NCBI GenBank assembly: GCA_035292445.1
Contig: DATDQB010000010.1
Span: 3,563 to 67,562, forward strand
Origin: Candidatus Omnitrophota bacterium
GTDB taxonomy: Bacteria; Omnitrophota; Gorgyraeia; Zapsychrales; Zapsychraceae
Direction of reading: 5' to 3'
DNA: 64,000 nucleotides
This document shows, piece by piece, positions 1 through 64,000 of this stretch. Both the position numbers and the translations under genes were made by a program. How positions within the stretch are numbered: the stretch's first letter is position 1; each line of letters begins with the position of its first letter. Under the pieces are notes generated by a model. The model was not told where the DNA came from. It saw only the letters and a list, made by a program, of their open reading frames with translations, and ran no database searches.

Positions 1-1104
1 TGTAAGATCCTCCTTGAGGAACTCCCTGGGGGACTTTGCCGCCGCAAGCAAGTTTGGCCCCTTCTTTAAGCGCTTGCTGAATCTGACGTAAAATAAGGTC
101 CCGCTGCTCTTTGGAGGCCATCGGGCCGAATTCCGTCGTAAAATCCGCCGCATCACCGATCTTCAGCGACTTCGTCCGCTCAACGAGCTTCCCTATAAAT
201 GCATCGTAAATAGCCTCTTCCACAAAAAGCCTTGAGACAGCCGTGCACATTTGCCCTTGGTTCATAAAAATGCCGGATAAAACGCCTCCCAATGCCGCTT
301 CCTTATCACAATCGGAAAAAACAATGGCCGGTGATTTGCCCCCCAACTCCATTGTAAGCTTCTTGGTCGTAACCGCCGCCAGTTGCATGATCTTTCGCCC
401 TGTTTGGGTGCTGCCGGTGAAGCTGATCATGTTGACATCTTCGCTTTGTACCAATTGGGAAGCCGCCTCATTGCCCGTTGTTGTAAGGATATTAATCACA
501 CCCTTGGGCAAATCTGAATCGGCGATCAGTTGTGCCAAACGCAAAATAGAAGCGCAGGCGATCGGTGAAGGCTTAAAGATAATCGTATTACCGACGATAA
601 TGGCCGGAGCGACTTTCCAGGCCGCATATATAAGAGGATAATTGTAGGAGCAGATGCTACCCACGACGCCATACGGCTCAAACCGCGTTAAGCTTTTTAC
701 GGGATCATTGACCGGATTAACGCGTTCCTTTAGAACATCCCCGAGATTACCGTAATAATCAAACGCATCCGCTGCCGCCGGCACATCGATAAAATTCACC
801 TGTTTGGTCGTCTTGCCGACATCCATGACTTCCAGCTCGGCCAATTCTTTAGCGTGATCACGGATCAGTTTTGCTATTTTCTTTAAATAGCTGCCTCTTT
901 CGGCAAAAGTGAAATTCTTCCAAGGCCCTTCATCAAAAGCTTTACGGGCCGCTGCGATCGCTGTCTTCATCTCATCGACGGAGGCATCCGCAACCTGAGC
1001 AAAAACTTCCCCAGTTGACGGGTTAACGGCATCAAAATACTTCTTGGTCTTGGCCATTTTTCCGTTGATCAAAAGGTCAAATTGTCTAAGGGTCGTTGAT
1101 TTCA
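1..1104 (-). CDS. NAD(P)-dependent aldehyde dehydrogenase (C-terminus runs off the window edge)
   Basis: Manual minus-strand translation from ATG at 1104 gives MKSTTLRQFDLLINGK...ELGGKSP...GQMCTA motifs typical of the ALDH superfamily; ORF open to position 1. Confidence 0.85.
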
Positions 1105-1185
1105 TCTTATTCTACGGGAACCTCCGCTACTGACTTTTCTGAATCAATAATTATGGTAGTCAGTACTGCAGGTTCCATTTTCGTT

Positions 1186-2214
1186 TCACTCAACTGGAAC
1201 CTGCTGCCACAGCTCAAATACGCGTGAACAGGGTGCGTACCATTTGGAGATCTTAGCGAAATCGCCGCGTAAATGCATTTTCTTTTGTGTGGTAGCCACA
1301 AACGGGTCTATTTCCCGATTAAACACCGCCCGCCACACCTTCTCCGGGGCGGTGATCAAAAACTCCGCGTTCTCATCAGAGCCGACTTTTTCGATTCTAC
1401 CTTTTCGAAACGCGAAGCTGTACGTTTTTCCGGTTTCATTCAGCTTGACCGCCAAGTCCATGGTCATGTTCGTCTTCTCACCCAGCTCTTTCATCTGCTT
1501 ATCTTTATTGACCAGATCAACAATGCTGGCGATCTGTTCTTTTGAGAATAATTTAAATTTCTTTTTATTATTCTGTACGGGCACAGCGCGCTGTGCCCCT
1601 ATCTTGCCCTTTGTACGGGCGACCCGGTGGGTCGCCCCTACGGAATACAACCGGCTGATCGCATCCGTTTTAATGGCGTCTTCAAGCGCCTGGATCAAAA
1701 GAAAACAATCAAAAAGCTCATTGCCCATCGCCACAACGCCATGATTGCGTAAAACAACGATGTTGTTCTTTTTTAAAGCTTCAATGATGGGCACGACATC
1801 GGTCACCGCCGGGGTGGTCTGTTTGACGGATGGCACATCCCCTAAATAAAATCTGGCCTCGAAAATCTTTGGGATCAACTTCTCATTTTCCAGGAAATAA
1901 GCGTTAGTGTATGTTGTATGCGTATGAATAATGGCCCGCGCGTCGGGAAAATTCTTATAAATTTCCGTATGAAGAAGTTTTTCGGAAGAGACAGCCCCTT
2001 CTTCTAACAGCGTTCCATCCAACTTCATGGCCAATACGCCTTTTTCCTGCAAAAGCCCCAAACAAGTTTTGTGGCCCGTAATGACGATCGTGTCCTTATC
2101 AACGCGCGCGCTGATATTACCGTTAAGCCCGCTCACGAGCTCCTTATCCCACATCAGCCCGCCGATGGCGATGATGTTCCGTTTAGCGTTATTTATTTTC
2201 TCTTCGTTATTCAT
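1186..2214 (-). CDS. Class II aldolase/adducin-domain protein with C-terminal SCP2-like domain; candidate methylthioribulose-1-P aldolase/dehydratase (MtnB/Ald2-like)
   Basis: HTHT..Y zinc-site region and overall class II aldolase fold motifs; C-terminal F..T.QKKMHLRGDFAKISKW resembles SCP2 (F.QGKLKI.GD pattern); start taken at MNNEEK to avoid the upstream overlap; adjacent to mtnA. Confidence 0.7.
   Translation of the reverse strand: MNNEEKINNAKRNIIAIGGLMWDKELVSGLNGNISARVDKDTIVITGHKTCLGLLQEKGVLAMKLDGTLLEEGAVSSEKLLHTEIYKNFPDARAIIHTHTTYTNAYFLENEKLIPKIFEARFYLGDVPSVKQTTPAVTDVVPIIEALKKNNIVVLRNHGVVAMGNELFDCFLLIQALEDAIKTDAISRLYSVGATHRVARTKGKIGAQRAVPVQNNKKKFKLFSKEQIASIVDLVNKDKQMKELGEKTNMTMDLAVKLNETGKTYSFAFRKGRIEKVGSDENAEFLITAPEKVWRAVFNREIDPFVATTQKKMHLRGDFAKISKWYAPCSRVFELWQQVPVE
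1575..1645. repeat. Two tandem GTAGGG-family-like hairpins inserted in frame in the class II aldolase gene (between aldolase and SCP2-like domains)
   Basis: gtacGGGCACAGCGCGCTGTGCCCctatcttgccctttgtacGGGCGACCCgGTGGGTCGCCCctacgg; translated VGATHRVARTKGKIGAQRAVPV. Confidence 0.7.
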
Positions 2215-2689
2215 AGCGTTTACTGATATATTTCTGGGGAACCCATTCAACGAGCGGTACATAAGCCTTGATGCCGCTGGGGGCGACGCGTTGCCCTCGA
2301 AAATAAAATAGGTCGTCCGGTTTGCCCATAAATTTTGTTTTCTCGCTGGATTTAAAAATATTCACAGGAATTTTATGGCGCTTGGCCAAAACGCCCAAGA
2401 TAAGGCTTCCGATGCGGCACACGGCCCCTTTTTCATCAGCGATCTGATACGACAGCCACACTTCCTTGACCATATCTTTGGCGAATAAAAATCCGGCCAT
2501 GTTATCCGATATAAGGACCGGTTTGATGCCGCGCTTTAAAAGCTCTTGGGAGCTGTCCTCGGCGGCCTTCAAGCTCGGGCGCCCCTCGAGAACAAACGCC
2601 TCTTTGACGCCTTGTTTCTTCAGCCGGTCAAAGGCTTTCTCATCAAAGATCCCCTGCAAAACTATTTTTTTGCCATTATTAGCGGACAT
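2207..2689 (-). CDS. Short eIF-2B alpha/beta/delta-like protein (aligns to C-terminal half of MtnA)
   Basis: 160 aa; GRPSLKA...GIKPVLISDNMAGFLFA...KRHKIPVNIF aligns with TRPYLQG...GANVTLVADNAIGLLMA...EFDIPFYVL of the adjacent mtnA; may be a truncated duplicate. Confidence 0.45.
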   Translation of the reverse strand: MSANNGKKIVLQGIFDEKAFDRLKKQGVKEAFVLEGRPSLKAAEDSSQELLKRGIKPVLISDNMAGFLFAKDMVKEVWLSYQIADEKGAVCRIGSLILGVLAKRHKIPVNIFKSSEKTKFMGKPDDLFYFRGQRVAPSGIKAYVPLVEWVPQKYISKRYE

Positions 2690-3719
2690 CGATCGGTAGT
2701 GACCTCGTTATATATTCGTGCGGGACCACATCAAAACCCGGATAAAAGCCATGAACGGCTCCGCGCACAATCCTTTTTTTGGAAAACGTTAAAAGTTCCT
2801 CGCTGTCTCTGATCTCTATGGGGATATCTTTGCCTGTTTTCACTTTATTTGACGGCTGCGTTAACACGTAGAACGGTATGTCAAATTCCTGGGCCAACAC
2901 GGCGATCTGGTACGTGCCGATCTTATTGGCGAAATCGCCGTTAGCGCAAGAGCGGTCGGAACCGACGATCACTTTATCGACCAACCCGTCCGCCATCAGT
3001 AACCCGATGGCGTTATCAGCGACCAATGTTACATTAGCGCCCATGCGGTTCAATTCCCACGCCGTCAGTTTGGCCCCCTGCAAGTAAGGTCGTGTTTCGG
3101 TCGCAAAGAAATGGATCTTCTTACCATCCTGCTTACAGATCCACGCGGCCATGGCCAGCTCACCGCTGACGTTACAATGCGTCAGGATACTGTCGCCGTT
3201 CTCGATCGTGGCAGCGATCTTTCGCACCCGCTCAAGCCGGCGCATGCGGATCCCCATTAAATAACCTTGAATATTCTTGGACACGAACTCTCGCAGATCA
3301 ATTCCCTCAGCCACCGCCTGCTTTGCCCATCCGACAACCATCCCCGTCACTTCGCTGAAAGGAAACGTCGGGCGGCTGTTATTTAACATATCGGCGGTTT
3401 TTTCTAACCGTTTCAATACCGCCGTAGGGGCGAGTCGCCGACTCGCCCCTACGTTATTTAATTCCAACAAAAACGCGTTTAAAACAACCAAAAACTGCCC
3501 GAACGCCCGAGTCTTCATGTCCTTAATGACCTTCACTGCTTCCTTCACCGAAGTGACAGGAATATAATGAAGCTTCTTGGGGATAAGCGTTTCATCAAGG
3601 ACATATAACGTATTCTTCTTTAGATACGCCGGCCAGAACAATGGCGATTCTTTGATTTCTTTGTGGTCAAGTTGTATGTTCTGCTTGATCATTTTATTTT
3701 CTAGCCAATTGCTCGGCAC
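2679..3719 (-). CDS. mtnA: S-methyl-5-thioribose-1-phosphate isomerase (eIF-2B family)
   Basis: TETRPYLQGAKLTAWEL, VIVGSDRSCANGDFANKIGTY, IPFYVL motifs of MtnA/eIF2B family; carries an in-frame palindromic element (VGASRRLAPT). Confidence 0.8.
   Translation of the reverse strand: MPSNWLENKMIKQNIQLDHKEIKESPLFWPAYLKKNTLYVLDETLIPKKLHYIPVTSVKEAVKVIKDMKTRAFGQFLVVLNAFLLELNNVGASRRLAPTAVLKRLEKTADMLNNSRPTFPFSEVTGMVVGWAKQAVAEGIDLREFVSKNIQGYLMGIRMRRLERVRKIAATIENGDSILTHCNVSGELAMAAWICKQDGKKIHFFATETRPYLQGAKLTAWELNRMGANVTLVADNAIGLLMADGLVDKVIVGSDRSCANGDFANKIGTYQIAVLAQEFDIPFYVLTQPSNKVKTGKDIPIEIRDSEELLTFSKKRIVRGAVHGFYPGFDVVPHEYITRSLPIDVR
3424..3452. repeat. GTAGGG-family 29-nt palindrome inserted in frame in mtnA
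   Basis: GTAGGGGCGAGTCGccGACTCGCCCCTAC; translated VGASRRLAPT. Confidence 0.8.
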
Positions 3720-4485
3720 TTTCTAATTTTTTAACCAATTCCAGACCGATGTTGATCAGCGCCCCTTCGGCCATGTAATAATCGGTGTTCATGAAGCCCA
3801 TCTCACCGGTGATAACGTTATCGCTGACGGCCAATATGACCGCGGCCGGGATCTTATATTGCGCGCAGATCGTTAAAAAGGCGGATGACACCATATCGAC
3901 GGCAATAGCGCCACCGGCAACGGCTTTGTTCACATGCTCTTTGGTCTCTCTAAGGATCGCATCCGTTGTCCAGCAGCATCCTTCATGTACTTTATTCTCC
4001 AAAAGCCCCTGGCTAGGCAGAAGCTGCTGGGCGAGTTCTTTCAATTGCTTCGTCAACTCTTTATCAGCGGTGGGAACATAATTCTTATCCACATAATACT
4101 GGGTGACGCCATCGCCTTTCAAAGCCGTCGTCGCCACGATCAGATCGCCGACCTTGATATCTTCCCTTAAAGCCCCGCAACTGCCTAAACGGATCATGGC
4201 CTTGACCCCCGCGTTACAAAGGATCTCGGTCGTGATGGAGGTGTCCGCCGCAAAACGCCCGCCGTTGATCGTCGTCACTCTTGTCCCGGCAAATTCGCCC
4301 GTATGCATGGTGTATTCCATAAAACTGAAATTCTTGATGGGGTTCGTCAACTTCTTGACAATGGCATCCGCGCGTTCCCGTGGGCCGGGCACCAGCGCAT
4401 ATTTGCCGACGGCTTCGGGCGTCAGCTGCACCATTCCCATCAGATCTTTCCCTGTTAAATGGGCTTCTCGTTTCATGGTAGTCAT
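3694..4485 (-). CDS. Purine/uridine nucleoside phosphorylase family protein (PNP_UDP_1); possible 5'-methylthioadenosine phosphorylase
   Basis: PGPRERA and RLGSCGALRED motifs match the DeoD-type phosphorylase family (PGDPLRA / RVGSCGA); clustered with mtnA. Confidence 0.75.
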   Translation of the reverse strand: MTTMKREAHLTGKDLMGMVQLTPEAVGKYALVPGPRERADAIVKKLTNPIKNFSFMEYTMHTGEFAGTRVTTINGGRFAADTSITTEILCNAGVKAMIRLGSCGALREDIKVGDLIVATTALKGDGVTQYYVDKNYVPTADKELTKQLKELAQQLLPSQGLLENKVHEGCCWTTDAILRETKEHVNKAVAGGAIAVDMVSSAFLTICAQYKIPAAVILAVSDNVITGEMGFMNTDYYMAEGALINIGLELVKKLESAEQLARK

Positions 4486-4562
4486 TTTAAGAATCCTTTC
4501 TTTAGCTATCAGTCGTCAGCTTTCAGTCTTCAGCTGAAGACTGTCGACTGATGACTGACGAC

Positions 4563-6050
4563 TTAAGTTAACGCTTCCTGTTTCAACAAACCCTTATCAA
4601 CTTTCCCTGTTCTATTTTTCGGCAAATCAAGCCGCAACTCAATTGTGTGCGGCACTTTAAAATTGGCCAAATGCTGCCGCGCGAAATAACGGATCTCCTC
4701 CGGGCTTACATTCATCCCTTCTTTCAAAACCACGTACGCTTTGACAGCTTCCCCCTTCATCCGGTCGGGGACGCCGACGACCGCGCACTCGGCCACGGCT
4801 TCGTGCTTGTAAAGGGCCGCTTCCACCTCCGGCGCGTACACGATCTGCCCGCCGACTTTGATCATCTCTTTCTTGCGCCCAACGATATAAAGAAAACCTT
4901 TTTCATCGAAGCGTCCCAGATCACCCGTATATAAACCGTCTCTTTTCTTGACCTCCGCTGTCGCCTCCGGGTCCTTATAATAACCGTCCATCACGATCCA
5001 CCCGCTGATGACGATCTCGCCGACTTGACCGAGCGTGACCTCCTGCCCATCATCATCAACGATTTTTATCTTGCAATTGGGCGCGGGCTTGCCGACGCTT
5101 GTGATATTATCGCTGTCCAACGGTGTCACCGTATTGGGAGGGCAAGTTTCCGTCATGCCCCAGCCGTTCAAAAGCCGCGCGTTCGGGCAATATTTATGGA
5201 AACGCGCCATGATCTCAGGAGAGCTCGGCGCGCCGAAAACAACGACCCAACGCAGTGAGGATAAATTAAACCGTTCTATTTCTTTTAATGTCAACAGGGC
5301 ATTGTACATGGGAGGGACAATATGAAAACACGTCACGTGATGCTGCTGCACCAGCGAAAGGAATTCGAAAGGATTGAACCGGTCCATCAAAATAAGCGTG
5401 ATACCGAATTGAATGCAGTTTTGGATATAAATAAACCCGCCGATATGGCTCAAGGGAATGGCGCAAATCTTAATGTCTTTATTGCTTAGATCGACGAAAT
5501 GATCCATCGCGGCAGGCGAGCCTTCCAAATGTTTATAATTAAGCAATATGCCTTTCGGTCTTCCCGTGGTGCCGGATGTGTACATAATAAGGGAAGGGTC
5601 GCTGTCTTTAATATCGGCCTGAGGAACATCGCTTTGCGCTTGAGCGATCAATCCTTCGATATCCGCACATAAAATAACCGTCTCCAGGCTGGGAAGGTTT
5701 TGCTTGATCTTCTCCAGTTCCACCTCATTCCTGGGCATGGCGATCAACACTTTAGCCTCACAATGCTCCAAACAGCTGGTCAATTCATCCTCTTTAAGCA
5801 TGAAGTCCAAGGGGACAGCCACACCGCCCAAATAAAGGCAAGCTAAATAGCTGTAAACATATTCCGGGCAATTGGGCAGGTAAATGGCGATCTTATCGGC
5901 TTTAGACACACCTCTTTCGCTTAAAGCGTTAGCCAGTTTCAATGACCGCTCTTTTAGCTGTTGGAACGTAACCTCTTTGCCTTTAAAGACTAAAGCCATT
6001 TTATCAGCAAAGCGGGTTACCGATTTCTCTAAAAATTCCTTTATAAACAT
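4563..6050 (-). CDS. AMP-dependent acyl-CoA synthetase/ligase
   Basis: YTSGTTGRPKG AMP-binding motif, 495 aa, typical ANL superfamily layout. Confidence 0.85.
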   Translation of the reverse strand: MFIKEFLEKSVTRFADKMALVFKGKEVTFQQLKERSLKLANALSERGVSKADKIAIYLPNCPEYVYSYLACLYLGGVAVPLDFMLKEDELTSCLEHCEAKVLIAMPRNEVELEKIKQNLPSLETVILCADIEGLIAQAQSDVPQADIKDSDPSLIMYTSGTTGRPKGILLNYKHLEGSPAAMDHFVDLSNKDIKICAIPLSHIGGFIYIQNCIQFGITLILMDRFNPFEFLSLVQQHHVTCFHIVPPMYNALLTLKEIERFNLSSLRWVVVFGAPSSPEIMARFHKYCPNARLLNGWGMTETCPPNTVTPLDSDNITSVGKPAPNCKIKIVDDDGQEVTLGQVGEIVISGWIVMDGYYKDPEATAEVKKRDGLYTGDLGRFDEKGFLYIVGRKKEMIKVGGQIVYAPEVEAALYKHEAVAECAVVGVPDRMKGEAVKAYVVLKEGMNVSPEEIRYFARQHLANFKVPHTIELRLDLPKNRTGKVDKGLLKQEALT

Positions 6051-6062
6051 AGAAAATCCTTT

Positions 6063-6084
6063 AACTAGTAAAATTTTACTAGTT
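6063..6084. promoter_or_regulatory. Perfect 22-bp palindrome AACTAGTAAAATTTTACTAGTT upstream of the acyl-CoA synthetase start and downstream of the PadR gene; candidate operator
   Basis: Perfect inverted repeat in an AT-rich intergenic region between 6050 and 6163. Confidence 0.35.
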
Positions 6085-6162
6085 AGATTTTAGTAGAATC
6101 TAACCCATTGTCAATAAATTTCTTATATATATTAAAAATATTACTTATAGGGGAAATTTGGG

Positions 6163-6678
6163 CTAGGTGAGGACTTCGGCCAGCTTGGTTATGGACTTAA
6201 TTTCAGCTTCAACCAAATCAAGGTCATGATCCAGGATAATTTGCAGGTGTTTTTGGGTGGTTTTGATGTTCCCTTTTAGGGAGGTAAGCTCTCTTTTGAT
6301 CCTGTTGAGAAAAATAAGCCGGCCCCGCAACTGGCGCTGGGCGATCTTTTTGTCAACATATTGAAGGAAATATAAAGAAAGGTCGATGTTAAAATACGGC
6401 CGCTCAATGGAAAGGAAGCTTTCGGTGATCAGATGGTCGAAGATCTTTTCACCCTTTTGCGTCAAGCTGTAAACGTACTTTTCCGGCCATTTTCCCTCTC
6501 GGCCGACATCTTTCTTAATAAGCCCCAGCTTTTCCATTGTCTTTAAAGGATAATAAATGGATTTGATCTTCAAGCCCACAAAAGGGAAAAGCTCTTCCTC
6601 GATCAGGCGTTTGATCTCATAGCCGTGTTTGGGGCCTTCTTTAAGCAATCCTAGAAATAAAAGTTCGTGTTCGATCAT
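6163..6678 (-). CDS. PadR family transcriptional regulator
   Basis: LLFLGLLKEGPKHGYEIKRLIEE winged-helix N-terminus typical of PadR; 4-nt overlap with upstream pyk. Confidence 0.7.
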   Translation of the reverse strand: MIEHELLFLGLLKEGPKHGYEIKRLIEEELFPFVGLKIKSIYYPLKTMEKLGLIKKDVGREGKWPEKYVYSLTQKGEKIFDHLITESFLSIERPYFNIDLSLYFLQYVDKKIAQRQLRGRLIFLNRIKRELTSLKGNIKTTQKHLQIILDHDLDLVEAEIKSITKLAEVLT

Positions 6679-7697
6679 TTCGGCCTTATATTCTCGTACT
6701 TCTCCGTGTATTCCAAGATCTGCGACATCATTTTGATGGTGCGCGATGGGTATTTACCGATGGCTGTTTCACCCGATAACATCACGTAATCCGCCCCGTC
6801 CAAAATGGCGGTCGCCACGTCCGTGACCTCCGCCCGCGTCGGGCGGCCCTGATCGATCATGCTATCCAGCATCTGGGTCGCGATAATAGAAAGTTTCTTT
6901 TTCCGGTTGCAATGGCGGATGATATATTTCTGCAGCAAAGGGATCTTATAAATGGGCAGTGTCACCCCCAGATCCCCTCGGGCCACCATCACCCCGTCAC
7001 AGGCATCCAAAATGCTTTCGATGTTCTTAACGCCCTCTTCTGTTTCGATCTTAGCGATGATCTTACACTGCGGCAAATGCGGCTCGACCATTTCAACGAT
7101 GCGCTGGATATCTTTTTTGTTGCGGACGAACGACTGGGCGATCTTCTCCACTTTATTTTTGATGCCGAACTCAATGTCATTCTTATCTTGCTCCGTCAAA
7201 ATATTTGATTGTAACTTAAGGCCGGGGATATTGACGCCTTTGCGTTCTTTTAAAATGCCGCCTTGGACCACCCGGCATTTCGCGCGCTTGCCGTCATTGG
7301 CCATGACCTTCAAAAAGATCGTCCCGTCATCGATAAAGATACCCGCCCCCCGCGGTATCACTTTCAGATCTTCCGCAAAATCAAGCGGGATAAGCGCCTC
7401 CCCGCCATCGGGCTCTTTAGTGAGGTAGGCTATCTTATTGCTCTGCAGATTGATCTTCTTCTTTAATTTGCCGACGCGGATGCGGTACCCTTCCAGATCC
7501 TGCAAGATCGTGATCTTATAGCCGTGTTTTTCATTGACCGAGCGCACCAGATCGATCAATTTCTGGTGATGCTCATGATCACCGTGAGAAAAATTCAGGC
7601 GGGCGACGTCCATGCCGCGGGAAGCCATCTTGACGATCATCGCCTCACTGGAGCTGGCCGGGCCTAACGTACAAATAATTTTGGTGTATCGGGACAT
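6675..7697 (-). CDS. pyk: Pyruvate kinase, short form lacking the C-terminal allosteric domain
   Basis: TKIICTLGPA, NFSHG, MVARGDLGV, SGETA.GKYP motifs; only 340 aa versus about 470 aa for canonical PK. Confidence 0.85.
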   Translation of the reverse strand: MSRYTKIICTLGPASSSEAMIVKMASRGMDVARLNFSHGDHEHHQKLIDLVRSVNEKHGYKITILQDLEGYRIRVGKLKKKINLQSNKIAYLTKEPDGGEALIPLDFAEDLKVIPRGAGIFIDDGTIFLKVMANDGKRAKCRVVQGGILKERKGVNIPGLKLQSNILTEQDKNDIEFGIKNKVEKIAQSFVRNKKDIQRIVEMVEPHLPQCKIIAKIETEEGVKNIESILDACDGVMVARGDLGVTLPIYKIPLLQKYIIRHCNRKKKLSIIATQMLDSMIDQGRPTRAEVTDVATAILDGADYVMLSGETAIGKYPSRTIKMMSQILEYTEKYENIRPK

Positions 7698-7712
7698 AAT
7701 AATAAAAATAAT

Positions 7713-7768
7713 GTAAGGGCAACCTTTACGGTTGCCCGATATTGGGCAGGCGCAAGGCCTGCCCCTAC
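7713..7768. repeat. GTAGGG-family double-hairpin palindromic element (copy 1 of a 3-copy 56-nt subtype); its CCCCTAC end supplies the TAG stop of the lipoprotein gene
   Basis: gtaagGGCAACCtttacGGTTGCCCgatattGGGCAGGcgcaaggCCTGCCCctac; near-identical copies at 45004..45059 and 50496..50551. Confidence 0.8.
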
Positions 7769-8232
7769 TCCGCTACTTGAAATTTTGTTCCCAATTCTTC
7801 AAAGACAATTCTTGCGACCGTCCGCTTAGCCGTCGATGCTAAGGAAGAAACGTCCACCCGGATCGTTTCCAGGCTGGTGCGGGTGAAGAAAATGCCGACC
7901 TCTGTCGTATTCACGCTTCCTTCAACGCCCATGACGATAATGTAGGGAGGGCTCGCGTATAGATCCGACATAAATATGTCAAAGACCCCCTCATCTATTT
8001 CAGGAGGCTTCACCCAAGGTTTAGCCGATGGCTTATAGCGGCCTAAGCGCATTATGGCCTCGAAGCAATCCTCGTAACTGCAATGGAATGCCTTGCTGAT
8101 GCCGTCTTGGCTGGCCTTATCTTGCAATGTTTGGGTTGAGGTGCCAACGATTCTTTTGGCCGCCTCTTTAACAGAGCAACCTTGAAGGGGCATCATCAAG
8201 GCAATAATAATAAAAAGATATCGTAAATTCAT
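7765..8232 (-). CDS. Hypothetical lipoprotein
   Basis: Signal peptide with lipobox (LQGC); no recognised domain. Confidence 0.5.
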   Translation of the reverse strand: MNLRYLFIIIALMMPLQGCSVKEAAKRIVGTSTQTLQDKASQDGISKAFHCSYEDCFEAIMRLGRYKPSAKPWVKPPEIDEGVFDIFMSDLYASPPYIIVMGVEGSVNTTEVGIFFTRTSLETIRVDVSSLASTAKRTVARIVFEELGTKFQVAE

Positions 8233-9461
8233 GACGGCCTTTGGACGGCTTTGTTAAGCGTTTCGATGTGGACCTTAAAATCCTCGCAAATCTTCTCTAA
8301 CCCGACGGATTGCGCCCTTGCCTTGGTCAATTCATACTGAAGGATCTTTTCTTTCTCCTTCAAGTGCACATTGAATTCCTGAGCCTTCTGCAATTGCGCA
8401 CGCAGCTCTTCATTCGCCTGTTTTAGCTCTCCGTTGTGCCGTCGTAATCCCTCCAAAATATTCTTGGACTCTTCATCCAGGGAAGATTCCCGCTTCGATT
8501 CCCCAACGCCCTGAAGGGCCATGATCCTATCCGCCGCCTGCGCCAATTTCTGCTCATAGGTCAGCTTGGCGACCTCAAGATCTTCCTTGAACTGCCTGGC
8601 CTGCTCTTGGGCTTCTTTCAGCTGACTCAAAAGCGCGCGGTTACTTTCTTTATGTTGGGAAAGTTCGGCCTCTATCTTTCTAAACTTACCTTCCATTTCA
8701 TTCTTATAAAGGATCAACTCGTTGAATTCTTCCCATTTTCTCTCCATGCCTTCTTTACTTTGAAGAAGCTTTTCATTTTCTTCCCTGAGCTTAAGAATGT
8801 TGTTCTGCAACGCCTCTTCTTTCGACCACTCGATGCTCTTTTGATGATCGAACTCCGCCTTAAAAAGAATAAATTTCTTCTCCAGCCCATCAAAACGCTC
8901 ACGCTCGGCCGACACCTGCCTTTTTAACTCCTCATTCTCGACGGTCAATTGCCCGAGAGACTGCTGGGCATGTTCCCCAAGATTCTTAGCTTGAGCCAGC
9001 TGTTGCTGCTCCTCTTCGCTCAAAGTAACAGCATTCTTACTGGAGAGCTCCCGGTCTAACGCATCTTTCAATTGTTTGTTTTCCGCCTCAAGCCGTTCAA
9101 TGGTTTCCTGAGCTTTCTGAAGGCCCGCCGCTTTGACGCGTTCTGCCATTTGGGTATGAAGTTCCGGAACCTCCGGCTTCTGTTCCGGGAAGCTCGCTGC
9201 GGCAGCTGCTTTGGGGGAAGGCGTTGGCGGCGCCTGCTGCGCCTGCGCCATCTGGATCAGCTGGGAATTGGTCAATTTCTTTTTGGGAAGTGCGCTGAAA
9301 TTTTTCTTTAACGCTTTTATTTCTTCAGGGTCCGAGATCGGCACAGCCGTTCCCGTCACTTTGGAGGATTTCTTTCTTTTCTTAATAGCTAAATAACTCA
9401 ACCCGGCGACTAAGACCAGCGCCACTAAAATTGTTGCCATTAATTTCCTTTCTACAACCAA
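8229..9461 (-). CDS. Membrane-anchored coiled-coil protein
   Basis: N-terminal TM helix (ILVALVLVAGLSYLAI) then long E/K/Q-rich heptad-like sequence. Confidence 0.5.
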   Translation of the reverse strand: MVVERKLMATILVALVLVAGLSYLAIKKRKKSSKVTGTAVPISDPEEIKALKKNFSALPKKKLTNSQLIQMAQAQQAPPTPSPKAAAAASFPEQKPEVPELHTQMAERVKAAGLQKAQETIERLEAENKQLKDALDRELSSKNAVTLSEEEQQQLAQAKNLGEHAQQSLGQLTVENEELKRQVSAERERFDGLEKKFILFKAEFDHQKSIEWSKEEALQNNILKLREENEKLLQSKEGMERKWEEFNELILYKNEMEGKFRKIEAELSQHKESNRALLSQLKEAQEQARQFKEDLEVAKLTYEQKLAQAADRIMALQGVGESKRESSLDEESKNILEGLRRHNGELKQANEELRAQLQKAQEFNVHLKEKEKILQYELTKARAQSVGLEKICEDFKVHIETLNKAVQRPS

Positions 9462-9463
9462 AA

Positions 9464-10426
9464 CTAAAGATAGGCGTGTTTTTTAAGGTACGCCGAATAA
9501 TCCAAAACCGCGTCTTCCAACCTGGTAAAAGGCTTCTTATACCCATTCTGTCTTAACTTGGACATTTCGGCCTGGGTAAAATATTGATACCGCTCTTTAA
9601 GTTCTTCCGGCATGTCGACATACTCGATCTTGGGCTTTTTACCGACGGCTTTAAAAAGAGCGCTGGCCAACTGGTTCCACGTGCAAGCGTTACCCGTACC
9701 GACATTAAAAATACCGTTTACTTGCGGATGGTCGAAAAAGAACATGACCACATCCACCGCGTCTTTAACGTAAATGAAATCCCTCTTTTGCTCCCCGTCT
9801 TTATAGTCGCGCCGGTAAGATTTGAATAAGCTCATTTTCCCTTCATCAACCACCTTTTGGAAAGCCTTGGCCACGACACTTCGCATCTCGCCTTTATGAT
9901 ACTCATTGGGCCCAAAAACATTAAAGAACTTAAGCCCGGCGACCTTGTCCATAAAACTATTTTCCAGCACCCAAAGGTCGAAATTCTGTTTTGATTTTCC
10001 GTAAAGGTTTAAGGGCTGGCAACGGCGGATGGTTTCAACGTCATCATTATAACCCGCACTCCCATCGCCATAGGTGGCGGCGGAGCTGGCGTAAATAAAA
10101 CGGACATTATGCTTGAGCGCCCATTGGGCCAGCGTTTTGGTATATTCCAGATTATTGATGCGGAAATATTCGGCGTCCTGAAGGGTGGTGGAGGAGCATG
10201 CCCCCATGTGGATAAGGCATTCTATTTTTTCCTGGAACGCCTCGGATTTGATAAGCTCGAGAAAATCGTCCTTCTCATAATAGGCTTTGTATTTTTTGTT
10301 GGCCAGGTTCCCCTCTTTATCCTCTTCCATATGATCGACAAGAATAAGGTCGCCCCGACCGCGCTTGTTGAGTTCTGCGACAATGCAGCTGCCGATAAAC
10401 CCGGCGGCTCCGGTAACAATAATCAT
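9464..10426 (-). CDS. hldD: ADP-L-glycero-D-manno-heptose 6-epimerase (NAD-dependent epimerase)
   Basis: MIIVTGAAGFIGS, CSSTT, YASSAATYG, FNVGTG closely match E. coli HldD. Confidence 0.85.
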   Translation of the reverse strand: MIIVTGAAGFIGSCIVAELNKRGRGDLILVDHMEEDKEGNLANKKYKAYYEKDDFLELIKSEAFQEKIECLIHMGACSSTTLQDAEYFRINNLEYTKTLAQWALKHNVRFIYASSAATYGDGSAGYNDDVETIRRCQPLNLYGKSKQNFDLWVLENSFMDKVAGLKFFNVFGPNEYHKGEMRSVVAKAFQKVVDEGKMSLFKSYRRDYKDGEQKRDFIYVKDAVDVVMFFFDHPQVNGIFNVGTGNACTWNQLASALFKAVGKKPKIEYVDMPEELKERYQYFTQAEMSKLRQNGYKKPFTRLEDAVLDYSAYLKKHAYL

Positions 10427-10439
10427 AAAAAACTCCCTG

Positions 10440-10510
10440 CGGTTGCCTGTTTCCAGTTACCGGTTACCATAAAATTTCTGGTAACAGGTAACGGGTTACT
10501 GGTAACCATT
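10440..10510. promoter_or_regulatory. Intergenic cluster of GGTTACC/GGTAAC hexamers in inverted arrangement (hairpin/terminator or operator)
   Basis: ccagttaccggttaccataaaatttctggtaacaggtaacgggttactggtaacc between lipoprotein stop and hldD start. Confidence 0.3.
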
Positions 10511-11131
10511 TTCCTTCTTTTCTGTGTAGAAAATATATTTACCGATATGCTGCCCGATCTCCTGCCCCAACTGCCCGAAGTCCCCTTTGGCTTTTTCGGC
10601 TTCAATGGAATCTTTAAAAAGTAGAACGGTCACGTTACTTCGGGAATCCACCAGGCGCCCTTCGACGCTCAGGCGGATCTTGGGCTTCATGCCCATCCAT
10701 TTCTTCCAACCGGAAGGGCTCGATAGCTCAGTGACATGCCCTCTTAAGATAAGCTCGGCGTCCTGTTCCTCTTCCGTCAAAGCGATATCGAAGCGGTCCG
10801 CTTTAAATTCATCTTTTAGTTCTTGCGGTAAAGCTTTGCCTTCGTAAATGTCCAAAACACCCCTGATGATCCTCAAAGACACCCGGTCCAGCTCATCGTT
10901 GACTTCGACGTTAGGCCCGGCGCTAAAGGGCTTAATGAGAAGTTTGCCGCCCTCGTGGAGCCTGGCCTTATTGACAATGCGGCCGGCTTCGACAAAACGC
11001 GTTTTCTCGAGCTTTTCCAGTTGCATGGCCGATGGCTCAATATCGGGATTAGCTTCTTGGCTCCCAAACCAGGCGCAACCAGAACAAATGAAAAGAATAA
11101 TCAATAAATCATAACGGGGGATCAGCTTCAT
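10496..11131 (-). CDS. Hypothetical lipoprotein
   Basis: Signal peptide plus lipobox (ICSGC). Confidence 0.5.
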   Translation of the reverse strand: MKLIPRYDLLIILFICSGCAWFGSQEANPDIEPSAMQLEKLEKTRFVEAGRIVNKARLHEGGKLLIKPFSAGPNVEVNDELDRVSLRIIRGVLDIYEGKALPQELKDEFKADRFDIALTEEEQDAELILRGHVTELSSPSGWKKWMGMKPKIRLSVEGRLVDSRSNVTVLLFKDSIEAEKAKGDFGQLGQEIGQHIGKYIFYTEKKENGYQ

Positions 11132-11217
11132 AAATCAGCAAGATTTTAGCATAGAGCTTCGGTGGGCTCAAGAGAATAATAGAAGTAATAATAATATTAA
11201 TACCGCGGATTTAGGGG

Positions 11218-14200
11218 TTATTCCCTTATACCTATAGGTTCTTTTCTTTCGTAGGCTTTGGAAAGCTCTAAGGAGCTAGCGGAATGCTCTGCCAGCGGTT
11301 CGGGCTCTTCTTGGTCAGTGATCCCTAAAAGAAGGGGTAAATTCGTGACAGGGATAATCTGGTAAATGATCGGCGCAAAACCGTTGATCGGCATGGTTTC
11401 CAGCTTCTTTAATTCTTCCGGTAAATTGAATTCTATCGCCCTCCCGCGCTCTTCGATGTCCAACATATCAGGATTCAAGTCAATACCACCGACTTTATCC
11501 TTCTCTTTAGCCCCCATCATCGCCCGGTCGGGTTTGTTGTCTGCCGGACTATTGGGAATAATTATTGAAACAATGGCTCCATGATTATCTCTACGATTTT
11601 CAAACTTTAATGTCCAACCGACATCTTGAAAGGCCCAGCTTAGCGAGATGACATCGAGGCCAGACCTTCCCCAAAATGGTGTATCTTCCGAAGGTATTTT
11701 GGGTGTAACCACTTGCTCTTTTCCCAATCTCTCTAATATTTCAGGCGATATGCCAGTGCCATTATCGATGACTTGAATCAAAATTTGTTGATCTCGAACA
11801 GCTGCTTGTATTGTAATTTGACCTAACTGTCTTGCATTACTACCGTGTTGAGCAAAGATGGCATCAATGGCATTGCGATACAAATCATCCATCCTAGCAT
11901 CCAGATATCCTCGATTTGTCCATTGCGAATGGTCCGTAGGATACCTCTTAAATTGGCCTGACTCTTCTAATTTTAATGTTAATTTTTTCCCGGCTTGCCG
12001 CAAAGCAACAAGAGCTTGTTCTCTCAAATCATAATTATCCGAAACTTTAAATTGGTAAAACTGTACCGTTTCTTCTCCCACCATCGCGGTGTCGGCTTGA
12101 GCGGCAATTTTCATGGCCGCCACGCTCATATCATCGATTTTTCTAAACCGGTTTTCTCTCTGTTTGTCTTTAGCATGGGCCGCAGCTTGATTTCTGATAG
12201 CCCTACTAAAATCGTTCATATCCTCGAATTGATCGGCAAACTGCGCAACGGAATCTTCAAACTCCTTTTTACTTTTAGTAAAATTTTCATATATCCCATC
12301 GGAGACGGAAAAAACTATATCATCAAGTTCAATGTCGACTATACCATACTGCCAATCTTGCAATTCATGACCGCGTTCCAGGCCTATCCCATCGCTAAGA
12401 ATAGCACTGTACATGTGCCCTATCGCCTGTTCTTCTGTCATAGAACCTGTGCGAATAAACTCTTGCGCAAAGGTATCATCCTGCGTTAATTGGATCAACT
12501 GCCGTTTGCGTTTGCTCCATGCATAAATCCGGCTATCCCCCTTGTTAAAGAAAATAACCTGCCTTTTCCCCGATACGGTTTCCTCACGAATATGAAATAA
12601 GCTTAAAGTGGTTTCAAGCTTATCCTCCTTTTGATCTGTAAGACTATTGACCATTTTATATTCTGCATAAGCTGCTTGAATTTTCTGAACCAAATCTTCC
12701 CAGATCGGTTTTAATTCTCCCCTCGTACGCACTTGCGCCAGAATATCCACCTTTAGTTGATCAAGCGAAACTTCAACAGCTAATCGAGAAGCAACTCCTG
12801 AATATTTATGATCGCCAACACCATCGGCCAAAGCAACGGCTCTTTTAACCCGGTTCACATCGGTATAATCTTTGTTGGGACGAGCCCGAAGCGTATCTGA
12901 AACCATGCCGGTCCGTACATGCTCATCCGCTATCATGGCGCGATCTAAATCACCATCGATAGGAGAACTAATGGGCACTTGCTCCATTCGATTAAAAGCA
13001 TCGATCATTTTTTCAATACTGACCGATCTTCTTCTTTGCGCCATTGTTGCATTTGGCCTTAATCTCATTTCGATCCGTTCCGGTATGGTGTTTCGAATAA
13101 TGTGATCCACATACTGCCAGCGGCCAAACTCCGCGCTCCGACGCAGACCAAACCGCTCATAATTTGCCAAAACATTAATGGTCGGCTCCCCATTTCTCAT
13201 GGTAGGAATAAAATCGGGCCTGATACCCATCAAGGAGGTAAACGGCTCTATTTTCCCTTCGAGACCACCATTCTCAAAACGATAATGGCCTTGATGCGCC
13301 AACTCGGCGGCAATATATAATAGTGCAACTATAGGATGCAAGCCGAGATCCTGAGGAAAAATCTCATTAATCAATTTCTGCTTGCCGGAAACGCCGTGGA
13401 CCAAATTCACCCTGATCGTGTCTTCTTGCGTGTCCAATCCAATACGGGCAAAAACACCTTTCATAGGGTCAACGCTGTCTCCTTCTTCTCCAATGACCAG
13501 GTAAATACCATGCGTATTTTCTGCTAATCCGTATTTCATCGCAATAAAATATGACGTTCCAGGAATAGTGGCCTTTAAAATGGCTTGGCCATTAATAAAT
13601 TCGGGGGAAAACATACCCGTCATTCTTTTCATATTCGAGGTTGGTAATATCAATTTCTGATTATCATCGATTCCCGGAGGCAGAAAATAAACATACTTCT
13701 CCCTTAAATTAGAATAACGTTGATAGGTATCGATAGTTGTGTCAATAAAGTCTGCGAATACTGCATCAGAGACAGCGCTCAAATTTATTCCTTCTTTATT
13801 CAGCCACTGCATTACATTAAAAATGATATCGGAAGTAATCTGCCATTTATGGCTTAAAGCGTTTATCCACGCCTGCGCATATCGCTTTTTCCCGGAGGTA
13901 TATAATTTAGTAATATGAAAGAATATTTTATGGATTAAAGCGGGTGTGGGAAGGCGGTCTTCTTTTCCAGTATCGCCCCAAGCCATGATCTGTTCTTTAT
14001 CTGTATCCGTGAATCCCCATCTTCCTTGAAGAGCACGCACCTGAGGCGCTGTTTCTATAAGGCCCGCCATTTCTTCTGACAACATGGCGTTATCGGTTAA
14101 AGATGGTCCCAATAATCGCGTTACATCCGTGACACTTTCCCCATCGCGGCCTTTGGCATCTAACACGGCAGAGGCGATTATGGCATGATTAAAATTTTGC

Positions 14201-15318
14201 TCAACCCTAGCCGCGAATTCCGGGGCATCGACAACCAGCATGGCCTCATCCACTGCCATTTTCGCCCCACCGGAAAAATACTTTCGTGGAATGACTTCCT
14301 GGGTGGCGGGATCATACTCTTCTTTGATGTAATTGTAGACCCCGACCTTAAAGGCCTCTAAATACTGCTCGTAGATCTTTTGTTTCACTTGTTTGTCTTC
14401 GACGTCCACGCCCTCTGTTTTATTTTGATCCACGTAAATTCTGTTGAGCAAATGCCCCTCAAGTTTTCTCTTGAACCACGTGGCTAAGATCAATGAATTG
14501 TAGATCTGGCGCAAATTGGCGAAATTCTTGCCTTCGTTGACTTCCTTCTCGATCTCAGGAAGAATCACCTCCCTCATCATTTCAGTCATCAGTCGTCGGT
14601 CTTCAGTCGTCAGACCTTCCTCTGACGTCTGATGACTGATGTCTGATGACTGACTAAGCGCCAAATAGTCTTCTTCCAACATCACCTTCAAATGCGACTC
14701 CACCACAAAGGCCGTATCGCCGTTCTCATAGACAACCGCTTTTTCAGGAACGATCCACACTTTATTGAACGTGTTGACCGGAATATCGCTGGTGCCGTAC
14801 AATTCATAAGCCCTCTGATGGATCCTATCCCAGAACTTCTTGCCCAATTCTTCCTCAGGATAGATCAGGCTTGCCGTTAATTGTTTAAGCAAATAATCCT
14901 GCGCCAAAAGGTCGCGCCCCATTTCCGTTATACCGAAACCCTCCGGCACAATGCGGTCCTTTTCATACGGCGAGAGATTGACCCACAAGTCTTCTTTGGG
15001 CACGGTCAAACTGGCCAGAAAATATTTGACCAATTTGTCGGCTTCAAGGCGCAAGGCCTCGTCTTTGAGGTTGCTTTCGCCTGTATCGATAATGAAATCA
15101 AAACGAAGCGGATTATCGGCGTAAATTTTAATGCCTTTCATCAAAGGCGGCGTGAAGGCGACGCTTGGCGGGAGCAACGTTCCCGGGGAGACAAGCGGTA
15201 AGGCCGCTTGCGCCCACACGAGTGAAGGAAGATAGACCGTTGAAACAAAAAAGACAACGGCAATCGTGGCGCAAATAAACTTAAATAATTGTGATTTTCT
15301 TAGAATATGTATACACAT
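11218..15318 (-). CDS. Giant modular protein (1366 aa): signal/TM, conserved N-cap, unknown module, PP2C-like phosphatase, GHKL (HATPase_c) module, conserved C-cap; paralog of the 4345-aa protein
   Basis: N-terminal hydrophobic segment; PP2C motif ALADGVGDHKYSGVASRLA...SVSDGIYE; HATPase_c motif IQVIDNGTGISPEILERLGKE...GRSGLDVIS; N-cap and C-cap about 60-70% identical to the 50935..63972 protein; five D-x-A-M-[VLIM] junction motifs. Confidence 0.8.
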   Translation of the reverse strand: MCIHILRKSQLFKFICATIAVVFFVSTVYLPSLVWAQAALPLVSPGTLLPPSVAFTPPLMKGIKIYADNPLRFDFIIDTGESNLKDEALRLEADKLVKYFLASLTVPKEDLWVNLSPYEKDRIVPEGFGITEMGRDLLAQDYLLKQLTASLIYPEEELGKKFWDRIHQRAYELYGTSDIPVNTFNKVWIVPEKAVVYENGDTAFVVESHLKVMLEEDYLALSQSSDISHQTSEEGLTTEDRRLMTEMMREVILPEIEKEVNEGKNFANLRQIYNSLILATWFKRKLEGHLLNRIYVDQNKTEGVDVEDKQVKQKIYEQYLEAFKVGVYNYIKEEYDPATQEVIPRKYFSGGAKMAVDEAMLVVDAPEFAARVEQNFNHAIIASAVLDAKGRDGESVTDVTRLLGPSLTDNAMLSEEMAGLIETAPQVRALQGRWGFTDTDKEQIMAWGDTGKEDRLPTPALIHKIFFHITKLYTSGKKRYAQAWINALSHKWQITSDIIFNVMQWLNKEGINLSAVSDAVFADFIDTTIDTYQRYSNLREKYVYFLPPGIDDNQKLILPTSNMKRMTGMFSPEFINGQAILKATIPGTSYFIAMKYGLAENTHGIYLVIGEEGDSVDPMKGVFARIGLDTQEDTIRVNLVHGVSGKQKLINEIFPQDLGLHPIVALLYIAAELAHQGHYRFENGGLEGKIEPFTSLMGIRPDFIPTMRNGEPTINVLANYERFGLRRSAEFGRWQYVDHIIRNTIPERIEMRLRPNATMAQRRRSVSIEKMIDAFNRMEQVPISSPIDGDLDRAMIADEHVRTGMVSDTLRARPNKDYTDVNRVKRAVALADGVGDHKYSGVASRLAVEVSLDQLKVDILAQVRTRGELKPIWEDLVQKIQAAYAEYKMVNSLTDQKEDKLETTLSLFHIREETVSGKRQVIFFNKGDSRIYAWSKRKRQLIQLTQDDTFAQEFIRTGSMTEEQAIGHMYSAILSDGIGLERGHELQDWQYGIVDIELDDIVFSVSDGIYENFTKSKKEFEDSVAQFADQFEDMNDFSRAIRNQAAAHAKDKQRENRFRKIDDMSVAAMKIAAQADTAMVGEETVQFYQFKVSDNYDLREQALVALRQAGKKLTLKLEESGQFKRYPTDHSQWTNRGYLDARMDDLYRNAIDAIFAQHGSNARQLGQITIQAAVRDQQILIQVIDNGTGISPEILERLGKEQVVTPKIPSEDTPFWGRSGLDVISLSWAFQDVGWTLKFENRRDNHGAIVSIIIPNSPADNKPDRAMMGAKEKDKVGGIDLNPDMLDIEERGRAIEFNLPEELKKLETMPINGFAPIIYQIIPVTNLPLLLGITDQEEPEPLAEHSASSLELSKAYERKEPIGIRE

Positions 15319-15448
15319 AGGCAGCCTACTAGTAATAACCCTATTAAGACTCCACCTAGTAAGTATACTATATAGAAAACAGGCTTTACCAATCGAAGTT
15401 TGTCATGGAAAAACTCGGTAAGATATTGGAAATAAAACGGTTAGTGAA

Positions 15449-16942
15449 TTAACCGCGTTGGCTGGCGGTGCTTAAATTCGCCAAGTTTTTGGCGAGCTCG
15501 GGGGTGAGCTGCTTTTCCTTTAGGCGCCAGACCCAATTCCCCTTCGTTGTGCCCGGGGTGTTCATCCGAGCGTGCTCATCAAGGCCTAAAACATCTTGCA
15601 TCGGGAAAATGGCCCAGTTGGCTTTGGAATGCATGGCAAGGCTTATCAGTTTCCAATGGATGTCTGTAACGCTTAAATCTGATTTTAAATACTCATGCAA
15701 ATTTTTCCGTTCCCATTCATTGATACCGTGCTTGAACCATCCGACCGTCGTGTTATTGTCATGGGTCCCGGTGTACACAACGCAATTGGGGTTATGGTAA
15801 TTGTGGGGCAAATAAGGGTTGTACGCGTCGCTGCCGAAAGCGAACTGCAGTACTTTCATCCCCGGAAAGCCGATCTCACTGATCTTGCGGTGCACCTCTT
15901 CAGAGATCATTCCCAGGTCTTCCGCGATAATGGGCAATTGGTCCCTCTGGGAACGCAGCGTCCCTAAAAATTCGTCCGTCGGGACATCAACCCAATTGCC
16001 GTTAATGGCCGTTTTCTCAGCGGCCGGGATTTCCCAATAGTTGATAAACCCGCGAAAATGATCGACCCGAACCCAATCAAAAAGTTTCAGGTTAAAATGC
16101 ATGCGGTTCATCCACCATTCGAATTGGTTCTGCTTTTGATATTCCCAATCGTAGACAGGATTGCCCCAGCGCTGCCCCGTTTCACTGAAAGAATCCGGCG
16201 GGGCACCGGCGACAAATAAAGGCTTGCCATGATCATCCAATTTGAAATTCTTAGGGTTCTCCCACACATCAACACTATCCAAGTCAACATAAATGGGGAT
16301 GTCGCCAACGATCTCAACTCCCTTTTGCCAGCAATAATTCTTTAACCCCGACCATTGCTTGAAAAATAAAAATTGCATGATCTTGAATTCTTCGATGCCG
16401 GCCTCGTCTTTCTGTGCAAGCGCCTCCAAGGCCTTGGCATCATGGGAACGGTAGCTTTCAGGCCATTCATTCCAACACTTCTCGGAAAATTTCCTTTTCA
16501 GCCATTTGAAGGCGGCGTAGTCCTGAAGCCAAAACCGGCTCTCCTCGACGAACGCCTGGTAGTTCAATTCCTGGCGGTTGAAATTCTTAATGACCTTCTC
16601 AAAGAGACGGCTTTTCAGCTGGATGACCGCCTTATAGTTGATTTTTTCGGTATCGAACGACGGTATTTTTTGGATATCCTTAGGTTCCAACAACCCCTCT
16701 TCGACGAGCAATTCAGGACTTATGAAGAACCTGTTCCCGGCAAAAGCCGAGGGGCTGCTGTACGGCGAATGGGACATCACCGGATTGGTCGGATTTAAAG
16801 GAAGGATCTGCCATAACTTCTGTTTTGATTGGCTAAGAAAATCGACGAACCGGTAAGCCCCCGGGCCCAAATCGCCGATACCGAAACGCGAAGGTAACGA
16901 GCTGATATGAAGAAGAATACCGCTTTTGCGTCCGTCCATCAT
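15449..16942 (-). CDS. malQ: 4-alpha-glucanotransferase (amylomaltase, GH77)
   Basis: SGILLHISSLPSRFGIGDLGPGAYRFVDFL...WQILPLNP N-terminal signature of MalQ. Confidence 0.9.
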   Translation of the reverse strand: MMDGRKSGILLHISSLPSRFGIGDLGPGAYRFVDFLSQSKQKLWQILPLNPTNPVMSHSPYSSPSAFAGNRFFISPELLVEEGLLEPKDIQKIPSFDTEKINYKAVIQLKSRLFEKVIKNFNRQELNYQAFVEESRFWLQDYAAFKWLKRKFSEKCWNEWPESYRSHDAKALEALAQKDEAGIEEFKIMQFLFFKQWSGLKNYCWQKGVEIVGDIPIYVDLDSVDVWENPKNFKLDDHGKPLFVAGAPPDSFSETGQRWGNPVYDWEYQKQNQFEWWMNRMHFNLKLFDWVRVDHFRGFINYWEIPAAEKTAINGNWVDVPTDEFLGTLRSQRDQLPIIAEDLGMISEEVHRKISEIGFPGMKVLQFAFGSDAYNPYLPHNYHNPNCVVYTGTHDNNTTVGWFKHGINEWERKNLHEYLKSDLSVTDIHWKLISLAMHSKANWAIFPMQDVLGLDEHARMNTPGTTKGNWVWRLKEKQLTPELAKNLANLSTASQRG

Positions 16943-18420
16943 GGGCTGTGAGTCATTGAAGGTTGAATTAATCGTTCAAAAATAACCCGGCCGTTGACCA
17001 AAGCCGGGTCCTTGCTTTGCGCCGCCTCAAGCCTGGAAACAAAATCTTCCAAAAAAGAAATACCGGTTATTTCCCTGGCCAACTCGATGGCACGCGCTGC
17101 GTAGCGCAAGATCTGAATGGTCTCTATCCTAGAAACATCTTCGAAAAACCATCCGCAACTGGTGAACATAAACATGGCGAATTTCTGCATTTCTAATAAT
17201 TTCAAGATTTTTGTTTTGTCTTGTAGGGGCAGGGCATGCCCTGCCCCTACGATATCTCGAATAAATTTATCCACATTGTTATCAGAAAGGTTCAACAATA
17301 ACGTGATATATTCATCTCGTGCCTTCCACGGATCATCACAAAATTGACACATTTGAGTTTCATAAACGTCTATTAATTGATCCCTCAACCAATTCAGCGA
17401 TTCCCGAAGCGTGCCGCGCCATTTATGCACCTTGCGCGTGTGCGTATCATAACTATGGCGGTCGTCCTTGCTCCAGCGATTTAATCCCGAGTCGCAGCTC
17501 CACGCGGTATTTTCAATGATTTCGACTTCAAAGGTTGGCGGGTGGCGTTCTAAAAATGAGCCGTAATTAATTAACTGCGCTTCATCGCTTTGGTCAAAAT
17601 GATCGAAAACCTTTTTAAGGACCAGCTGCCCTCTTTTATGGTGATGCCCGTAGGTTTCCCCATCCACCGCGCAATGAATGACCGTAGGCTCATCAAAGGG
17701 GCGCTCGATTTCCCGCTGGATGCCGTGAATAAAACGAGTGGCGCTGTTGATATAGCCTCCGAAGGCAACATGGGTGGCCATGGAGCCGTCATAAAAAAAC
17801 AAAGCGATGCTTTTACCGGAGGGCAACGGACATTTATAAACCCTTTTCGTTTCAACGCTGGCGTATTGGCCGACCTCTTCCCACACCCTCTGTCCCTGTT
17901 TTCGTATTTTTGCCGCCTGCGCAGGGGCAAGGACTGTAAATAGAATGCCGTGCTGGACCAATACCTCAAGGGTCGCCACATCCACCGCCGTTTCGGGAAG
18001 CCACATCCCTTCGGGCTTGCGCTTGAACCGATGCTCGAAATCCTTGATCCCCCAGATCACCTGCGTATGTTTATCCCGTTCATTGGCCAGGGGCATAATC
18101 ATGTGGTTGTAGCCCTGCGCCAAGGCCGAGCCGTGGCCCTGGAATCGGATTCGGCTTATTTGGTCCGCCTGAAGAATGGCCTCGTAGGAATATGCGCCCT
18201 TTTCCTTAAGCCACGTCAAAAGGGTCGGCCCAAAATTAAAACTCATCCGTTCGTAGTTCTTGAGCTTGGCGTTGGATTCATAGCATTCGGCATTGATGCG
18301 CTCATTCCAGTCGTGGTAGGGATGGGCGGTTTCCTGGACGTCAACCTGGCTGGTCCAAGGATTCTCTCGGGGAGGCTGATAAAAATGCCCGTGCAGGCAA
18401 ATATATTTTTCCATTTTCAA
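16939..18420 (-). CDS. Glycoside hydrolase family 57 protein (probable 1,4-alpha-glucan branching enzyme)
   Basis: HGHFYQPPRE signature of GH57; size about 490 aa; co-located with malQ; contains an in-frame 28-nt palindrome (VGAGHALPL). Confidence 0.8.
   Translation of the reverse strand: MKMEKYICLHGHFYQPPRENPWTSQVDVQETAHPYHDWNERINAECYESNAKLKNYERMSFNFGPTLLTWLKEKGAYSYEAILQADQISRIRFQGHGSALAQGYNHMIMPLANERDKHTQVIWGIKDFEHRFKRKPEGMWLPETAVDVATLEVLVQHGILFTVLAPAQAAKIRKQGQRVWEEVGQYASVETKRVYKCPLPSGKSIALFFYDGSMATHVAFGGYINSATRFIHGIQREIERPFDEPTVIHCAVDGETYGHHHKRGQLVLKKVFDHFDQSDEAQLINYGSFLERHPPTFEVEIIENTAWSCDSGLNRWSKDDRHSYDTHTRKVHKWRGTLRESLNWLRDQLIDVYETQMCQFCDDPWKARDEYITLLLNLSDNNVDKFIRDIVGAGHALPLQDKTKILKLLEMQKFAMFMFTSCGWFFEDVSRIETIQILRYAARAIELAREITGISFLEDFVSRLEAAQSKDPALVNGRVIFERLIQPSMTHSP
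17223..17250. repeat. GTAGGG-family perfect 28-nt palindrome inserted in frame inside the GH57 gene
   Basis: GTAGGGGCAGGGCATGCCCTGCCCCTAC; translated as VGAGHALPL in the minus-strand frame. Confidence 0.8.
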
Positions 18421-18504
18421 AGGCCTTTACGATGTGATTATCTTATCAAAGGATAAAGACCCCATCAATCAATTATGTGATTAAAATGACTTATAAAAGG
18501 AGCT

Positions 18505-19689
18505 TTAGTGGGAACAAACAAGGTGCTGGATTTCTTCCACTTCATCCAGCTTGATATAAGGAGCGGGTTGACTCAAGTAATATCCTTGCCCCGCATCGAC
18601 GCCAAGATCGATGAGCGTCAGTAGATCCTGCTTGGTTTCGATGCCTTCGGCAATGCAAAGGATATTATTTTCTTTGCAAAAAGAAGTGATGAATTTGACA
18701 ATGCTTTTCTTGAACGAATCCGCATGGAGGTTATTGACGATGTGCCGGTCGATTTTGACGATCTCGGGCCTGGTCTGCACAATGGATTCCAGGCTGGCGT
18801 AACCGCCACCCACATCATCCACCGCGAACTTAAAGCCGTACTCCCTAAAGCGCTTGAGGTGGTCAAAAAAGATCTTAAAGTCGGTGACGGCGGAGCGTTC
18901 GGTGATCTCCAAGATCACATTCTCGATCTTGATCTTGCTTTGTTCAAACAGGGATTTGATCGTTAAGAACCTGGGGCCTTCCACAAAATAAGGATTACAA
19001 TTGAGAAATAATTTCTCGTTCGTTAGGATCCGCGAAGCGTATTCGATGGCCTTCTTCCATGAGGCCATTTCCATCTCCTGATAAAGGCCGAATTGAAGCG
19101 CGGCCTTAAAAAGAAGCTCGGGGTTGGCCAGCATGGATTGCGTCTTGGGCCGGCAGAAAGCTTCGAAGCCGATCAAGCGAAACGGCTGCAGCTGAACGAT
19201 AGGTTGAAAGAACGGGATGATCAATCCATCATCAATGATCGTCCGTAGCTCGCGGATAATAGCTTCCTCTCCCTGAGAGACAAGCTTTCCGTCCCGAAAC
19301 GGAGCGCTGCGCCTTAACACCGCCTCCATCCTTGCCACCAGCTCCTCGAATTCAAATGGTTTGACCAAATAATCATCCGCCCCCAGATACAGGCCTTCGA
19401 CAATATTCTCGGGCAGCATTTTGGCGCTTTGTATGATAATCGGAATGTGCCGGCTGTCTTCATTTTCTTTGAGTTTTCGACAGACATCAAAACCGTCTTG
19501 ATCGGGAAGGACGATATCCAACAAAACTAGATCAATGTGGGAAGCGATTTTTTGGAGGGCTTCTTTGCCGGAACCGACCACATCAACTTCATAGCCTCTG
19601 GATTCCAGCAACATGGATAGCATCTGGCTTACGGAAGCATCGTCATCCACCAGTAATATGTGTTTTTTAAGATTGATTTTGTTGATCAT
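18505..19689 (-). CDS. Response regulator receiver plus EAL-domain c-di-GMP phosphodiesterase
   Basis: ILLVDDD...DLVLLDIVLPDQDG REC; EAL-domain region FEAFCRP...DDVGGGYASL; start taken at ATG 19689 (the ORF-track start at 19713 is a TTG). Confidence 0.85.
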   Translation of the reverse strand: MINKINLKKHILLVDDDASVSQMLSMLLESRGYEVDVVGSGKEALQKIASHIDLVLLDIVLPDQDGFDVCRKLKENEDSRHIPIIIQSAKMLPENIVEGLYLGADDYLVKPFEFEELVARMEAVLRRSAPFRDGKLVSQGEEAIIRELRTIIDDGLIIPFFQPIVQLQPFRLIGFEAFCRPKTQSMLANPELLFKAALQFGLYQEMEMASWKKAIEYASRILTNEKLFLNCNPYFVEGPRFLTIKSLFEQSKIKIENVILEITERSAVTDFKIFFDHLKRFREYGFKFAVDDVGGGYASLESIVQTRPEIVKIDRHIVNNLHADSFKKSIVKFITSFCKENNILCIAEGIETKQDLLTLIDLGVDAGQGYYLSQPAPYIKLDEVEEIQHLVCSH

Positions 19690-19691
19690 TA

Positions 19692-19700
19692 CCCCCCCCC
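19692..19700. repeat. Homopolymeric tract C9 on plus strand (G9 on the coding strand) between an AGGTGG SD-like sequence and the ATG of the REC-EAL gene
   Basis: cattacccccccccacctatcagt read on the minus strand is ACTGATAGGTGGGGGGGGGTAATG. Confidence 0.7.
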
Positions 19701-20003
19701 ACCTATCAGTCAACCCATTCGACTACGCTCAGGGTTGATTCTGAGCGTGAAGTCGAAGAGTCAAAGGCATGTTCCCTTCCCCAATGTTAGGCAACGACAC
19801 AGCTTTTATGCCCTGCTTAAAGTATATTCTATCCGGTATCTTCTTGACGATGCACAATTTACATAATTTAAATATCTCTAATATGCGGCCAATCTTTATA
19901 ATCCATTATATCTGAGATAGTTATAAGAAAATAAACGGAAAGAAGGAAACGTTTTCTTTTTTGAAGAGATTTTCTTCGCTTTTGTGACGCTTTTGAACTG
20001 TTT

Positions 20004-20561
20004 TCAAATAATAACCGAAGAAGCCCGGGTGCGTACATATTCCGTAAAATAGTACGTGGTATCCCCATCTATATGGGGCTTGGAAAGGTTCCGGCGTTCA
20101 AATTCCAGCCGGTATGGAGGGAAAAACGCATCACAAGAAAAGCTATGGAGAACTTGGGTGATATAGAGCTTTTGACACTCTGGTTTCTTCAGCGCTTCTT
20201 GGTAGGTTTTAGCGCCTCCGATGACATAAATATTTTCCACCAAATCCATTAATGGGGCCTTCTCCAATATCTCAAAGGCCTGATCAAAGTCCTGAGCTTT
20301 GTAGACTTCCACCGGAACCTCAAGATCCTTATTTTTTGTTAAGACGATATTGATACGCCCTGCCAACGGACGAAATTTAGGAGGAATGGATTCCCATGTC
20401 TTGCGGCCCATGATCACGGCGTTCTTCTTATCCGGCGCTTTGGTCTTGCTGGTGAGTTCCCTGAAATACTTTAGATCGCCGGGCAAATGCCAAGGGAGTT
20501 GACCGTTTTTACCAATGCCGTTGTTGGTATCGGTAGCGACAACTATGCTGAATGGCTTCAT
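20004..20561 (-). CDS. folA: Dihydrofolate reductase
   Basis: IVVATDTNNGIGKNGQLPWHLPGDLKYF...VIMGRKTWESIP classic DHFR motifs. Confidence 0.9.
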   Translation of the reverse strand: MKPFSIVVATDTNNGIGKNGQLPWHLPGDLKYFRELTSKTKAPDKKNAVIMGRKTWESIPPKFRPLAGRINIVLTKNKDLEVPVEVYKAQDFDQAFEILEKAPLMDLVENIYVIGGAKTYQEALKKPECQKLYITQVLHSFSCDAFFPPYRLEFERRNLSKPHIDGDTTYYFTEYVRTRASSVII

Positions 20562-20564
20562 AGG

Positions 20565-21380
20565 TTAAACCGCGATGGGAAACTTGATGAAGGCGTCATG
20601 TTGATAATTCTCAAGCCTAATATCTTCGAAGGCGATTTCGAAAATTTTCTTCTGGGCGATCTTCACTTGAGGAAGCGGCTTAGGCGTGCGCTTAAGCTGC
20701 TCTTTCAATCCATCGATATGGTTAAGGTAAATGTGGGCGTCCCCCAATGTATGGACAAATATGCCTGGCGTTAACCGGCACTCTTGGGCCATCAGCATCA
20801 ACAATAACGCATAACTGGCGATATTGAACGGTACGCCCAAGGCAATATCGGCCGAGCGTTGATAGAGTTGGCAATCCAGCCGGCCGTTAACCACATAAAG
20901 CTGGAAAAAAGCATGGCAGGGCGGCAAAGCCATTCTGTCAATGTCCGCCACATTCCAGGCGTTCACAATAATACGCCGGGAATCGGGATTTTTCTTGATA
21001 AGTTCCAGGGCATTCTGGATCTGATCGATATGTTCTTTGCGGAAGGACTTGGCTTTTTCATCCCAAACAAACTTATCCCATTTTCGCCATTGATATCCGT
21101 AAACAGGCCCCAACTCCCCCTTTTCATCGGCCCAAGCGTTCCAAATAGGCGTGTACTGTTTTAAATCATCATTGATGTTGGTGGAGCCGCGCAAAAACCA
21201 CAAGAGCTCCCGCACCACGGCTTCAAATAAAACTTTCTTGGTTGTTAAAAGAGGGAAGCCGTCGCGCAGGTCGTATTTGGTTTGATAGCCGAAGACAGAT
21301 ACCGTCCCAGTGCCGGTACGGTCCTCTTTTTTATCGCCATGCTCTAACACATAGCGGACAAGCTCTAGGTATTGTCTCAT
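20565..21380 (-). CDS. thyA: Thymidylate synthase
   Basis: [15 protein letters not shown], overall ThyA length and motifs. Confidence 0.95.
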
Positions 21381-21401
21381 AGCTGGTATTATAACAAACG
21401 A

Positions 21402-22460
21402 TTATAATTTTAAGCGAAATTCTTCAAATTTCAAAGAAGGGCTTTGCTCCATCTTTCCTTTTTTCTCTTCAATGATAAACCCGGCATACGAAGGGCCCAT
21501 TTGATCCATAAGCGCGACCCCTTCTTCACGGCCCAAGACAGTCAGCGCGGTCGCCAACGCATCGGCCTCAAGGCCCGTAGGGGCGATGGCCGTTGCGCTG
21601 ACAACGCCTTCCTGCGGATACCCGGTCACGGGATTGAAAATGTGGGAATACCTCTTTCCCTGGATCTCAAAATACTTCTCATAATTGCCTGAAGTGGTCA
21701 CCGAGGCGTCTTTAAGCAGGACAACGGCGCTAAACTTATCACGGTCCTTAGGGTCCCGTATGCCGACACGCCAAGGCTGGCCCTTACAATTGTTCCCGCC
21801 CGCATAAATATCCCCACCGGCATCGATAAAAAAGCTATGAACGCCGTTGTCACGAAAGATCCTGGCTGCCTCATCAATGGCGTAGCCGGCCGCAATGCCG
21901 CCCAGATCGACCTTTGTCGTCGGATTGGTCAACTGAACGTTATTAAGCTCAAATAAAAGTATGGTGTGCGCTCCAATCGCCCTTTTGACTTGCGCTATTG
22001 CCTCAGGGGCCGGGAGGGAATCTTTCTGCGCGGCATCTTTCCACAATTGGATGAGCGGCCAGACGGTGATATCAAAAGCGCCTCTCGTCAGCTGATTGAA
22101 CCGAATAGCTTCTTGGATCACTTTGTAAGTGTCTGCCCCGACCTCAACCGGCTGCTCATAAGCCTGGTTGATCTTGGCCACATCACTTCGCTCATCAAAA
22201 ACGTTCATCCGCCAGGCAATGTCTTCCAGGCGCTCCCACACGCGTTTATAGATTTCCTGGATATCCAATTCTTTAACTTGCGAGGCGCACGTATCAATCT
22301 GGACATAAGTCCCCATCATATATTTTGTTTCGCTGTACTTTTCCTGCCCCTCTTTCCGGCCGGTCGCCGCCCATAACACCAAACAGCCTAATATGATGCC
22401 CGCCCACAGGTAATTCTCTTTGGATAACTTCATTTGTGAATGATTAAATCGAAGCGCCAA
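21402..22460 (-). CDS. apbE: FAD:protein FMN transferase (ApbE family), membrane-anchored
   Basis: DLGGIAAGYAIDEA...FIDAGGDIYAGG ApbE motifs; N-terminal TM. Confidence 0.85.
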   Translation of the reverse strand: MALRFNHSQMKLSKENYLWAGIILGCLVLWAATGRKEGQEKYSETKYMMGTYVQIDTCASQVKELDIQEIYKRVWERLEDIAWRMNVFDERSDVAKINQAYEQPVEVGADTYKVIQEAIRFNQLTRGAFDITVWPLIQLWKDAAQKDSLPAPEAIAQVKRAIGAHTILLFELNNVQLTNPTTKVDLGGIAAGYAIDEAARIFRDNGVHSFFIDAGGDIYAGGNNCKGQPWRVGIRDPKDRDKFSAVVLLKDASVTTSGNYEKYFEIQGKRYSHIFNPVTGYPQEGVVSATAIAPTGLEADALATALTVLGREEGVALMDQMGPSYAGFIIEEKKGKMEQSPSLKFEEFRLKL

Positions 22461-23203
22461 TCAACGCTTTGAGGTTGCCCCGCATAATAGAACGGGTTAA
22501 ATGAATCCTGAAAAGAAACTTTAACGTTATCCCCTTCAAGCATCTGACGGAACTTCTCTTTCGAAAATAACCGCAGCGGCGGCTTGTATTCTTCACGGAT
22601 GCTTTTGCCGAGCTTATAATGGTCTTGGCAATAACGCCTATACGCTTCTTTGGCTTCTTCGTATTTCTGTGACTTCGCTTGGTCGGGAAGCTGGCCGATT
22701 AAGGCACACCCCCCTTTTTTTAGGACGCGGACGATCTCCTTAAGGGAACATTGCACGTATTCATCACTGTCGAAATTCATAAATACGTAATAACTTAAAA
22801 TACGATCGAAAGACCCGCTGGCCAACGGTAACGAACCGATCTCACCGTTGATAAGCCGCCCCTTAAGGCGGCTGCCGGCGAATTTCATCATTTCCATGGA
22901 AAAATCAAGGCCGTAGGACTCTCTGACATGAGGACTTAACTGCTCGAGGATCCACCCGCCGCCGCAACCAAGCTCGATCAATCTATCTTGCCGGGTTGGC
23001 CGAAGGCCCTGACATAAGCTTTGAACAAGACAATCGGTCTTTTCCTGTGCCCATTCAATACCTTCCTGGACCTCCCATTTGCTCAAAAGCCACTGTTTAT
23101 TGGCGTATTCTTGCTGCGCTTTGGCCCCCCACCGATCAAAAAGTGCTTTGAGTCTCATATCGTCCTTTAAGAAAGAAACGGATAAATAAAATTGCTGCCC
23201 CAT
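22430..23203 (-). CDS. Class I SAM-dependent methyltransferase
   Basis: LIELGCGGGWILEQL motif I; Methyltransf_11-like. Confidence 0.7.
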   Translation of the reverse strand: MGQQFYLSVSFLKDDMRLKALFDRWGAKAQQEYANKQWLLSKWEVQEGIEWAQEKTDCLVQSLCQGLRPTRQDRLIELGCGGGWILEQLSPHVRESYGLDFSMEMMKFAGSRLKGRLINGEIGSLPLASGSFDRILSYYVFMNFDSDEYVQCSLKEIVRVLKKGGCALIGQLPDQAKSQKYEEAKEAYRRYCQDHYKLGKSIREEYKPPLRLFSKEKFRQMLEGDNVKVSFQDSFNPFYYAGQPQSVDWRFDLIIHK

Positions 23204-24204
23204 CGCACCATCGCATCCGGCATCAAAGGTGATGTGAAAAACTTCGTATAAACTTTCAAAATGCGTTTTTGGCTGAACTTATACCCTTGTGGGGCAAACC
23301 CCAAATGATAGATGTCTGACTCAAGAGTCGGTGCGCAGATATGCCTCTTGAACCAGATCAGCCCCTCTTGCTCCAGGCCGCTTGAGCCCAGATCGATTTT
23401 CTCCAACCCTTTTTCTTTAGCGTACTTGATCCCTTCCCACATCAGAAGGTTGTTGGGTTTCAGATGAAGCACATCCTGGCGGGAGGTGCTGAATTTATAA
23501 AAAAGCCCCTTGCCGCAGGCGAGAAATATCTGGGCGGCGAGCAAACGGCCCCTCGAATCAAGAGCTCCTATTAAAACACCCTTATCTTTTTCCATATACT
23601 CTTCCCAGATATTTTCAAAAAAACGATAAGGCTGCGGGAAAATCTTATATTTATTCTTTCTTAATTTAAGATGCAATTCATAAAATTTCGGTAAATATTC
23701 TTTGGTGCAGCGTTTGAATTTGAGATGCCCCAACGCTTTCTTGTAAGCCACTTTAAAGGTACGAAACGTGTTCTTCCACAGCTCATCCAAATCGGCGCGC
23801 ACATCGATCTCATGGTGTTTTTCCTTACTGAGCAATTTGAAATCCCCACACTGCCTTGCCGTTTCATCTTTAAGGTTGCGGATGGCGATGCGGTACATCG
23901 GATATTCCTGCCGGATCGCCTCGAAAAAAAGTTTCCAATGCCGCGGGTCTGTCACGTGGCAGTCCAGATAATCGCAGTACGAGCCCACGCAGATCTTCCA
24001 CTCCAGGAAATTATGAACGGCCGAATAAATGAAATACGAAAGGACCTTGCCATCCTGCTGTAGATATTTGCAAAAAAGCTTTAGGCCGTACGTTTTATCG
24101 ATGACCCGCTGCCAAGACAGCGATGAGAACAGATTGCGTTCGGCCTCAGGCAACGCCAGCTTCTCAAAGGCCTCGAACAACGGCAGTGTTTTTATCTCAT
24201 TCAT
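23167..24204 (-). CDS. FemAB-like / GNAT-fold acyltransferase family protein (weak assignment)
   Basis: About 345 aa, two-lobed GNAT-like pattern similar to the FemXAB/CelD-type Acetyltransf_6 family; in a glycosylation cluster. Confidence 0.45.
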   Translation of the reverse strand: MNEIKTLPLFEAFEKLALPEAERNLFSSLSWQRVIDKTYGLKLFCKYLQQDGKVLSYFIYSAVHNFLEWKICVGSYCDYLDCHVTDPRHWKLFFEAIRQEYPMYRIAIRNLKDETARQCGDFKLLSKEKHHEIDVRADLDELWKNTFRTFKVAYKKALGHLKFKRCTKEYLPKFYELHLKLRKNKYKIFPQPYRFFENIWEEYMEKDKGVLIGALDSRGRLLAAQIFLACGKGLFYKFSTSRQDVLHLKPNNLLMWEGIKYAKEKGLEKIDLGSSGLEQEGLIWFKRHICAPTLESDIYHLGFAPQGYKFSQKRILKVYTKFFTSPLMPDAMVRWGSNFIYPFLS

Positions 24205-25816
24205 ATCCCGTTTCTCTTTGCTGTTTTCTGATCTCTAAACGCCTTCCGACTTCCTCGATCAGATCTTTGCCCGCAAATGTGCGCAGCTTATTGAATCGCC
24301 CGTTTTTATTGGCCTTAAGAAATCGGATGCATTGTCTTAGATCTTCGTTATGCTCAAGAACAAACCGCTCCAACATGGCGTCGCTGAAATGGTCATACTC
24401 TTTAACCGGTTTGATGTTAGATAACATGAACTCCAAATGGTCTTCCAATGCCGTGTCAAAGCGCTTTTTGCTTTGAGTATAAGAAATATAGGCCTGCGGA
24501 TCAAGCATGATATATTGATAGCCCTGCGAATAATAAACGGCGATCTCACTGAACTGGTGCGGCAGCTCTTTGACATTATCCCGCTTGGGGCTGTATAAAT
24601 TCTGAACGAACGATTGGGTGGACAGCACTTTCGTATCGATGCCGTTGGCAAGGGCATCCTTCATCGCCTGCTGGTAATCCGAGCTGAACGTTCTTATCGT
24701 ATTGGCGCGGCCAGCTTGCTGAAGGAGCATCAAAAAGGCCAACGCAACGACAAAAGCGCGCAGACCGGCCCATCGGGGCATCCGGGCCAGATGAACGACC
24801 GAGGACGCCACCGCCATTGACATAAAGGGCATCACGACACACAAGTACCTCAAGCCTTTCTCATGCGCGAAAGAAAAGATCATCATGTACAACAAGGCGA
24901 TGCAAAAAGGAAGGGTTATTTTCCAGCGCCGCTGGATAAGAAACACCATATTGACGAAAAAGAACAATCCAAAAAGAATGCCCTCCAACCGGAAAACAGC
25001 ATAAGGATAAGATAAAAGATTATAAAGCTCGAAATGTCCTTTGGCAGACTCCCCTTGGCGGATCATCCAAAAAAAGATCGTCGAAAAATGACCGGCGTTG
25101 TTCAGCAACCCAAAGAACATAATGATGATGGCTGCCGTCAACATGCTCCAGACGAACCTTCTGGGATTAAAAGACGCCCGTTCCGTCAGCCAAAGATACA
25201 TTTCGACGAACCCAACCAATAAGGGGAAGATGAACATGCGGTAATTGGAAAAATAGGATAACGCAAAGAATACGCCGGAACATATAACTCTTACGCTGAA
25301 TTTCTTAATAAAAAAATAACTAGCAAATCCTGCCAGTAAACATAGCGCGCTCAACGTTTCCTGCAATCCCAACCTCGAGTAATAAACATGGCTCGGTAAT
25401 AACGCCAGCACGGCGGCGGAGAGAAGCGCCGTCTCCCTGGACCCATAATATCGGTACGAAAAGAAATAGACGAGAATTACCGTTGCTATGCCGAAGGTAG
25501 CCGCCAACAACTTCGGGAAATAATAGGTCTGGGCCTCTCCCCAAAAACTGCGCAAATGAGAAAGAAAGAACCACAATCCCTTGCCCGTGCTCAAAGACAG
25601 GTATAAGTTGTATTTTAATATTTTAATCACTTCCTGAAAATCCCGTGGCGGGTTCTTTGAAAGAAGCTCATCGAAGGTGCGATGTATCGTCAAATAATGC
25701 CCTTCATCGTAATAAAAAAGATCGTTGTTCTTAAGCCCGTCGAAGCGCAGATAAAGGCTGGCTGCGATGGCAGCCAGCAATACCAGAAAAACGGTTCTCT
25801 TCAATGTCAGTACCAT
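24197..25816 (-). CDS. GT-C fold membrane glycosyltransferase (ArnT/PMT-like, GT39/GT83-type)
   Basis: About 12 predicted TM helices, DEGHY loop motif near N-terminus, 539 aa; next to a GT2 polyprenyl-phosphate sugar synthase. Confidence 0.6.
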   Translation of the reverse strand: MVLTLKRTVFLVLLAAIAASLYLRFDGLKNNDLFYYDEGHYLTIHRTFDELLSKNPPRDFQEVIKILKYNLYLSLSTGKGLWFFLSHLRSFWGEAQTYYFPKLLAATFGIATVILVYFFSYRYYGSRETALLSAAVLALLPSHVYYSRLGLQETLSALCLLAGFASYFFIKKFSVRVICSGVFFALSYFSNYRMFIFPLLVGFVEMYLWLTERASFNPRRFVWSMLTAAIIIMFFGLLNNAGHFSTIFFWMIRQGESAKGHFELYNLLSYPYAVFRLEGILFGLFFFVNMVFLIQRRWKITLPFCIALLYMMIFSFAHEKGLRYLCVVMPFMSMAVASSVVHLARMPRWAGLRAFVVALAFLMLLQQAGRANTIRTFSSDYQQAMKDALANGIDTKVLSTQSFVQNLYSPKRDNVKELPHQFSEIAVYYSQGYQYIMLDPQAYISYTQSKKRFDTALEDHLEFMLSNIKPVKEYDHFSDAMLERFVLEHNEDLRQCIRFLKANKNGRFNKLRTFAGKDLIEEVGRRLEIRKQQRETGYE

Positions 25817-26530
25817 TTATTTTTTTATTCTTAAACTTAAGAAAATAATGGGCCGCAAGATGCTCCACCAGCCTGAGAACGGCCTCATTTTGGTATAACC
25901 GTGTTTTCTCTTGGGGTAGATCTTCCTGACAGGAACCTCTTTTACCTTATATCCGAGCGTGACGGCTTTATAGAACAGATACGGCTCCATTTCATACCGC
26001 TCAAGCCACGGCTGATCAAGGTTGATCCTTCGGTCTTCAAGCATGGAGATCCTGACGGCCCGAAAGCCGTTGGTCGAATCGGTGATCTTGCGCCCCGTCA
26101 ACACAGAAAAAATGAACGGATAAAGCCGTGTCGCCATTTTACGATAAAGCGGTATGTCGCCGCCGAACTGCCCGCCAGGCAAATAACGCGAGCCCTGGAC
26201 AAAATCAAAGCCTTCCTCGATCCCTTTTTGAAGCTTATAAACATCTTGAGGGTCATCTTTATTATTGCCGGAAACAAAAAAAACAGCCACGTATCCTTTC
26301 TCTTGAGCGTATTTCAGGATCTGCCTGACCCCGTGACCGGCCCCTTTGTTCGTTGTGTTTTTGATAACAACAATGTGCTCTGGAGATGGTAAATTATCCA
26401 AGCTGCCGTCGTCGGAGCCGTCATCAATGATCAGACAATCATAAACGGAATAATCGTTGAAACGCGCGATGACCTGGCGGATTTTCTGGCCTTCATTAAG
26501 CGCGCAGGTTCCCAGAAGATATTTGTTCAT
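25817..26530 (-). CDS. Family 2 glycosyltransferase (polyprenyl-phosphate mannose/glucose synthase-like)
   Basis: IIDDGSDDGS DXD-containing GT2 N-terminus; about 237 aa, Dpm1-like. Confidence 0.85.
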   Translation of the reverse strand: MNKYLLGTCALNEGQKIRQVIARFNDYSVYDCLIIDDGSDDGSLDNLPSPEHIVVIKNTTNKGAGHGVRQILKYAQEKGYVAVFFVSGNNKDDPQDVYKLQKGIEEGFDFVQGSRYLPGGQFGGDIPLYRKMATRLYPFIFSVLTGRKITDSTNGFRAVRISMLEDRRINLDQPWLERYEMEPYLFYKAVTLGYKVKEVPVRKIYPKRKHGYTKMRPFSGWWSILRPIIFLSLRIKK

Positions 26531-26533
26531 TTT

Positions 26534-26992
26534 TTAACTTCTTTTGTAATCGCCGCTTTTGCCGCCGCTTTTATGAAGAAGTTTTGTTTCCTTAATGACC
26601 ATGCCCTTATCTGCCCATTTCATCATGTCATAGATGGTCAGCGAAGCTATGCTCGATGCCGTCAACGCCTCCATTTCAACGCCCGTTTTACCGGTGTAAT
26701 TGACCTCCACCGTTGAAGTGACGGCATAAGCCTTTTTATCCAAATGAAAATCAACAAGGACCTGATTGATCAATAGCGGATGGCAGTGCGGGATAAATTC
26801 GTGGATCCTCTTTGCCGCAAGAATAGCGGCGACCTTGGCCGTTTCCAGCACATCTCCTTTAGGCGAGGCGCCTTCAACCAATCCTTTATACGCTTTTGGG
26901 CCCATCACCAAAGTCGATGCGGCGATCGCCTTTCGCTTGGTGTCCTTTTTGTTGCTGACATCGACCATGCCGCGCTTATTCTTTTTCATCAT
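26534..26992 (-). CDS. moaC: Cyclic pyranopterin monophosphate synthase
   Basis: MVDVSNK...GDVL..A..AAILAAKR...IPHCHP MoaC motifs. Confidence 0.9.
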   Translation of the reverse strand: MMKKNKRGMVDVSNKKDTKRKAIAASTLVMGPKAYKGLVEGASPKGDVLETAKVAAILAAKRIHEFIPHCHPLLINQVLVDFHLDKKAYAVTSTVEVNYTGKTGVEMEALTASSIASLTIYDMMKWADKGMVIKETKLLHKSGGKSGDYKRS

Positions 26993-27420
26993 TAAAAATC
27001 CTCCGCCCCAAATGGTTGGATCTTTTTTCTCAAGGATTTTCTCTCGGCACGCTTATGCTTTTGCTCCAGGATCTCCTCTTTTAAGCCCTGCGGGCGTTTG
27101 CGCTGCTGCCTCTTTTTTTTCTCGGCTGCGTGGCGTATCTTAAGCTCTTCTTCACGCTTATAATGCTCGATCTTCTCGACCAGTAAATATCTGGCTTTTT
27201 GCCGGTTCAACGCCTGGGAGCGCTCGGCCTGGCATTTGACCTGAACACCTGTTGGGAGATGGTGGAGGACAACACAGCTGGCGACTTTGTTGACGTTTTG
27301 CCCGCCGGGGCCGGAAGATCTGATAAATTGCTCCTTGATATCATGGTCATAGATCTTAAGCCGCTTCATCTTTTTGCTTAGCTCTTTTTCTTTATCAAAA
27401 AATACTTCGGGACGGGCCAT
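26992..27420 (-). CDS. arfB: Peptidyl-tRNA hydrolase ArfB (class I release factor-like, GGQ)
   Basis: SSGPGGQNVNKV GGQ motif plus basic C-terminal tail; start taken at MARPEVFF. Confidence 0.8.
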   Translation of the reverse strand: MARPEVFFDKEKELSKKMKRLKIYDHDIKEQFIRSSGPGGQNVNKVASCVVLHHLPTGVQVKCQAERSQALNRQKARYLLVEKIEHYKREEELKIRHAAEKKKRQQRKRPQGLKEEILEQKHKRAERKSLRKKIQPFGAEDF

Positions 27421-27422
27421 GA

Positions 27423-28289
27423 TCACACGCTCCTGAGTTTCTGATAGAGAAGGGCGCACCAGCCTTCTCCCTGCTTGATCTGAAGGCATCTTAACGGCAG
27501 CGCCGAAAATTCTCTCTTTAAACGCGGCAGATTATTCTCCGAAATGCCCGAGACGGCCAGAAAGAAACGCGGCTTGACCAAACGCACAAGCTTTCGTTTG
27601 AGCTTGATCAGATCAAAGGTGATCAGATTGGCCGCGACAAAATCGAATTTTTTACGGGACGGAAAATCCTCAACCCCCGCTTTTAACACGCCCGATGCCG
27701 GAAAGCGGTTCTCCCTTAGATTCTTTTTGGCACTCCGGACCGCTTCAGCACTGTTATCAATAGCGCGGGTCTCTTCGGCCCCGCAGGCATAAGCCACTAA
27801 CGAAAGAATGCCCGAGCCGGTCCCCAAGTCTAAAAAGCTCTTAAATTTGCCTTTGGAGCGTTCGATTATTTCGGCCATGAACCGCGTGGTCGGATGAAGC
27901 CCTGAGCCGAACGCCCCCTGGGGATCAATCAAAATATCGTGAAGGCTTCTTCCTTGTTGATGTTTTTCCTTTTCCCAGGCCGGGATCACACGGATACGCC
28001 TGGTTAAAAGGAATGACTTGAAATCCGTCTTCCATCTGGAAAACCAATCATCCTTTTTCAGTTCCTTTATTTTCAACGACACATGCCGCAGGCCCAAGAC
28101 ATGGATCTTCTCGATCATTCGACCGGCCATTCGGGATGATTGGAAATAAATGGATAAATGGCAAAAAGGGCGCTCCTCGACCTCAACGATATTTTGAACG
28201 GGGATCCCCTGGCGGATAAGCACGTTCTTGATCAACGCTGCTGCTGCCGCGGAAGGTTTCTTTGTTGTGATGACGAGTTCGAAAAGCAA
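27423..28289 (-). CDS. prmA: Ribosomal protein L11 methyltransferase
   Basis: DLGTGSGILSLVAYACGA...AIDNSAEAV motif, about 288 aa. Confidence 0.8.
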   Translation of the reverse strand: MLFELVITTKKPSAAAAALIKNVLIRQGIPVQNIVEVEERPFCHLSIYFQSSRMAGRMIEKIHVLGLRHVSLKIKELKKDDWFSRWKTDFKSFLLTRRIRVIPAWEKEKHQQGRSLHDILIDPQGAFGSGLHPTTRFMAEIIERSKGKFKSFLDLGTGSGILSLVAYACGAEETRAIDNSAEAVRSAKKNLRENRFPASGVLKAGVEDFPSRKKFDFVAANLITFDLIKLKRKLVRLVKPRFFLAVSGISENNLPRLKREFSALPLRCLQIKQGEGWCALLYQKLRSV

Positions 28290-28295
28290 AAATTT

Positions 28296-29261
28296 TTAAT
28301 TTAATGGCGTTGCTTTTATGCCGTTTAAATATTCGTAGAAATCATTCTCGGTAGACAGCATTAAGGTGGTGCTTGTGTTGATCGTGCTGCGATAGGTCTC
28401 GAGTGTCTTCACAAACGAATAAAACTCAGGGTCTCTATTGTAGGCATCGGCGTAGATCTTGATGGCTTTGGCGTCCGCCTCCCCTTGGATCTCCTGGGCT
28501 GTCTTGTACGCCTCCGATTGGATTTGATTCAATTCTTTTTGCATGAGCCCTTCGATCTCCGCCTTTTCTCCCTGGCCTTCCGAGCGGTACTTCTCGGCGG
28601 CCCGTTTGCGCTCGGAAATCATGCGTTCATAAACTTTCTGGCGGACTTCCTCGACATAATTGATCCTTTTCAAACGCACATCCAACAATTCGATCCCGTA
28701 AGCCGTTATGGATTGACGGGCGCGTTCCCAGATCTTTTCGCTTAACTTATCCCGCCCGTACTCAATGGTCTCCAATTCGGTCTTGCCGAACTGTTCTTCC
28801 GGATCATCTGACAATTCCGCCTTGGCTTCTTCCAAAATGCGGTTGGAATTGCGGATAACTTCAACCAAACGATGGCTTGAAATGATGTCTCTGGTTGAGG
28901 CGTCGATAATATCGTCCAACCGCGTTTGTGCGGAGGCCTCGGTACGCACCGACTGCATGAATTTCAATGGGTCCACGATGCGCCAGCGGGCGGTTGTTTC
29001 CACCCAAATAAAACGCTTTTCCGATGTCGGGATCTGGTTAGGGTCACCGTCCCACTGCATCAGCCTTTTATCAAAATAGTTCGCCGTTTGGATCAAGGGG
29101 ATCTTAAAATACAACCCGGCCTTGGTAATGGGCTCTCCGATAAGCATCCCGAATTGCGTGACAACCACCTGCTCGGTTTCGTCGACCGTGTACATTGCCC
29201 CGCTGGCAACCAATAGAAGCGCTAATACGAAAACCGCAAAAAGAATATTGAGTCCCTTCAT
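28296..29261 (-). CDS. hflC: SPFH/band 7 protease modulator HflC
   Basis: N-terminal TM, YTVDETEQVVVTQFG SPFH start; paired with HflK. Confidence 0.85.
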   Translation of the reverse strand: MKGLNILFAVFVLALLLVASGAMYTVDETEQVVVTQFGMLIGEPITKAGLYFKIPLIQTANYFDKRLMQWDGDPNQIPTSEKRFIWVETTARWRIVDPLKFMQSVRTEASAQTRLDDIIDASTRDIISSHRLVEVIRNSNRILEEAKAELSDDPEEQFGKTELETIEYGRDKLSEKIWERARQSITAYGIELLDVRLKRINYVEEVRQKVYERMISERKRAAEKYRSEGQGEKAEIEGLMQKELNQIQSEAYKTAQEIQGEADAKAIKIYADAYNRDPEFYSFVKTLETYRSTINTSTTLMLSTENDFYEYLNGIKATPLN

Positions 29262-30256
29262 TTTTCACCCCCTTCATTGATCTTTAGCAAGGGTAACACC
29301 GCGTTCGCCTTCGGCTCAAAAATATAAATCTTTCCGGCTTTAGGAATGACTTCTTCCAGCGTTTCCAGATAAAGCCGGCGCCGGGTCACGTCTTTGGCTT
29401 CCTTGTAAGCTTCCCACGTTTTGATGAATTTTGCGGCATCGCCTTCGGCCATTTTGACCCGGGCCAAAGCATAACCTTCAGCTTCCTTGATCGTTTTCTC
29501 CGCCTGCCCCTTGGCCCTGGGAATGACTTTGTTGTACGCCTCCCACGATTCGTTGATGACCTTTTCGCGTTCCTGCTCGGCCTGATTGACTTCATTAAAA
29601 GAAGTTTGTACGGCTTGCGGTGGAAGCACCTCCTGCAATTCCACTTTATAGATTTGTACGCCTGTCTGGTATTTGTCCAAAAGTTCCTGTAATTTATCTT
29701 TTGCTTCCAGGTTGATTTCATTTTTCTTCATGGTCAGCGCTTCCGTCACCGTATGATCGCCGATGACCTGGCGCATCACGGTTTCCGATAAATCACGAAC
29801 CGTCTGGCCGGGATCGCGCACATTAAAAAGCAATTGCACCGGATCCTTGATCTTGAATTGAACAATCCAGGAAACATCCAGCACGTTAAAATCGCCCGTA
29901 AGAAGCAAGGCCTCTTCATCAAAAGATTTCTGGGAATACCTTGTCTGAACGCCCGGCTGGTCGGTACGGAAACCAAACTCTTCCTTAAAGATGCGTTTGA
30001 CTTTAACTTTATCGAGTTTTTCAATCTGAAAGGGGAGTTTCCAATGAAGACCGGGTTCCGTTGTACGGACGTATTTTCCGAAACGCCGGATCACGCCGAC
30101 TTCATCCTGGTCAACGGAATAAAAAGAAGTAACGATAAAGAACAAAACAACAGAAAAAGCTGCTAATGGGACAATCCATTTATTCAGTTCAGAGATCCTC
30201 TGCCCGCCTTGTTTAAAAAGTTCTTCTGGTGTATCGGGAATGCGCCATGCCATCAT
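29258..30256 (-). CDS. hflK: SPFH/band 7 protease modulator HflK
   Basis: FYSVDQDEVGVIRRFGKY SPFH start; 4-nt overlap with hflC. Confidence 0.85.
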   Translation of the reverse strand: MMAWRIPDTPEELFKQGGQRISELNKWIVPLAAFSVVLFFIVTSFYSVDQDEVGVIRRFGKYVRTTEPGLHWKLPFQIEKLDKVKVKRIFKEEFGFRTDQPGVQTRYSQKSFDEEALLLTGDFNVLDVSWIVQFKIKDPVQLLFNVRDPGQTVRDLSETVMRQVIGDHTVTEALTMKKNEINLEAKDKLQELLDKYQTGVQIYKVELQEVLPPQAVQTSFNEVNQAEQEREKVINESWEAYNKVIPRAKGQAEKTIKEAEGYALARVKMAEGDAAKFIKTWEAYKEAKDVTRRRLYLETLEEVIPKAGKIYIFEPKANAVLPLLKINEGGEK

Positions 30257-30264
30257 GCCCTCCT

Positions 30265-31266
30265 TTATAAAATGACAATATTGTTACGCCCAGCCTTTTT
30301 GGCCGCGTACATCGCTTCGTCCGTCTGTGCGATCAGATCTTTGACGGAATTGATATCTTTTGAGGAACGACCGCTAATACCGATGCTAACGGTGCTGTAA
30401 ACGCCCTGTGACGGCTCGTTGGTTAACCGCTCAAATATCACTTTTAAACGCTGGGCCGCGATTTTGGCGTTCTTAGGGGAGGTTTCGGGCAAAATAACAA
30501 GGAATTCATCTCCGCCGTAGCGGCCCACGATATCCACTTCCCTTAAATTCTGCCGGATCAGATCAGCCGTTTCTCTTAAGACCGTATCCCCCCGCTGATG
30601 GCCATAGGCATCATTGATTTGTTTGAATTTATCCATGTCGATCATCATGCAGGAAAGGTCGAGATTATAGCGTTTGGCGCGCAAGAACTCCTCTTCCAAA
30701 CGATCCCGAATGGCGCCGTGATTGAGGACCCGCGTCAAGCCATCCGTTTGGGCCAGGCGTTTAAGATGCCGTTCATATTTCTTCTGGACCGAGATATCTT
30801 CAAAGGTGAAGATCGCGCGCCTAAAGTTCGTTTCGTGCTCTTTGGGAACGGCCACTTTCATTAAAACATCGAACGACTTCCCATCAAGGGTGCGGCTTTT
30901 GAACTCCCCCTGAAGAACTCTTCTTCCCTCCAAAATGCTGGCGAATATCTCCACCAGCACGACGGCCGCTTCCCGATGCAATGTTTTGTTTAAATTGACG
31001 ATAAATTCTTTCTTGTTGGCGGCCCCGTAAAGATTTAACGCGGCCCGATTCAAATGAATAATTTTAAGCTTTCTTAACGTTTCCAGGAAAATGCGCGGAT
31101 GTGTCCGTAAGTAGGTGCGGTATTTCGTTATTTTCTTTCTTTTAAAGGTCTGTTTAAGCCTTGCTAAGACGTTCAGATCCCGTTCCATGATGGCGATGGG
31201 AGCGTTATCAAAAATCATCTTATATCGGCTAAGATGCATTGGCTTATTTCTTCCCTTGGTTAGCAA
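30265..31266 (-). CDS. PAS-domain diguanylate cyclase (GGDEF)
   Basis: [19 protein letters not shown] motif with N-terminal PAS-like region. Confidence 0.85.
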
Positions 31267-32002
31267 CCGCTGTCATGGCTTTCAAAAGGGCCTCTTGATC
31301 TCCCAAATAATAATGCTTGATGGGCTTTAACTTTTCATCAAGCTCATAGACCAAAGGAATCCCGGTGGGAATATTCAAATTGATAATGTCTTCATTGGAT
31401 ATGTTATCCAAATGCTTGACCAGCGCCCTGAGGCTGTTGCCGTGGGCGGCGATGATGACATTTTTTCCCGTTCGCACAACAGGGGCAATGGTTTCGTTCC
31501 AGTAGGAGAGAAACCGCTTCACCGTCAATTCCAGACTTTCCGTAGAAGGCAAATCTATTTTTTTCAAATCCTTATAGCGCGGGTCATGAAGCGGATGGCG
31601 TTTATCGCTTTCTTCCAAAGGCGGCGGCGGGACATCGTAACTTCTTCTCCAAATCAACACCTGTTCTTCACCAAACTTTTGCGCCGTTTCGGATTTATTT
31701 AAGCCCTGCAACGCCCCGTAATGGCGTTCATTCAATCGCCAAGAGCGGTGAACCGGGATCCACATCAAATCCATCTCATCTAAAACAATCCATAACGTGC
31801 GGATCGCCCTCTTTAAGACCGAAGTGAAGGCCACATCAAAGCTGAGGCCTTCCTTTTTTAAAAGCCTGCCCGCATCATGGGCTTCCCTAAACCCTTTCTG
31901 TGATAAATCGACATCTGTCCAACCCGTAAATTTATTTTCTTTATTCCACGTGCTTTCGCCATGCCGTAAAAGGACCAGTTTATAGGTCGGCATTCTTACC
32001 AC
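31244..32002 (-). CDS. gpmA: 2,3-bisphosphoglycerate-dependent phosphoglycerate mutase
   Basis: [27 protein letters not shown] classic GpmA N-terminus; the true start may be MPTYK at 31993. Confidence 0.95.
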
Positions 32003-32109
32003 TCCTCTCGATTAATATGAGTATTAATACTTATTACATTCTACACAATATTGGTGAAATTTGAATCTTTTTTGCGGGAATAGTGGGAAGTCTAAAAGTA
32101 GCTAATGAT

Positions 32110-32340
32110 TTAAGCTTTTCTTCTTCTTGAGGAGGCGCGTTTTTTGGCGGGATCTTTCTTTTTAGGAAGATGATAGTTCATCCAGGCTTTGGAAAAATGC
32201 ACAAGCCAATCCTCCGCCGCTTTTTCAAAGCCGATATCATAACCAGCCTTCTCGCTCTCGATCCAAAGATGGCGGTGGATCTCTTCGATGACTCTTTTGT
32301 CTTTTAACAGATAACTATTAGGCATACTCTTTTCATCCAT
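32110..32340 (-). CDS. Small hypothetical protein (76 aa) with basic C-terminal tail
   Basis: Clean ORF; no recognised family. Confidence 0.4.
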   Translation of the reverse strand: MDEKSMPNSYLLKDKRVIEEIHRHLWIESEKAGYDIGFEKAAEDWLVHFSKAWMNYHLPKKKDPAKKRASSRRRKA

Positions 32341-32445
32341 GCTGCAATTCTAACATCTTTCCTGTGGTTTTGTCAAACCCATTCAGATACCACAATAACT
32401 AACCTTAATAGGTATCTTCAGGGTTGACACTGAGAGCCCCGCCTA

Positions 32446-32468
32446 CTGCGGGCGGGGCCGAATGTGTC
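32446..32468. other. GC-rich hairpin GCCCCGCC-tactgcg-GGCGGGGC in the intergenic region
   Basis: 8-bp perfect stem; no flanking U-run on either strand. Confidence 0.3.
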
Positions 32469-32517
32469 AAATACGCTTCTCAACCGGGCCGCCGACAAAA
32501 AACCACACAAAAATTCA

Positions 32518-33318
32518 TTATTTATCGAGGCTTACATAGGCTTGGTCTTCCAGAATTTGACGAATCGTGGCAATACTGGCCTCCAAAAACGTCTGCCCTG
32601 CCCGGGGTTCGCCCCTATAGGCTTCCCCCTCAAACATTTGTAAACGCCCAAGAAGTCTCTGGCGCTCGTCTTTCGATACGCCTAACTGGCTGAACCGCCC
32701 TCGAGCATTCAACTGGTGGCTAATCAAAATTTTATTCACCAGCGTGGAAGCCTCAAGCAACTCTAACGATGACTCTTTTCTTTTTTCATTGATTTTAACA
32801 ATGCCCTCAGAAAATAACCTGAGCATAGAATCATCCAGTTGCTCTTTAAAAACAGCCTCGTAGATTTGGGTAATCAGCGCCCGCTCTTCATTATTAAAAG
32901 CCACTTGATCGTTAACAAATCGGGTAAACAACTGCACAACTTTCAACATAAGCCCGTTATCGGATCGGTCAAATTTCTCGATTAAGTTGCGCGCAATGCG
33001 CAGATTCACATTGGCCATGATCAGCCTGTCCTTTTCCCCTGCCAACGCATTCAAATCCTTGAATTTCTCCTCGCTCAATGGCGACATGTTCTTTTTGGCC
33101 TGGTCGTTTTGATAAAGATACTCCAGTCCCATCAAATACGTCTTCACGAATTCATACTTTTCTCCGTCGGGATTGTTCAAAGCAAACTGGGCCGCGTCTT
33201 CCGGTATTTCCTGAGCAAAAGTTGTCGCGACAAAGCAAAGCACCAGCGCGAAAAAAAGGACAAAAAAAGCAGCCTCTTGAAGAAGCTGCCTTTTTTGTCG
33301 GTACTGTTTGAATTTCAT
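32518..33318 (-). CDS. Secreted hypothetical protein
   Basis: Signal peptide (FFVLFFALVLCFVATTFAQE); no recognised domain. Confidence 0.5.
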   Translation of the reverse strand: MKFKQYRQKRQLLQEAAFFVLFFALVLCFVATTFAQEIPEDAAQFALNNPDGEKYEFVKTYLMGLEYLYQNDQAKKNMSPLSEEKFKDLNALAGEKDRLIMANVNLRIARNLIEKFDRSDNGLMLKVVQLFTRFVNDQVAFNNEERALITQIYEAVFKEQLDDSMLRLFSEGIVKINEKRKESSLELLEASTLVNKILISHQLNARGRFSQLGVSKDERQRLLGRLQMFEGEAYRGEPRAGQTFLEASIATIRQILEDQAYVSLDK

Positions 33319-34367
33319 TAAGCGACGGTTACGTCTTTGGATAAATAAACGTCCTGAATGGCGTTTAAAAGCTTAACGCCTTCGTTCATCGGCCGCTGGA
33401 ACGCTTTGCGCCCCGAAATAAGCCCCATGCCGCCGGCACGTTTATTGATAATGGCCGTCTTAACGGCTTCCTGAAAATCGTTGTCCCCGGAAGCGCCGCC
33501 GGAATTGATCAACCCGATCTTGCCCATATAACAGTTGGCCACCTGATAACGGCACAGATCGATCGGATGATCGCTGGATAATTTCTCATAAACAAACTTG
33601 TGGGTCTTCGCAAATTTAATGGCGTTAAAGCCGCCGTTATTTTCCGGAAGCTTTTGCTTGATGATATCCGCTTCGATCGTCACGCCTAAGTGGTTCGCTT
33701 GGCCGGTCAGATCCGCGGCCACATGATAATCCTTATCCCCTTGCTTGAAGGCGTTGTTCCTTAGATAACACCAAAGGACCGTAAATAATCCCAACTCATG
33801 CGCCCATTTGAATTGCTGGCTGATCTCCTCGATCTGGCGGGAGGATTCCTCGGACCCGAAATAAATCGTGGCCCCGACCGCAGCCGCACCCATGTTCGCG
33901 GCCTGTTCGGCATCCCCAAAAAGCCGCTGATCATATTTATTCGGGTAGGTCATGAGCTCGTTATGATTGAGTTTAACGATAAACGGAATTTTTTTGGCGT
34001 ATTTCTTGGAGCATAACCCCAAAGCGCCCAGCGTCGATGCAACACCGTTACAGCCGCCTTCGATGGCCAATTTAACGATGTTTTCCGGATCAAAATATTC
34101 CGGATTCGGCGCGAAAGATGCACCAGCGGTGTGCTCGATACCCTGGTCCACCGGTAAAATGGATAAATAACCGCTGCCGCCCAGACGCCCGTGCTTGTAG
34201 AGCCGCTTCATGTTAGCTAATACCTTTTCACTACGGTCGCTGTGCGAAAAGACGCGCTCGACAAAGTCGCCGCTGGGAAGCGTTAATGATTCTTTGGGGA
34301 TGGTTTGGCATTTATGTTTAAGCAAATTTTCGGTATCATTACCCAAGTAGTCAAGTACATTGCTCAT
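33318..34367 (-). CDS. fbaB: Class I fructose-bisphosphate aldolase (DhnA/FbaB type)
   Basis: Near-colinear match to E. coli FbaB: [46 protein letters not shown]. Confidence 0.95.
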
Positions 34368-34472
34368 GTGTTTCTCCTTATCTTATTACTTAGATATTTC
34401 CTAAATTTCTCCCAACATTTTATTCATTTCCTATTCAAAAGCAAGAAAAAATTTCAATTCCCTATGCTTTCG

Positions 34473-35015
34473 TTAAGCCCCGTTCTTCAAAAAATAAAGA
34501 CCGGCGAATATCTTAGGCTCAAGAAGATAGCCTTTCTTTTCTTTTTGTTTCAGCCACCTCTCGACGTTCGATAACGGCACTTCGTGGACCGTGATGTTCT
34601 CGGTGCTGTCGCCCCCGCCCTTGCCGGTCTTTTTAAGGCCGTACGCCCGGACCATCGTGACCAAATCAGAGGTGGAGCCTCCTGAAACCGGCCCGGTCAA
34701 AAACTTTTTCATGCGTTTGGCCCGGTATCCTGTTTCTTCGAACAATTCCCGAATGGCTGCTGACTCTAAAGATTCCCCTTTCAAGCCATGCTCATCGCTC
34801 ACCAATCCTGCCGGGAACTCAATCACTTTCTTTCTGACCGGGGGACGGTACTGTTCAACAAAAATCACACGATCATCGTCGGTTTTAGCCACGATAATGA
34901 CAATGCCGGTGCAGTTGCTTCGCTCAACAAACTCCCAACCGCCTTCTTTAACAAAACGGATATACCGCCCTTCATGCAGCACAACCCTTCGGCCTCGTTG
35001 ATTAGATTTTTTCAT
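34473..35015 (-). CDS. NUDIX hydrolase
   Basis: Nudix box GLVSDEHGLKGESLESAAIRELFEETGY. Confidence 0.8.
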   Translation of the reverse strand: MKKSNQRGRRVVLHEGRYIRFVKEGGWEFVERSNCTGIVIIVAKTDDDRVIFVEQYRPPVRKKVIEFPAGLVSDEHGLKGESLESAAIRELFEETGYRAKRMKKFLTGPVSGGSTSDLVTMVRAYGLKKTGKGGGDSTENITVHEVPLSNVERWLKQKEKKGYLLEPKIFAGLYFLKNGA

Positions 35016-35038
35016 TCTTAATAATTTGGCTAGGGCGC

Positions 35039-35704
35039 CTACGGCGTTTCCAATTCAATGGAGGAAACACCTAATTCACATTCGATGTACTCAATATCTT
35101 CGGCCGTGGCGGGAATTAAATCGACTTCAACCGGATTCCACTTACCGCGGGCCAATTGCCCCTTAAAACTATACTTGGCGCCTGTTAACGACTCCCGCCA
35201 TTGATCAAAGGTTAAAGGGGAACCGGGCGTCCATTTCTTGCCCCAAACCAATCTTAAGGTAAAATCCCGGAAATCAGCATAATTAGGATTGCCGATCTGT
35301 AAGAAAAGACGGTACCCTCCGTTAACCGGCTGCATATCCTGGACATTAATAAAAAACATGCCCGTGGGGGTTTCGATTTTCTGGTAAGAGCGGTTATCGG
35401 GGCTCAGCTCGACGGTCTTGTTACTGATCCCCAGTAACCGTGATTCCAGGCTTTCCTCCAAATGCTCACTGTACTTCGCCAATCCTTCTTCAAGGTTTTT
35501 GGTATAATTGTTGATGCCTTGCTCCAGGCTGCCTGTGTAAGTCGCCAGCGAAGGCGGTAGTGTATCCAAGTACTCCTCAACAGCCCGTAAGCGGGCATCC
35601 AACTCTTCCACCGACGACTGTTGAGCAAAAACACCGCCTCCTGAAAATACGCCTGCCAGCACGGCCATAAGAACAATGGCTTGCATGAACATCTTTGCCT
35701 CCAT
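35039..35704 (-). CDS. Secreted hypothetical protein
   Basis: Signal peptide; no recognised domain. Confidence 0.5.
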   Translation of the reverse strand: MEAKMFMQAIVLMAVLAGVFSGGGVFAQQSSVEELDARLRAVEEYLDTLPPSLATYTGSLEQGINNYTKNLEEGLAKYSEHLEESLESRLLGISNKTVELSPDNRSYQKIETPTGMFFINVQDMQPVNGGYRLFLQIGNPNYADFRDFTLRLVWGKKWTPGSPLTFDQWRESLTGAKYSFKGQLARGKWNPVEVDLIPATAEDIEYIECELGVSSIELETP

Positions 35705-35817
35705 TTTATCTTGTAAAATCTTCTGTCATTTTACCCCCGAAGAAGGGCTGTGACAAGCGAATTAGCATCTTCGTAAAGTTAAGGAAATGAGGAAATCCGA
35801 CAATCGCCTAACGCAGA

Positions 35818-36474
35818 TTATTGTTCAACGGTTGCAGCGGCTGGTTCTTCTTCTGAAGCAGGAGCCGGCAATATTTCCGGTAGAGGGCCTACCGTCGATG
35901 CTGGAGGAGCTGTTAATTCTGTTATTTGCGTCCCTCCCAAATTAGCTCCTCGCCAACTGCGTATGGAAACAATATTTTCAAAAACCATTTTAATATCCCC
36001 GTAATAATATACAGAAAGATTTCCATCGTCGTCGGTTTCGTAGGATTCGGTGGGCTCGCCGTATTTTCTTTGGATCATGGTATACGTAATGTTCTCTCCT
36101 ATCAATTCCTTGCTCTCCAAGTCAAAACGCAGATCATCGACGCTTTTGGTATAGACTGTCTTCTTAAAGGTGTCGTACTCCCAGTCCTTCCAAACACGTT
36201 TGCGCTCGAAGATCAGGCGTAGATCTTCATAATCGTAAGTGATCCTTTTATCATCATCAAGGATATTGGGAGCATCTCCGTAGTCTTTTTGGATGTCCTG
36301 CAAGCGGGTTTTACCGATCTGAATCTTCCCTTCGAGAACGTCGCTCTTAAGCCGGGTAACGTCCTCGGGAGTTGCGATGACGCCTTTAAGGGCATGGGCG
36401 TAAGAAGACCCTATCAACAGAGCCAAGCTCACCGATAAGAATAAAATCAGGCTTTTTATTGAATTTTTAATCAT
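35818..36474 (-). CDS. Secreted hypothetical protein
   Basis: Signal peptide; Pro/Ala-rich C-terminal tail. Confidence 0.5.
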   Translation of the reverse strand: MIKNSIKSLILFLSVSLALLIGSSYAHALKGVIATPEDVTRLKSDVLEGKIQIGKTRLQDIQKDYGDAPNILDDDKRITYDYEDLRLIFERKRVWKDWEYDTFKKTVYTKSVDDLRFDLESKELIGENITYTMIQRKYGEPTESYETDDDGNLSVYYYGDIKMVFENIVSIRSWRGANLGGTQITELTAPPASTVGPLPEILPAPASEEEPAAATVEQ

Positions 36475-36529
36475 TTTTTCATTGAACCAGGGGTATTATA
36501 ACACATCCTCTTAGGAGGGCATTAAAAAT

Positions 36530-38260
36530 TCAGGTTTTTTTCCGCCATTCTTCCATAACAGCCTCCATTAAGGGAGCAATGGTCTTCTCGGAAAAATCAA
36601 AGCGTATGCCAGCGGCCTCATAAAGCTCAGGGATGGTCCTGGAGCCGCCCAACGCCAACGCTTTCTTGTAATGGCCGAGGGCTTTCTTCGGATCTTTCTT
36701 GGCTGTCAGCCATAACTGCAACGCCCCCAGCTGAGCAATGCCGTATTCGATATAATAAAAAGGCACCTCAAAAATATGCAGCTGGCGGTGCCACAGATAT
36801 TCATGCTCGGATTCCAGCCCCTGCCAATCCACATACCCCGAACCGAACCGCCAGCGGATACGAATCCATTCCTGACTGCGCTGTTGCGGCGTATGATCGG
36901 GATTTTCATAGAGCCAGTGCTGAAAACAATCTACAATGGCCACCCAAACAAGCGTAAAAACGACATCTTTAAAATGATCGCTGATCGAGCGGTCCGTTTC
37001 CTCTTCATTATAAAAAACGCTGATCCGCTCATCGGGCAAGATCTCCATGGCCATGGACGCGACCTCATTGAATTCCATGGGCCCGTGCCGGTAGTCGAAC
37101 AACGGATCATGGCGGCAGGCCAACGAATGGAACGCATGGCCGGCTTCATGAAGGAGGGTGCGCATATCCGAATCCAGGCCGACCGCGTTCATGAAAATAA
37201 AAGGAAGCCGCGCTTCGTGCAGCGCGTGCTGGTAGCCGCCGGGCGCCTTGCCTTTGCGGCTTTCCAGGTCCAGCAAGCCTTCATCCGCCATCAAAGCGAA
37301 ATGCGCGCCCAATTCTTCGTCCATATCCGAAAATATCTTCTTGCAGCCTTCGACCAATTCTTCGACGCGCTCAAAGGGCTTAAGCGGCGGTTGCGCCGCC
37401 GGATCAACGGCCAGGTCCCATGGCCTCAAGGCATCGAGTTTCATTTTCTTTTTTCTCTCCTCAAGGATCCGCCCCATGAGCGGAACGACGATGCGCTCGA
37501 TTGTTTGATGATAATGCTTACAATCCTGCGGCGTATAATCAAAACGCCCCAGGGCTTTGAACTTGTAATCGCGGTAATTGTCAAATCCCGCGTTCTTGGC
37601 CATCTGAGTACGCAGCTTGAGCATCCGGCCAAACAGATCGTCCAGCCTGCCTTTGTCCTTGAGCCGCCGATGGGCTGACTTCAGCCACGCCTTTTCGCGA
37701 AGGCCGCGGTCAAGCTCGACCAGATACTTGCCCATCTGGGGCAGCGTATGCTCCTTCCCTTTGAATGAAATCGTCATCGCGGCGCAAATGGCCTGGTATT
37801 CCTGGCCCAAAAGCTCTTCTTGCGTTGACAAAGCGACGTTTTCCTCTACGAAGAGTTCAAGTTCGTTCTTTATCTCACGCTCATAAACGCCGTAACGCTT
37901 TTTATCGAGAGGATGCTCTTTCGCCGCCTCAAAAAATCTTTTATTCAACTTATCGTCCATTTGTTTGATGATCGGCTCGATCGTTTCGATAAATTTCTTG
38001 TACGCGTCAGTGCGCTTGGCATCATCGGTCTGGCAGGTCATCAGGATATAAACGATCGCCCCCTCCTGACTAAGGACGGCATCCAGTTCGCTGCGCTCTA
38101 ACAGCCAACGTTCCAAATCTTTGGTAGAGGCCATGGGCCGCTCAAGAAGCCGTTGGTACAGTAATTCAACAGTTTGGGGGTTTTGAAGGTCCACGTCTTT
38201 GGGAACGAAGCTTCGCGACTGAAACCTGGAAAGATTAAGAGAGTTTGCGGTTAAATTCAT
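36530..38260 (-). CDS. pepF: M3 family oligoendopeptidase F
   Basis: LLHEAGHAFHSL HExxH zinc site in M3B context, 576 aa. Confidence 0.85.
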   Translation of the reverse strand: MNLTANSLNLSRFQSRSFVPKDVDLQNPQTVELLYQRLLERPMASTKDLERWLLERSELDAVLSQEGAIVYILMTCQTDDAKRTDAYKKFIETIEPIIKQMDDKLNKRFFEAAKEHPLDKKRYGVYEREIKNELELFVEENVALSTQEELLGQEYQAICAAMTISFKGKEHTLPQMGKYLVELDRGLREKAWLKSAHRRLKDKGRLDDLFGRMLKLRTQMAKNAGFDNYRDYKFKALGRFDYTPQDCKHYHQTIERIVVPLMGRILEERKKKMKLDALRPWDLAVDPAAQPPLKPFERVEELVEGCKKIFSDMDEELGAHFALMADEGLLDLESRKGKAPGGYQHALHEARLPFIFMNAVGLDSDMRTLLHEAGHAFHSLACRHDPLFDYRHGPMEFNEVASMAMEILPDERISVFYNEEETDRSISDHFKDVVFTLVWVAIVDCFQHWLYENPDHTPQQRSQEWIRIRWRFGSGYVDWQGLESEHEYLWHRQLHIFEVPFYYIEYGIAQLGALQLWLTAKKDPKKALGHYKKALALGGSRTIPELYEAAGIRFDFSEKTIAPLMEAVMEEWRKKT

Positions 38261-38353
38261 GGCTTAATTTTAAGGAAATACAGATTATTCAATCTAACAA
38301 ATTTTATCGGCCGGCACACCAAATTTATTGATTATTTACCACAGACTTAACTC

Positions 38354-38381
38354 TTGACATCGCAGGGATAATGAGTATACT
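38354..38381 (+). promoter_or_regulatory. Sigma-70-like promoter for rpmB (TTGACA, 16-nt spacer, TATACT)
   Basis: Consensus -35 at 38354..38359 and -10 at 38376..38381, 34 nt upstream of the rpmB ATG. Confidence 0.5.
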
Positions 38382-38414
38382 TGTTTTCAAGATTTAACTT
38401 AAAATAATAAATAG

Positions 38415-38648
38415 GTGAGCGGCATGAAAGTATGCATTATTTGTGGCAAGGGATCGATTCCCGGAAATAAATACAAAAGACGTGGTCAGATCAAACGTAC
38501 CGGTGGGGCCGGCTCTAAAATCGTCGGTAAAACCCTGCGCGTCTTTAAACCCAACCTTCAGAAGATCAAAATCCGCTTGGAAGGCACTGTCAAGCGCGTC
38601 AACGTCTGCACCGGATGCATCAAAGCCGGAAAAATCGTAAAAGCGTAA
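38415..38648 (+). CDS. rpmB: 50S ribosomal protein L28
   Basis: CxxC...CxxC zinc-ribbon small basic protein with PNLQ motif typical of bL28. Confidence 0.75.
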   Translation: MSGMKVCIICGKGSIPGNKYKRRGQIKRTGGAGSKIVGKTLRVFKPNLQKIKIRLEGTVKRVNVCTGCIKAGKIVKA

Positions 38649-38654
38649 ATTTCG

Positions 38655-38689
38655 TTAATAGCTAATAGTTAATGGTTAATGGTTAATAG
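38655..38689. repeat. Five tandem heptamers TTAATAG/CTAATAG/TTAATGG directly after the rpmB stop
   Basis: ttaatag ctaatag ttaatgg ttaatgg ttaatag. Confidence 0.7.
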
Positions 38690-38724
38690 TGCGATGTTGT
38701 CCGATTTCCCTATTCACTATTAAC
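38683..38724. terminator. Hairpin (10-bp stem GTTAATAGTG/CACTATTAAC, 22-nt loop) between convergent rpmB and recJ; possible bidirectional terminator
   Basis: Inverted repeat; AT-rich flanks but no clean U-run. Confidence 0.35.
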
Positions 38725-38751
38725 TATTTACGATTAACAAACAACCCACTT

Positions 38752-40461
38752 TCATTCGCTTAACCTGATATCTTTCAACTTCAACTGCGTTTCCGGCGCT
38801 TTATTCCAATCATCGATAGCCAGTTCGTAAGCCAAATCAATCGGTTTGCCTTGCCTGATCAGATCCGCCTCATCCGCCATACCGAAACCGACCGCCGAGA
38901 TCGATGTTTGCCCGTCCGTCACCCAAAACTTCAACGTATCCCGACCCATGATCCTTGGATAGCCGACAACATCAAGCTTGCGTGAACAAAAGATGGGCGC
39001 CGGATTGGCCTCACCAAACGGCTCCATGGACTCGACAATCTGCGCCAATTCCATATTCACCGTATTCAAAGGGATCTCGCAATCAATGGCGAGAACTGGA
39101 GTTAATTTCTTCAACTCCAGAAGCCGGTCAGCGAGTTTGTTGATCCCGCGGCGGAACGGATCGATATTTTCTTCCTTGATGGTTAAGCCTGCCGCGCCTT
39201 CATGGCCACCGAATTGCTCCAGCCAATCCGAACAATTGGCCAAGGCATCATGCAAATGAAACCCTTCAATGCTCCTGGCCGAGGCCGTGCCTATCCCTTC
39301 TTCCAAGGAGATCACAACCGCCGGGCGGTAATACCGCTCTGCGATCTTCGACGCCACTATTCCCAAAACCCCCTTATGCCATCCTTCACGGCTTAAAACG
39401 ATCACTTTCTCATTATTAAAATTGATCTCCTGGTCGATCATCTCCAGCGCCTGCTGGACGATCTCCCGTTGCGTTTTTTGGCGGGCGTTATTATGCCGTT
39501 CTAAAGCTTTCGCCAGCGCTAAAGCTTTGATGGGGTCCTTGGCTAAAAGAAGGTCTAACGACGTGTGCGCCGTATCCATCCTCCCGGCGGCATTGATGCG
39601 CGGGCCTAAAATAAAACCCACATGGTACGGGCTGATCTTCTTTTTGCCATCGATGCGCGCCACTTCCATCAACGCCTGAAGCCCTATGTTCTTCGTTTGA
39701 GAGATGGTGGGAAGCCCGGCTTTCACAAAAATACGGTTCTCTCCGCGAAGAGGCGCCACGTCCGTAATGGTCCCCAGCGCCGCCATATGCAGGATTTCCG
39801 GATCGATCGTTCCGGTCATGGCCTGCGTTAATTTGGCAACAAGGCCTACGGATGCCAGGTCACGAAAAGGATAATTACAATCATTTTGCTTGGGATTAAT
39901 GATGGCGAGCGCCTTCGGAATGCGCTTATGCGCCGGCTCATGGTGGTCGATGATGATGACATCAATGCCTTCGTTCTTGATCGCTTCCACTTCATCATAG
40001 GCCGTAATGCCGCAGTCAACGGCGATCAAAAGCCCCACGCCCTGAGCTTTGGCTATTTTGGCGATACCATGATTTAATCCATAACCGTCATCCATCCTGT
40101 GAGGGATATGTGTAAGGACATTGATGCCCATCGCTGTCAAAAGCTCATAAAGCATGGCCGATGAAGTTACGCCGTCTACGTCGTAATCACCGTGAATGAG
40201 GACGTTCTCTTTATTTTTTTGGGCGTGGCGGATCCTCGCCACGGCCTTTTCCATATCTTTAATAAGGAAAGGATCATGCAGATGGGATAAATCAGCGCAA
40301 AGAAACTGCTCGGCCTCTTTCCTGTCCGTGATATTACGGTTAATAAGAAGCTGGGCAACGATAGGATGAATCTTTAAACCGTCGCTTAACTCGCGTTGCG
40401 CTTGAGGGTTCGGATCTTTAAAGGACCAGATTCTTTGCATATCACATTTGCTGCGGGGCAT
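38752..40461 (-). CDS. recJ: Single-stranded-DNA-specific exonuclease RecJ
   Basis: DHH motifs (LIHGDYDVDGVTS, IIIDHHE), DHHA1 region, 569 aa. Confidence 0.9.
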   Translation of the reverse strand: MPRSKCDMQRIWSFKDPNPQAQRELSDGLKIHPIVAQLLINRNITDRKEAEQFLCADLSHLHDPFLIKDMEKAVARIRHAQKNKENVLIHGDYDVDGVTSSAMLYELLTAMGINVLTHIPHRMDDGYGLNHGIAKIAKAQGVGLLIAVDCGITAYDEVEAIKNEGIDVIIIDHHEPAHKRIPKALAIINPKQNDCNYPFRDLASVGLVAKLTQAMTGTIDPEILHMAALGTITDVAPLRGENRIFVKAGLPTISQTKNIGLQALMEVARIDGKKKISPYHVGFILGPRINAAGRMDTAHTSLDLLLAKDPIKALALAKALERHNNARQKTQREIVQQALEMIDQEINFNNEKVIVLSREGWHKGVLGIVASKIAERYYRPAVVISLEEGIGTASARSIEGFHLHDALANCSDWLEQFGGHEGAAGLTIKEENIDPFRRGINKLADRLLELKKLTPVLAIDCEIPLNTVNMELAQIVESMEPFGEANPAPIFCSRKLDVVGYPRIMGRDTLKFWVTDGQTSISAVGFGMADEADLIRQGKPIDLAYELAIDDWNKAPETQLKLKDIRLSE

Positions 40462-42112
40462 TGACCCCTAATAATTTCAAGCCGTTGGCGATAACGATGC
40501 GCGATGCGTTGACAAGCCCAAGGCGTTGGGCGGAAAGGTTCACATCGTCACTGATCACGCGATGTTTGTCATAGAAGCGATGAAAAACGGATGCCAACTC
40601 TTGAAGATAGCTAACTAGCGGATAAGGATCCCATTGGGCGTAACACGCCAGAAGCGTATCGGGAAAATAGCCCAATTTCTTGATCAAATCCAACTCCTCT
40701 TCTTCATTGAGCAAATCGAATTTATCTTGGGAGATCTTAACGCCCGTTTCTTTCGCCTTTTTATTCATACTATACACCCGCGCATGCCCATATTGAACAT
40801 AATAAACGGGATTCTCAGGCGTCTGCTTTTTAGCCAGGTCCAGATCGAACTCCAAATGGGCACTGATATGGCGCATCATAAAGAAAAACCGGGCCGCATC
40901 AGATCCGACCTCATCAAGGACTTCCCTTAAACTGATATACTGGCCTCGCCTGGTTGACATGGAGAGCTCTTTCCCGTCACGGTAAATGGTGGCCAGTTGA
41001 ACAATGAGCACCTTGAGCGCCTCGCGATCTTTCCCCAGCGCTTCAACCGCCGCCGTCAGCCGCGGGATGTACCCATGATGGTCCGGCCCCCAAATATTGA
41101 CGACTTTTTCAAAACCGCGTTCAAATTTATTTTTATGGTACACAATGTCCGGCGTTATATAGGTGTAACTGCCGTCGCTTTTCTCAAGGACGCGGTCTTT
41201 GTCATCGCCAAAATCGGTTGACTTAAACCACAAAGCACTGTCTTTCTCATAAATAAAGCCCTTCTCCCCTAGATAATCAAGAATAGCCTCAATGTTCTTT
41301 TTGGTCGCGATCTTCGATTGATACGACCACACATCGAAGTGGACGCCGAAATCTTCCAACTCCTTCTTGATGATATCCATCAAATAATTGACGCCAAAAT
41401 GCATGAAATCTGCATCGATTTTTTTCTTTAAACCATCAACGGAAGATACCTTATTTTTTTCCATGAAAATGCGGGCCATGTCCTTGATGTATTCGCCCTG
41501 ATAGTGATCTTCCGGGAAAGTAATCTTCTCACCAAGGATTTCCAACGCGCGCGATTTGAGCGATTGGCCTAAGATATTGATCTGGTTGCCTTCGTCATTG
41601 ACGTAATATTCTTTCGTCACATCAAAACCAACGAACCTTAAGATATTCCCCAAGGCATCCCCCACGGCTCCCTGGCGGGCATGAGCCACACTTAATGGCC
41701 CGGTCGGATTGGCGCTGACAAATTCAATCTGTACTTTCTTGCCTGCGCCGACCTGGCTGCGGCCGTACGCGTCCCCCTCTTTGAATATTTGTGTGAGAAT
41801 ACCACTTAACGCATGCGACGTAAGATAAAAATTAATAAAACCCGGCTTTATGAAATCGACTTTAGCCACATCCGCTGCAAGAACAGTATTAGCAAAAGAA
41901 CCTGAAATGACTCCACTAAACTTTTCAGCGATGACAATAGGAGGCTGTTGCAGTTGCTTGGATGAAATTAAAGCAAAATTACAGGAAAGATCTCCATGGG
42001 CTTTATTTGCAGGTGTTTCTAATCTTATCTCTGGAATTATTAGAGCAGGATAGGTCTCTTGAACAAGGCCTTGAAGGTGAGCTTGAAGTTGTTTCTTGAA
42101 ATCGTTTAACAT
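40442..42112 (-). CDS. argS: Arginine--tRNA ligase
   Basis: SANPTGPLSVAHAR HIGH-region, class I ArgRS length and C-terminal ...QQM. Confidence 0.95.
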   Translation of the reverse strand: MLNDFKKQLQAHLQGLVQETYPALIIPEIRLETPANKAHGDLSCNFALISSKQLQQPPIVIAEKFSGVISGSFANTVLAADVAKVDFIKPGFINFYLTSHALSGILTQIFKEGDAYGRSQVGAGKKVQIEFVSANPTGPLSVAHARQGAVGDALGNILRFVGFDVTKEYYVNDEGNQINILGQSLKSRALEILGEKITFPEDHYQGEYIKDMARIFMEKNKVSSVDGLKKKIDADFMHFGVNYLMDIIKKELEDFGVHFDVWSYQSKIATKKNIEAILDYLGEKGFIYEKDSALWFKSTDFGDDKDRVLEKSDGSYTYITPDIVYHKNKFERGFEKVVNIWGPDHHGYIPRLTAAVEALGKDREALKVLIVQLATIYRDGKELSMSTRRGQYISLREVLDEVGSDAARFFFMMRHISAHLEFDLDLAKKQTPENPVYYVQYGHARVYSMNKKAKETGVKISQDKFDLLNEEEELDLIKKLGYFPDTLLACYAQWDPYPLVSYLQELASVFHRFYDKHRVISDDVNLSAQRLGLVNASRIVIANGLKLLGVNAPQQM

Positions 42113-42200
42113 ATTTCGTACCTCGTACTTCGTACATCGTACATCGTGAAGATTCCCAAATGCGAAGTACGAAGTACGAAAGACGAAGTACGAAAATGGG
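42113..42200 (-). promoter_or_regulatory. Long imperfect hairpin built from (T)TCGTAC / GTACGA(A) hexamer repeats in the argS 5' leader; overlaps the SD-like GAGGT
   Basis: Left arm ttcgtacctcgtacttcgtacatcgtacatcg, loop tgaagattcccaaatg, right arm cgaagtacgaagtacgaaagacgaagtacgaaa. Confidence 0.4.
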
Positions 42201-42205
42201 TGAAT

Positions 42206-42580
42206 CTATTCCCAGTTAATCGCTTTAGCCTCCTGCCATAACCCTTCCAGATTATAGAACTCCCTGACCTGCTTCTGGAAAATATGGGTGACGACATCCC
42301 CGGTATCGAAAACGATCCAGTTGGATTTACGCATGCCGAGAGTGGCTTTGATACGGTGGCCCCGCTTGCTCAATTCTTCTTCGATATGATCGGCAATGGC
42401 ACCCACATGACGGTCGGAAGTGCCGGAGCAGATGACAAAATAATCGCAAAAGTTTATGAGCTTACGCATATCAAGAACAACGATATCCTCTGCCTTCTTA
42501 TCTGAAGCAAACTTTGCGATTGATTTGGTGATATTTCTTGAACTGATGGAAGCTTGTTTAATAGCAGGCACCCTCTCCAC
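42206..42580 (-). CDS. rsfS: Ribosomal silencing factor RsfS (Iojap)
   Basis: KKAEDIVVLDM...CDYFVICSGTSDRHVGAIADHI...WIVFDTGDVVTHIF Iojap family motifs. Confidence 0.85.
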   Translation of the reverse strand: MERVPAIKQASISSRNITKSIAKFASDKKAEDIVVLDMRKLINFCDYFVICSGTSDRHVGAIADHIEEELSKRGHRIKATLGMRKSNWIVFDTGDVVTHIFQKQVREFYNLEGLWQEAKAINWE

Positions 42581-42669
42581 GCAAGAATATCAATGGCTGA
42601 TGGCTATACCTTTTAAACCTTCTCGGTCTGCTATTATTTTTATAGCATAATTTCGGAAGATGGAAAATC

Positions 42670-42840
42670 TTATTTCTTTAATTTTTCGGCTTGGTCTTTA
42701 CCGAGAACTCGCCAACATTCGTGAGTTCCAGTAGGAGACTTGGCAATGGCGAAAAAGCGGCCGCCTTTTTGCTTTACGGTAAAGTCTGAGGTGTTGAATT
42801 TTTTCTTGGTCTTTACATCATAGAATGATAATTCTGCCAT
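42670..42840 (-). CDS. Small hypothetical protein (56 aa), not in the ORF track
   Basis: Manual translation MAELSFYDVKTKKKFNTSDFTVKQKGGRFFAIAKSPTGTHECWRVLGKDQAEKLKK; strong GGAGG SD 7 nt upstream of ATG. Confidence 0.45.
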   Translation of the reverse strand: MAELSFYDVKTKKKFNTSDFTVKQKGGRFFAIAKSPTGTHECWRVLGKDQAEKLKK

Positions 42841-42933
42841 GTGTTTCCTCCTACGGTTGATTGTTAAATATTGTCCTTGAGTTTAACTGAATAAATTTAA
42901 GTTGTCAAACCAAAAAAGCTGAAACTGATTCAT

Positions 42934-44208
42934 TTAATTGCGAATCCCAAATAACGAATGAATTTCTTTTTCCTGATCGTTCGTCAGCGGGCCGATCAAG
43001 GCCAGGTTAAAACGCTTGGGATCGAGGATATGCTTGGCAACGCGCCGCACATCCGATGGCGTTATCTTCTTGAGTTCATTGACGACCTCATGCCTCGTAT
43101 GTAGGCGGTTGCGGCTCATGAGGCTTTCCCCCATCCAGATCATATGTTCCATTGTGTCTTCTAAACCTAACAGGATTTGGCCTATGACATATTCCCTGGC
43201 CCTTTTAAATTCTTCCTGCCCGACATTCGCCGCCTTGATCCTCTCCAGCTCCTTCAATATCAGCCCCAGCGCTTGCGTGAGCCTTTGATTATCAACGCCC
43301 GCCTTGATGAGAAAAATGCCGGTATCGGCCAGCGGTTTATTGTAACTGGAGATCGAATACGCGAGCCCATGCTTTTCCCGCACCTCGACGAACAGGCGGC
43401 TGCTCATGTTCCCGCCTAAAATGACGCTTAACAGGCTTAAAACGTAGCGCTCCTTCTGAAATTGGTTGTAGCCCAGCATCCCCAATGCCAAATGCATCTG
43501 CTCGATATCTTTTTTGTGCAGATTTAACCGGGGGGCGCTCTGGGCATTGACCGCTTTGATAAATCCTTTACCCGCGGAACCGGCCGCGCGACCCAGTTTT
43601 CTTTTGGCCGCCTGAACAAGCTTGGTGTGGGAGATCTTGCCACAGGCCACGATTGCCGCGTTACCGGCGCCGTAATACGTCTTATGGAAATCCGAAAGGT
43701 TCTCTTTGGTCGTTGAGCCGACGCTTTCGACCGTCCCGGCCAAGCTTTTGCCCAACGGATGGTTCGGCCAAACCAATCCATCCAGCAGTTCCATCACATG
43801 GTATTGAGGGATATCATGGTACATCTTGATCTCTTCCATGATGACGGTCTTCTCTTTATTGAGTTCCTCGGTTTTCATATTAGGGAAAAACGCCATGTCG
43901 GCCAAGACATCAAAAGTCTGATCGAAATGTTTGGCCGGGATCTTGGCATGATAGCACGTTTGCTCCTCAGCGGTAAACGCGTTCAGTGAGCCACCGACCC
44001 CTTCGATCAATTGCTTGATCTCCTCGCAGGCATACTTTTGGCTTCCTTTAAAGACCATGTGTTCCAAAAAATGCGCGGCGCCCTTGATGTGGTCCTCTTC
44101 GTAACGGCCGCCGGCATTGAACCAGAAGCCTAAGGCGACACTATCGCGATCTTTCATTTCGTGGGAAACGATTCTTAAGCCATTGGGGAGAATTTCTTTT
44201 TTATACAT
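42934..44208 (-). CDS. M16 family zinc peptidase (insulinase-like)
   Basis: HFLEHMVFKGS inverted zinc-binding motif. Confidence 0.85.
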   Translation of the reverse strand: MYKKEILPNGLRIVSHEMKDRDSVALGFWFNAGGRYEEDHIKGAAHFLEHMVFKGSQKYACEEIKQLIEGVGGSLNAFTAEEQTCYHAKIPAKHFDQTFDVLADMAFFPNMKTEELNKEKTVIMEEIKMYHDIPQYHVMELLDGLVWPNHPLGKSLAGTVESVGSTTKENLSDFHKTYYGAGNAAIVACGKISHTKLVQAAKRKLGRAAGSAGKGFIKAVNAQSAPRLNLHKKDIEQMHLALGMLGYNQFQKERYVLSLLSVILGGNMSSRLFVEVREKHGLAYSISSYNKPLADTGIFLIKAGVDNQRLTQALGLILKELERIKAANVGQEEFKRAREYVIGQILLGLEDTMEHMIWMGESLMSRNRLHTRHEVVNELKKITPSDVRRVAKHILDPKRFNLALIGPLTNDQEKEIHSLFGIRN

Positions 44209-44993
44209 TAACGAAGGCCTTTCATAAGCTGATCGACAAATGCAGAAACTTTTTTAACCGACCCACGGGTTTTATAGATCTGATTGACGATGGCACTGCC
44301 GATTATAACGCCGTCAGCGATTTTGGCGACAGCGCGCACCTGCTCTTTGGTCGAAACGCCAAACCCCACACAGACTGGTTTAGCCGTTAAGCGCTTGGCC
44401 AAACGTACTTGGCTTTTAATGGTTTCGGGAAGCTTGCTGCGCGCTCCGGTGACGCCGGTCAAAGAAACGTAGTAAATGAACCCGGTTGACGCCTTGGCGA
44501 TGAGCTGCATGCGTTTCTTGGTAGTTGTCGGTGCAATAAAAAATACCGTTGCCAGATCATTCTTTCTAGCTGCTTGAGTTAGTTTATGGCTTTCTTCGGG
44601 GGGCAGATCGGGAATGATGACGCCATCCACGCCGCTTGATCTTGCCTTCTTTATGAACTGCTCTTCGCCACGATGGAAAACAGGATTGAAATACGTCATG
44701 AGCGCGATCGGCATATTGCTCTTTTGCCGGATACGGGAAACGAGCTGAAAGATCTTATCTAACGTAACGCCTTTGCCTAACGCCCGTTGCGAGGATGCCT
44801 GAATGGTCGGCCCGTCCGCCAACGGATCGGAAAATGGCACGCCCAGCTCAACAATATCCACGCCGATTCTTTCGAAGGCAATGACCAATGCTTCGGTAGC
44901 TTTAAGGGACGGATCGCCTGCGGTGATGAAAGCGATGAAGGCTTTTTCCCGTCGTTTTCTTAATTCATTAAATTTTTTGGTAATACGATTCAT
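44208..44993 (-). CDS. trpA: Tryptophan synthase alpha chain
   Basis: ELGVPFSDPLADGPTIQ motif, 261 aa. Confidence 0.9.
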   Translation of the reverse strand: MNRITKKFNELRKRREKAFIAFITAGDPSLKATEALVIAFERIGVDIVELGVPFSDPLADGPTIQASSQRALGKGVTLDKIFQLVSRIRQKSNMPIALMTYFNPVFHRGEEQFIKKARSSGVDGVIIPDLPPEESHKLTQAARKNDLATVFFIAPTTTKKRMQLIAKASTGFIYYVSLTGVTGARSKLPETIKSQVRLAKRLTAKPVCVGFGVSTKEQVRAVAKIADGVIIGSAIVNQIYKTRGSVKKVSAFVDQLMKGLR

Positions 44994-45003
44994 AATTAAT
45001 CCT

Positions 45004-45059
45004 GCAGGGGCAACCTTTATGGTTGCCCGTTATCGGGCAGACGCAAGGCCTGCCCCTAC
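45004..45059. repeat. GTAGGG-family double-hairpin element (copy 2 of the 56-nt subtype); supplies the TAG stop of trpB
   Basis: gcaGGGGCAACCtttatGGTTGCCCgttatcGGGCAGacgcaaggCCTGCCCctac. Confidence 0.8.
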
Positions 45060-46237
45060 ATCAAATCCTTTATCGAATTCATATCCTTGTCACCTCTACC
45101 GGACAAACAAACAATGACCGTTTTCTTTCCTTTTACCTTCCTCGCCAACTTTTCTAAATACGCGATCGCATGGGCCGTTTCCAACGCCGGGATGATCCCT
45201 TCCGTCCTCGATAACAGCTTAAGTCCTTCAATAGCTTCTTTATCATTAATTGAAACGTATTGCGCCCGTTTAATTTTCTTATAGTACGAATGCTCCGGCC
45301 CGACACCGGGATAATCCAGCCCGGCCGCGATCGAATGCGCTACTTTGATCTGGCCGTCGCGCGTTTGTAACAGATCTGATTTGCTCCCATGAAGGACGCC
45401 GATCTCCCCCATCGCCAACGGCGCCGAGTGATGGCCTGATTGCAATCCCAGCCCGGCCGCCTCAACTCCGATCATTTTTACTCTCTTGTCATTGAAGAAA
45501 GTATGGAACAGCCCCATCGCGTTACTGCCGCCGCCGACACAGGCCAGCAGATAATCCGGCAATTTCTTTTCTTTGGCCAAAAATTGCTTTCGGGCTTCAC
45601 GGCCGATGACCGATTGGAATTCGCGCACCATCAAAGGATACGGATGCGGGCCGGCCACGGAGCCGATAATATAAAATGTGTTCTGAACATTGGTGACCCA
45701 ATCGCGAATGGCTTCATTCATCGCGTCTTTAAGTGTCTGCGATCCCGAAGTGACGGTAATGACCTTGGCTCCCAGAAGCTTCATCCGGTCCACATTAAGC
45801 GCTTGGCGCTTGGTGTCCTGCGCTCCCATGTAGATCTCGCATTGCAACCCCATAAGCGCAGCTGCGGTTGCGGTCGCCACACCGTGCTGGCCGGCGCCGG
45901 TTTCGGCGATGATACGGGTCTTGCCCATGCGCTTGGCGATCAATACCTGGCCTAAGGTGTTATTGATCTTGTGCGCACCCGTATGGAGTAGGTCCTCGCG
46001 TTTTAAATACACTTTAAGCCTTCCCACATGCTCGCTTAGACGTTTCGCGTAATACAAACTCGTGGGCCGGCCGGCGTATTCCTTCAGATAATAATCCAAC
46101 TCCCGATGGAATTTTCTGTCCTTCCTGAGGGCAGAAAACGTCCTTTGCAGTTCGTCCAGAAGCGCCATCAGCGTCTCAGGGACGAACCGCCCGCCGAAGG
46201 GACCGAAATGGCCATTTTTATCGGGTAATTTATTCAT
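45056..46237 (-). CDS. trpB: Tryptophan synthase beta chain
   Basis: [20 protein letters not shown]-enzyme motifs of TrpB. Confidence 0.95.
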
Positions 46238-46305
46238 ATCACTTCCTAAAATTGAATTCCTATTGGAACATAAAATTATGGGTATGTCAATCTTTCATAC
46301 CCATC

Positions 46306-46334
46306 GTAGGGACAGTACATTGTGCTGTCCCTAC
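46306..46334. repeat. GTAGGG-family 29-nt palindrome; supplies the TAG stop of the M48 peptidase gene
   Basis: GTAGGGACAGtacattgtgCTGTCCCTAC. Confidence 0.8.
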
Positions 46335-48010
46335 GCTCGTGTCGTGGCTTCCTCTATCAAATACTGGAGCACTTCCAGTTCATCATGGTCAAACCAGATG
46401 GAACCGCAAGCGAAACATCGGTCCATTTCTACCTTGTAGACCTCGGTATAAAACATCCGATGCATTTTATTGCGGGGATGGTTGCATTTGGGACATGTAA
46501 ATAGCGTCTGCGGGTTCCTTTTGATAGCCGGCGCCATAAACATATCAGCCGTTTTCTTGATCGTTTCGGCAATATGCTTGACCTTCTCGGAGAAACCGAC
46601 ATCCTGTCGGATGATAATACGCTTAACGTCATTCTCATGGACCAGAACGCCGTGACAGAACGGGCATTTTTCAAGCTCTACGCCTTCATAATAGACTTTG
46701 GAAAGCGCCAGATGGCAACGCGGGCACTTTTCCGACGCTTCTTTCATTTCATCGCTGTGGCCGAGGACGCCGGCCAAGGCTTGATCTTCGTACGCCGGTT
46801 TGACTTTATCTTCATCCAAGCGCTTGATCCAGGTTTGCGGCTCGATCCAATCAAAGGTGGCCATCTGGACCAGCTCAAAAGGCCCTTGCCACCGGCCATC
46901 TTTGTGGACCATCCACTTGGTGTCGATGCCGACGGCTTCGGGCACTTGCGTTCTGGGTTTATTCTCTAATTTTTTTACACCCTGCACCAGCTGCTCGACA
47001 TCCGCATGAGCCATTTCCAAAAGAATGCCTAAACGCTTCTCAACCGGTGGATGCGTGGAAAACAGCTCGGCGAAAATGCCTTCATGTTCATCCAAATAGG
47101 CATACTGCGGGTTAACGATAAAAATAGCTTCCATTTCTTGAGCGGTCAATTCTTGCCCGCGCCAATGATAGGCAATGGCGTAAAGCGCTTCCGCCAAACT
47201 TAACGGATCGCGTGTTAAACGGACCGAAATGGCATCCGCCCGGTATTCGCGCTGGCGCGAAATGAACATCCGCACCAAATGGCTTAAAAATTTTGTCAGC
47301 AATAACAAAATATAGATCAATAAAATAACGGCAACGGCCCCTCCTCCGCTACCGCGCCCGCGGGATGAATAAGAACTGCGCCGGCCGCTGCCCCGAAGCA
47401 TCAGTTCGATCCCCTTCAAAAGGCCGCCGTAAAGGGCAAAAATGGAGCTGGTCACGGTCGTCGCCAAACAATCGCGCGAGACGATATGGGCCACTTCATG
47501 GCCCACGATCGCTTCGATCTGAGCGCGGGATAATCGGGCCAAAACACCTTCGGTGGTCCCGAGCACATGATGTCCCTCAAAATCGGAAAGCGCAAAGGCG
47601 TTCATGGCCATCGTTGGAATGATTACCCCTTCGATCTTTACCCCGCCCGTGGCCACAGAAACTTCATCCAAAATGTTACGGAACATCTGATGATACGTGT
47701 CCTTTTCATTAAGTTTCTCCGCCCCCAGAACGCCGAGCATTTTTTTGATCAAATTGCTGGTGGTGTAGCTCCAATGGCCGTAGCCAACGACACAAGCGAT
47801 GGCTAAAATGATAAGGGTCGTTGGAAAATCCAGGAAGAAGAACACAAAGGACTGCTGCTCATAAGTGGGGATCTCACTGTAGGCGATGGCATTGGCCACA
47901 ACCATCGCAATGCCCCAAAAGGCGAGAAAATAAAAAAGAATTAAAAAGGAAAAGACAAAACCGATGGTACGGGTTTTGTCTTCCTCGATTTGGGTGAACG
48001 AATACGGCAT
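46331..48010 (-). CDS. M48 family membrane metallopeptidase (HtpX-like) with C-terminal tandem zinc-ribbon domains
   Basis: N-terminal TM helices; HEVAHIVSRD HExxH; C-terminal CPRC...CPFC and CPKC...CFAC motifs. Confidence 0.75.
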   Translation of the reverse strand: MPYSFTQIEEDKTRTIGFVFSFLILFYFLAFWGIAMVVANAIAYSEIPTYEQQSFVFFFLDFPTTLIILAIACVVGYGHWSYTTSNLIKKMLGVLGAEKLNEKDTYHQMFRNILDEVSVATGGVKIEGVIIPTMAMNAFALSDFEGHHVLGTTEGVLARLSRAQIEAIVGHEVAHIVSRDCLATTVTSSIFALYGGLLKGIELMLRGSGRRSSYSSRGRGSGGGAVAVILLIYILLLLTKFLSHLVRMFISRQREYRADAISVRLTRDPLSLAEALYAIAYHWRGQELTAQEMEAIFIVNPQYAYLDEHEGIFAELFSTHPPVEKRLGILLEMAHADVEQLVQGVKKLENKPRTQVPEAVGIDTKWMVHKDGRWQGPFELVQMATFDWIEPQTWIKRLDEDKVKPAYEDQALAGVLGHSDEMKEASEKCPRCHLALSKVYYEGVELEKCPFCHGVLVHENDVKRIIIRQDVGFSEKVKHIAETIKKTADMFMAPAIKRNPQTLFTCPKCNHPRNKMHRMFYTEVYKVEMDRCFACGSIWFDHDELEVLQYLIEEATTRA

Positions 48011-48019
48011 CTTTTGAAT

Positions 48020-48048
48020 GTAGGGAACGGTTTCAAACCGTTCCCTAC
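48020..48048. repeat. GTAGGG-family 29-nt palindrome between the lemA stop and the M48 peptidase start
   Basis: GTAGGGAACGGTTTcAAACCGTTCCCTAC. Confidence 0.8.
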
Positions 48049-48053
48049 ATTAT

Positions 48054-48605
48054 TTAGAATTTGACCTTCGGCGTTTCTTTTTGGGCCGCGTCTTCGATCT
48101 CAAAGAAGTCGTTTTTCTTGAAATTAAAACTGCCGGCAATCACGTTCGCGGGAAAAGACTGGACGGCTGTGTTGAGCCGGTTGACCTCATCGTTGTAATA
48201 TTGCCGGGCGAAGGTAATCTTATTTTCGGTCGTAGTCAATTCTTCGTGAAGCTGCATCATCTGCCGGTCGGCCTTGAGATTGGGATATTGCTCCGAAACA
48301 GCAAAAAGGCTACGCAAGGTGCTCGTCAAAAGGTTTTCGGCCTGCTGGCGGTCTTTGAGGTCGCTCGCATTAATGGCCTGTTGGCGCGCCTTAATGACCT
48401 TTTCCAACGTGTCTTTCTCATGGGCCATATAGCCTTTGGCCGTTTCCACTAAATTGGGGATCAGGTCGTGGCGGCGTTTGAGCTGCACATCGATCTGCGA
48501 CCAGCCGTTTTTCACGTTCTCGCGCAATTGCACGAGCCGGTTGTAAACGCCGATGGCCCATATCATGGCAACAACTATCAAACCTAATAAGATCCAGAGA
48601 ATCAT
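48054..48605 (-). CDS. lemA: LemA family protein
   Basis: N-terminal TM plus NRLVQLRENVKNGWSQIDVQLKRRHDLIPNLVE LemA signature. Confidence 0.85.
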   Translation of the reverse strand: MILWILLGLIVVAMIWAIGVYNRLVQLRENVKNGWSQIDVQLKRRHDLIPNLVETAKGYMAHEKDTLEKVIKARQQAINASDLKDRQQAENLLTSTLRSLFAVSEQYPNLKADRQMMQLHEELTTTENKITFARQYYNDEVNRLNTAVQSFPANVIAGSFNFKKNDFFEIEDAAQKETPKVKF

Positions 48606-48663
48606 GCCTCTCCTCCCACGTTAAAGGTTAAAATTCAAAACCAGTATAGCACATCCTGAAAAC

Positions 48664-49344
48664 TTAAGGGGCATAACTTTCCATGACCAAAGACGTCTTG
48701 CCGAAACCGACCGAGCCCTTGATGCGCAAAGGGATCCTGCGTTCAGTTGTATCGAACCAAATCTGATAATCTTTGTCGTTGCCTTCCAAGTAATACGTTT
48801 CATGTTCCTGGCCAACCGCCTCTATTTTTTCCCGACCGGCAAACCCGATCATGACATCTTTTGTCGGCAAGGTCATCTCAAGCTTCTCTCCGGGTTTAAA
48901 CTGCCCGGAAACCCTGTAACGGTATATGAACGCGTAAATATTATCCAGCCTCTGAGGCTTTTTGATCTCGAAGGCCTCCCGCTTTCCCTTGGCGACTTTT
49001 ATGATACGCACGTACCCGTCTTCCCTGTAACGTTCGGTAATGCTCTCCTTTTTTCCCCACATGTCGATGTCGCGCTCGATAATGGCCGGATAGAACGATT
49101 GCGGGTCCAGATAGATCTTCTCGGTATCGCGCATGCGAAGCGCAGCCGTATCGACCGTGACCAGGATATAATCCCGGCCTTCCAGCGGTGTTATGCCGTG
49201 ATAGCGGACAATGACTTTCCCGACCGTTAAGTTGGCTTTCTTGATCTGGTAGGTGATGGTCTCACCGGGGACGAAGACGGCGGCAAAAGAGCTGGAAGAC
49301 AGCAAAACGATCAACGCTAAGAAAGATATTCGGCTTCGTATCAT
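48664..49344 (-). CDS. Secreted hypothetical protein (possibly DUF3108-like)
   Basis: Signal peptide; beta-rich; no firm family. Confidence 0.45.
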   Translation of the reverse strand: MIRSRISFLALIVLLSSSSFAAVFVPGETITYQIKKANLTVGKVIVRYHGITPLEGRDYILVTVDTAALRMRDTEKIYLDPQSFYPAIIERDIDMWGKKESITERYREDGYVRIIKVAKGKREAFEIKKPQRLDNIYAFIYRYRVSGQFKPGEKLEMTLPTKDVMIGFAGREKIEAVGQEHETYYLEGNDKDYQIWFDTTERRIPLRIKGSVGFGKTSLVMESYAP

Positions 49345-50483
49345 CTTCGATCATACGCCTTGATGTACTCTTCCAGCAGCCTTGTGCCCTTGCACATGTC
49401 CTTGACGTAAATATATTCATCGGTCGTGTGCGCGGTGCCCTCGGCCGCCCAGCCGGTGGCGAAGGCGGGGATGTTGTGGTGCTGGAAAAAGGTGACGACG
49501 GTCGCGCCCTCGCTGCCTTTGAGATGCGCGGGACATTTCATCTTCTTGGCGGTCTTTAAAAATAAGCTGACCGCCCGGTGCTTAGGATCAAGCTGGTAAG
49601 GCAACTGGTGGTCATCGATGATGATCTTGTATTCTTTGGTGACGCTTTCAATGATCTTTTTGTAAAGCTTTATGATACCGGCAAACTTCATATCCGGCGT
49701 ATAACGCGTATCGACCGAAAATTCGCAAAAATCCGCCACCATGTTGACCTTGTCCCCGCCATGGATGGTGCCGATATTGATGGTCGGGCCTCTTAACAGC
49801 GGATGTTTCTTATATTTGAATTTTATTTGCTTCAATTGATTGATGATCTGGCTGGCCTGCTCGATGGCGTTGACGCCCTGCCAGTTGTACGCGCCGTGGG
49901 CTTTCTTGCCGAAAATCTGGATGCGGATATGAAGCAACCCTTTTTGCGCCACAATAGCATCATATTCGGCCGAATCCATCACAACACAGACCTGAGGCTT
50001 CAACACTCTCTTCTCTAATAAAGGGATGATGCCGTAATCGCTCCCGGTTTCCTCATCGACCGTGGCCGCCATGATGATATCATGCCTTGGCTTAAAGCCG
50101 TCTTCGACCATGCTGTGCATGATTTCAAGACAGCTGGCGGTGTTGCCTTTGTCATCGGAGGCCCCGCGGCCGTAGAGTTTCCCTTTAACGATTTTTCCGC
50201 CGAAGGGATCATATTTCCATCCTTTGCCGATGGGGACGATATCAAAATGCGGGGTAATGCACATAGCTCCCTGTGACGCTTGCTTGCGCGGCAAACTCCC
50301 TCTTAACGTGGCGATGACATTCGGCCGCCTTTTGGCGTACGTGTAGGTCTTGACATCAAGCCCGAGGGAGCGCATGTACTTCTCGATCCACTTGGCGCAA
50401 TCCCATTCAAGGCCCGGAGGGTTGGTCGTGTTGTAGGAGATTAATTTTTGTAATGTTTTAATTAAACGTTCGTTATTTATCAT
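49341..50483 (-). CDS. M20 family metallopeptidase (ArgE/DapE-like deacylase)
   Basis: ITPHFDIVPIG, GRGASDDKG motifs; start set at MINNERL because the longer ORF-track N-terminus is a translation of the palindromic element. Confidence 0.8.
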   Translation of the reverse strand: MINNERLIKTLQKLISYNTTNPPGLEWDCAKWIEKYMRSLGLDVKTYTYAKRRPNVIATLRGSLPRKQASQGAMCITPHFDIVPIGKGWKYDPFGGKIVKGKLYGRGASDDKGNTASCLEIMHSMVEDGFKPRHDIIMAATVDEETGSDYGIIPLLEKRVLKPQVCVVMDSAEYDAIVAQKGLLHIRIQIFGKKAHGAYNWQGVNAIEQASQIINQLKQIKFKYKKHPLLRGPTINIGTIHGGDKVNMVADFCEFSVDTRYTPDMKFAGIIKLYKKIIESVTKEYKIIIDDHQLPYQLDPKHRAVSLFLKTAKKMKCPAHLKGSEGATVVTFFQHHNIPAFATGWAAEGTAHTTDEYIYVKDMCKGTRLLEEYIKAYDRR

Positions 50484-50495
50484 TTGTTTATAAAC

Positions 50496-50551
50496 GTAGG
50501 GGCAACCTTTACGGTTGCCCATCCTCGGGCAGGCACAAGGCCTGCCCCTAC
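50496..50551. repeat. GTAGGG-family double-hairpin element (copy 3 of the 56-nt subtype)
   Basis: gtagGGGCAACCtttacGGTTGCCCatcctcGGGCAGGcacaaggCCTGCCCctac. Confidence 0.8.
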
Positions 50552-50554
50552 GAT

Positions 50555-50860
50555 TCAATCCTTAAACAAATCCTCCGCTTTCATCTTCCCCAAATTCATC
50601 TTGTAATCATCAAAATCAATGACCGTGACACTGGGCTTCTCAGCAGCGAGCTTGGCCAGCTTGGGCCAGTGGGATCTGATGTTACGAAAGCTAACGTATT
50701 TAAATTCAGTTTTGCAGTTGGGACAAAGCGGTTCGTTTAATTTGATATCGATGTGATCGCAGTTGGCGCATTGGCCGGAAACATCGCCGTAGATGAGCAA
50801 TTGCTTTTTGATGGCGTGGAGGTCGATTTCTTTAAAAACACGGATAAATTTGCCGCTCAT
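50555..50860 (-). CDS. Small zinc-ribbon hypothetical protein (101 aa)
   Basis: CANC...CPNC cysteine pairs. Confidence 0.5.
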   Translation of the reverse strand: MSGKFIRVFKEIDLHAIKKQLLIYGDVSGQCANCDHIDIKLNEPLCPNCKTEFKYVSFRNIRSHWPKLAKLAAEKPSVTVIDFDDYKMNLGKMKAEDLFKD

Positions 50861-50928
50861 AATGGGCTAATTATAACATAAGAAGAGAAAAGGGAAGGAA
50901 ATTAATCGGGAAAGAATGTTAGGAAATC

Positions 50929-50995
50929 GGGTTATCAGGGTATCTGGTTATCAGGAATAAGCCTGATATCCTGGTATCCTGATGTCCTGATAACC
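50929..50995. repeat. Cluster of GGTTATCAGG (x2) and inverted CCTGATNTCC/CCTGATAACC (x3) decamers spanning the stop codon of the giant gene
   Basis: gggttatcagggtatctggttatcaggaataagcctgatatcctggtatcctgatgtcctgataacc. Confidence 0.6.
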
Positions 50996-53900
50996 TTTTC
51001 TTGTCTAATCGCTTTTGATAATTCAAAACCGAGGCCGTTCCCTTCCGCCAGCGGTTGCGGTTCATCATCAGCTATGCCTAATAATAGAGGAAGGTTCGTG
51101 ACCGGCGTAATGGAATAAATGATCGGGGTAAACCCTGTGATCGGCATGGTCTCAAGAATGGCGGGATCGAACTGTAGATCCATCCCCTGCCCCTGCGTTT
51201 GCAGCTCCAGCATGTCGGGGTTCATATCAATACCGCCGACATCTTTACCCTCAGCCAGAATCTCCGATTCTGGCGAGACCTCGCCCGCCTCTGGCGGGCG
51301 GGCCACCATCGCCTCATCATCGACTTCCGTTCCCATGCCCAGATCCCATCCATACTCGTCAATCGTTAGGATTTTCACGATTCTTTCCAACAAATCTCTT
51401 GCTTGAGGTCCGTCAACCTTAATAACCACTTGATCCCCTCTTACAAGCCCTAATGATATTATATCTGTTACTTCACTGATAACTTCTGACTCACCGCCAA
51501 CACCTAAAACTAAGGAATTACCAGGGTATCTATGCATCAACTCAATTATTCTTTCAGCTGGTCTTATATGTACACCGGCTGCTATGGCAACCTCTACCGC
51601 TTCTTCTGCTGAATTATCTTCATTTAATTCATCAAAACCTCGCGCCCCCACCATCGCCCGGTCAGACCTGTTTTCCGAAGTGACCGCTCGCCTCTCGGCT
51701 CCGCCGAGAGAGGCCTCGCCCATTGGGCGGGCCCGGTCATTCCCTGCTCCTCTTTCAATAATTAACCCCTCTTCCTTTAATTCCTCAAACCAACCCAAGA
51801 TATCTTCCTGCGTTATAGACCGAATCGCCTCAACATACCTTGACCAATTTGTTTCTCTTCCTACATTTTCAATAACATACCTAAACGCTTTACCATGAAT
51901 ATAAGAAAGGGCTCCATACGAGATATCCTGATTGAACATCAGCAAAGCCAACTGTATATTTAAGTCAGCTGAAATTCTAGTCCCTATTAAATGTGCTCCT
52001 TCTTGCTGTTCATATGGCCTTAAGATTTCATCACTCAGATAGTTGGAGTGGCTAAGAAGAATTTCTTTGGCCGATACCCCTATTACCTGATCGATATCCT
52101 TCTGTATAGATTCCGGCGTTTCTCCCGAGACAATTAAAGCATGCTCCATGTCCTCTAATTTCTTTTTATTTTCGGTATTTCGAGAAATTCTTTCCTGTTC
52201 AAATAATTTTCCAAGATAATACAGCTCTGAAGGTGTCAATACGGTAATAACATTCTCCATGCTGATTCCTGATTGAGCAATGACTTGATCCGACCTACGG
52301 TTACCAAGAATGCGAACCAAATAAGACCGGACGACCCTGTTATTAAGACCGCGCGCTGTTAAAACCTCCTTAGCCAATTCAACGCGGTGATTAACGACCG
52401 CTAGACTCTGTGTGAACAGATTTATTGAAGAAGGACGACTCATAAAAACAAACCCTAAGCGATCGCTGATTTCTGGATTATGTGCGGTGGAATCTCGATA
52501 GGGAATCCCATGGCGTTCAAAGATCATATATTCGTAAAGATGCGAAAGTTCACTTCCTAAGAGAAATAAACCACCCGTTACTGTCGGCTCCGTTATATTG
52601 CCGCCGGCCCAAGGAGGCACACCCTCTTCATATGTTGCAAAACCTCCTCCTGACCAGGGCGAACCAAAATAGGGAAACCAGACATGTCTCTTGATCAAAC
52701 CATTAGGCAATTGTCTTAAGTATGAATTATCAAAGAATTGGAGATTCTTGGCATAAGATAACCCAAGTAAAAATTCTCCCAAATCATCTTTGTCTATGTC
52801 TTGCTGCACAAGGATAGCATTAATTCGATCCGCTTCCGCTTGAACGGATACAGAATATCGGCCTGCTTGGTGATAATCCAGGAGCGCGTAAATCAAAATA
52901 TCTTGATCAGTTAATCCATCAATAAATTCCTGGCTATAAGCCGGATAGGCCCCTAAACGATTTCGAAGACGTGGGACAAGTTCCCGCTGCAACCAGCTTT
53001 GGTACCCATCAAGGTTTTCCACTCCAACCAAACTCAAAAATAACTGCTCACTCTCAACAACCGAAAATAAATTATTCTTACTAATCTTCGACAAAATATA
53101 CACCGCTCCTTGAAAATGTTGCAAATACACAGACTGCCGTTGTCTATCCTCTATACGATCAATGGCTTCCATGCGCCTTATGAATTGTCGAATGGCCTCG
53201 ATTTTGGTTATATTGATCAAATCAAACACTTGGAACATCACATTATACTGCGGATACTGCATCATGAGGCCTAAGCCCTCTCTTAGGATTTGCTCATCCC
53301 CTGTCCAGCGATGCACAATGCCTGCCAATTGAAGGATAACATTGCGGTGACTGATGTCTGATCTATCCACTTTAACAGCATGATACATCGAATCAACGTC
53401 AAATCCCTCCAAAAGAATATCCTGTCTTTTTTTCGATAAACGTGCCATATAATAAAATATTTGGATTGCCTCAAAATCATACGATATATTCTCAATCAAG
53501 TTTTCTTCTGTAATATGTGGACCCATCATTTCTTGCCACAGCCTCAAACCACCAGGGACATTAACTATTGTGTTTCCTGAAAGCTCCAAATAAGGCAATG
53601 TGGGCACCAGCCATAAGCCTATCGAGGCAATATTTTCACTGCGAATCCATTGCGCTATATTAATATGTTCTAAAGCAAAAATTTGCTCTTGCAGGCTCAA
53701 ATTGTATAAAGCACCTCTGACATATTCATTAAATAGATTAAGTTCTTCATTACTGAATACTGCGGCTCCAATATTAAGCAAGATCCATTCTCGCACAGCA
53801 GGTTCGAAATCTTCTATTAACGGGATAAGGCTGGGATTTGCCGTTTGCGCCACTTCAATTTTCTCTCTCAAAAATTCTAACGTCTCCGTTGGTTTTCCGG

Positions 53901-56900
53901 CATGCTCTTGAGCCAATATAGAACCTGCTAAAATGGAACCGATTGCCAAACTTCTTTTAATGTTCCTTAATGAAGAATCCCCCACCATCGCCCGGTCATC
54001 AAAGGCATTGGGTACGCGGCCCCGGGGCTGCGGCATTTCCTCAAATCTTTCTTCTTCAAAAACCATCATTTCTTCCGGGACAGGAGGCTCGGGTTCCGCT
54101 GGAAGGCGGACAAGTTCATCATCCACGATCGCGATATCGGAAGGCCTGATATCACGGACAAGGATCCCCGCCGCGATTAATCTGTTCCTGATCTCATTAA
54201 TGGTCAGCTCTTCTTCCATTTTGAAGGTATCGATAGTGAATTCCTCCCCCGCTCTCATATATCGCCCGTCCTCGAATTCCGTCAATCGTCTGATAACATG
54301 GGTGTCCGGATCGTCAATGATAATGTCCTGGATCCCAATACCAAGAATTAACGCTATCTCGGAAGCAAACACTTCTTTGACAATCATCACCGCCACCATC
54401 GCATGATCAACTGACTGCCCCATATCTATTGCGTGTTGAAATACCACTAACTGGCCATTGTGCCCCTCTTCAATAACAAACCCCGCCTGCGTAAATTGCT
54501 TTTTAACAAACGCTGGCATACGATGGTCGACCTTCTTGCCATAATCTGTCTCTCGGTGGTAGAACGTCGCAGCCAAAATACCGCCGGGCTTCAATATATC
54601 CTTTAAGCCTTCGATGAAAAGCCCCGTTCTTTCTTGCGACCACACCCCGCCTTGATCGGTCAGGGCATAGTACAAGACAGAGGCCGCCACAATGACATCA
54701 AACTTCTTAGGGAGCGCAGACAGCTTCAGAATATCCATGCGTTCGGCTTTAACGCCGTATATGCGCCGCGCCAATCGAGCCCCGCGCCAGCTAAGATCAC
54801 CAGCCGTTATGGTAGCGCCTTTTTCTTTCAACCAAGGGATCATACGGCTGTCCCGGCCCGGTCCGATCTCCAAGGCATCAATTCCCTCCCAAACCCGATC
54901 CAAATTCGTGAGATATCCGGCGATATAATCCGATGTGCCGCTAAAGAAACCGTCCAAATAATTAAAATAGCTCTTAAAGAGGCCTGGCCCGTAGATCGAC
55001 GGCTCATACCCCTCAGGTGGGATTAAGGCAATGCTCTCCTCAATGACCCGCTGAAGATTGTGCGCTGTTATAACAAAACCCTCTTCCTTAAGCTCAAACA
55101 ACCTAAAGACCACCCAATCGAGAGTATAAAAATCATATTGGCCGATAATACGCTGCAGTTCCTCCAAGATCAACGCGGCGATCGGCTGATAACGCTCCAA
55201 GACCTCCCTTAACTCAGGCAGGACGCTGCTGTCAAAGTACATGACATCCGCCATCTCAAAATCCGGATGGGCATATTCGGTTTTGGTTAAAATAATCTCG
55301 CGAATCTCCTCAATAGCCGCCATCGCATTATCGGCCGCATAAGGGGATTCGAAACGCAGCTCCAAGGCGTCGTTATTCTTGCCGTGGATGGAAGACAAAA
55401 CGACATTGCGGACGAGCGAAGGCATGCGGTACGCGCCAAGCCGTTCATGCTGCGGCCCTTTGCCGTCAGGCCCTTCCTTTTGCAGCAATCCCTGCCGCGC
55501 CAGGAACTCTGCCGTTCCGGTGTGGTATCCCTCCCATTTGACAACCCCAAATCCCGGCCGGCGCGCCTCATCGATCAACATATGCCGCGCATTGGTAAGG
55601 CGTTTCGTCCCGCCTCGATTAAGCTGTTGCAACTTGGCCCAGACCGACACTACCTGCTCGCCCGGTTCTTGGGTCAGATTCTTCAAACTGACTAACATCA
55701 CCCGGTCCCGACGCTCACTTCGTTCAGTCGGGACTCCGACCGAGTCTGCCTCTGGCAGACGAGCGTCGGAGTCGGATTGGTCTGCCGCTTTTTGTGCGGC
55801 AAGGATCAATTCTCCCATCCGATATCCGACGATCTTCAATAAAACGCCGGACCTGACCTTGTGTACAACGATATCGTGGATATCTTCATTGTCCGCACCG
55901 AACAATTTCAAAATTTCGGCATAGTACGGCGACTTTAGATATTCATCATCATGCGTTGAAATCTCTTGTTTTAATAGCCTTTGTGCCAGCTTTAAAACTT
56001 CCATATCGGTCACGGCTTCAACCGCGCGCTGCTGGTTGTATTCCGAGACGAATTGGCGGGCCAATAATTGAGCTGACTCTCCTAAATTTCTTTGGAAAAT
56101 ATAATAGGGCATGGGAATTTCGGCGCCAGGACGCGCTTCCATCCGCCTTATAATATTACCTTCGATCTTTTTATAAAAAGGATCTGTACGTTCTGTGCCA
56201 AGCTTAGCCGGAATGACCTTGAGTGATGACTCCCAATAAGCATCGATATAGCCTTTCATTACGGCATTGGCATCATGGCGATGCAACAACCATAAGATGA
56301 CCGCTGTCCATTGGAAATATGGGTCCACCGCCACTTTTGAAAAATAAATGCTTCTGATCGGCTTTACCGGTATGTATGCTTTTCCTTTTTGAATCTTAGG
56401 ATGGCTAAGGGCCACAGCAACCGGCTTTCCTAATTCGTTAAGTACGGCAAAGCTAAGCTGGGGATCAAAACGGTTCGGGTCATCGGCCAATTCAATAACA
56501 TCCTGCTGCAGACTAAATGTTTGATCCGCCGCGATCAAGTTCAATAACCGTAAGAATTCCGGCGCCTCTTGTAAAAGAAGCTCTCTGGTCAATGGAACAA
56601 GCTTGAGACGCTCTCCCTTAACGACCAGCTCATCATGCCGCTCTAACCATTCTGCGGCCGGCATGCCATCGATTTGCTCACCCGCGAAAACCTTGGAATG
56701 CCCCGGCGCTACGTCGTAACCATCCCCCACCATCGCGGCGTCTCCGGCAAGGGCCTCTTGGAACTCAGGCATCCCTTCCTCATTGAGGCGCCATTTGGTC
56801 GTCGCCGCTTTTCGCTCTTGCCCTTCCAGGCCGCGGTAACCGACCAAAGAAATACTTTGAGGCCTTTTTTGCCCTTCATAATGCGCCATGATCTCCAGGC

Positions 56901-59900
56901 GTGACAGCTCGGCCATCCTTGTCCCCATGCGCATGTTCATCATTTTTCCCAGCCTTTTGCCTTTGGGAAGAGGGAAATTACGGTTCAAGATGCCGTGCTG
57001 CAAACCTGTTTTGCCGACAAAATCACTGATATCAACGGCCACGCCGTCAAACTTGCTTGATGAATAGACCTTTCGAATTAAATTTTCGATATCTTTTTTT
57101 CTGAGCTGGACCTGGTTGACCTGGTACACAGGCCGCGTTCCGTCCCAAAGCCAGTGACTTTCCCGGTATTTTTCTTCGCGCCCTTCGACCATTTTGTAAC
57201 CGATAAACGCCATGGCCTTAACACTGCCATCCGTATTGTAATGGACCACCCATTCGACTTTGGAAAGACCGGCGCCGATCTTCATGCTTTCTATATGGTC
57301 CGCCCCCCACAGTTCACCATTGGGCAATGGAAAGGCAACGCGGATCTGCCCGGTCCGCAAATTCGATTCGCCCAAATATTTTGTGAGATCGATCTTTCTC
57401 CACGGCACATCCAGCGTTTCTTGATACAATTCCCTGACCTCATCCCCGTTTCCAGGTTTATACCTGTATTCATAAGCTTCGCCTGTCCATTCCCAATAGC
57501 TGCGCTCCATTTCATAATCTTTCTCATAGATCCTTTTGAAACCTATAAAAGTAATCCCCTTCACGTTCCCATCGGACAAAAAGTCGACCTTAAGCAAAAC
57601 TTTCGACAAATTCTTTCCGATCCTCATGAATTCTTGAAAGTCCCACGTCTTTCCGTTCGGCAACGGAAAGGTCCAGCCGATCTGGCCAGCCTTCAATTTT
57701 CCCGGCCCCAAATATTCCGTGATATCGACCGTGATCGACTTCTGTCCTTTTGAATTCCTATAAAACATCTTGATCAGCTCATCAGGGTCCTGAAATTCAA
57801 AATGCGTTCCGTTCCACAACGCATAACTCTTTCTGGTGATTGTCTGTTTTGACCTGTTCTTAGAAAGCCCGATAAAGCTCACAGCCTTAAGCTGGCCATC
57901 CGTAAAATGCGGCACCATTTTAACCTGTATCAATTTACCCCCCAGATGAATGCTACGCCTTTTGCCGCCCCACGAGGCGCCGTTGGGCAAAGGGAACATG
58001 TCCCTTACGATCCCGTATATCAAGTGATTCCGGCTAAAATGCTCCGTGATATCGAGTTCCATTCCGTCAAACCGCGCGTCCGTAAGATGCGCCTTGATCT
58101 TCTCATTAAGCTCCCTCATGAAATCGACGTATTCCAATTCCTCCCCGTCCCAGCGCCATAAGCTTCGGTTGTATTCTTCATGCTTTGAAGAACCGTTTTT
58201 CTTATAACCGATGAACATGACGCCCTGGATGTTTACCCGGTCAGGATCCCAAATCACTTTCATCTCCACACGCGATAGGTCTTTACCAAGCCTTAACTGA
58301 AGGAGCTCCCCCACGCGTTTGCCGCCGGGCAATAGGAACGCCGCCCTTAAAGACCCTCTTTTAAGGTTAAAGGGCGTCAATAAACGGGAAATATCAACGA
58401 CGACATCATGAAACTCGGGGTCTTGATAAATATGCTGGAGTTCATTGATATTATTCAGGGTCTTTACGAACCGCCCGTTCATCTGTTTGCGCTCGACTGA
58501 TATGATTTTACCGTTATTTTTTAGAATAACATGGCGGTCATAACTGTTGCCGTTGTTGACAAAAACGTTGGCGTTGACGGTCCACGTCGCATGATACAAA
58601 TGATCAAAGACCGTATCCCCTATCTGATAGAAACTGTCTTTGTTCACCATCATCGCCCGGTCAACGTTTTGCCCCTTGTCCATGACGGACGCGAAAGAAG
58701 AATCAAGCATCCCCAGATCACCTATGTAGAAAATGTTAGAATGCCCTTTTTCATTAAACGGATGCGGCACGTGGACAAACTCCAAATTGTTTTGTCTGAT
58801 GAATTCCTCCGCCCGCGTTTCTTTTTCCCTTAAACGATAATCCGCCAACCCGCTTTCTTCGGAAAGCAACACCCGCCAAATCGCCAATGAAGGATGCCGC
58901 TGTAGCCGACGCTTAAGTTCCCCAAAAAGTTCAAAAAACTTATCCGCTTTCATGTAATAGGAATGGTTCGCGAAGGATTCGTGCCCCAAAGGATTTCTTT
59001 CTACCCGATCGATAAACTCTTCCTCACTCACAACGCGAGGCGCATTGAACAAGTAAATATCCGCGTCCGGCTGCCGGGTGAAACCGTCCTGATAAAAAAT
59101 CTTTACGCTTGCGGCCGCGCTCGGCGGAATCTGTCCCGTTTCCAGAGCAAATTGAAAATTCCAGTTGGCTAACATCACATGCATCGGATTAATGTCCGTT
59201 GCCCAAACACTTTTTGCGCCGGACTTAAGGACATTAAGAAGATCAATTCCTGTCCCGACACCGATAATTCCTATGTCTTTCCCTTCAAAAATGCCCGGAT
59301 TATCCAGAACGGCCGTCTGAAAATCAACACTATGTTTATCAATCGTCTCAAACACGTCAAAATTGTCGATAGAAAACATGGTGAATATTCCGCTGGTTCC
59401 CCATATCTTTCTTAGTCGCTCCTGAATCGGTAAAACTACTTTATTTGTTGTACGTTTTAACCGTATCGTCTGCGCATATGGTTTGGGCGCCGGCGTTTCC
59501 GGGTAAAGGAACGGGATGGCGAGCTGTGCCAGCATACGGGCATTCAATGACAACGATTCTTCCGCAGAAACAATAGCTTCGGAGATATCAAATAGCAGAG
59601 GTTCGCCCGTCTTCCTTTGAAACATAATGCCGTAAGAAATAACTTTATGCTCTCCAAATAACGGAGTATTCCCTTCTAACGACAGAAGATACCCTTCAGG
59701 CGCCACATCCTCACCGTAAAGCAATGCTGAGAAAAAACGGACTCCATCCTCGGTGAAAGTAAGCGGTTCATACCACATCCTGGCGCCTTCGATCAATTCA
59801 GGAACGTCCAGAAAAATTTTATCCTTGTCTTTGTCCAAAAAAGAAAGAGAATCAATGATCTGGCGGCCCACCATCGCTTGATCCCTTACCCCAGCCCCCT

Positions 59901-62900
59901 CTTCATCGGTTATCGTTATAATCTTGATGGCCTCTTTGACCGATTTTCGTATGCTGGGGCCTTTTCTTTGGAGGCTGAGTGCGCTTAGATAAGGATATCC
60001 TGAGGCCGGCACCGATAGATTATCTGAGGTCGAGGCGATAATAACGGGCATCGACAACGACAACGCTTTTAACCCCTCGGCGATGGCAAGGGCGGAGCTC
60101 TCTTTGCCTACAACGACGTCAAAGGAGAACGGGTCCTCCGCGATCGTCTCCAGGGCCCGCTGTTCATTTTCGGCGTGAACGACGTTAAACTCTTCATTCA
60201 TGATATCCATCAGACGCCCCCGGCTTTGCGTCGCATCATCGACGATCAAGACCGTCCGGATCCTTGAAGTTACCCGGCGTTTTAACCCGCTTTCGATCCT
60301 GACGGTCAATTTCCGGTTTTCGATTGTCGCCGTAATGCCATCCTGGGCACGCAGCATCCGGGCCATCTCCGATACAACCGGCGAAAGCGGCTGTTCTTGC
60401 TGCCATAGCTCATCAAGCCTTTGGGGCATATCGCCACCCAGCAACTGCGCCCAATGGAACAAACTTGTCAAATAACCGTGCCCTATTTGCGCCTTCCCCG
60501 ATTCAAATTGTTCCAGGGGAACAGTAGCCAGCTGTCCGAGCAGCTCCAGCATATCGGTATCATCGATGTCTCTGATGAGCTTTCCTATCATGGCCCGGTC
60601 TTCCTGCCCGCCTTCTCCGATCAATTTTCTTTGATGATCAATAATCTGCCGTTTTACCCGCTCGTCAATGGCTGAAACGGCCTCGGCCCCCCGCGGGAAG
60701 CCGTATTCGTCATAATGGGCGGCAATCAGCACCAACTTTAAATCTTCCATCTCTTTCGAGGAAAAACCGGTATTATTAAGTAGATATAAGCTCAACCATT
60801 GTTTGATCTCTTCGCCGTAGTACCATTGGGAGGCCTCTCGGCCGAAATCTCCGGAGATCTTCTGCCACTGCCTGGGCGTCAACCGGCTTAAATTCTTAGA
60901 AAACAGAATAACGGGAAGCGGCATTTCGGCGCCGGGGCCGTACACATTTTCCAAAGCCACTTCAGACCCATCAACCGGTTCACGCCGGCTGTTAAGGAGT
61001 TTATCAAGGTTCAGCTCCAGCCTGCGCTTTAAGACCTGCTCAACCGATTCCGGGTGTTCACGCAAGTATCGAAGGTTGACCGTATCCCCCTTGCTATCAG
61101 CAAGAATTATATTGCCCGCCAGAAGATCGTTGATGATCTCAAGCAAAACCCTCAACCCCATGGCCGGATGGGCCAACCGTCTTTCGTATTCAAGCAAAGC
61201 GTAACCGATAATATTGTATTTGCTCTTGTAGCCGTCCTCGGCCGTTCCCAGCACGTTCCAGTTGAGATCAAGCGACGCCAGCGCGTTGAAAACTTCCACC
61301 AACACGGACACAAAAAGTTCGCTCCGCGAGAGCGGGGAATCCCCGTTAATGAACTGGGCCTTAAATTGCTGGCCGTACTCTTTGCCCAGGCCGATCTGTG
61401 GATCTTGGCTCAGAGCGTATCCCGCATGCAATTTATCAATATCAAAGATCGACTCGTCATCCTGGTTATAGACCTCGATGGTCGCGATCTTGTTCTTGAC
61501 GGAAATGAACCGGGTGATGTCAAAAGGAGGCATGAAGAATTCTGTCTTCTTTCCCGAACGAACCCAAAGACGTTCCCGGACCTCGTTCATGAGCTCGTCA
61601 TAATCAAAACTGCCCGTTTGCCTTTTGACTTCCCCAAATGCCTGGTCAAAACTCGATGCAACGGTTTCCGACCAATGCGCGATCGGTTCTGTCCAATCAA
61701 GGCTCATATCGAACGTTGAACGGTTGACGACCCTAAAGTGTGTTTCCCCCGTCTTTGAGGCCGCGATCATCACGGACATAAAAACTTCTTGCGGGGCGAT
61801 TTTGTAAAGACTTACATCATTTCTGTCTCTGCCGAAATAATAGAGGGTGTCGGACTTAAGCTGCCAGCCCTTTGACATCTGGCTCCCATCACCGTTGAAG
61901 CGCCGGAAAATGATCTGGCCGTCTTCGATAAAAAGCTTAAAATGATATTCCCCGAACTGGATGGTGATCACATTGACGAATTTTGAACTCATGCTGTTAT
62001 CGGGAGCAACGTTTTCTGACCTGTCACTAAGCATGGCGTTGTCTTCGCCCATCGCGCCCTTTGGTTCGGGGCCGAAATAATCGCGGGCGATCTCCAGCCG
62101 CCGGATCACTTCGTCCATTTCGGGACGGTCTTCCATCTTTTCTGCCGTCATGCCTTCAATAAGCGCCTTTAAGCCGCTGTTCTCCCAATCGGCTGTCGAG
62201 ATCCTTTCCGTCTGGTCACTGAACACGGTACGTATCGTTTTGCCGAGCCCGTAAACATCGGAGCGTGGCACTTTAACTTTTTCGGGGGCTACATAATCAT
62301 CTGCGCCCCAATCCGTTTCCTGGCCGATAACGGTAGCGATGCCGTAATCGATGAGAAATATCTCTCCGTCATCATCAAACAATATATGCTCCGGTTTAAC
62401 GTCGTTATGGACGAGACCGGAGCGCTCGTGCAGTTGTTTCAGTATCTCCGCGGCCTTGAGAATAACTTCTATTTGATGTTGGGGCCACAACCTCCTGAAA
62501 ATACTCGATTCAATCGTCAAAGCATGGGCCGGTCCTCTCGTCTTGATGAAGATCCACCCTTTTTCATTGACCTGGATGGACAATAATCGCGGCACGCCTT
62601 CGATACCGGCCTTTCCTATGATGTCCAGCGCCTGCGCTTCGTTGAGCGTGCGGTCATTGAAGCCGGTCTTATAAAAAATATCCGGCGGGTCATTGAGCTG
62701 TTGCAAGACCTCTCCAGCGCCGCCCGCACCGACATCTCTTTTTTCATCATAATTAAAAGAATACGCCTCCAAATAACCTTTTAATCGGGGATCGGCGCTG
62801 ATAAGCGCAATTGATCCCTGGTAAGTAGGGACGACCATCGCCTGATCGGGCAGGCCTTCGCCTTCAGGCTTTAAACCGACCGAGGCGATGAGGGCGTGGT

Positions 62901-63972
62901 CAAGATTATCCCTGACCTGCAAGGCATGGCGGGGATCATTGGAAACCACCATTGCCGCATCTAAGGCTATCCCCATCTGGGCGCCGCCGGAGAAATATTT
63001 GCGCGGGATGATCTCTTGGGTCGCCGGGTCATAGTCTTCTTTGATGTAATTGTAAACGCCGGTCTTGAAAGCCTCGAGGTACTGCTCATAGATCTTTTGT
63101 TTAATCTGCTTGTCCTCAACGTCAACGCCCTCAGTCTTATTTTGATCAACGTAGATCTTATTTAAAAGATGGTTATAAAGTGTCCGCTTGAACCAAGTCG
63201 CTAAGATCATGGAATGATAAATCTGCCGCAAATTAGCGAAGTTCTCACCTTCATTCACTTCCTTCTCGATCTCGGGAAGGATGATTTCACGGATGATTTC
63301 AGAACCAAGGTTATTTGTTTCTGCGGAAATCCCTCGCTGGTCATCGTTGGTTGGCAGATCAGCTCGGGACGTTGCGCTGTTTAAATTTTGTTGCAGCGCA
63401 ACGTAATCCTCTTCCAACATGACCTTCAAATACGCCTCAACGACAAAGGCCGTATCGCCGTTCTCGTACACAATCGCTTTTTCCGGTACGATCCACACTT
63501 TATTAAAGGTGTTGACCGGGATATCCGTTATGCCGAAACGTTCGTAAGCCAGCTTGTGCACTTTCTTCCAGAACTTCTCCCCCAATTCTTTCTCGGGATA
63601 AATGAGGCTCGCGGTCAGTTGTTTCAGAATATAATCTTGCGCGAGTAAGTCGCGGCCCATTTCGGTGACACCAAAACTTTCCGGGATGATGCGGTCTTTT
63701 TCATAGGGCGAAAGGTTCACCCACATTTCTTCTTTGGGCACTGTCAAGCTGGCAAGAAAATATTTAACCAACCTATCAGCTTCCTGGCGCAAGGCCTCAT
63801 CCTGCAGCTGGTTGTCGGCAAGATCAATAATGAAATCAAAATGAAGTGGATTCTGGGGATCGATCTTGATGCCTTTAAGAAGAGGCGGGACAAATCCGGG
63901 TGTGGGCGCCAGCATGATCCCGGGCGCGGGCAATGGGATCATCGGCTGGGCAAAGCTTATCCGCGGCGGCAT
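50935..63972 (-). CDS. Giant modular protein (at least 4345 aa, ORF open to the window edge at 64000): conserved N-cap, Hanks-type Ser/Thr kinase-like module, unknown modules, REC-like module, SAM-methyltransferase 1, 5x ~100-aa tandem repeat module, unknown modules, SAM-methyltransferase 2, small module, large ~750-aa module, HPr-like module, conserved C-cap
   Basis: Continuous 13 kb ORF; kinase HNDVKPEHIL...DYG...VAPE; MTase IGIIGVGTGIDLL and ALEIGPGRDS...LKPGGIL; REC-like RTVLIVDDATQ; HPr-like GVHIRPAERIIELM...GLVRGDQVVIKVDG; about 13 D-x-A-M-[VMIL] junction motifs; caps shared with the 11218..15318 protein. Confidence 0.8.
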   Translation of the reverse strand: MPPRISFAQPMIPLPAPGIMLAPTPGFVPPLLKGIKIDPQNPLHFDFIIDLADNQLQDEALRQEADRLVKYFLASLTVPKEEMWVNLSPYEKDRIIPESFGVTEMGRDLLAQDYILKQLTASLIYPEKELGEKFWKKVHKLAYERFGITDIPVNTFNKVWIVPEKAIVYENGDTAFVVEAYLKVMLEEDYVALQQNLNSATSRADLPTNDDQRGISAETNNLGSEIIREIILPEIEKEVNEGENFANLRQIYHSMILATWFKRTLYNHLLNKIYVDQNKTEGVDVEDKQIKQKIYEQYLEAFKTGVYNYIKEDYDPATQEIIPRKYFSGGAQMGIALDAAMVVSNDPRHALQVRDNLDHALIASVGLKPEGEGLPDQAMVVPTYQGSIALISADPRLKGYLEAYSFNYDEKRDVGAGGAGEVLQQLNDPPDIFYKTGFNDRTLNEAQALDIIGKAGIEGVPRLLSIQVNEKGWIFIKTRGPAHALTIESSIFRRLWPQHQIEVILKAAEILKQLHERSGLVHNDVKPEHILFDDDGEIFLIDYGIATVIGQETDWGADDYVAPEKVKVPRSDVYGLGKTIRTVFSDQTERISTADWENSGLKALIEGMTAEKMEDRPEMDEVIRRLEIARDYFGPEPKGAMGEDNAMLSDRSENVAPDNSMSSKFVNVITIQFGEYHFKLFIEDGQIIFRRFNGDGSQMSKGWQLKSDTLYYFGRDRNDVSLYKIAPQEVFMSVMIAASKTGETHFRVVNRSTFDMSLDWTEPIAHWSETVASSFDQAFGEVKRQTGSFDYDELMNEVRERLWVRSGKKTEFFMPPFDITRFISVKNKIATIEVYNQDDESIFDIDKLHAGYALSQDPQIGLGKEYGQQFKAQFINGDSPLSRSELFVSVLVEVFNALASLDLNWNVLGTAEDGYKSKYNIIGYALLEYERRLAHPAMGLRVLLEIINDLLAGNIILADSKGDTVNLRYLREHPESVEQVLKRRLELNLDKLLNSRREPVDGSEVALENVYGPGAEMPLPVILFSKNLSRLTPRQWQKISGDFGREASQWYYGEEIKQWLSLYLLNNTGFSSKEMEDLKLVLIAAHYDEYGFPRGAEAVSAIDERVKRQIIDHQRKLIGEGGQEDRAMIGKLIRDIDDTDMLELLGQLATVPLEQFESGKAQIGHGYLTSLFHWAQLLGGDMPQRLDELWQQEQPLSPVVSEMARMLRAQDGITATIENRKLTVRIESGLKRRVTSRIRTVLIVDDATQSRGRLMDIMNEEFNVVHAENEQRALETIAEDPFSFDVVVGKESSALAIAEGLKALSLSMPVIIASTSDNLSVPASGYPYLSALSLQRKGPSIRKSVKEAIKIITITDEEGAGVRDQAMVGRQIIDSLSFLDKDKDKIFLDVPELIEGARMWYEPLTFTEDGVRFFSALLYGEDVAPEGYLLSLEGNTPLFGEHKVISYGIMFQRKTGEPLLFDISEAIVSAEESLSLNARMLAQLAIPFLYPETPAPKPYAQTIRLKRTTNKVVLPIQERLRKIWGTSGIFTMFSIDNFDVFETIDKHSVDFQTAVLDNPGIFEGKDIGIIGVGTGIDLLNVLKSGAKSVWATDINPMHVMLANWNFQFALETGQIPPSAAASVKIFYQDGFTRQPDADIYLFNAPRVVSEEEFIDRVERNPLGHESFANHSYYMKADKFFELFGELKRRLQRHPSLAIWRVLLSEESGLADYRLREKETRAEEFIRQNNLEFVHVPHPFNEKGHSNIFYIGDLGMLDSSFASVMDKGQNVDRAMMVNKDSFYQIGDTVFDHLYHATWTVNANVFVNNGNSYDRHVILKNNGKIISVERKQMNGRFVKTLNNINELQHIYQDPEFHDVVVDISRLLTPFNLKRGSLRAAFLLPGGKRVGELLQLRLGKDLSRVEMKVIWDPDRVNIQGVMFIGYKKNGSSKHEEYNRSLWRWDGEELEYVDFMRELNEKIKAHLTDARFDGMELDITEHFSRNHLIYGIVRDMFPLPNGASWGGKRRSIHLGGKLIQVKMVPHFTDGQLKAVSFIGLSKNRSKQTITRKSYALWNGTHFEFQDPDELIKMFYRNSKGQKSITVDITEYLGPGKLKAGQIGWTFPLPNGKTWDFQEFMRIGKNLSKVLLKVDFLSDGNVKGITFIGFKRIYEKDYEMERSYWEWTGEAYEYRYKPGNGDEVRELYQETLDVPWRKIDLTKYLGESNLRTGQIRVAFPLPNGELWGADHIESMKIGAGLSKVEWVVHYNTDGSVKAMAFIGYKMVEGREEKYRESHWLWDGTRPVYQVNQVQLRKKDIENLIRKVYSSSKFDGVAVDISDFVGKTGLQHGILNRNFPLPKGKRLGKMMNMRMGTRMAELSRLEIMAHYEGQKRPQSISLVGYRGLEGQERKAATTKWRLNEEGMPEFQEALAGDAAMVGDGYDVAPGHSKVFAGEQIDGMPAAEWLERHDELVVKGERLKLVPLTRELLLQEAPEFLRLLNLIAADQTFSLQQDVIELADDPNRFDPQLSFAVLNELGKPVAVALSHPKIQKGKAYIPVKPIRSIYFSKVAVDPYFQWTAVILWLLHRHDANAVMKGYIDAYWESSLKVIPAKLGTERTDPFYKKIEGNIIRRMEARPGAEIPMPYYIFQRNLGESAQLLARQFVSEYNQQRAVEAVTDMEVLKLAQRLLKQEISTHDDEYLKSPYYAEILKLFGADNEDIHDIVVHKVRSGVLLKIVGYRMGELILAAQKAADQSDSDARLPEADSVGVPTERSERRDRVMLVSLKNLTQEPGEQVVSVWAKLQQLNRGGTKRLTNARHMLIDEARRPGFGVVKWEGYHTGTAEFLARQGLLQKEGPDGKGPQHERLGAYRMPSLVRNVVLSSIHGKNNDALELRFESPYAADNAMAAIEEIREIILTKTEYAHPDFEMADVMYFDSSVLPELREVLERYQPIAALILEELQRIIGQYDFYTLDWVVFRLFELKEEGFVITAHNLQRVIEESIALIPPEGYEPSIYGPGLFKSYFNYLDGFFSGTSDYIAGYLTNLDRVWEGIDALEIGPGRDSRMIPWLKEKGATITAGDLSWRGARLARRIYGVKAERMDILKLSALPKKFDVIVAASVLYYALTDQGGVWSQERTGLFIEGLKDILKPGGILAATFYHRETDYGKKVDHRMPAFVKKQFTQAGFVIEEGHNGQLVVFQHAIDMGQSVDHAMVAVMIVKEVFASEIALILGIGIQDIIIDDPDTHVIRRLTEFEDGRYMRAGEEFTIDTFKMEEELTINEIRNRLIAAGILVRDIRPSDIAIVDDELVRLPAEPEPPVPEEMMVFEEERFEEMPQPRGRVPNAFDDRAMVGDSSLRNIKRSLAIGSILAGSILAQEHAGKPTETLEFLREKIEVAQTANPSLIPLIEDFEPAVREWILLNIGAAVFSNEELNLFNEYVRGALYNLSLQEQIFALEHINIAQWIRSENIASIGLWLVPTLPYLELSGNTIVNVPGGLRLWQEMMGPHITEENLIENISYDFEAIQIFYYMARLSKKRQDILLEGFDVDSMYHAVKVDRSDISHRNVILQLAGIVHRWTGDEQILREGLGLMMQYPQYNVMFQVFDLINITKIEAIRQFIRRMEAIDRIEDRQRQSVYLQHFQGAVYILSKISKNNLFSVVESEQLFLSLVGVENLDGYQSWLQRELVPRLRNRLGAYPAYSQEFIDGLTDQDILIYALLDYHQAGRYSVSVQAEADRINAILVQQDIDKDDLGEFLLGLSYAKNLQFFDNSYLRQLPNGLIKRHVWFPYFGSPWSGGGFATYEEGVPPWAGGNITEPTVTGGLFLLGSELSHLYEYMIFERHGIPYRDSTAHNPEISDRLGFVFMSRPSSINLFTQSLAVVNHRVELAKEVLTARGLNNRVVRSYLVRILGNRRSDQVIAQSGISMENVITVLTPSELYYLGKLFEQERISRNTENKKKLEDMEHALIVSGETPESIQKDIDQVIGVSAKEILLSHSNYLSDEILRPYEQQEGAHLIGTRISADLNIQLALLMFNQDISYGALSYIHGKAFRYVIENVGRETNWSRYVEAIRSITQEDILGWFEELKEEGLIIERGAGNDRARPMGEASLGGAERRAVTSENRSDRAMVGARGFDELNEDNSAEEAVEVAIAAGVHIRPAERIIELMHRYPGNSLVLGVGGESEVISEVTDIISLGLVRGDQVVIKVDGPQARDLLERIVKILTIDEYGWDLGMGTEVDDEAMVARPPEAGEVSPESEILAEGKDVGGIDMNPDMLELQTQGQGMDLQFDPAILETMPITGFTPIIYSITPVTNLPLLLGIADDEPQPLAEGNGLGFELSKAIRQEKVIRTSGYQDIRLIPDNQIP
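56790..58410 (-). repeat. Five tandem ~100-aa protein repeats (FPLPNG-containing) inside the giant gene
   Basis: Repeats begin VDISRLLTPFNLKRG / LDITEHFSRNHLIYG / VDITEYLGPGKLKAG / IDLTKYLGESNLRTG / VDISDFVGKTGLQHG, each with FPLPNG/FPLPKG and a W.W(D/T)G end. Confidence 0.7.
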
Positions 63973-64000
63973 TAAACCCGTTATACTGAAAGTTATAACG

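Follow-up and report, generated by a model that had tools for sequence, protein, structure and literature searches.

The DNA analysed here, a window of 64,000 nucleotides from a genome of the uncultured phylum Omnitrophota, contains many short palindromes with GTAGGG and CCCTAC ends, some of which are read in frame inside enzyme genes. This raises the question of which kind of element they represent and how they became part of coding DNA. An initial annotation had listed eight loci, all of which are present where it placed them, and had compared them with the Rickettsia palindromic elements (RPEs). Our analysis makes it probable that the hairpins are GTAG-tagged REP elements (repetitive extragenic palindromes), which match two forms of RAYT/TnpA_REP subclass 2.4 (Bertels group 4) and would be mobilised by a RayT-type enzyme.

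Anatomy and abundance of the elements

Nine loci with 12 hairpins of the architecture GTAG-GGG...CCC-CTAC were found in the window (the term REP is used in line with the above assignment):

1575-1602, minus strand: degenerate REP hairpin, ATAGGGGCACAGCGCGCTGTGCCCGTAC on the minus strand, in the linker between the aldolase and SCP2 domains, read in frame as IGAQRAVPV
1613-1641, minus strand: one-footed REP, GTAGGGGCGACCCACCGGGTCGCCCGTAC on the minus strand, in the aldolase-SCP2 linker, read in frame as VGATHRVART
3424-3452, unstranded: perfect 29-nt double-foot REP within mtnA, read from GTA-GGG as VGASRRLAPT
7713-7768, minus strand: intergenic head-to-head REP dimer of two 8-bp hairpins, whose minus strand has an unaltered GTAG foot and whose plus strand a degenerate one (GTAA)
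17223-17250, unstranded: perfect 28-nt double-foot REP within the GH57/DUF3536 gene, read as VGAGHALPL
45004-45059, minus strand: head-to-head REP dimer between the trpB-like gene (45056-46237) and trpA (44208-44993)
46306-46334, unstranded: intergenic 29-nt double-foot REP with one mismatch, adjoining the M48 peptidase gene 46331-48010
48020-48048, unstranded: perfect 29-nt double-foot REP between the genes for LemA and the M48 peptidase, the palindrome extending over 48017-48051
50496-50551, minus strand: head-to-head REP dimer between the ORF 50555-50860 and the M20 peptidase gene

These loci include three head-to-head dimers as well as four singletons of the double-foot form. Three G-C pairs (GGG/CCC) build the stem base of every window copy, and an intact GTAG is present on at least one strand at eight of the nine loci. 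At 1575-1602, the exception, both feet are degenerate: the minus strand reads ATAG and the plus strand GTAC. For the region 1575-1645 the reported GTAGGG/CCCTAC ends need correction: the plus strand reads GTACGGG...CCCCTAT and GTACGGG...CCCCTAC, a GTAG foot exists solely on the minus, i.e. coding, strand, and the other end is CCCGTAC. Beyond the window, this genome has a third copy of the ...CCCGTAC variant (L206, 10008-10036). Most singletons here have 13-15 pairs and are palindromic over their entire length, with the tag contained in both strands, and most copies are palindromic right through the centre.

As single-stranded DNA, the single hairpins are predicted to be stable (-10.6 to -15 kcal/mol, z-scores of -5.5 to -7.7), and two of the three 56-mers are predicted to form a pair of hairpins that leaves the GTAG and CTAC ends unpaired, but the dimer 45004-45059, which has a stem mismatch, has a predicted minimum-energy fold that differs from the two-hairpin form. 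The three 56-mers are also less similar than the "near-identical" of the initial annotation, because their identity is 84-87% and two of them start with GTAAGG and GCAGGG.

The supposed enrichment beyond chance is clearly seen in the window: the strict pattern GTAGGG-N10-40-CCCTAC matches four times versus 0.05 expected, and none of 100 shuffles reached four. With a relaxed definition, six symmetric copies were counted versus 0.2 in triplet shuffles, and GTAG-footed hairpins amounted to 13 versus 3.25 in shuffles. Beside the nine loci in 64 kb, one further REP locus exists in 6.7 kb of flanking DNA of the same genome. The suspected resemblance of the giant-gene junctions reduces to a lone GTAGGGAC without partner arm, which falls outside the REP family. 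The elements also do not fit MITEs, which measure 70-300 bp and have both terminal inverted repeats and duplicated target sites. Their length is 28-56 nt, and a consistent duplication was not found at their flanks, although in some cases the palindrome continues there for another 1-3 nt.

Elements at the 3' ends of genes

REPs of this type mainly lie just 3' of ORFs, where the neighbouring genes are co-directional or convergent. Five of the nine loci are intergenic, each situated 0-6 nt after a co-directional gene, and at three of these five the element supplies the TAG stop of the upstream gene from within its CCCTAC end. The CTA at 7765-7767 in the dimer 7713-7768 serves gene 7765-8232 as its TAG stop, the dimer 45004-45059 provides that of the trpB-like gene 45056-46237, and the REP 46306-46334 that of the M48 peptidase gene 46331-48010. 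The overlap with the stop codons of these three genes had previously been overlooked. The element 50496-50551 is intergenic; the M20 peptidase probably starts at a Met at about 50483.

Elements inside enzyme genes

Four hairpins lie in frame within three enzyme genes, encoding aldolase, MtnA and GH57, with the Pfam domains intact, and the three in-frame peptides were recovered exactly as initially annotated. In the aldolase gene the linker hairpins are flanked by Aldolase_II (residues 29-198) and SCP2 (residues 270-340); this linker is hypervariable, and its REP-bearing length is inside the normal range. In the AlphaFold model of MtnA the REP covers the turn 85-88 together with the last part of the preceding helix (63-84) and the first part of the following one (89-104), and this helix-turn-helix junction has a pLDDT of 73 compared to about 95 in the adjoining blocks. 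The net change in MtnA is +3 amino acids relative to the Omnitrophota mode and +1 relative to the Pyrococcus structure 6a34, and two MtnA orthologues contain a palindrome with zero net length change. At the GH57 site, a variable loop, the net gain is two amino acids. Across the coding sites the net change is 0 to +6 amino acids despite a 28-29-nt element, in conflict with the earlier estimate of 9-22 added residues. Judged from these sequence comparisons, the residues encoded by the REP coincide with a variable loop or linker and are not a simple addition. The Val-Gly (GTA-GGG) reading phase is nearly exclusive among the coding copies.

Distribution and turnover

The palindromes are spread across Omnitrophota and other phyla. 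Copies were found in 23 of 85 Omnitrophota loci, where about 31 of 42 are intragenic, a share that is biased because the loci were picked around one operon; among the matches listed from the metagenomes, intergenic copies predominate. The dimer architecture also occurs in the Omnitrophota loci L073, L082 (twice) and L084. Identical cores exist in non-orthologous genes, such as GGGGCGGTTCGCGAACCGCCCC, shared by an aldolase gene (L013) and an aldehyde dehydrogenase gene (L014), one 28-nt sequence is common to non-orthologous genes and intergenic DNA, and locus L044 has three identical copies inside 2.3 kb.

The coding copies had been expected to be lineage-specific insertions. Other REP variants occupy the identical MtnA and GH57 sites in related Omnitrophota, hence the elements are not insertions private to this genome. 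Across the orthologues, pairing at the MtnA site is kept in 96.7% of cells, all 23 changed cells go from Watson-Crick to Watson-Crick pairs, and one-sided pair variation is absent. Complementarity is hence kept via compensated changes, as proposed; however, such covariation is no proof of selection for the hairpin, because replacement by another family member or arm-to-arm correction would look alike. REPs at this one MtnA loop fall in at least five separate places of a rough tree, which needs a hotspot, recombination or many losses. In aldehyde dehydrogenase genes of related loci, unrelated 24-nt AATT...AATT palindromes form part of a native helix; they cause no length change, and their inner sequence differs from species to species.

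Linkage to RayT-like transposase genes

Metagenome contigs were chosen by the palindrome alone, using the pattern GTAGGGGCG-N8-14-CGCCCCTAC. Among the matches listed, the contigs have a GC content of 0.31-0.72, about three quarters of the palindromes are perfect, and at least nine RayT-like genes with matching REPs are present in 0.69 Mb, i.e. the same palindrome type is physically linked to RayT-like genes elsewhere. The two RayT-like genes that were tested scored 27.8 and 28.3 bits with Pfam Y1_Tnp (cut-off 23), and their best NCBIfam model was the REP-associated tyrosine transposase with 63 and 77 bits, below its cut-off of 80. They have the subclass 2.4 motifs NH[IFV]H, WQ and YIxNNP (per Table 1 of PMC6006769), and in locus L111 two adjacent RayT-like genes each have their own matching REP core upstream and inside. 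RayT relatives are named "REP element-mobilizing transposase RayT" by JGI, with none of Omnitrophota origin among them. A search for RayT-like genes in the window, in the 6.7 kb of extra flank (together about 71 kb of this genome) and in a further 1.29 Mb from other Omnitrophota loci found none. Mobilisation in this genome is accordingly an inference: a RayT would be present here, and it or an ancestor's copy would have moved the elements.

Comparison with known REP families

In REPs of subclass 2.4 the foot is GT[AG]G, and the stem begins with three G-C pairs in a row; they comprise canonical long REPs, the form that is arranged here as dimers, and "double-foot" REPs with 5' GT[AG]G and 3' C[TC]AC, and include head-to-head dimers (PMC6006769). 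The elements described here resemble them in the foot at the hairpin base, the G-C base pairs, the double-foot form, the inverted dimers and the occurrence in many phyla. They differ in that the host phylum Omnitrophota is outside those described there, that many Omnitrophota copies reside in housekeeping enzyme genes with one loop occupied in several species, and that the cognate transposase gene was not found in about 71 kb of this genome. REPs in frame inside tnpA_REP have been described (PMC6006769, Quentin et al. 2018). In the survey of GTAG REPs (PMC3733652, Di Nocera, De Gregorio, Rocco 2013) the tag is an unpaired motif at one end of stems of 6-13 bp, and intragenic in-frame copies, which encode peptides such as VGPALAAG and VGAGLPA, reach their highest number in Opitutus terrae. 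Shared with that superfamily are 20-40 bp palindromes with terminal GTAG, singletons and head-to-head dimers, the position adjoining or overlapping ORF 3' ends, in-frame copies that are often Val-Gly, and the occurrence in the PVC superphylum, whereas the tag on both strands of fully palindromic singletons is different. Since elements of this type and REPs read in frame within genes have both been published (PMC3733652, PMC6006769), the window provides a new example and not a new phenomenon.

The parallel to RPEs is justified for the in-frame behaviour, as both are palindromic repeats in frame within genes that are likely functional, but the family assignment was wrong, since the GT[AG]G foot and three G-C pairs are those of subclass 2.4 REPs. 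RPE-4 and RPE-6 have been equated with CGTC-tagged REPs, and RPE-1 has been described as "longer palindromic insertions" (PMC3733652), while the elements here have the tag GTAG and, at 28-56 nt, are much shorter than RPE-1. Moreover, RPEs lack linkage to GTAG-specific RayT genes and add sizeable segments, whereas the elements here overlay loops with almost unchanged net length.

Proposed mechanism and alternative explanations

In the proposed mechanism, each arm pair would fold into a hairpin on single-stranded DNA, with GTAGGGGC-type hairpins as the candidate substrate, and a RayT-type HUH/Y1 enzyme would recognise the hairpin and its GTAG foot, cut and rejoin the strand, and thereby produce new copies elsewhere in the genome. 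Selection would then filter these copies, such that intergenic ones may persist just 3' of coding regions, an in-gene copy with an in-frame TAG may survive only near the 3' end as stop codon, and GTA-GGG-read copies only where a loop or linker accepts any sequence. Residues next to coding copies would be trimmed, so that the loop length is kept. Integron attC sites offer an analogy with their conserved outer ends, variable self-complementary interior and folded single strand recognised by a recombinase. They differ in end sequences and size, in their extrahelical bases and in the use of a tyrosine recombinase of another family, and a cassette context is absent here.

Against the mechanism stand the negative search for RayT-like genes in the Omnitrophota DNA covered, the NCBIfam scores below the cut-off and the scattered REPs at one MtnA loop. 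Simple cut-and-paste also fails to give a change of 0 to +6 amino acids without extra deletions, and the near-exclusive GTA-GGG phase is not predicted by the mechanism. In this Omnitrophota clade the coding REPs might be more than passengers and undergo active arm-to-arm correction or cassette-like replacement, or their hairpin or peptide might have been recruited for a function, since they recur at the same loops in several species, the arm changes are matched, Val-Gly...Pro-Leu/Thr is near-exclusive and the loop length is kept; we consider this conceivable but rather unlikely.

The location of all five intergenic loci directly after stop codons would also suit RNA elements that are selected in transcripts as 3'-end stabilisers, processing or pause sites and resemble each other due to a shared RNA-binding factor and not due to mobility. 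A stabilising effect on mRNA is reported for REPs elsewhere, whose position suggests that they are transcribed (PMC3733652); the retained pairing at the MtnA site points in the same direction, and the fixed reading phase could point to translation. However, a T-run is absent from the 10-nt flanks of all nine loci, none of the four elements in 44000-51000 was called terminator-like (an intrinsic terminator being a G+C-rich hairpin followed by a T-run), and Rfam 15 gave zero matches at gathering score in the entire window. The sole wobble in the window, in the element at 46306, is a T-G on the non-coding strand, hence the mRNA would have an A-C mismatch. Exclusively Watson-Crick changes, never one-sided, are unusual for RNA helices, an RNA loop has no need for palindromy through the centre, and the RayT-gene linkage is left unaccounted for, which makes selection as RNA improbable.

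Still less probable is that the coding palindromes arose in place and not by insertion, through template switching in replication that perfected chance quasi-palindromes beside a GTA-GGG (Val-Gly) codon pair. The nearly zero net length change, the always compensated arm changes and the AATT...AATT palindromes mentioned above are in line with such an origin. It is at odds with the occurrence of one 28-nt sequence in non-orthologous genes and intergenic DNA, with the constant foot and stem base in contigs of 31-72% GC (among the matches listed), with cores that match those paired with RayT genes, and with GTA being the rarest Val codon here (5.1 per 1000). Finally, distinct RPE-like selfish palindromes specialised for in-frame insertion and unrelated to REP/RAYT, as initially proposed, would fit the four in-frame hairpins and the high intragenic share in Omnitrophota loci, but are highly improbable in view of the size and CGTC tag of RPEs (PMC3733652), the REP-like foot, stem base, dimer form and RayT linkage, and the bias of operon-centred loci compared to the mostly intergenic metagenome copies (among the matches listed).

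Implications

The assignment to REPs introduces no new type of system; it extends the GTAG-footed, RayT-linked REP class to the uncultured phylum Omnitrophota. For the annotation of these genomes it provides the rule that short VGA....P(L/T) segments and some TAG stops are REP-derived. Furthermore, the set of MtnA loops, with differing but always perfectly paired REP variants, represents natural data for REP turnover in coding DNA.

Palindromic elements in the window

The hairpins bounded by GTAGGG and CCCTAC are a real, non-random element family, referred to here as GTAGGGGC-type REPs (short repeated palindromes). All hairpin loci listed in the initial annotation are present, and a chance origin is ruled out by the shuffle counts. 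The strict pattern GTAGGG-N10-40-CCCTAC was found four times in the window versus 0.05 expected, symmetric copies under a relaxed definition six times versus 0.2 in triplet shuffles, and hairpins with a GTAG foot, i.e. the GTAG beside the hairpin, 13 times versus 3.25 in shuffles. Two forms occur, singles of 28-29 nt and units of 56 nt, the latter sharing 84-87% identity with each other.

Palindromes in the window
3424-3452, single palindrome, 28-29 nt
17223-17250, single palindrome, 28-29 nt
46306-46334, single palindrome, 28-29 nt
48020-48048, single palindrome, 28-29 nt
1575-1602 and 1613-1641, two decayed or one-footed single palindromes
7713-7768, 56-nt unit
45004-45059, 56-nt unit
50496-50551, 56-nt unit

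As single-stranded DNA the singles are predicted to fold into hairpins, with energies between -10.6 and -15 kcal/mol and z-scores from -5.5 to -7.7. Two of the three 56-nt units are predicted to fold into two separate 8-bp hairpins leaving the outer GTAG and CTAC unpaired; for the remaining unit a different minimum-energy fold is predicted. Intrinsic terminators can be dismissed, because the elements have neither T-tails nor terminator calls. There was no Rfam match in the window, no relevant report on palindromes in Omnitrophota was found in the literature, and the string GTAGGGGCG matched primers only. The one-footed variant GTAGGGG...CCCGTAC has a third copy in the same genome at 10008-10036 of L206, the flank of the window, approximately 2.2 kb past its left edge; all three copies carry an intact GTAG on the coding strand.

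All long ORFs of the window are on the minus strand, and the GC skew is negative over its whole length. The previously reported in-frame copies were confirmed as four hairpins in three genes. The five intergenic loci each lie a few bases after a co-directional gene, and at three of these the preceding gene takes its stop codon from the TAG within the GTAG foot, which had been overlooked before. The unit at 50496-50551 precedes the Met at which an M20 peptidase probably starts and lies outside that gene.

Genes associated with palindromes
1186-2262, minus strand, two hairpins in frame in the linker between Aldolase_II and SCP2 domains
MtnA gene, one hairpin in frame
GH57 enzyme gene, one hairpin in frame in the DUF3536 part
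7765-8232, gene with element-supplied TAG stop
45056-46237, trpB-like gene with element-supplied TAG stop
46331-48010, gene with element-supplied TAG stop

The giant gene in which an echo of the hairpin end had been noticed contains a lone GTAGGGAC without partner arm, which amounts to a half-site. This gene is one ORF of 4345 codons or more, covering 50935-63972 and beyond, which may run off the window; no record of its exact product exists in the assembly collection.

Copies in other Omnitrophota and tolerance within proteins

Palindromes of this type were found in 23 of 85 sequences, comprising the window and 84 loci that surround MtnA in other Omnitrophota (1.29 Mb altogether). Head-to-head dimers like those of the window also occur in three of these loci (L073, L082, L084). 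Different species have an identical core in genes that are not orthologous, and one locus (L044) has three identical copies inside 2.3 kb; these observations favour copying over local origin. Three other samples are 100% identical to the window sequence and therefore carry no presence/absence information on gain or loss of copies.

The MtnA insertion was assumed to be lineage-specific; orthologue alignment contradicts this, since a palindrome of 28-31 nt occupies the same loop in 14 loci, which comprise 11 distinct sequences and differ in the inner part. Across the 11 sequences 96.7% of cells are paired; in eight of the 11 pairs both sides have changed, and no pair has changed on a single side, values reached by none of 500 shuffles. 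A rough neighbour-joining tree calculated with the loop left out scatters the REP bearers over at least five separate positions. Replacement by family members, arm-to-arm correction, or selection could each produce such compensated arm changes without intermediates. The closely related MtnA genes of L007 and L009 differ sharply over the REP-bearing segment; there L007 looks like another clade (L008, L011), as though recombination had exchanged a patch that contains the REP. Directly after mtnA, overlapping by 11 nt, a short second IF-2B-family ORF (2207-2689, 160 aa) was observed; this pair is kept in L001-L004 and L205-L207.

The view that in-frame copies add residues to their proteins holds only marginally for MtnA, aldolase and GH57. 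The interval between two conserved MtnA motifs is 35 residues in the window versus 32 in most Omnitrophota; the other palindrome bearers range over 32-38, with two of them at 32. The Pyrococcus structure 6a34 differs from the window by one residue. The element is common to the MtnA of L013 and L021, and in L021 the four residues directly after it are missing, suggesting that the loop was trimmed after arrival of the element. In the AlphaFold model of MtnA the element-coded residues 81-90 run from the end of one helix through a turn of four residues into the beginning of the next, with a confidence of 73 versus approximately 95 on either side. In all aldolase orthologues the linker is hypervariable, both in sequence and in length, and that of the window lies inside the normal range. 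The GH57 loop shows a net gain of two residues; where the element lies, the nearest orthologue (64% identical) reads VGAYSSTPLQ. The length of the in-frame element is no multiple of three, yet the net length change is near zero.

Link to RayT-like transposases

Metagenome contigs were scanned with GTAGGGGCG-N8-14-CGCCCCTAC, and the results cover the matches listed (0.69 Mb). Among these, the palindrome-bearing contigs range from 31% to 72% GC, so that many phyla must be involved; perfect palindromes make up approximately three quarters of the matches listed, with a few cores turning up many times. RayT (RAYT/TnpA_REP) is an HUH/Y1 transposase thought to spread REPs. Using sequences of E. coli RayT and IS200 TnpA and then four RayT-like proteins from the loci as queries, at least nine RayT-like genes were found in these 0.69 Mb, which had been selected by the palindrome alone. 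No RayT gene was detected in approximately 71 kb of the present genome (the window plus 6.7 kb of left flank) or in the 1.29 Mb of other Omnitrophota loci; matches came from metagenome loci only.

Two RayT-like proteins checked by Pfam scored above the Y1_Tnp cut-off, and their best NCBIfam match was 'REP-associated tyrosine transposase', slightly under its cut-off. The proteins share the motifs NH[IFV]H, WQ and YIxNNP. In the metagenome locus L111 two RayT-like genes are adjacent, and each has a matching palindrome of its own, both upstream of the gene and within it. This is a very large family, in which JGI names members 'REP element-mobilizing transposase RayT', and the named relatives belong to Meiothermus, KSB1, cyanobacteria, Chloroflexi, Paceibacterota and Spirochaetota (the last from one of ten clusters).

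In the RayT-like genes of L092, L111 (two genes), L115, L162, L182, L189 and L197, a REP of the gene's own lies in frame in the loop that follows the HuH motif, and tandem half-REP expansions such as VGAGSVGAGSVGAGSEPAPT occur in many relatives. REPs within tnpA_REP have already been described (PMC6006769). A metagenome contig of 69% GC (L145, 1500-2002) contains five near-identical 29-nt REPs with GTAG at the 5' and CTAC at the 3' end, spaced by 104-134 nt, one of which differs at a single central base.

The element is read as GTA-GGG in 30 of 31 intragenic Omnitrophota copies, in eight of nine copies inside RayT-like genes among the metagenome matches listed, and in nearly all of 120 RayT relatives. 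The alternative phase is open, not blocked. Codon rarity as cause of the Val-Gly phase is ruled out, because AGG is commoner than GTA in the window. Long ORFs in frame with REPs on GC-rich metagenome contigs looked mostly spurious on inspection; among them, Pfam confirmed only QueA, a periplasmic binding protein and an ABC1 kinase.

Other palindromes and repeats

Palindromes of 24 nt with the pattern AATT-N16-AATT and no GTAG foot were observed within aldehyde dehydrogenase genes of eight related loci (L003 12849-12872, L005 12622-12645, L010 12689-12712, L013 12859-12882, L014 12758-12781, L021 13926-13949, L023 14113-14136, L025 6478-6501). A check of seven of these eight placed them at the same codon position, in the helix A-I-x5-[Q/K/E]-F; the self-complementary interior differs per species without length change. 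The set is absent from the window, which has GCGATCGC at this place (around 925-955). They hint at some process in these genomes that may preserve palindromes. A second coding site in the same aldehyde dehydrogenase genes, ATTG...CAAT, also has differing interiors (L003 13919-13940, L018 14366-14387).

The palindrome TTTAACTAGTAAAATTTTACTAGTTAGA at 6060-6087 lies between a PadR gene (6163-6678) and an AMP-binding gene (4563-6050); its core AACTAGTAAAATTTTACTAGTT is kept at the syntenic position in approximately 25 Omnitrophota loci, and it is probably the PadR operator. Direct repeats of TCAGTCGTCAG-like units (family D2) occur at 4487-4533 and 14581-14613, approximately 10 kb apart.

Family assignment and working model

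The initial annotation compared the elements with Rickettsia palindromic elements. Their behaviour was thereby described correctly, but not their family, because Rickettsia palindromic elements differ in tag and size, which rules out membership. Subclass 2.4 of TnpA_REP (Quentin et al. 2018, PMC6006769) has the same NH[IFV]H, WQ and YIxNNP motifs as the RayT-like proteins and two REP types, one long with three G-C pairs at the stem base, the other a 'double foot' with 5' GT[AG]G and 3' C[TC]AC. A superfamily of GTAG-tagged REPs has been defined across eight phyla (Di Nocera et al. 2013, PMC3733652), including head-to-head dimers and copies near or overlapping ORF 3' ends; its intragenic in-frame copies, with peptides such as VGPALAAG, come mostly from Opitutus terrae, a member of the PVC superphylum as is the window host. 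The window elements match these published features in all tested structure and therefore fit the published kind; they are best filed as a new example of the known GTAG-footed REPs.

Collectively, the REP/RayT account is the best-supported one, and our data support its parts on how the elements are built and distributed and on their linkage, in other organisms, to RayT-like genes. In the corresponding working model, hairpins would form in single-stranded DNA, and an HUH/Y1 enzyme, with RayT itself seen only outside this genome, would recognise hairpin and GTAG foot and copy the element elsewhere. Selection might then retain copies that lie downstream of genes, those close to a 3' end, with the in-frame TAG becoming the stop, and those read as GTA-GGG in permissive loops.

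Follow-up and report, generated by a model that had tools for sequence, protein, structure and literature searches.

Three genes in the 64-kb stretch of Omnitrophota DNA analyzed here (the window) end on a TAG that lies within the head of a palindromic repeat, and these repeats are, by their anatomy, GTAG-headed REPs. It is likely that they are selfish elements constrained by a transposase in a compact genome and that the register shared by the three stops is a by-product of the head sequence, of the habit of REPs of settling 3' of genes, and of purifying selection. The assignment to GTAG-type REPs follows from three defining traits of that class, namely, a GTAG head at the base of a short (20- to 40-bp), GC-rich hairpin, the inverted doublets, and the position just 3' of ORFs (Nunvar 2010, PMC2817692; Di Nocera 2013, PMC3733652).

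Elements and their setting in the window

The window has a GC content of 47.6%, and nearly all of its genes lie on the minus strand. The genome is very tightly packed here, with a median intergenic spacer of 7 nt across the 47 window genes. The same genes use TAA 25 times, TGA 15 times, and TAG 7 times as a stop, and three of the seven TAG stops fall within GTAG elements. The gene order is shared with other Omnitrophota loci, indicating conserved synteny, and the nearest nonidentical relatives of the M48 and MtnA proteins are only 68 to 76% identical.

Eight palindromic elements with a GTAGGG end were found in the window (Table 1), namely, five palindromes of 28 to 29 nt and three double hairpins of 56 nt. 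The GTAGGG/CCCTAC end is present in all eight, with a one-base variant in E1, E3, and E5. The stems are 7 to 14 bp long and vary from copy to copy yet remain complementary, and the elements have calculated folding energies of -21 to -38 kcal/mol, with z-scores between -3.6 and -8.3. Five of the eight are situated 0 to 5 nt from an upstream stop within codirectional gene arrays, in line with the usual placement of GTAG-type REPs between codirectional or convergent ORFs and near the 3' end of the upstream one. The remaining three lie within genes.

In the single elements E2, E4, E6, and E7, the GTAG pairs with the CTAC of the opposite end, and each of these elements could be taken for a pair of REPs, one on each strand, that overlap over their full length. 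The head of a classical REP is described as unpaired, and we count this pairing against the REP account. The doublets fold as two separate hairpins closed by GTAG/CTAC, in the layout GTAG-GGGCAGGC..GCCTGCCC, 6 nt, GGGCAACC..GGTTGCCC-CTAC, and the two heads belong to two REPs, as in tail-to-tail dimers. Pairwise identity among the three doublets is 84 to 87% (repeat family D3). E3 consists of two unlike hairpins standing tail to tail across the 6-nt spacer; its proximal head, GTAGGGG, is on the side of the lipoprotein stop, while the distal head is degenerate and reads GTAAGGG on the plus strand. The distal head of E5 is likewise degenerate (GCAGGGG on the plus strand).

Table 1. Elements of the window and the genes that end within them
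Feature	Position	Strand	Description
E1	1613..1641	-	29-nt palindrome, intragenic (Aldolase_II/SCP2 gene)
E2	3424..3452	-	Perfect 29-nt palindrome, intragenic (MtnA, methylthioribose-1-phosphate isomerase)
E3	7713..7768	-	56-nt REP doublet, supplies lipoprotein stop; -35.6 kcal/mol, z -4.7
Lipoprotein gene, 155 aa	7765-8232	-	TAG stop 7765-7767 within E3 head
E4	17223..17250	-	Perfect 28-nt palindrome, intragenic (GH57/DUF3536)
E5	45004..45059	-	56-nt REP doublet, fills trpB-trpA spacer, supplies trpB stop
trpB, 393 aa	45056-46237	-	TAG stop 45056-45058 within E5 head
E6	46306..46334	-	29-nt palindrome GTAGGGACAG-9 nt-CTGTCCCTAC, supplies M48 stop; -21.1 kcal/mol
M48 peptidase with zinc ribbon, 559 aa	46331-48010	-	TAG stop 46331-46333 within E6 head
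E7	48020..48048	-	Perfect 29-nt palindrome, 5 nt past TAA of LemA gene
E8	50496..50551	-	56-nt REP doublet, both GTAGGGG heads intact, 3 nt past TGA of 101-aa gene

A search of the whole window with the Rfam covariance models at the gathering score gave no match, and a tRNA scan of the window found nothing. Literature searches with sequence strings (GTAGGGGCA and similar) returned only unrelated primer matches.

The window also holds a second, unrelated class of hairpin whose arms are tandem repeats of 7 to 8 nt, with folding energies of -28 to -42 kcal/mol, at 4499-4567, 14582-14653, 38651-38741, 42114-42195, and 50930-50995. The repeat unit differs per site (GTCGTCA.., GTTAAT.., TCGTACT.., GGATAYCAG..). 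Four of these hairpins sit 1 to 12 nt past a stop or overlap one, and one lies inside a 1366-aa ORF. The same class is found after the TAG of trpB in the nearest relative (L209), and the trpB-trpA spacers of two further loci, L210 (5036-5137) and L211 (4514-4597), contain a different palindromic repeat (..GTCATTCTGAGCGAAGCGAAGAATC....GGACTCCTCAGGATGAC..). The trpB-trpA junction thus holds three repeat classes in three Omnitrophota lineages.

Two other features of the surrounding genes were noticed. The automatic calls of the M20 peptidase (49341-50558; L001/L002, 393 and 405 aa) start inside or upstream of E8, and comparison with locus L212 (MINKHRLIK...) places the true start at an ATG near 50479. 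In L212 the TGA of the upstream gene overlaps the ATG of the M20 gene (ATGA), so that E8 has split an overlapping gene pair. The 1366-aa ORF (11218-15318) and a 4345-aa ORF (50935-63972) have in common two 300-nt stretches with 78% identity (14256-14956 versus 62973-63694), which points to a paralogous domain in two giant proteins; Pfam matches in the 4345-aa ORF are Pkinase, methyltransferase, and PTS-HPr.

Gene ends within the elements

The lipoprotein gene, trpB, and the M48 peptidase gene each terminate on bases 2 to 4 of a minus-strand GTAGGG that opens a stable hairpin, in the register nnG-TAG-GGn. The last sense codons are GAG, ATG, and GCG, which gives a complete G-TAG-GG at each of the three stops. 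This bears out the original prediction, both as to the identical register of the three stops and as to the different reading, GTA-GGG, of the in-frame intragenic copies E1, E2, and E4. All three genes are backed as real by Pfam or by orthologs. The tail of TrpB is as long as that of its orthologs in L210/L211 (...DKDMEQIKPYI*), which stop with TAA and have no element, and the lipoprotein tail, ...VFEELGTKFQVAE, is as long as that in L215, ...VFEEFDQRFPPAL, which stops with TGA and also has no element; the comparison is not a sharp one, as the tails of all three proteins vary by 1 to 8 residues among relatives. In protein alignments, the M48 tail (IEEATTRA*) is of equal length to that of P0003 (IEATVEKV*) and several other homologs, and since the length of this tail varies among homologs, the comparison is uninformative with regard to truncation. 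Judged from these alignments, the three proteins are neither truncated nor extended, and the TAG of the element sits where the native stop would be. Equal tail lengths agree both with an exact stop-replacing insertion and with selection to keep the length constant.

Three of the five gene-end elements (E3, E5, and E6) thus supply the stop of the upstream gene. For the other two, the TAG of E7 is in frame but unused (TAA ATA ATG TAG), and E8 stands in another register (TGA ATC GTA GGG). Within the window alone, the case for a nonchance overlap is only suggestive, with three of five not being significant by itself.

A terminator scan of positions 44000 to 51000 took in E5 to E8 and hence four of the five copies at gene ends. 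None of these elements coincided with a terminator-like site, and no T run was seen by eye after the stems of E5 and E6. At E3, which lies beyond the scanned region, a T-rich stretch begins approximately 7 nt past the second stem. An intrinsic terminator was rejected on the grounds that there are no T tracts at the elements checked. Termination between trpB and trpA would also be harmful, because the junction lies within a codirectional, operon-like array.

Copies inside genes

The three intragenic copies add short peptides to the proteins in which they lie. E1 encodes VGATHRVART in the linker between Aldolase_II and SCP2, where it matches an 8-aa gap in the ortholog of L216; E2 encodes VGASRRLAPT in MtnA; and E4 encodes VGAGHALPL in the GH57/DUF3536 protein. 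The MtnA element occurs at the same codon position in Omnitrophota species with an MtnA that shares only about 70% identity with that of the window, and E2 and the copy in L214 (8205-8233) are both perfect palindromes that differ by two compensatory stem changes (GCGAGTCG versus GCGACCCG). The MtnA gene of L215 (8001-9002) has a decayed copy of the element, and that of L216 has none. Residues resembling VG.../...APT are present at the site in about one-third of the 50 closest homologs. The sharing of this site could be explained by upkeep of the stem, by recurrent hits on the same position, or by conversion from REP copies elsewhere.

Census of heads against ORF ends

The relation between heads and gene ends was examined in a census of 291 nonredundant GTAG-headed hairpins in 1.36 Mb of sequence from other genomes and metagenomes, which took two REP sequence types from many phyla and not from the genome of the window. 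At each site, the internal control was which of the three frames still held an ORF of at least 100 codons at the head. The raw counts were 57 for the TAG frame, 23 for GT-AGG, and 53 for GTA-GGG. In loci with a GC content below 50%, where long ORFs are reliable, the corresponding counts were 8, 0, and 6. For high-GC loci the ORF calls depend on a GC3 heuristic, and after this filter was applied to them the census gave 37, 6, and 18 (chi-square P = 6e-6), so that the TAG frame made up 61% of the ORFs compared to the 33% expected (P = 1.5e-5).

The position of the ORF ends was as biased as their register. Fifty-seven ORFs of at least 100 codons stopped exactly on the TAG of the head, whereas no single offset between -60 and -5 nt had more than 5 and the upstream background was about 1.6 ORF ends per nucleotide. 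Among all TAG trinucleotides in the census sequences, 5.9% end such an ORF. Pfam domains were present in 10 of 10 offset-0 ORFs tested, most of them running to within approximately 15 residues of the C terminus, and the tested ORFs included GpsA, SDRs, a histidine kinase, IMPDH, and Ddl. The bias of the heads in position and register relative to gene ends is real and general, and the lack of bias by which the original prediction would have been refuted did not appear.

A census based on the longest open frame near the elements could not be relied on at loci of high GC content, which have several open frames, and gave results that disagreed between orthologous Latescibacterota loci; it was replaced by the within-site comparison of three frames, with the GC split and the GC3 filter. 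The idea that native stops drift off once an in-frame element TAG lies downstream was rejected because in-frame upstream stops were not depleted (22 of 50 by our own tally).

Distribution and link to a transposase

The left hairpin alone, GGGCAACCTTTAYGGTTGCCC, gave 92 exact matches at 89 loci in more than 15 phyla in a scan of one genome per species, compared to approximately 2 matches expected by chance (our own estimate). GTAG stands directly upstream of 66 of these 92 matches, though it was absent from the query. The core of the doublet was found at no fewer than 117 metagenome loci, nearly all of them GTAGGGGCAGGCCTTGTGCCTGCCC-N-GGGCAACCACAAGGGTTGCCCCTAC. The hosts of the 21-mer (loci L003 to L091; doublet loci, L092 to L208) are MAGs labeled Betaproteobacteria, Deinococcales, Bacteroidota, Chloroflexota, Latescibacterota, Nitrospirae, Omnitrophica, Saccharibacteria, and others. 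REP families are usually regarded as lineage specific. Convergence under a shared RAYT constraint, horizontal spread, or contamination of the MAGs may explain the sharing of GGGCAACCTTTAYGGTTGCCC across phyla.

At one of the doublet loci (L108, JGI contig Ga0315268_10229290), an ORF at 162-947 that resembles a RAYT lies 30 nt downstream of a GTAGGGG...CCCCTAC doublet. Without its REP-derived insert, this ORF matched NF047646 (REP-associated tyrosine transposase) with an E value of 4e-18 and 65.7 bits, which is below the curated cutoff of 80, and Y1_Tnp (PF01797) with an E value of 7e-5. The uncut ORF had no match in Pfam, and the match to the TnpA-REP sequence of PDB entry 4er8 was weak (E = 0.12). 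In-frame REP copies (..VGAGLVPA...RATTRVAPT..) break up the gene between its HUH motif and the region of the catalytic Tyr. REPs of this type typically flank a cognate RAYT gene of their own genome. No RAYT gene was present among the 20 window ORFs scanned, and we infer that a RAYT mobilizes the elements in this genome.

Several loci (L082, L090, L120, L176, L178, L190, and others) carry tandem arrays in which only a part of the REP, the loop and the 3' arm, is repeated (for example, CGGTTGCCCATCTG at least four times), and at other loci of the same scans whole doublets are reiterated with a 54-nt period. Arrays of partial and of whole REPs suggest slippage or repeated partial copying at REPs.

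Discussion

The GTAG-headed class of REPs is elsewhere generated and maintained by RAYT (IS200-like) transposases that recognize a 5' GTAG. Our preferred account is that such repeats have colonized a very compact Omnitrophota genome, in which almost no spacer is available and only sharing of the TAG would leave the upstream protein intact. A copy that came to lie flush with a gene end in the register G|TAG|GG would become the stop of that gene with no change in protein length, while each of the other two registers would force translation into the hairpin. Copies in the GT-AGG frame would be purged, and read-in copies would survive only where additional residues are tolerated, in loops and linkers, as GTA-GGG encoding Val-Gly-Ala. 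The identical register would then arise mainly from a head that contains an amber codon and is constrained by the transposase, from the REP habit of lying immediately 3' of ORFs, and from purifying selection. REPs do tend to sit directly 3' of ORFs (Di Nocera 2013, PMC3733652).

The head itself argues for this account. GTAG is the motif recognized by REP-associated tyrosine transposases (PMC2817692), and it is bound in a base-specific manner by TnpA-REP and needed for cleavage (PMC3479197). Since GTAG is also kept in copies that do not act as stops, including the intragenic ones, the TAG is not there for the sake of termination. The suggestion in the original prediction that termination is what the end sequence is selected for is therefore not supported, GTAG heading the intragenic and nonstop copies equally (66 of the 92 matches above), and the further suggestion of a combined stop and terminator finds no support in the terminator scan of E5 to E8 or in the operon-like setting of trpB-trpA. 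The preserved protein lengths agree with the proposal that the elements insert at, or fuse to, stop codons, which here is inseparable from random insertion followed by purifying selection. Neutral random insertion into gene tails predicts a 1:2 ratio of stop-supplying to read-in copies, which the spike at offset 0 exceeds, so that strong selection or some targeting must be added. We infer that selection rather than targeting is the cause of the bias.

The precision of the overlap could also have its origin in the insertion step, with the hairpin inserted just 3' of a preexisting GTAG or TAG, the stop belonging to the gene, and G-preceded amber stops being preferred. IS200/IS605 elements insert 3' of a fixed tetranucleotide. 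Such targeting would agree with the match in protein length to element-free orthologs in all three genes, with the very sharp spike of ORF ends, and with the undepleted in-frame stops just upstream, which speak against a slow drift to a backup TAG. The GTAG has been likened to the guide and target tetranucleotides of IS200/IS605 (PMC3479197). We nevertheless consider targeted insertion unlikely. The element-free orthologs stop with TAA (trpB of L210/L211) or TGA (the lipoprotein of L215) and not with TAG, and the empty MtnA site of L216 has no GTAG. Palindromic and doublet copies bear a head at both ends, which means that at least one head travels with the element, and by a rough reckoning only about 5% of the usable GTAG sites of a genome are G-TAG stops, compared to 13 to 20% of heads acting as stops. 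It is unlikely, too, that the stem-loop is selected as a module at the 3' end for exonuclease protection, as a processing site, for translation uncoupling or attenuation, or for termination without a U tract. At least nine codirectional junctions of the window have a stable hairpin at the stop or within approximately 12 nt of it, and these belong to two repeat classes that have no relation to each other, the GTAG elements and the hairpins of tandem 7- to 8-nt units. The pattern extends to relatives, with tandem-unit hairpins after trpB and M48 and a GTAG hairpin 1 nt past the trpA stop in L209, and the stem of the MtnA copy has been kept perfect between species through its two compensatory changes. 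However, the scanned gene-end copies lack terminator-like sites, the same elements occur within coding sequence, a location in which neither termination nor processing is a plausible role, the distal heads of E3 and E5 are decaying, Rfam has no match, and hairpins would accumulate anyway in the only permissive niche.

A broader version of both ideas holds that Omnitrophota hairpin repeats of at least two unrelated classes are placed with nucleotide precision at stops, through transposition targeted to G-TAG or as a selected module for U-tract-independent 3'-end formation, processing, or uncoupling, that stop and structure would act together as a single functional unit, and that the MtnA palindrome reflects the same maintenance; this we regard as improbable. 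That the genes have their true ends elsewhere and the ORFs simply continue to the next available TAG is scarcely credible. In favor of such an artifact, the GTAGGG hexamer is not overrepresented in the window (18 observed versus 14.1 expected) and the count of three in five is not significant by itself, but the three ORFs have no earlier in-frame stop, their C termini align residue for residue with those of orthologs, and an independent census backed by Pfam is significant. The ortholog tails, the Pfam matches, and the filtered census effectively refute a chance origin.

Under the preferred account of selfish, transposase-constrained REPs, the elements may still affect their hosts. By extrapolation from E. 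coli, termination is probably slowed, or expression reduced, when the stop lies in the 5' arm of so stable a hairpin (-21 to -38 kcal/mol), and a role in mRNA stability or the attenuation of translation is possible. In E. coli, a REP no more than 15 nt from a stop causes ribosomes to stall and reduces expression (Liang et al. 2015, as summarized in PMC12306157), a finding that would also suit a 3'-end module. In that system of translational downregulation (Liang, Rudd, and Deutscher 2015, Mol Cell), the hairpin is situated up to 15 nt from the stop of the upstream gene, and here the distance is zero.

Our observations corroborate a picture that was already in the literature. GTAG REP termini "often provide the ... 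stop codon (TAG)" (Di Nocera, De Gregorio, and Rocco 2013, BMC Genomics 14:522, PMC3733652), so the overlap with stops was published in 2013, and our case adds a clean example to it without revealing a new mechanism. The families in that survey, above all those of the PVC bacterium Opitutus terrae, are the closest known system. They likewise have GTAG at the foot of a GC-rich stem of 6 to 13 bp and occur as singles and as dimers, either tail to tail or head to head, that are separated by short spacers; in some of the tail-to-tail dimers the spacer is very short (PMC3733652). Intragenic copies were catalogued as well and were most numerous in O. terrae, and the peptides listed for such copies include VGAGLPA (PMC3733652); the in-frame copies described here similarly encode peptides of the V-G-A type. 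In contrast to the 2013 families, the single elements of the window are perfect palindromes with a head on both strands (GTAGGG...CCCTAC), the stems differ per copy yet are complementary, the doublets are hetero-doublets with a 6-nt spacer, and a cognate RAYT was not found among the 20 window ORFs scanned. The host phylum, Omnitrophota, was absent from that survey. The occurrence of GTAG REPs with known habits in this phylum is what is new here, and the other differences are minor.

The E. coli REP/BIME system and its TnpA-REP have in common with the window a 5' GTAG with a hairpin, the inverted pairs, and, in E. coli, an IS200-like Y1 enzyme (Nunvar 2010; Ton-Hoang 2012; Messing 2012; PMC2817692, PMC3479197). 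The E. coli stems are imperfect, with a bulge that is required for binding, whereas most window stems are perfect, and unlike in E. coli, the RAYT link of the window-type REPs comes from a related REP in another organism (L108). Three near-identical 56-nt doublets are what would be expected of a replicating doublet. In this they resemble the REPINs of Pseudomonas fluorescens, which Bertels and Rainey in 2011 reportedly described as two inverted REPs forming one mobile, hairpin-forming unit. The halves of the window doublets differ from REPINs in having different stems (GGGCAACC versus GGGCAGGC) and in forming two separate hairpins and not a single long one. The palindromic elements of Rickettsia (RPE), which Ogata et al. 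are said to have found in 2000 inserted in frame in protein genes, are similar in that the window palindromes, too, are tolerated in frame in the surface loops or linkers of conserved proteins. The tag is CGTC in RPE-4 and RPE-6 (PMC3733652) and GTAG here, and the lineage is a different one, so that only the in-frame intragenic behavior is common to the two.

In conclusion, we find no new termination mechanism in these gene ends, and the consequences are of another kind. For annotation, REP heads can supply amber stops, and REPs can be the source of Val-Gly-Ala...Ala-Pro-Thr peptides within genuine proteins and of spurious N-terminal extensions. The findings extend GTAG REPs to an uncultured PVC-related phylum and show one REP sequence type to be common to many phyla, and the register bias of 37:6:18 is a quantity that any model of REP spread must explain.

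Follow-up and report, generated by a model that had tools for sequence, protein, structure and literature searches.

Is the phosphatase-ATPase fusion encoded at this locus a partner-switching regulator, as a sequence-only reading had proposed, or do its shared ends and internal motifs place it among proteins of another kind? Here, we describe protein A and its larger paralog B, both encoded in the 64,000-nucleotide stretch of DNA analysed (the window). Protein A is 100% identical to database entry P0001 ('PP2C domain-containing protein [Ca. Omnitrophota]') from a Candidatus Omnitrophota metagenome-assembled genome (MAG), for which the NCBI gene model starts at M60. The features of the locus are as follows.

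11218..15318, (-): protein A, complete and intact ORF, 1366 aa + stop, ATG start
15211..15318, (-): predicted Sec-type signal peptide, residues 1-36, MCIHILRKSQLFK + hydrophobic core + LPSLVWA|QA (hydropathy and homologue form)
14266..15210, (-): N-cap core, residues 37-351, 'ALPLVSPGTLL…KGIKIYADNPLRFDF' to invariant 'PRKYFSGG'
14095..14265, (-): N-cap extension or spacer, residues 352-408, holding delimiter 1
14236-14250, (-): delimiter 1, DEAML, residues 357-361 (D-x-A-M motif scan)
14080..14094, (-): delimiter 2, DNAML, residues 409-413 (motif scan)
12946..14082, (-): cargo cassette 1, residues 413-791, ~380 aa, helical N-terminal half and β-sheet core
12931..12945, (-): delimiter 3, DRAMI, residues 792-796, with 'ISSPI' just before
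12094..12930, (-): cargo cassette 2, PPM/PP2C Ser/Thr phosphatase, residues 797-1075 (PP2C_2 and motif alignment)
12079..12093, (-): delimiter 4, DTAMV, residues 1076-1080 (motif scan)
11530..12078, (-): cargo cassette 3, GHKL (Bergerat-fold) ATPase, kinase-like, residues 1081-1263 (HATPase_c and motif alignment)
11515..11529, (-): delimiter 5, DRAMM, residues 1264-1268 (motif scan)
11320..11490, (-): C-cap core, residues 1277-1333, 'GGIDLNPDMLDIEERGRAIEFNLP…INGFAPIIYQIIPVTNLPLLLGI'
11221..11319, (-): variable acidic C-terminal tail, residues 1334-1366 (homologue tails 10-60 aa, acidic, not conserved)
50935..64000, (-): paralog B, >4345 aa, ORF running past the window end, caps as in A, 12 D-x-A-M delimiters

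Caps and cassettes

Five D-x-A-M motifs divide protein A into N-cap, middle module, PP2C, GHKL and C-cap, so named, and the protein carries three cassettes: a recurrent module (possibly GNAT-fold), a PP2C phosphatase and a stand-alone GHKL ATPase. Alignment bears out the earlier claim that both ends are shared with the larger paralog (A 31-360 with B 3-340, 62% identity; A 1232-1362 with B 4206-4328, 44%). The N-cap core shares 48-63% identity with 50 family members, and many of its residues are invariant; its AF2 model (pLDDT 72.8, pTM 0.71) and sequence found no match in Pfam, NCBIfam, PDB or BFVD, leaving a fold without known relative whose role we can only guess. The extension that follows is modelled as a helix and a strand (pLDDT 73-86 up to about residue 388). 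The C-cap, ~57 aa across the family (GGIDLNP…NLPLLLG) and present in 116/120 homologues, has no Pfam or NCBIfam match, no transmembrane (TM) segment with basic tail and no match to a known sorting signal; its mildly hydrophobic, proline-containing residues 1315-1333 are not convincing as a TM helix. Between its caps, paralog B carries Pkinase, methyltransferase and HPr cassettes (Pfam, E<=0.01); of the kinase, HPr and REC content previously ascribed to it, REC alone gave no Pfam match at that threshold.

Cassette 1 recurs at differing positions in 13 other family members (28-43% identity), flanked by delimiters in several of them. No sequence match was found in Pfam or PDB. Its AF2 model (pLDDT 87.5, pTM 0.85) gave weak Foldseek matches (probability <=0.6, E>=0.07), among which GNAT, FemX and LF-transferase recur, and by this structural comparison the cassette may have a GNAT fold.

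The PP2C and GHKL cassettes are not a partner-switching pair

Both enzymatic domains that had been called by eye score above their Pfam cut-offs, and the spans given for them (~12096-12938 and ~11530-12074, residues ~794-1074 and ~1082-1263) are exactly the delimiter-bounded modules. In full-length A, PP2C_2 covers residues 813-1033 with 58.6 bits (cut-off 24) and HATPase_c residues 1145-1255 with 28.4 bits (cut-off 26.4). Alignment against stand-alone PP2Cs finds the hallmark motifs in place (D817, D832/G833, D928, D1007, D1062), and the best matches are Stp1/IreP (NCBIfam) and tPphA (PDB, E 3e-10); the module thus appears to be a catalytically intact phosphatase of Stp1/tPphA type. Alignment of cassette 3 against its closest relatives identifies an N-box (N1149), a G1 motif (D1185-N-G-T-G) and a G2-like motif (G1217-R-S-G); no HisKA/DHp domain is present in this cassette, and its PDB matches (KinB, BCKDK, PDK) are weak.

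In partner-switching modules (RsbU/RsbW/RsbV, SpoIIE/SpoIIAB/SpoIIAA), as in A, a PP2C-fold phosphatase and a GHKL-fold kinase-like domain belong to one system. Rv1364c of M. tuberculosis is a fused form with the domain order of A, PP2C then HATPase, and both domains of A look catalytically competent from their motifs; on the partner-switching reading, A would be an RsbU/SpoIIE-like phosphatase fused to an RsbW-like kinase, with a STAS protein from another locus as their substrate. The subfamilies of both domains, however, are others: the isolated phosphatase fragment scores 16.8 bits with SpoIIE (cut-off 25) and 62.7 with PP2C_2, and the isolated ATPase fragment, earlier called RsbW/RsbT-like, scores 13.5 bits with the RsbW-type HATPase_c_2 (cut-off 27.4) and 32.8 with HATPase_c, making it a generic GHKL domain. 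No STAS domain was found in the 18 small non-overlapping ORFs of the window or in 9 neighbouring ORFs scanned separately, in agreement with the lack of such a partner reported before. An exhaustive HMMER search against 1.84e9 representative proteins returned 1603 matches; among the 150 listed, all but the identical P0001 best match one module only, PP2C or GHKL, which makes this pairing a one-off rather than a conserved unit. A delimiter separates the two modules, as it does every other cassette pair, the predicted location is exported, and we know of no sigma/anti-sigma logic for a periplasmic or extracellular location. The partner-switching interpretation is thereby largely refuted and we consider it highly improbable; the two modules are independently shuffled cargo, not a co-evolved pair.

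Delimiters are peptide-level, genome-specific motifs

The AM junctions noticed beside the modules prove to be five copies of D-x-A-M-Φ (Φ, hydrophobic residue; scored as D-x-A-M-[VILMA]) that bracket them exactly and lie far above chance. Protein A has five (residues 357, 409, 792, 1076 and 1264) against 0.07 in shuffled sequences, and B has 12 against 0.16 expected (maximum of 2 in 2000 shuffles). Across the family, 62/116 proteins have a delimiter in the 40 aa preceding the C-cap (6.7 expected), and 43/113 have one in the 40 aa that follow the N-cap (6.1 expected). Each genome keeps to one type of delimiter: those with D-x-A-M have 0 SSPΦ, and vice versa. Codons at the D-x-A-M sites vary synonymously, which argues for selection at the peptide level. 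The 'ISSPI' ahead of delimiter 3 of A is the delimiter type of other lineages.

A large family restricted to Omnitrophota

Protein A is a member of a very large modular protein family: at least 4910 homologues pass E<=1e-5, and wherever a source names the organism it is Omnitrophota or Omnitrophica. They share only the caps with A (24-32% query coverage), with a PRKYFSGG-type motif in 114/120. The common grammar is a signal peptide, a ~315-aa N-cap, 1–10+ shuffled cassettes, a ~57-aa C-cap and an acidic tail, in complete members of 638 to 3341 aa. Cargo Pfams include metabolic enzymes (PGK, PGI, PFK, GAPDH/aldolase, glycogen synthase) as well as Pkinase, PP2C, REC, methyltransferase, GNAT, NUDIX, HAD, DnaJ and HEAT. 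Species-representative genomes hold 532+ family loci, with at least 8 copies in isolate OFTM38, and 2.9 million viral contigs hold 3. The neighbourhoods of family members show no conserved gene dedicated to secretion, proteolysis or immunity. The source of A is a metagenome-assembled genome, in which a chimeric assembly or functionless fused pseudogenes might be suspected; an intact 4.1 kb ORF, conserved catalytic motifs and thousands of homologues with the same grammar from independent assemblies make such an artefact negligibly probable, and the family-wide recurrence refutes it. The host-associated or predatory lifestyle proposed earlier for the organism finds its support in lineage, A being identical to an Omnitrophota MAG protein and the phylum being described, in passages of the literature, as episymbiotic or predatory.

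Predicted export

An N-terminal signal or TM segment had been suspected, and by hydropathy and motif conservation it looks like a signal peptide: 79/84 scorable homologues likewise begin with K/R-rich residues, followed by a hydrophobic core and a (Y/F)A-Q site, and 81/90 have 'AQ' at the equivalent position. By analogy with the family 'YA|Q' site, cleavage is predicted after A36, or alternatively after A38. No other TM segment was found in A by hydropathy, and from these features A is predicted to be exported, as was first proposed. Were the N-terminal segment an uncleaved anchor, or unused, the protein would instead be a membrane-tethered array serving the producer cytoplasm, possibly with housekeeping copies of enzymes; the cargo is typical cytoplasmic enzymology and the M60 gene model omits the signal peptide. 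Conservation between A and B, however, starts at residue 31, upstream of M60, and positive charges precede the hydrophobic core, followed by a conserved helix-breaking 'LPP…(Y/F)A-Q', as in cleavable Sec signals. This Sec-like order places the cargo outside, and we judge the cytoplasmic arrangement improbable.

Comparison with known systems

MARTX toxins (Vibrio RtxA-type) leave by type I secretion without a Sec signal, carry glycine-rich RTX-type repeats and are cut after Leu by an internal cysteine protease. Like A, they have conserved N- and C-terminal regions around mosaic, strain-variable enzyme modules, which in MARTX are cut apart at the sites between them and passed into another cell. 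None of the MARTX hallmarks (type I secretion, RTX-type repeats, cysteine protease domain) was detected in A, and unlike MARTX its family includes ordinary metabolic enzymes as cargo. Type IX secretion (T9SS) cargo resembles A in its N-terminal Sec signal and conserved small β-rich C-terminal domain, and the 'A|Q' site of the family recalls the Bacteroidota 'Q-rule'; T9SS C-terminal domain models in Pfam and NCBIfam gave no match for A. To our knowledge, T9SS is not known in Omnitrophota, and its cargo has no common N-terminal domain, unlike A's family.

In polymorphic toxins (CdiA, Rhs and others), a conserved trafficking part and swappable enzymatic cassettes are likewise demarcated by short peptide motifs, with VENN and DPxGL marking recombination and/or cleavage points (Zhang et al., 2012, PMC3482391). 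These toxins have one variable C-terminal toxin and an adjacent immunity gene, whereas A's family places several cassettes between two caps, lacks a conserved neighbouring or immunity gene, and has much cargo that is not toxin-like. Polyvalent proteins of phages and conjugative elements also join 2-15 unrelated enzymatic domains in single chains that are believed to undergo delivery and processing (Iyer et al., 2017, PMC5512222), but they are encoded by mobile elements and have neither Sec signals nor caps, whereas the genes of A's family are chromosomal and hardly occur in viral contigs.

Within Omnitrophota, passages of two papers describe long or giant multi-enzyme proteins ('multi-enzyme metabolic clusters', Archaeovorins) (West-Roberts et al., 2023, bioRxiv 10.1101/2023.11.21.568195; Nielsen and Lui, 2026, bioRxiv 10.64898/2026.06.07.730766). 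According to such passages, 94% of the long proteins have a signal peptide or TM segments, and proteolytic processing of the giants is proposed at cleavage points stated to be unknown (West-Roberts et al., 2023). As there described, the giants resemble A's family in phylum, in having signal peptides or TM segments as the rule, in suspected post-translational cleavage and in cargo (methyltransferase, HATPase_c, GNAT, HAD, starch synthase, PGM, REC, ROK, NUDIX, Ser/Thr phosphatase). They differ in length, at least 10,000 aa, and in the numerous TM helices that many of them have, whereas A has 1.4 kaa, a signal peptide only and a strict cap-delimiter grammar; in passages of the 2023 and 2026 papers, no N-cap, C-cap or delimiter motif shared by the giants is mentioned. 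The capped enzyme-module family is apparently undescribed so far.

A candidate exported enzyme carrier

We favour, with rather better than even confidence, a reading of A as a Sec-exported modular enzyme carrier with fixed caps and delimiter-bounded interchangeable cassettes, possibly processed at the delimiters. Its architecture, family, delimiter statistics and signal-peptide features are observed; the steps are proposed. The polypeptide would be threaded through Sec and its signal peptide removed before the conserved Gln. The caps, the only parts under family-wide constraint, may be a common handle for onward export, anchoring or targeting, and the delimiters would be recognised by a trans-acting factor particular to each genome, the likeliest candidate being a protease that cuts the cassettes apart. 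Delimiter 1 of A lies within an AF2-modelled structured region, which counts against cleavage, and SSP-Φ puts Pro where D-x-A-M has Ala, awkward for one shared cleavage chemistry; alternatively, delimiters could serve as hinges, or gene conversion could be what keeps the motifs alike.

These same two points, together with the signal peptide, the caps, the lack of a conserved protease nearby and published topology predictions for long Omnitrophota proteins, which in the passages concerned favour membrane or envelope association, would suit an unprocessed scaffold: an intact exported protein, held by its caps in the periplasm or on the surface and displaying enzymes for the cell's own envelope or attachment physiology, with delimiters as hinge or capping motifs. 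Its ATP-dependent cargo (GHKL, Pkinase, PGK, PFK) would have no energy source there, however, and a passive hinge does not readily explain mutually exclusive, genome-specific delimiters under peptide-level selection; we regard such a scaffold as rather unlikely.

If A is an enzyme carrier, its released enzymes would act outside the producer cytoplasm, on the envelope or in an attached host or prey cell. GHKL ATPases, kinases and glycolytic enzymes require ATP, which the periplasm and the medium lack. Consequently, cargo of this kind would require delivery into another cell or an unrecognised topology.

Results

Protein A belongs to a large family of Omnitrophota proteins in which a signal peptide, a conserved N-terminal cap (N-cap), a changing set of cargo cassettes bounded by short delimiter peptides (D-x-A-M-Φ or S-S-P-Φ, where Φ is a hydrophobic residue), a C-terminal cap (C-cap) and an acidic tail follow one another. 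In the window, its intact ORF is accompanied by a larger capped paralog, protein B, and by two further proteins considered here:

11218..15318, minus strand: protein A, 1366 aa
10496-11131, minus strand: gene directly downstream of A, 211 aa, lipoprotein-like N-terminus (…LFICSGC…), no Pfam match
8229-9461, minus strand: 410-aa protein, N-terminal TM segment and long coiled-coil-like E/K/Q-rich region, no Pfam match
50935..63972, minus strand: paralog B from its listed ATG, no in-frame stop upstream, running off the window

The full-length A query returned at least 4910 homologues (E≤1e-5), and every homologue for which the source gives an organism is from Omnitrophota/Omnitrophica; A itself matches a protein from a Candidatus Omnitrophota MAG at 100% identity. 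Homologues align over only the first ~25-30% of A, save a few that also share its middle module. Among the best 120, the N-cap ends in a PRKYFSGG-type sequence in 114, and the C-cap, with the consensus GGIDLNP..L.LQ..G.G..F..P…L…I.GF.PVI..I.PVTNLPLLLG, is found in 116 and is followed by a variable acidic tail. A has the same layout, with an N-cap ending PRKYFSGG, delimiter-bounded cassettes, and a C-cap (GGIDLNP…PVTNLPLLLG) with acidic tail. An N-cap search of species-representative genomes found at least 532 loci, the best 80 of which are nearly all from Omnitrophota MAGs (one title gives no phylum) and include at least 8 copies in the isolate OFTM38; complete members in the listed loci are 638-3341 aa long (median 1519). 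Many listed assemblies (L001-L003, L009, L010 and others) bear the title 'uncultured Planctomycetales bacterium', which is probably a wrong taxonomic label given automatically to Omnitrophota MAGs. That the protein is an artefact, given an intact ORF and a family of this size, has next to no probability. Phage or mobile-element origin is rejected, with only 3 cap-family loci in 2.9 million viral contigs, and a role as a defence system is rejected for A, for which PADLOC returned 0 defence families; its matches on B are through generic kinase and methyltransferase domains only.

The public NCBI model of A (P0001, 1307 aa) begins at M60 and therefore lacks the signal peptide and the first conserved N-cap residues (15142-15318, minus strand). 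Since conservation with B starts at A residue 31 and the signal is found family-wide, the start is better placed at the ATG at 15318, and the M60 start is probably a misannotation of a type that may be common across the cap family. From there, A has a predicted Sec-type signal peptide with a (Y/F)A-Q site (heuristic, from sequence features) in the form typical of the family, in agreement with the N-terminal signal segment noted in the sequence-only reading. Among the best 120 homologues, 79 of the 84 N-termini that could be scored begin rich in K/R and continue with a hydrophobic core, a helix-breaking 'LPP' and a (Y/F)-A-Q site. Gln is nearly always at +1 of the predicted signal-peptidase site (A residues 34-38; 'YA↓Q', 'FA↓Q' or 'WA↓Q', with A-Q at the equivalent position in 81/90 of the best homologues), which is reminiscent of the Bacteroidota 'Q-rule', whereby an N-terminal Gln is cyclised to pyroglutamate.

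The N-cap is 48-63% identical over 50 members and retains many invariant polar residues (WVNLSPYE…TEMGRDLL.QDY.LKQ), indicating strong constraint. Neither cap has a model in Pfam or NCBIfam. An AlphaFold2 model of the N-cap (51-sequence alignment; pLDDT 72.8, pTM 0.71, moderate quality) contains long helices and three β-hairpins, with the fold running to about residue 388; Foldseek found nothing significant for it (best E 0.16 in PDB and 0.057 in BFVD), and an N-cap profile searched against PDB sequences matched in low-complexity cargo columns only. A sortase, exosortase or T9SS-type C-terminal sorting signal was rejected, as the C-terminus shows neither a TM-plus-basic tail nor a match to any model.

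The motif D-x-A-M-[VILMA] occurs in A at residues 357, 409, 792, 1076 and 1264 (5 copies vs 0.07 expected from shuffles) and 12 times in B (vs 0.16 expected). These sites divide A into N-cap, middle module, PP2C, GHKL and C-cap, so the AM junctions proposed from sequence to bracket its modules are borne out. Synonymous variation among the codons of the 17 sites in A and B indicates that constraint acts on the peptide. A DNA-level signal (recombination site or internal translation start) is rejected on this variation, on the lack of a consistent Shine-Dalgarno sequence upstream, and on the V/I/L/A that other lineages have in place of the Met. With delimiters defined family-wide as D-x-A-Φ-Φ or [S/A]-S-P-Φ and expectations taken from random cargo windows, 62 of 116 proteins carry a delimiter in the 40 aa upstream of the C-cap (6.7 expected), and 43 of 113 carry one in the 40 aa that follow the N-cap (6.1 expected).

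Delimiter type is genome-specific and mutually exclusive between the genomes examined (loci L004/L017, L020/L068 and L009/L024/L028/L064 against the window, L005-L049 and others). D-x-A-M is used in the window (17 sites), OFTM38 (15), JAGVNC (12) and CAZVZR (12), with essentially no SSPΦ; SSPΦ is used in JAFGFL (14), JAGOJP (9) and CAZIRV (6), with no D-x-A-M. Modules common to several lineages with punctuation set per genome would be expected were the delimiters recognised by a factor that the genome encodes; alternatively, the pattern could arise by gene conversion among paralogs. The only SSPΦ copy in the D-x-A-M genomes, ISSPI, lies directly upstream of the DRAM of delimiter 3 (A residues 786-795), as though both delimiter types were superimposed.

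Paralog B shares a head with A (A 31-360 / B 3-340, 62% identity) and a tail (A 1232-1362 / B 4206-4328, 44% identity); the middle is not shared. The residues before its listed ATG (VITFSITGL-M-PPRISFAQP; 63972-64000, minus strand) resemble the end of the family signal peptide, which, together with the lack of an upstream stop, places its true start past the window edge and makes 4345 aa a minimum length. Pfam recognizes three cassettes in B, each between consecutive D-x-A-M sites:

B residues 501-586, minus strand: Pkinase
B residues 3034-3134, minus strand: class I methyltransferase
B residues 4123-4202, minus strand: HPr

Among the ~10 other segments between delimiters, most are without a Pfam match. 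The kinase and HPr previously read in this paralog are thus present, and the REC domain read along with them is not detected by Pfam at E≤0.01.

Family-wide, precomputed Pfam assignments show a strikingly broad cargo: protein kinases, PP2C, HATPase_c, REC, methyltransferases and GNAT occur alongside phosphoglycerate kinase, glucose-6-phosphate isomerase, phosphofructokinase, GAPDH/aldolase, FBPase, PPDK, UDP-glucose pyrophosphorylase, glycogen synthase, phosphoglucomutase, ROK kinase and acyl-CoA dehydrogenase, and NUDIX, HAD, metallophosphatase, DnaJ, HEAT and TPR are also represented. The middle module of A (residues 413-791; window 12946-14082) is itself a mobile cassette of ~380 aa, whose position differs among the 13 other members that have it; in several it has a delimiter on either side, and it is the sole cargo of the smallest members (818-891 aa). 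It has no Pfam model. Its predicted structure is confident (pLDDT 87.5, pTM 0.85), and Foldseek matches to GNAT-fold acyl/aminoacyl transferases such as RimI, tandem GNAT, FemX and LF-transferase are weak but thematically consistent (probability ≤0.6, E≥0.07), which offers a lead towards a GNAT-like fold.

Both enzyme domains reported for A score over their Pfam cut-offs: PP2C_2 at residues 813-1033 (58.6 bits, cut-off 24; 62.7 in the isolated fragment) and HATPase_c at residues 1145-1255 (28.4 bits; 32.8 in the isolated fragment; cut-off 26.4, a narrow margin). The DNA ranges originally given for the two modules correspond to residues ~794-1074 and ~1082-1263. The PP2C module (PF13672) matches the cyanobacterial tPphA structures 5iti/2j82 (E 3e-10), and its best NCBIfam match is Stp1/IreP, with an Stp1 equivalog score of 72.5 bits against a cut-off of 230, making it a member of the PPM/PP2C family and not an Stp1 equivalog. 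Its closest relatives are ordinary phosphatases of 240-260 aa with ~30-35% identity (HMMER, 1.84 billion representative proteins). The metal-binding Asp motifs sought (xxD, DGxGG, GDSR, SDG, DN) align with those of stand-alone PP2Cs as NKD817, AD832GVGD, GD928SRIY, SD1007G and D1062D; with all PPM hallmarks present, the module looks catalytically competent.

The ATPase cassette is a stand-alone GHKL (Bergerat-fold) domain, with the N-box N1149 (NAIDA), G1 D1185NGTG and G2-like G1217RSG kept in its closest relatives. Weak PDB matches are to KinB, BCKDK and PDK and not to SpoIIAB/RsbW. The N-box follows the delimiter by just ~65 residues, and no HisKA-type Pfam domain is found in A residues 1080-1266 at E≤10; a classical two-component histidine kinase is rejected because the HisKA/DHp with its phospho-accepting His is missing upstream. 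The nearest relatives of this cassette are proteins without cap motifs, some long and some with a signal peptide (P0130, P0154, P0166, P0180 and P0202), that carry 'G[ML]EE' ('DLEE' in P0130) after the cassette, where A has 'DRAM'. This motif may be a third delimiter dialect, in related uncapped modular proteins.

The sequence-only reading had taken the PP2C and GHKL domains for a partner-switching enzyme pair. On the PP2C module, SpoIIE (PF07228) scores 16.8 bits (cut-off 25), and on the GHKL module, HATPase_c_2 (PF13581, the RsbW/SpoIIAB model) scores 13.5 bits (cut-off 27.4), so both domains are of the wrong subfamily. No STAS domain was found in A, in the 18 small ORFs of the window or in 9 scanned neighbours. 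A search with both modules (A residues 800-1266; HMMER, 1.84 billion representative proteins) gave 1603 matches, only 11 of them under 1e-10; in the 150 listed of these 1603, the best match falls in one module only, save for the identical P0001, so the pairing is unique and not a conserved unit. Partner switching fails every defining feature open to testing and is very improbable for A. What endures of the sequence-only interpretation is its picture of modular enzymes bearing an export signal; the PP2C+GHKL fusion is ordinary cargo.

The immediate neighbours of A are an epimerase, GH77 MalQ, a GH57 enzyme, a REC-EAL protein and an M20 peptidase; the 211-aa lipoprotein-like gene is not kept beside other family members. 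The minus strand carries 48 of the 51 non-overlapping ORFs of the window, and the cumulative GC skew declines monotonically, which places the window within one replichore with strong gene-strand bias.

Discussion

Beyond the observed grammar, family, signal-peptide features, cassette behaviour, delimiter statistics and catalytic-motif integrity, we infer a mechanism in which A would be exported by Sec and its signal cleaved before Gln, onward transport, anchoring or targeting would use the caps as a shared handle, the delimiters would be sites of processing, and the cargo would act outside the cytoplasm of the producer. The main difficulty is that neither the periplasm nor the medium offers an energy source for ATP-dependent cargo, which points to delivery into another cell or to an unrecognised topology. 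Episymbiotic or predatory biology, which passages of the literature propose for Omnitrophota, agrees with delivery into another cell. An array tethered to the membrane and facing the cytoplasm is decidedly improbable.

Extended to the phylum, this mechanism would become a 'cassette polyprotein' export system with delimiters cut by a co-evolving protease, a speculative proposal that we hold to be unlikely. Nearly any cytoplasmic enzyme could be inserted between a universal head and tail; the protein would be threaded via Sec and then carried onward by its caps; cuts would fall at genome-specific D-x-A↓M or S-S-P-Φ sites, and possibly at G-M-E-E in related uncapped proteins; and working enzymes (phosphatases, kinases, acyl- and methyl-transferases, even glycolytic enzymes) would be freed at the cell surface or in an attached host or prey cell. 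No conserved adjoining gene family (protease, secretion system or immunity) is found among the 80 listed loci. An envelope scaffold that stays unprocessed is a rival reading, to which we assign a low probability. As a bacterial analogue of viral polyproteins and of MARTX toxins, the cassette polyprotein, if real, would also supply the missing 'punctuation' of giant Omnitrophota proteins.

In layout, the family resembles MARTX and polymorphic toxins, in which trafficking parts are conserved, enzyme cassettes can be exchanged and short motifs mark the borders, but it has none of their defining sequence features. RTX-type glycine-rich repeats and a cysteine protease domain have no Pfam or NCBIfam match in A, and MARTX toxins use type I secretion without a Sec signal, whereas A carries a predicted Sec-type signal, so the analogy is one of layout only. 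A also lacks the C-terminal domain of type IX secretion cargo (no match to Por_Secre_tail / T9SS CTD models; Pfam E≤1, NCBIfam E≤0.01). The giant Omnitrophota multi-enzyme proteins have at least 10,000 aa, compared with 1366 aa in A and >4345 aa in B. In the available passages of two preprints (bioRxiv 10.1101/2023.11.21.568195; 10.64898/2026.06.07.730766), long and giant proteins of this phylum have the same Pfam repertoire as the cap family and mostly signal-peptide or TM topology, and both raise the question of their cleavage; the 2023 preprint (10.1101/2023.11.21.568195) describes the cleavage points as unknown, blocking further analysis. Those passages mention neither caps nor delimiters, and full-text literature searches for the cap and delimiter motifs and related concepts found nothing. 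Judged by the databases and literature searched, the cap family is apparently a distinct, undescribed one among Omnitrophota multi-enzyme proteins and modular effector carriers.

For A, a tempting misannotation is corrected, in that PP2C with HATPase_c is here not a stress-signalling partner-switching module. Omnitrophota are widespread, ultra-small and probably host-dependent bacteria noted for enormous multi-enzyme proteins. A simple machine-readable grammar governs thousands of their mid-sized proteins, and it provides a family definition missing from current databases (no match for the N-cap in Pfam, NCBIfam, PDB or BFVD, or for the C-cap in Pfam or NCBIfam). The delimiters are concrete candidates for sites of processing, or for boundaries, that can be sought in metaproteomes; long proteins can also be divided at them before structure prediction, and gene content that tracks delimiter type from genome to genome could reveal the machinery that reads them. 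The grammar is broad and makes the processing question directly testable.
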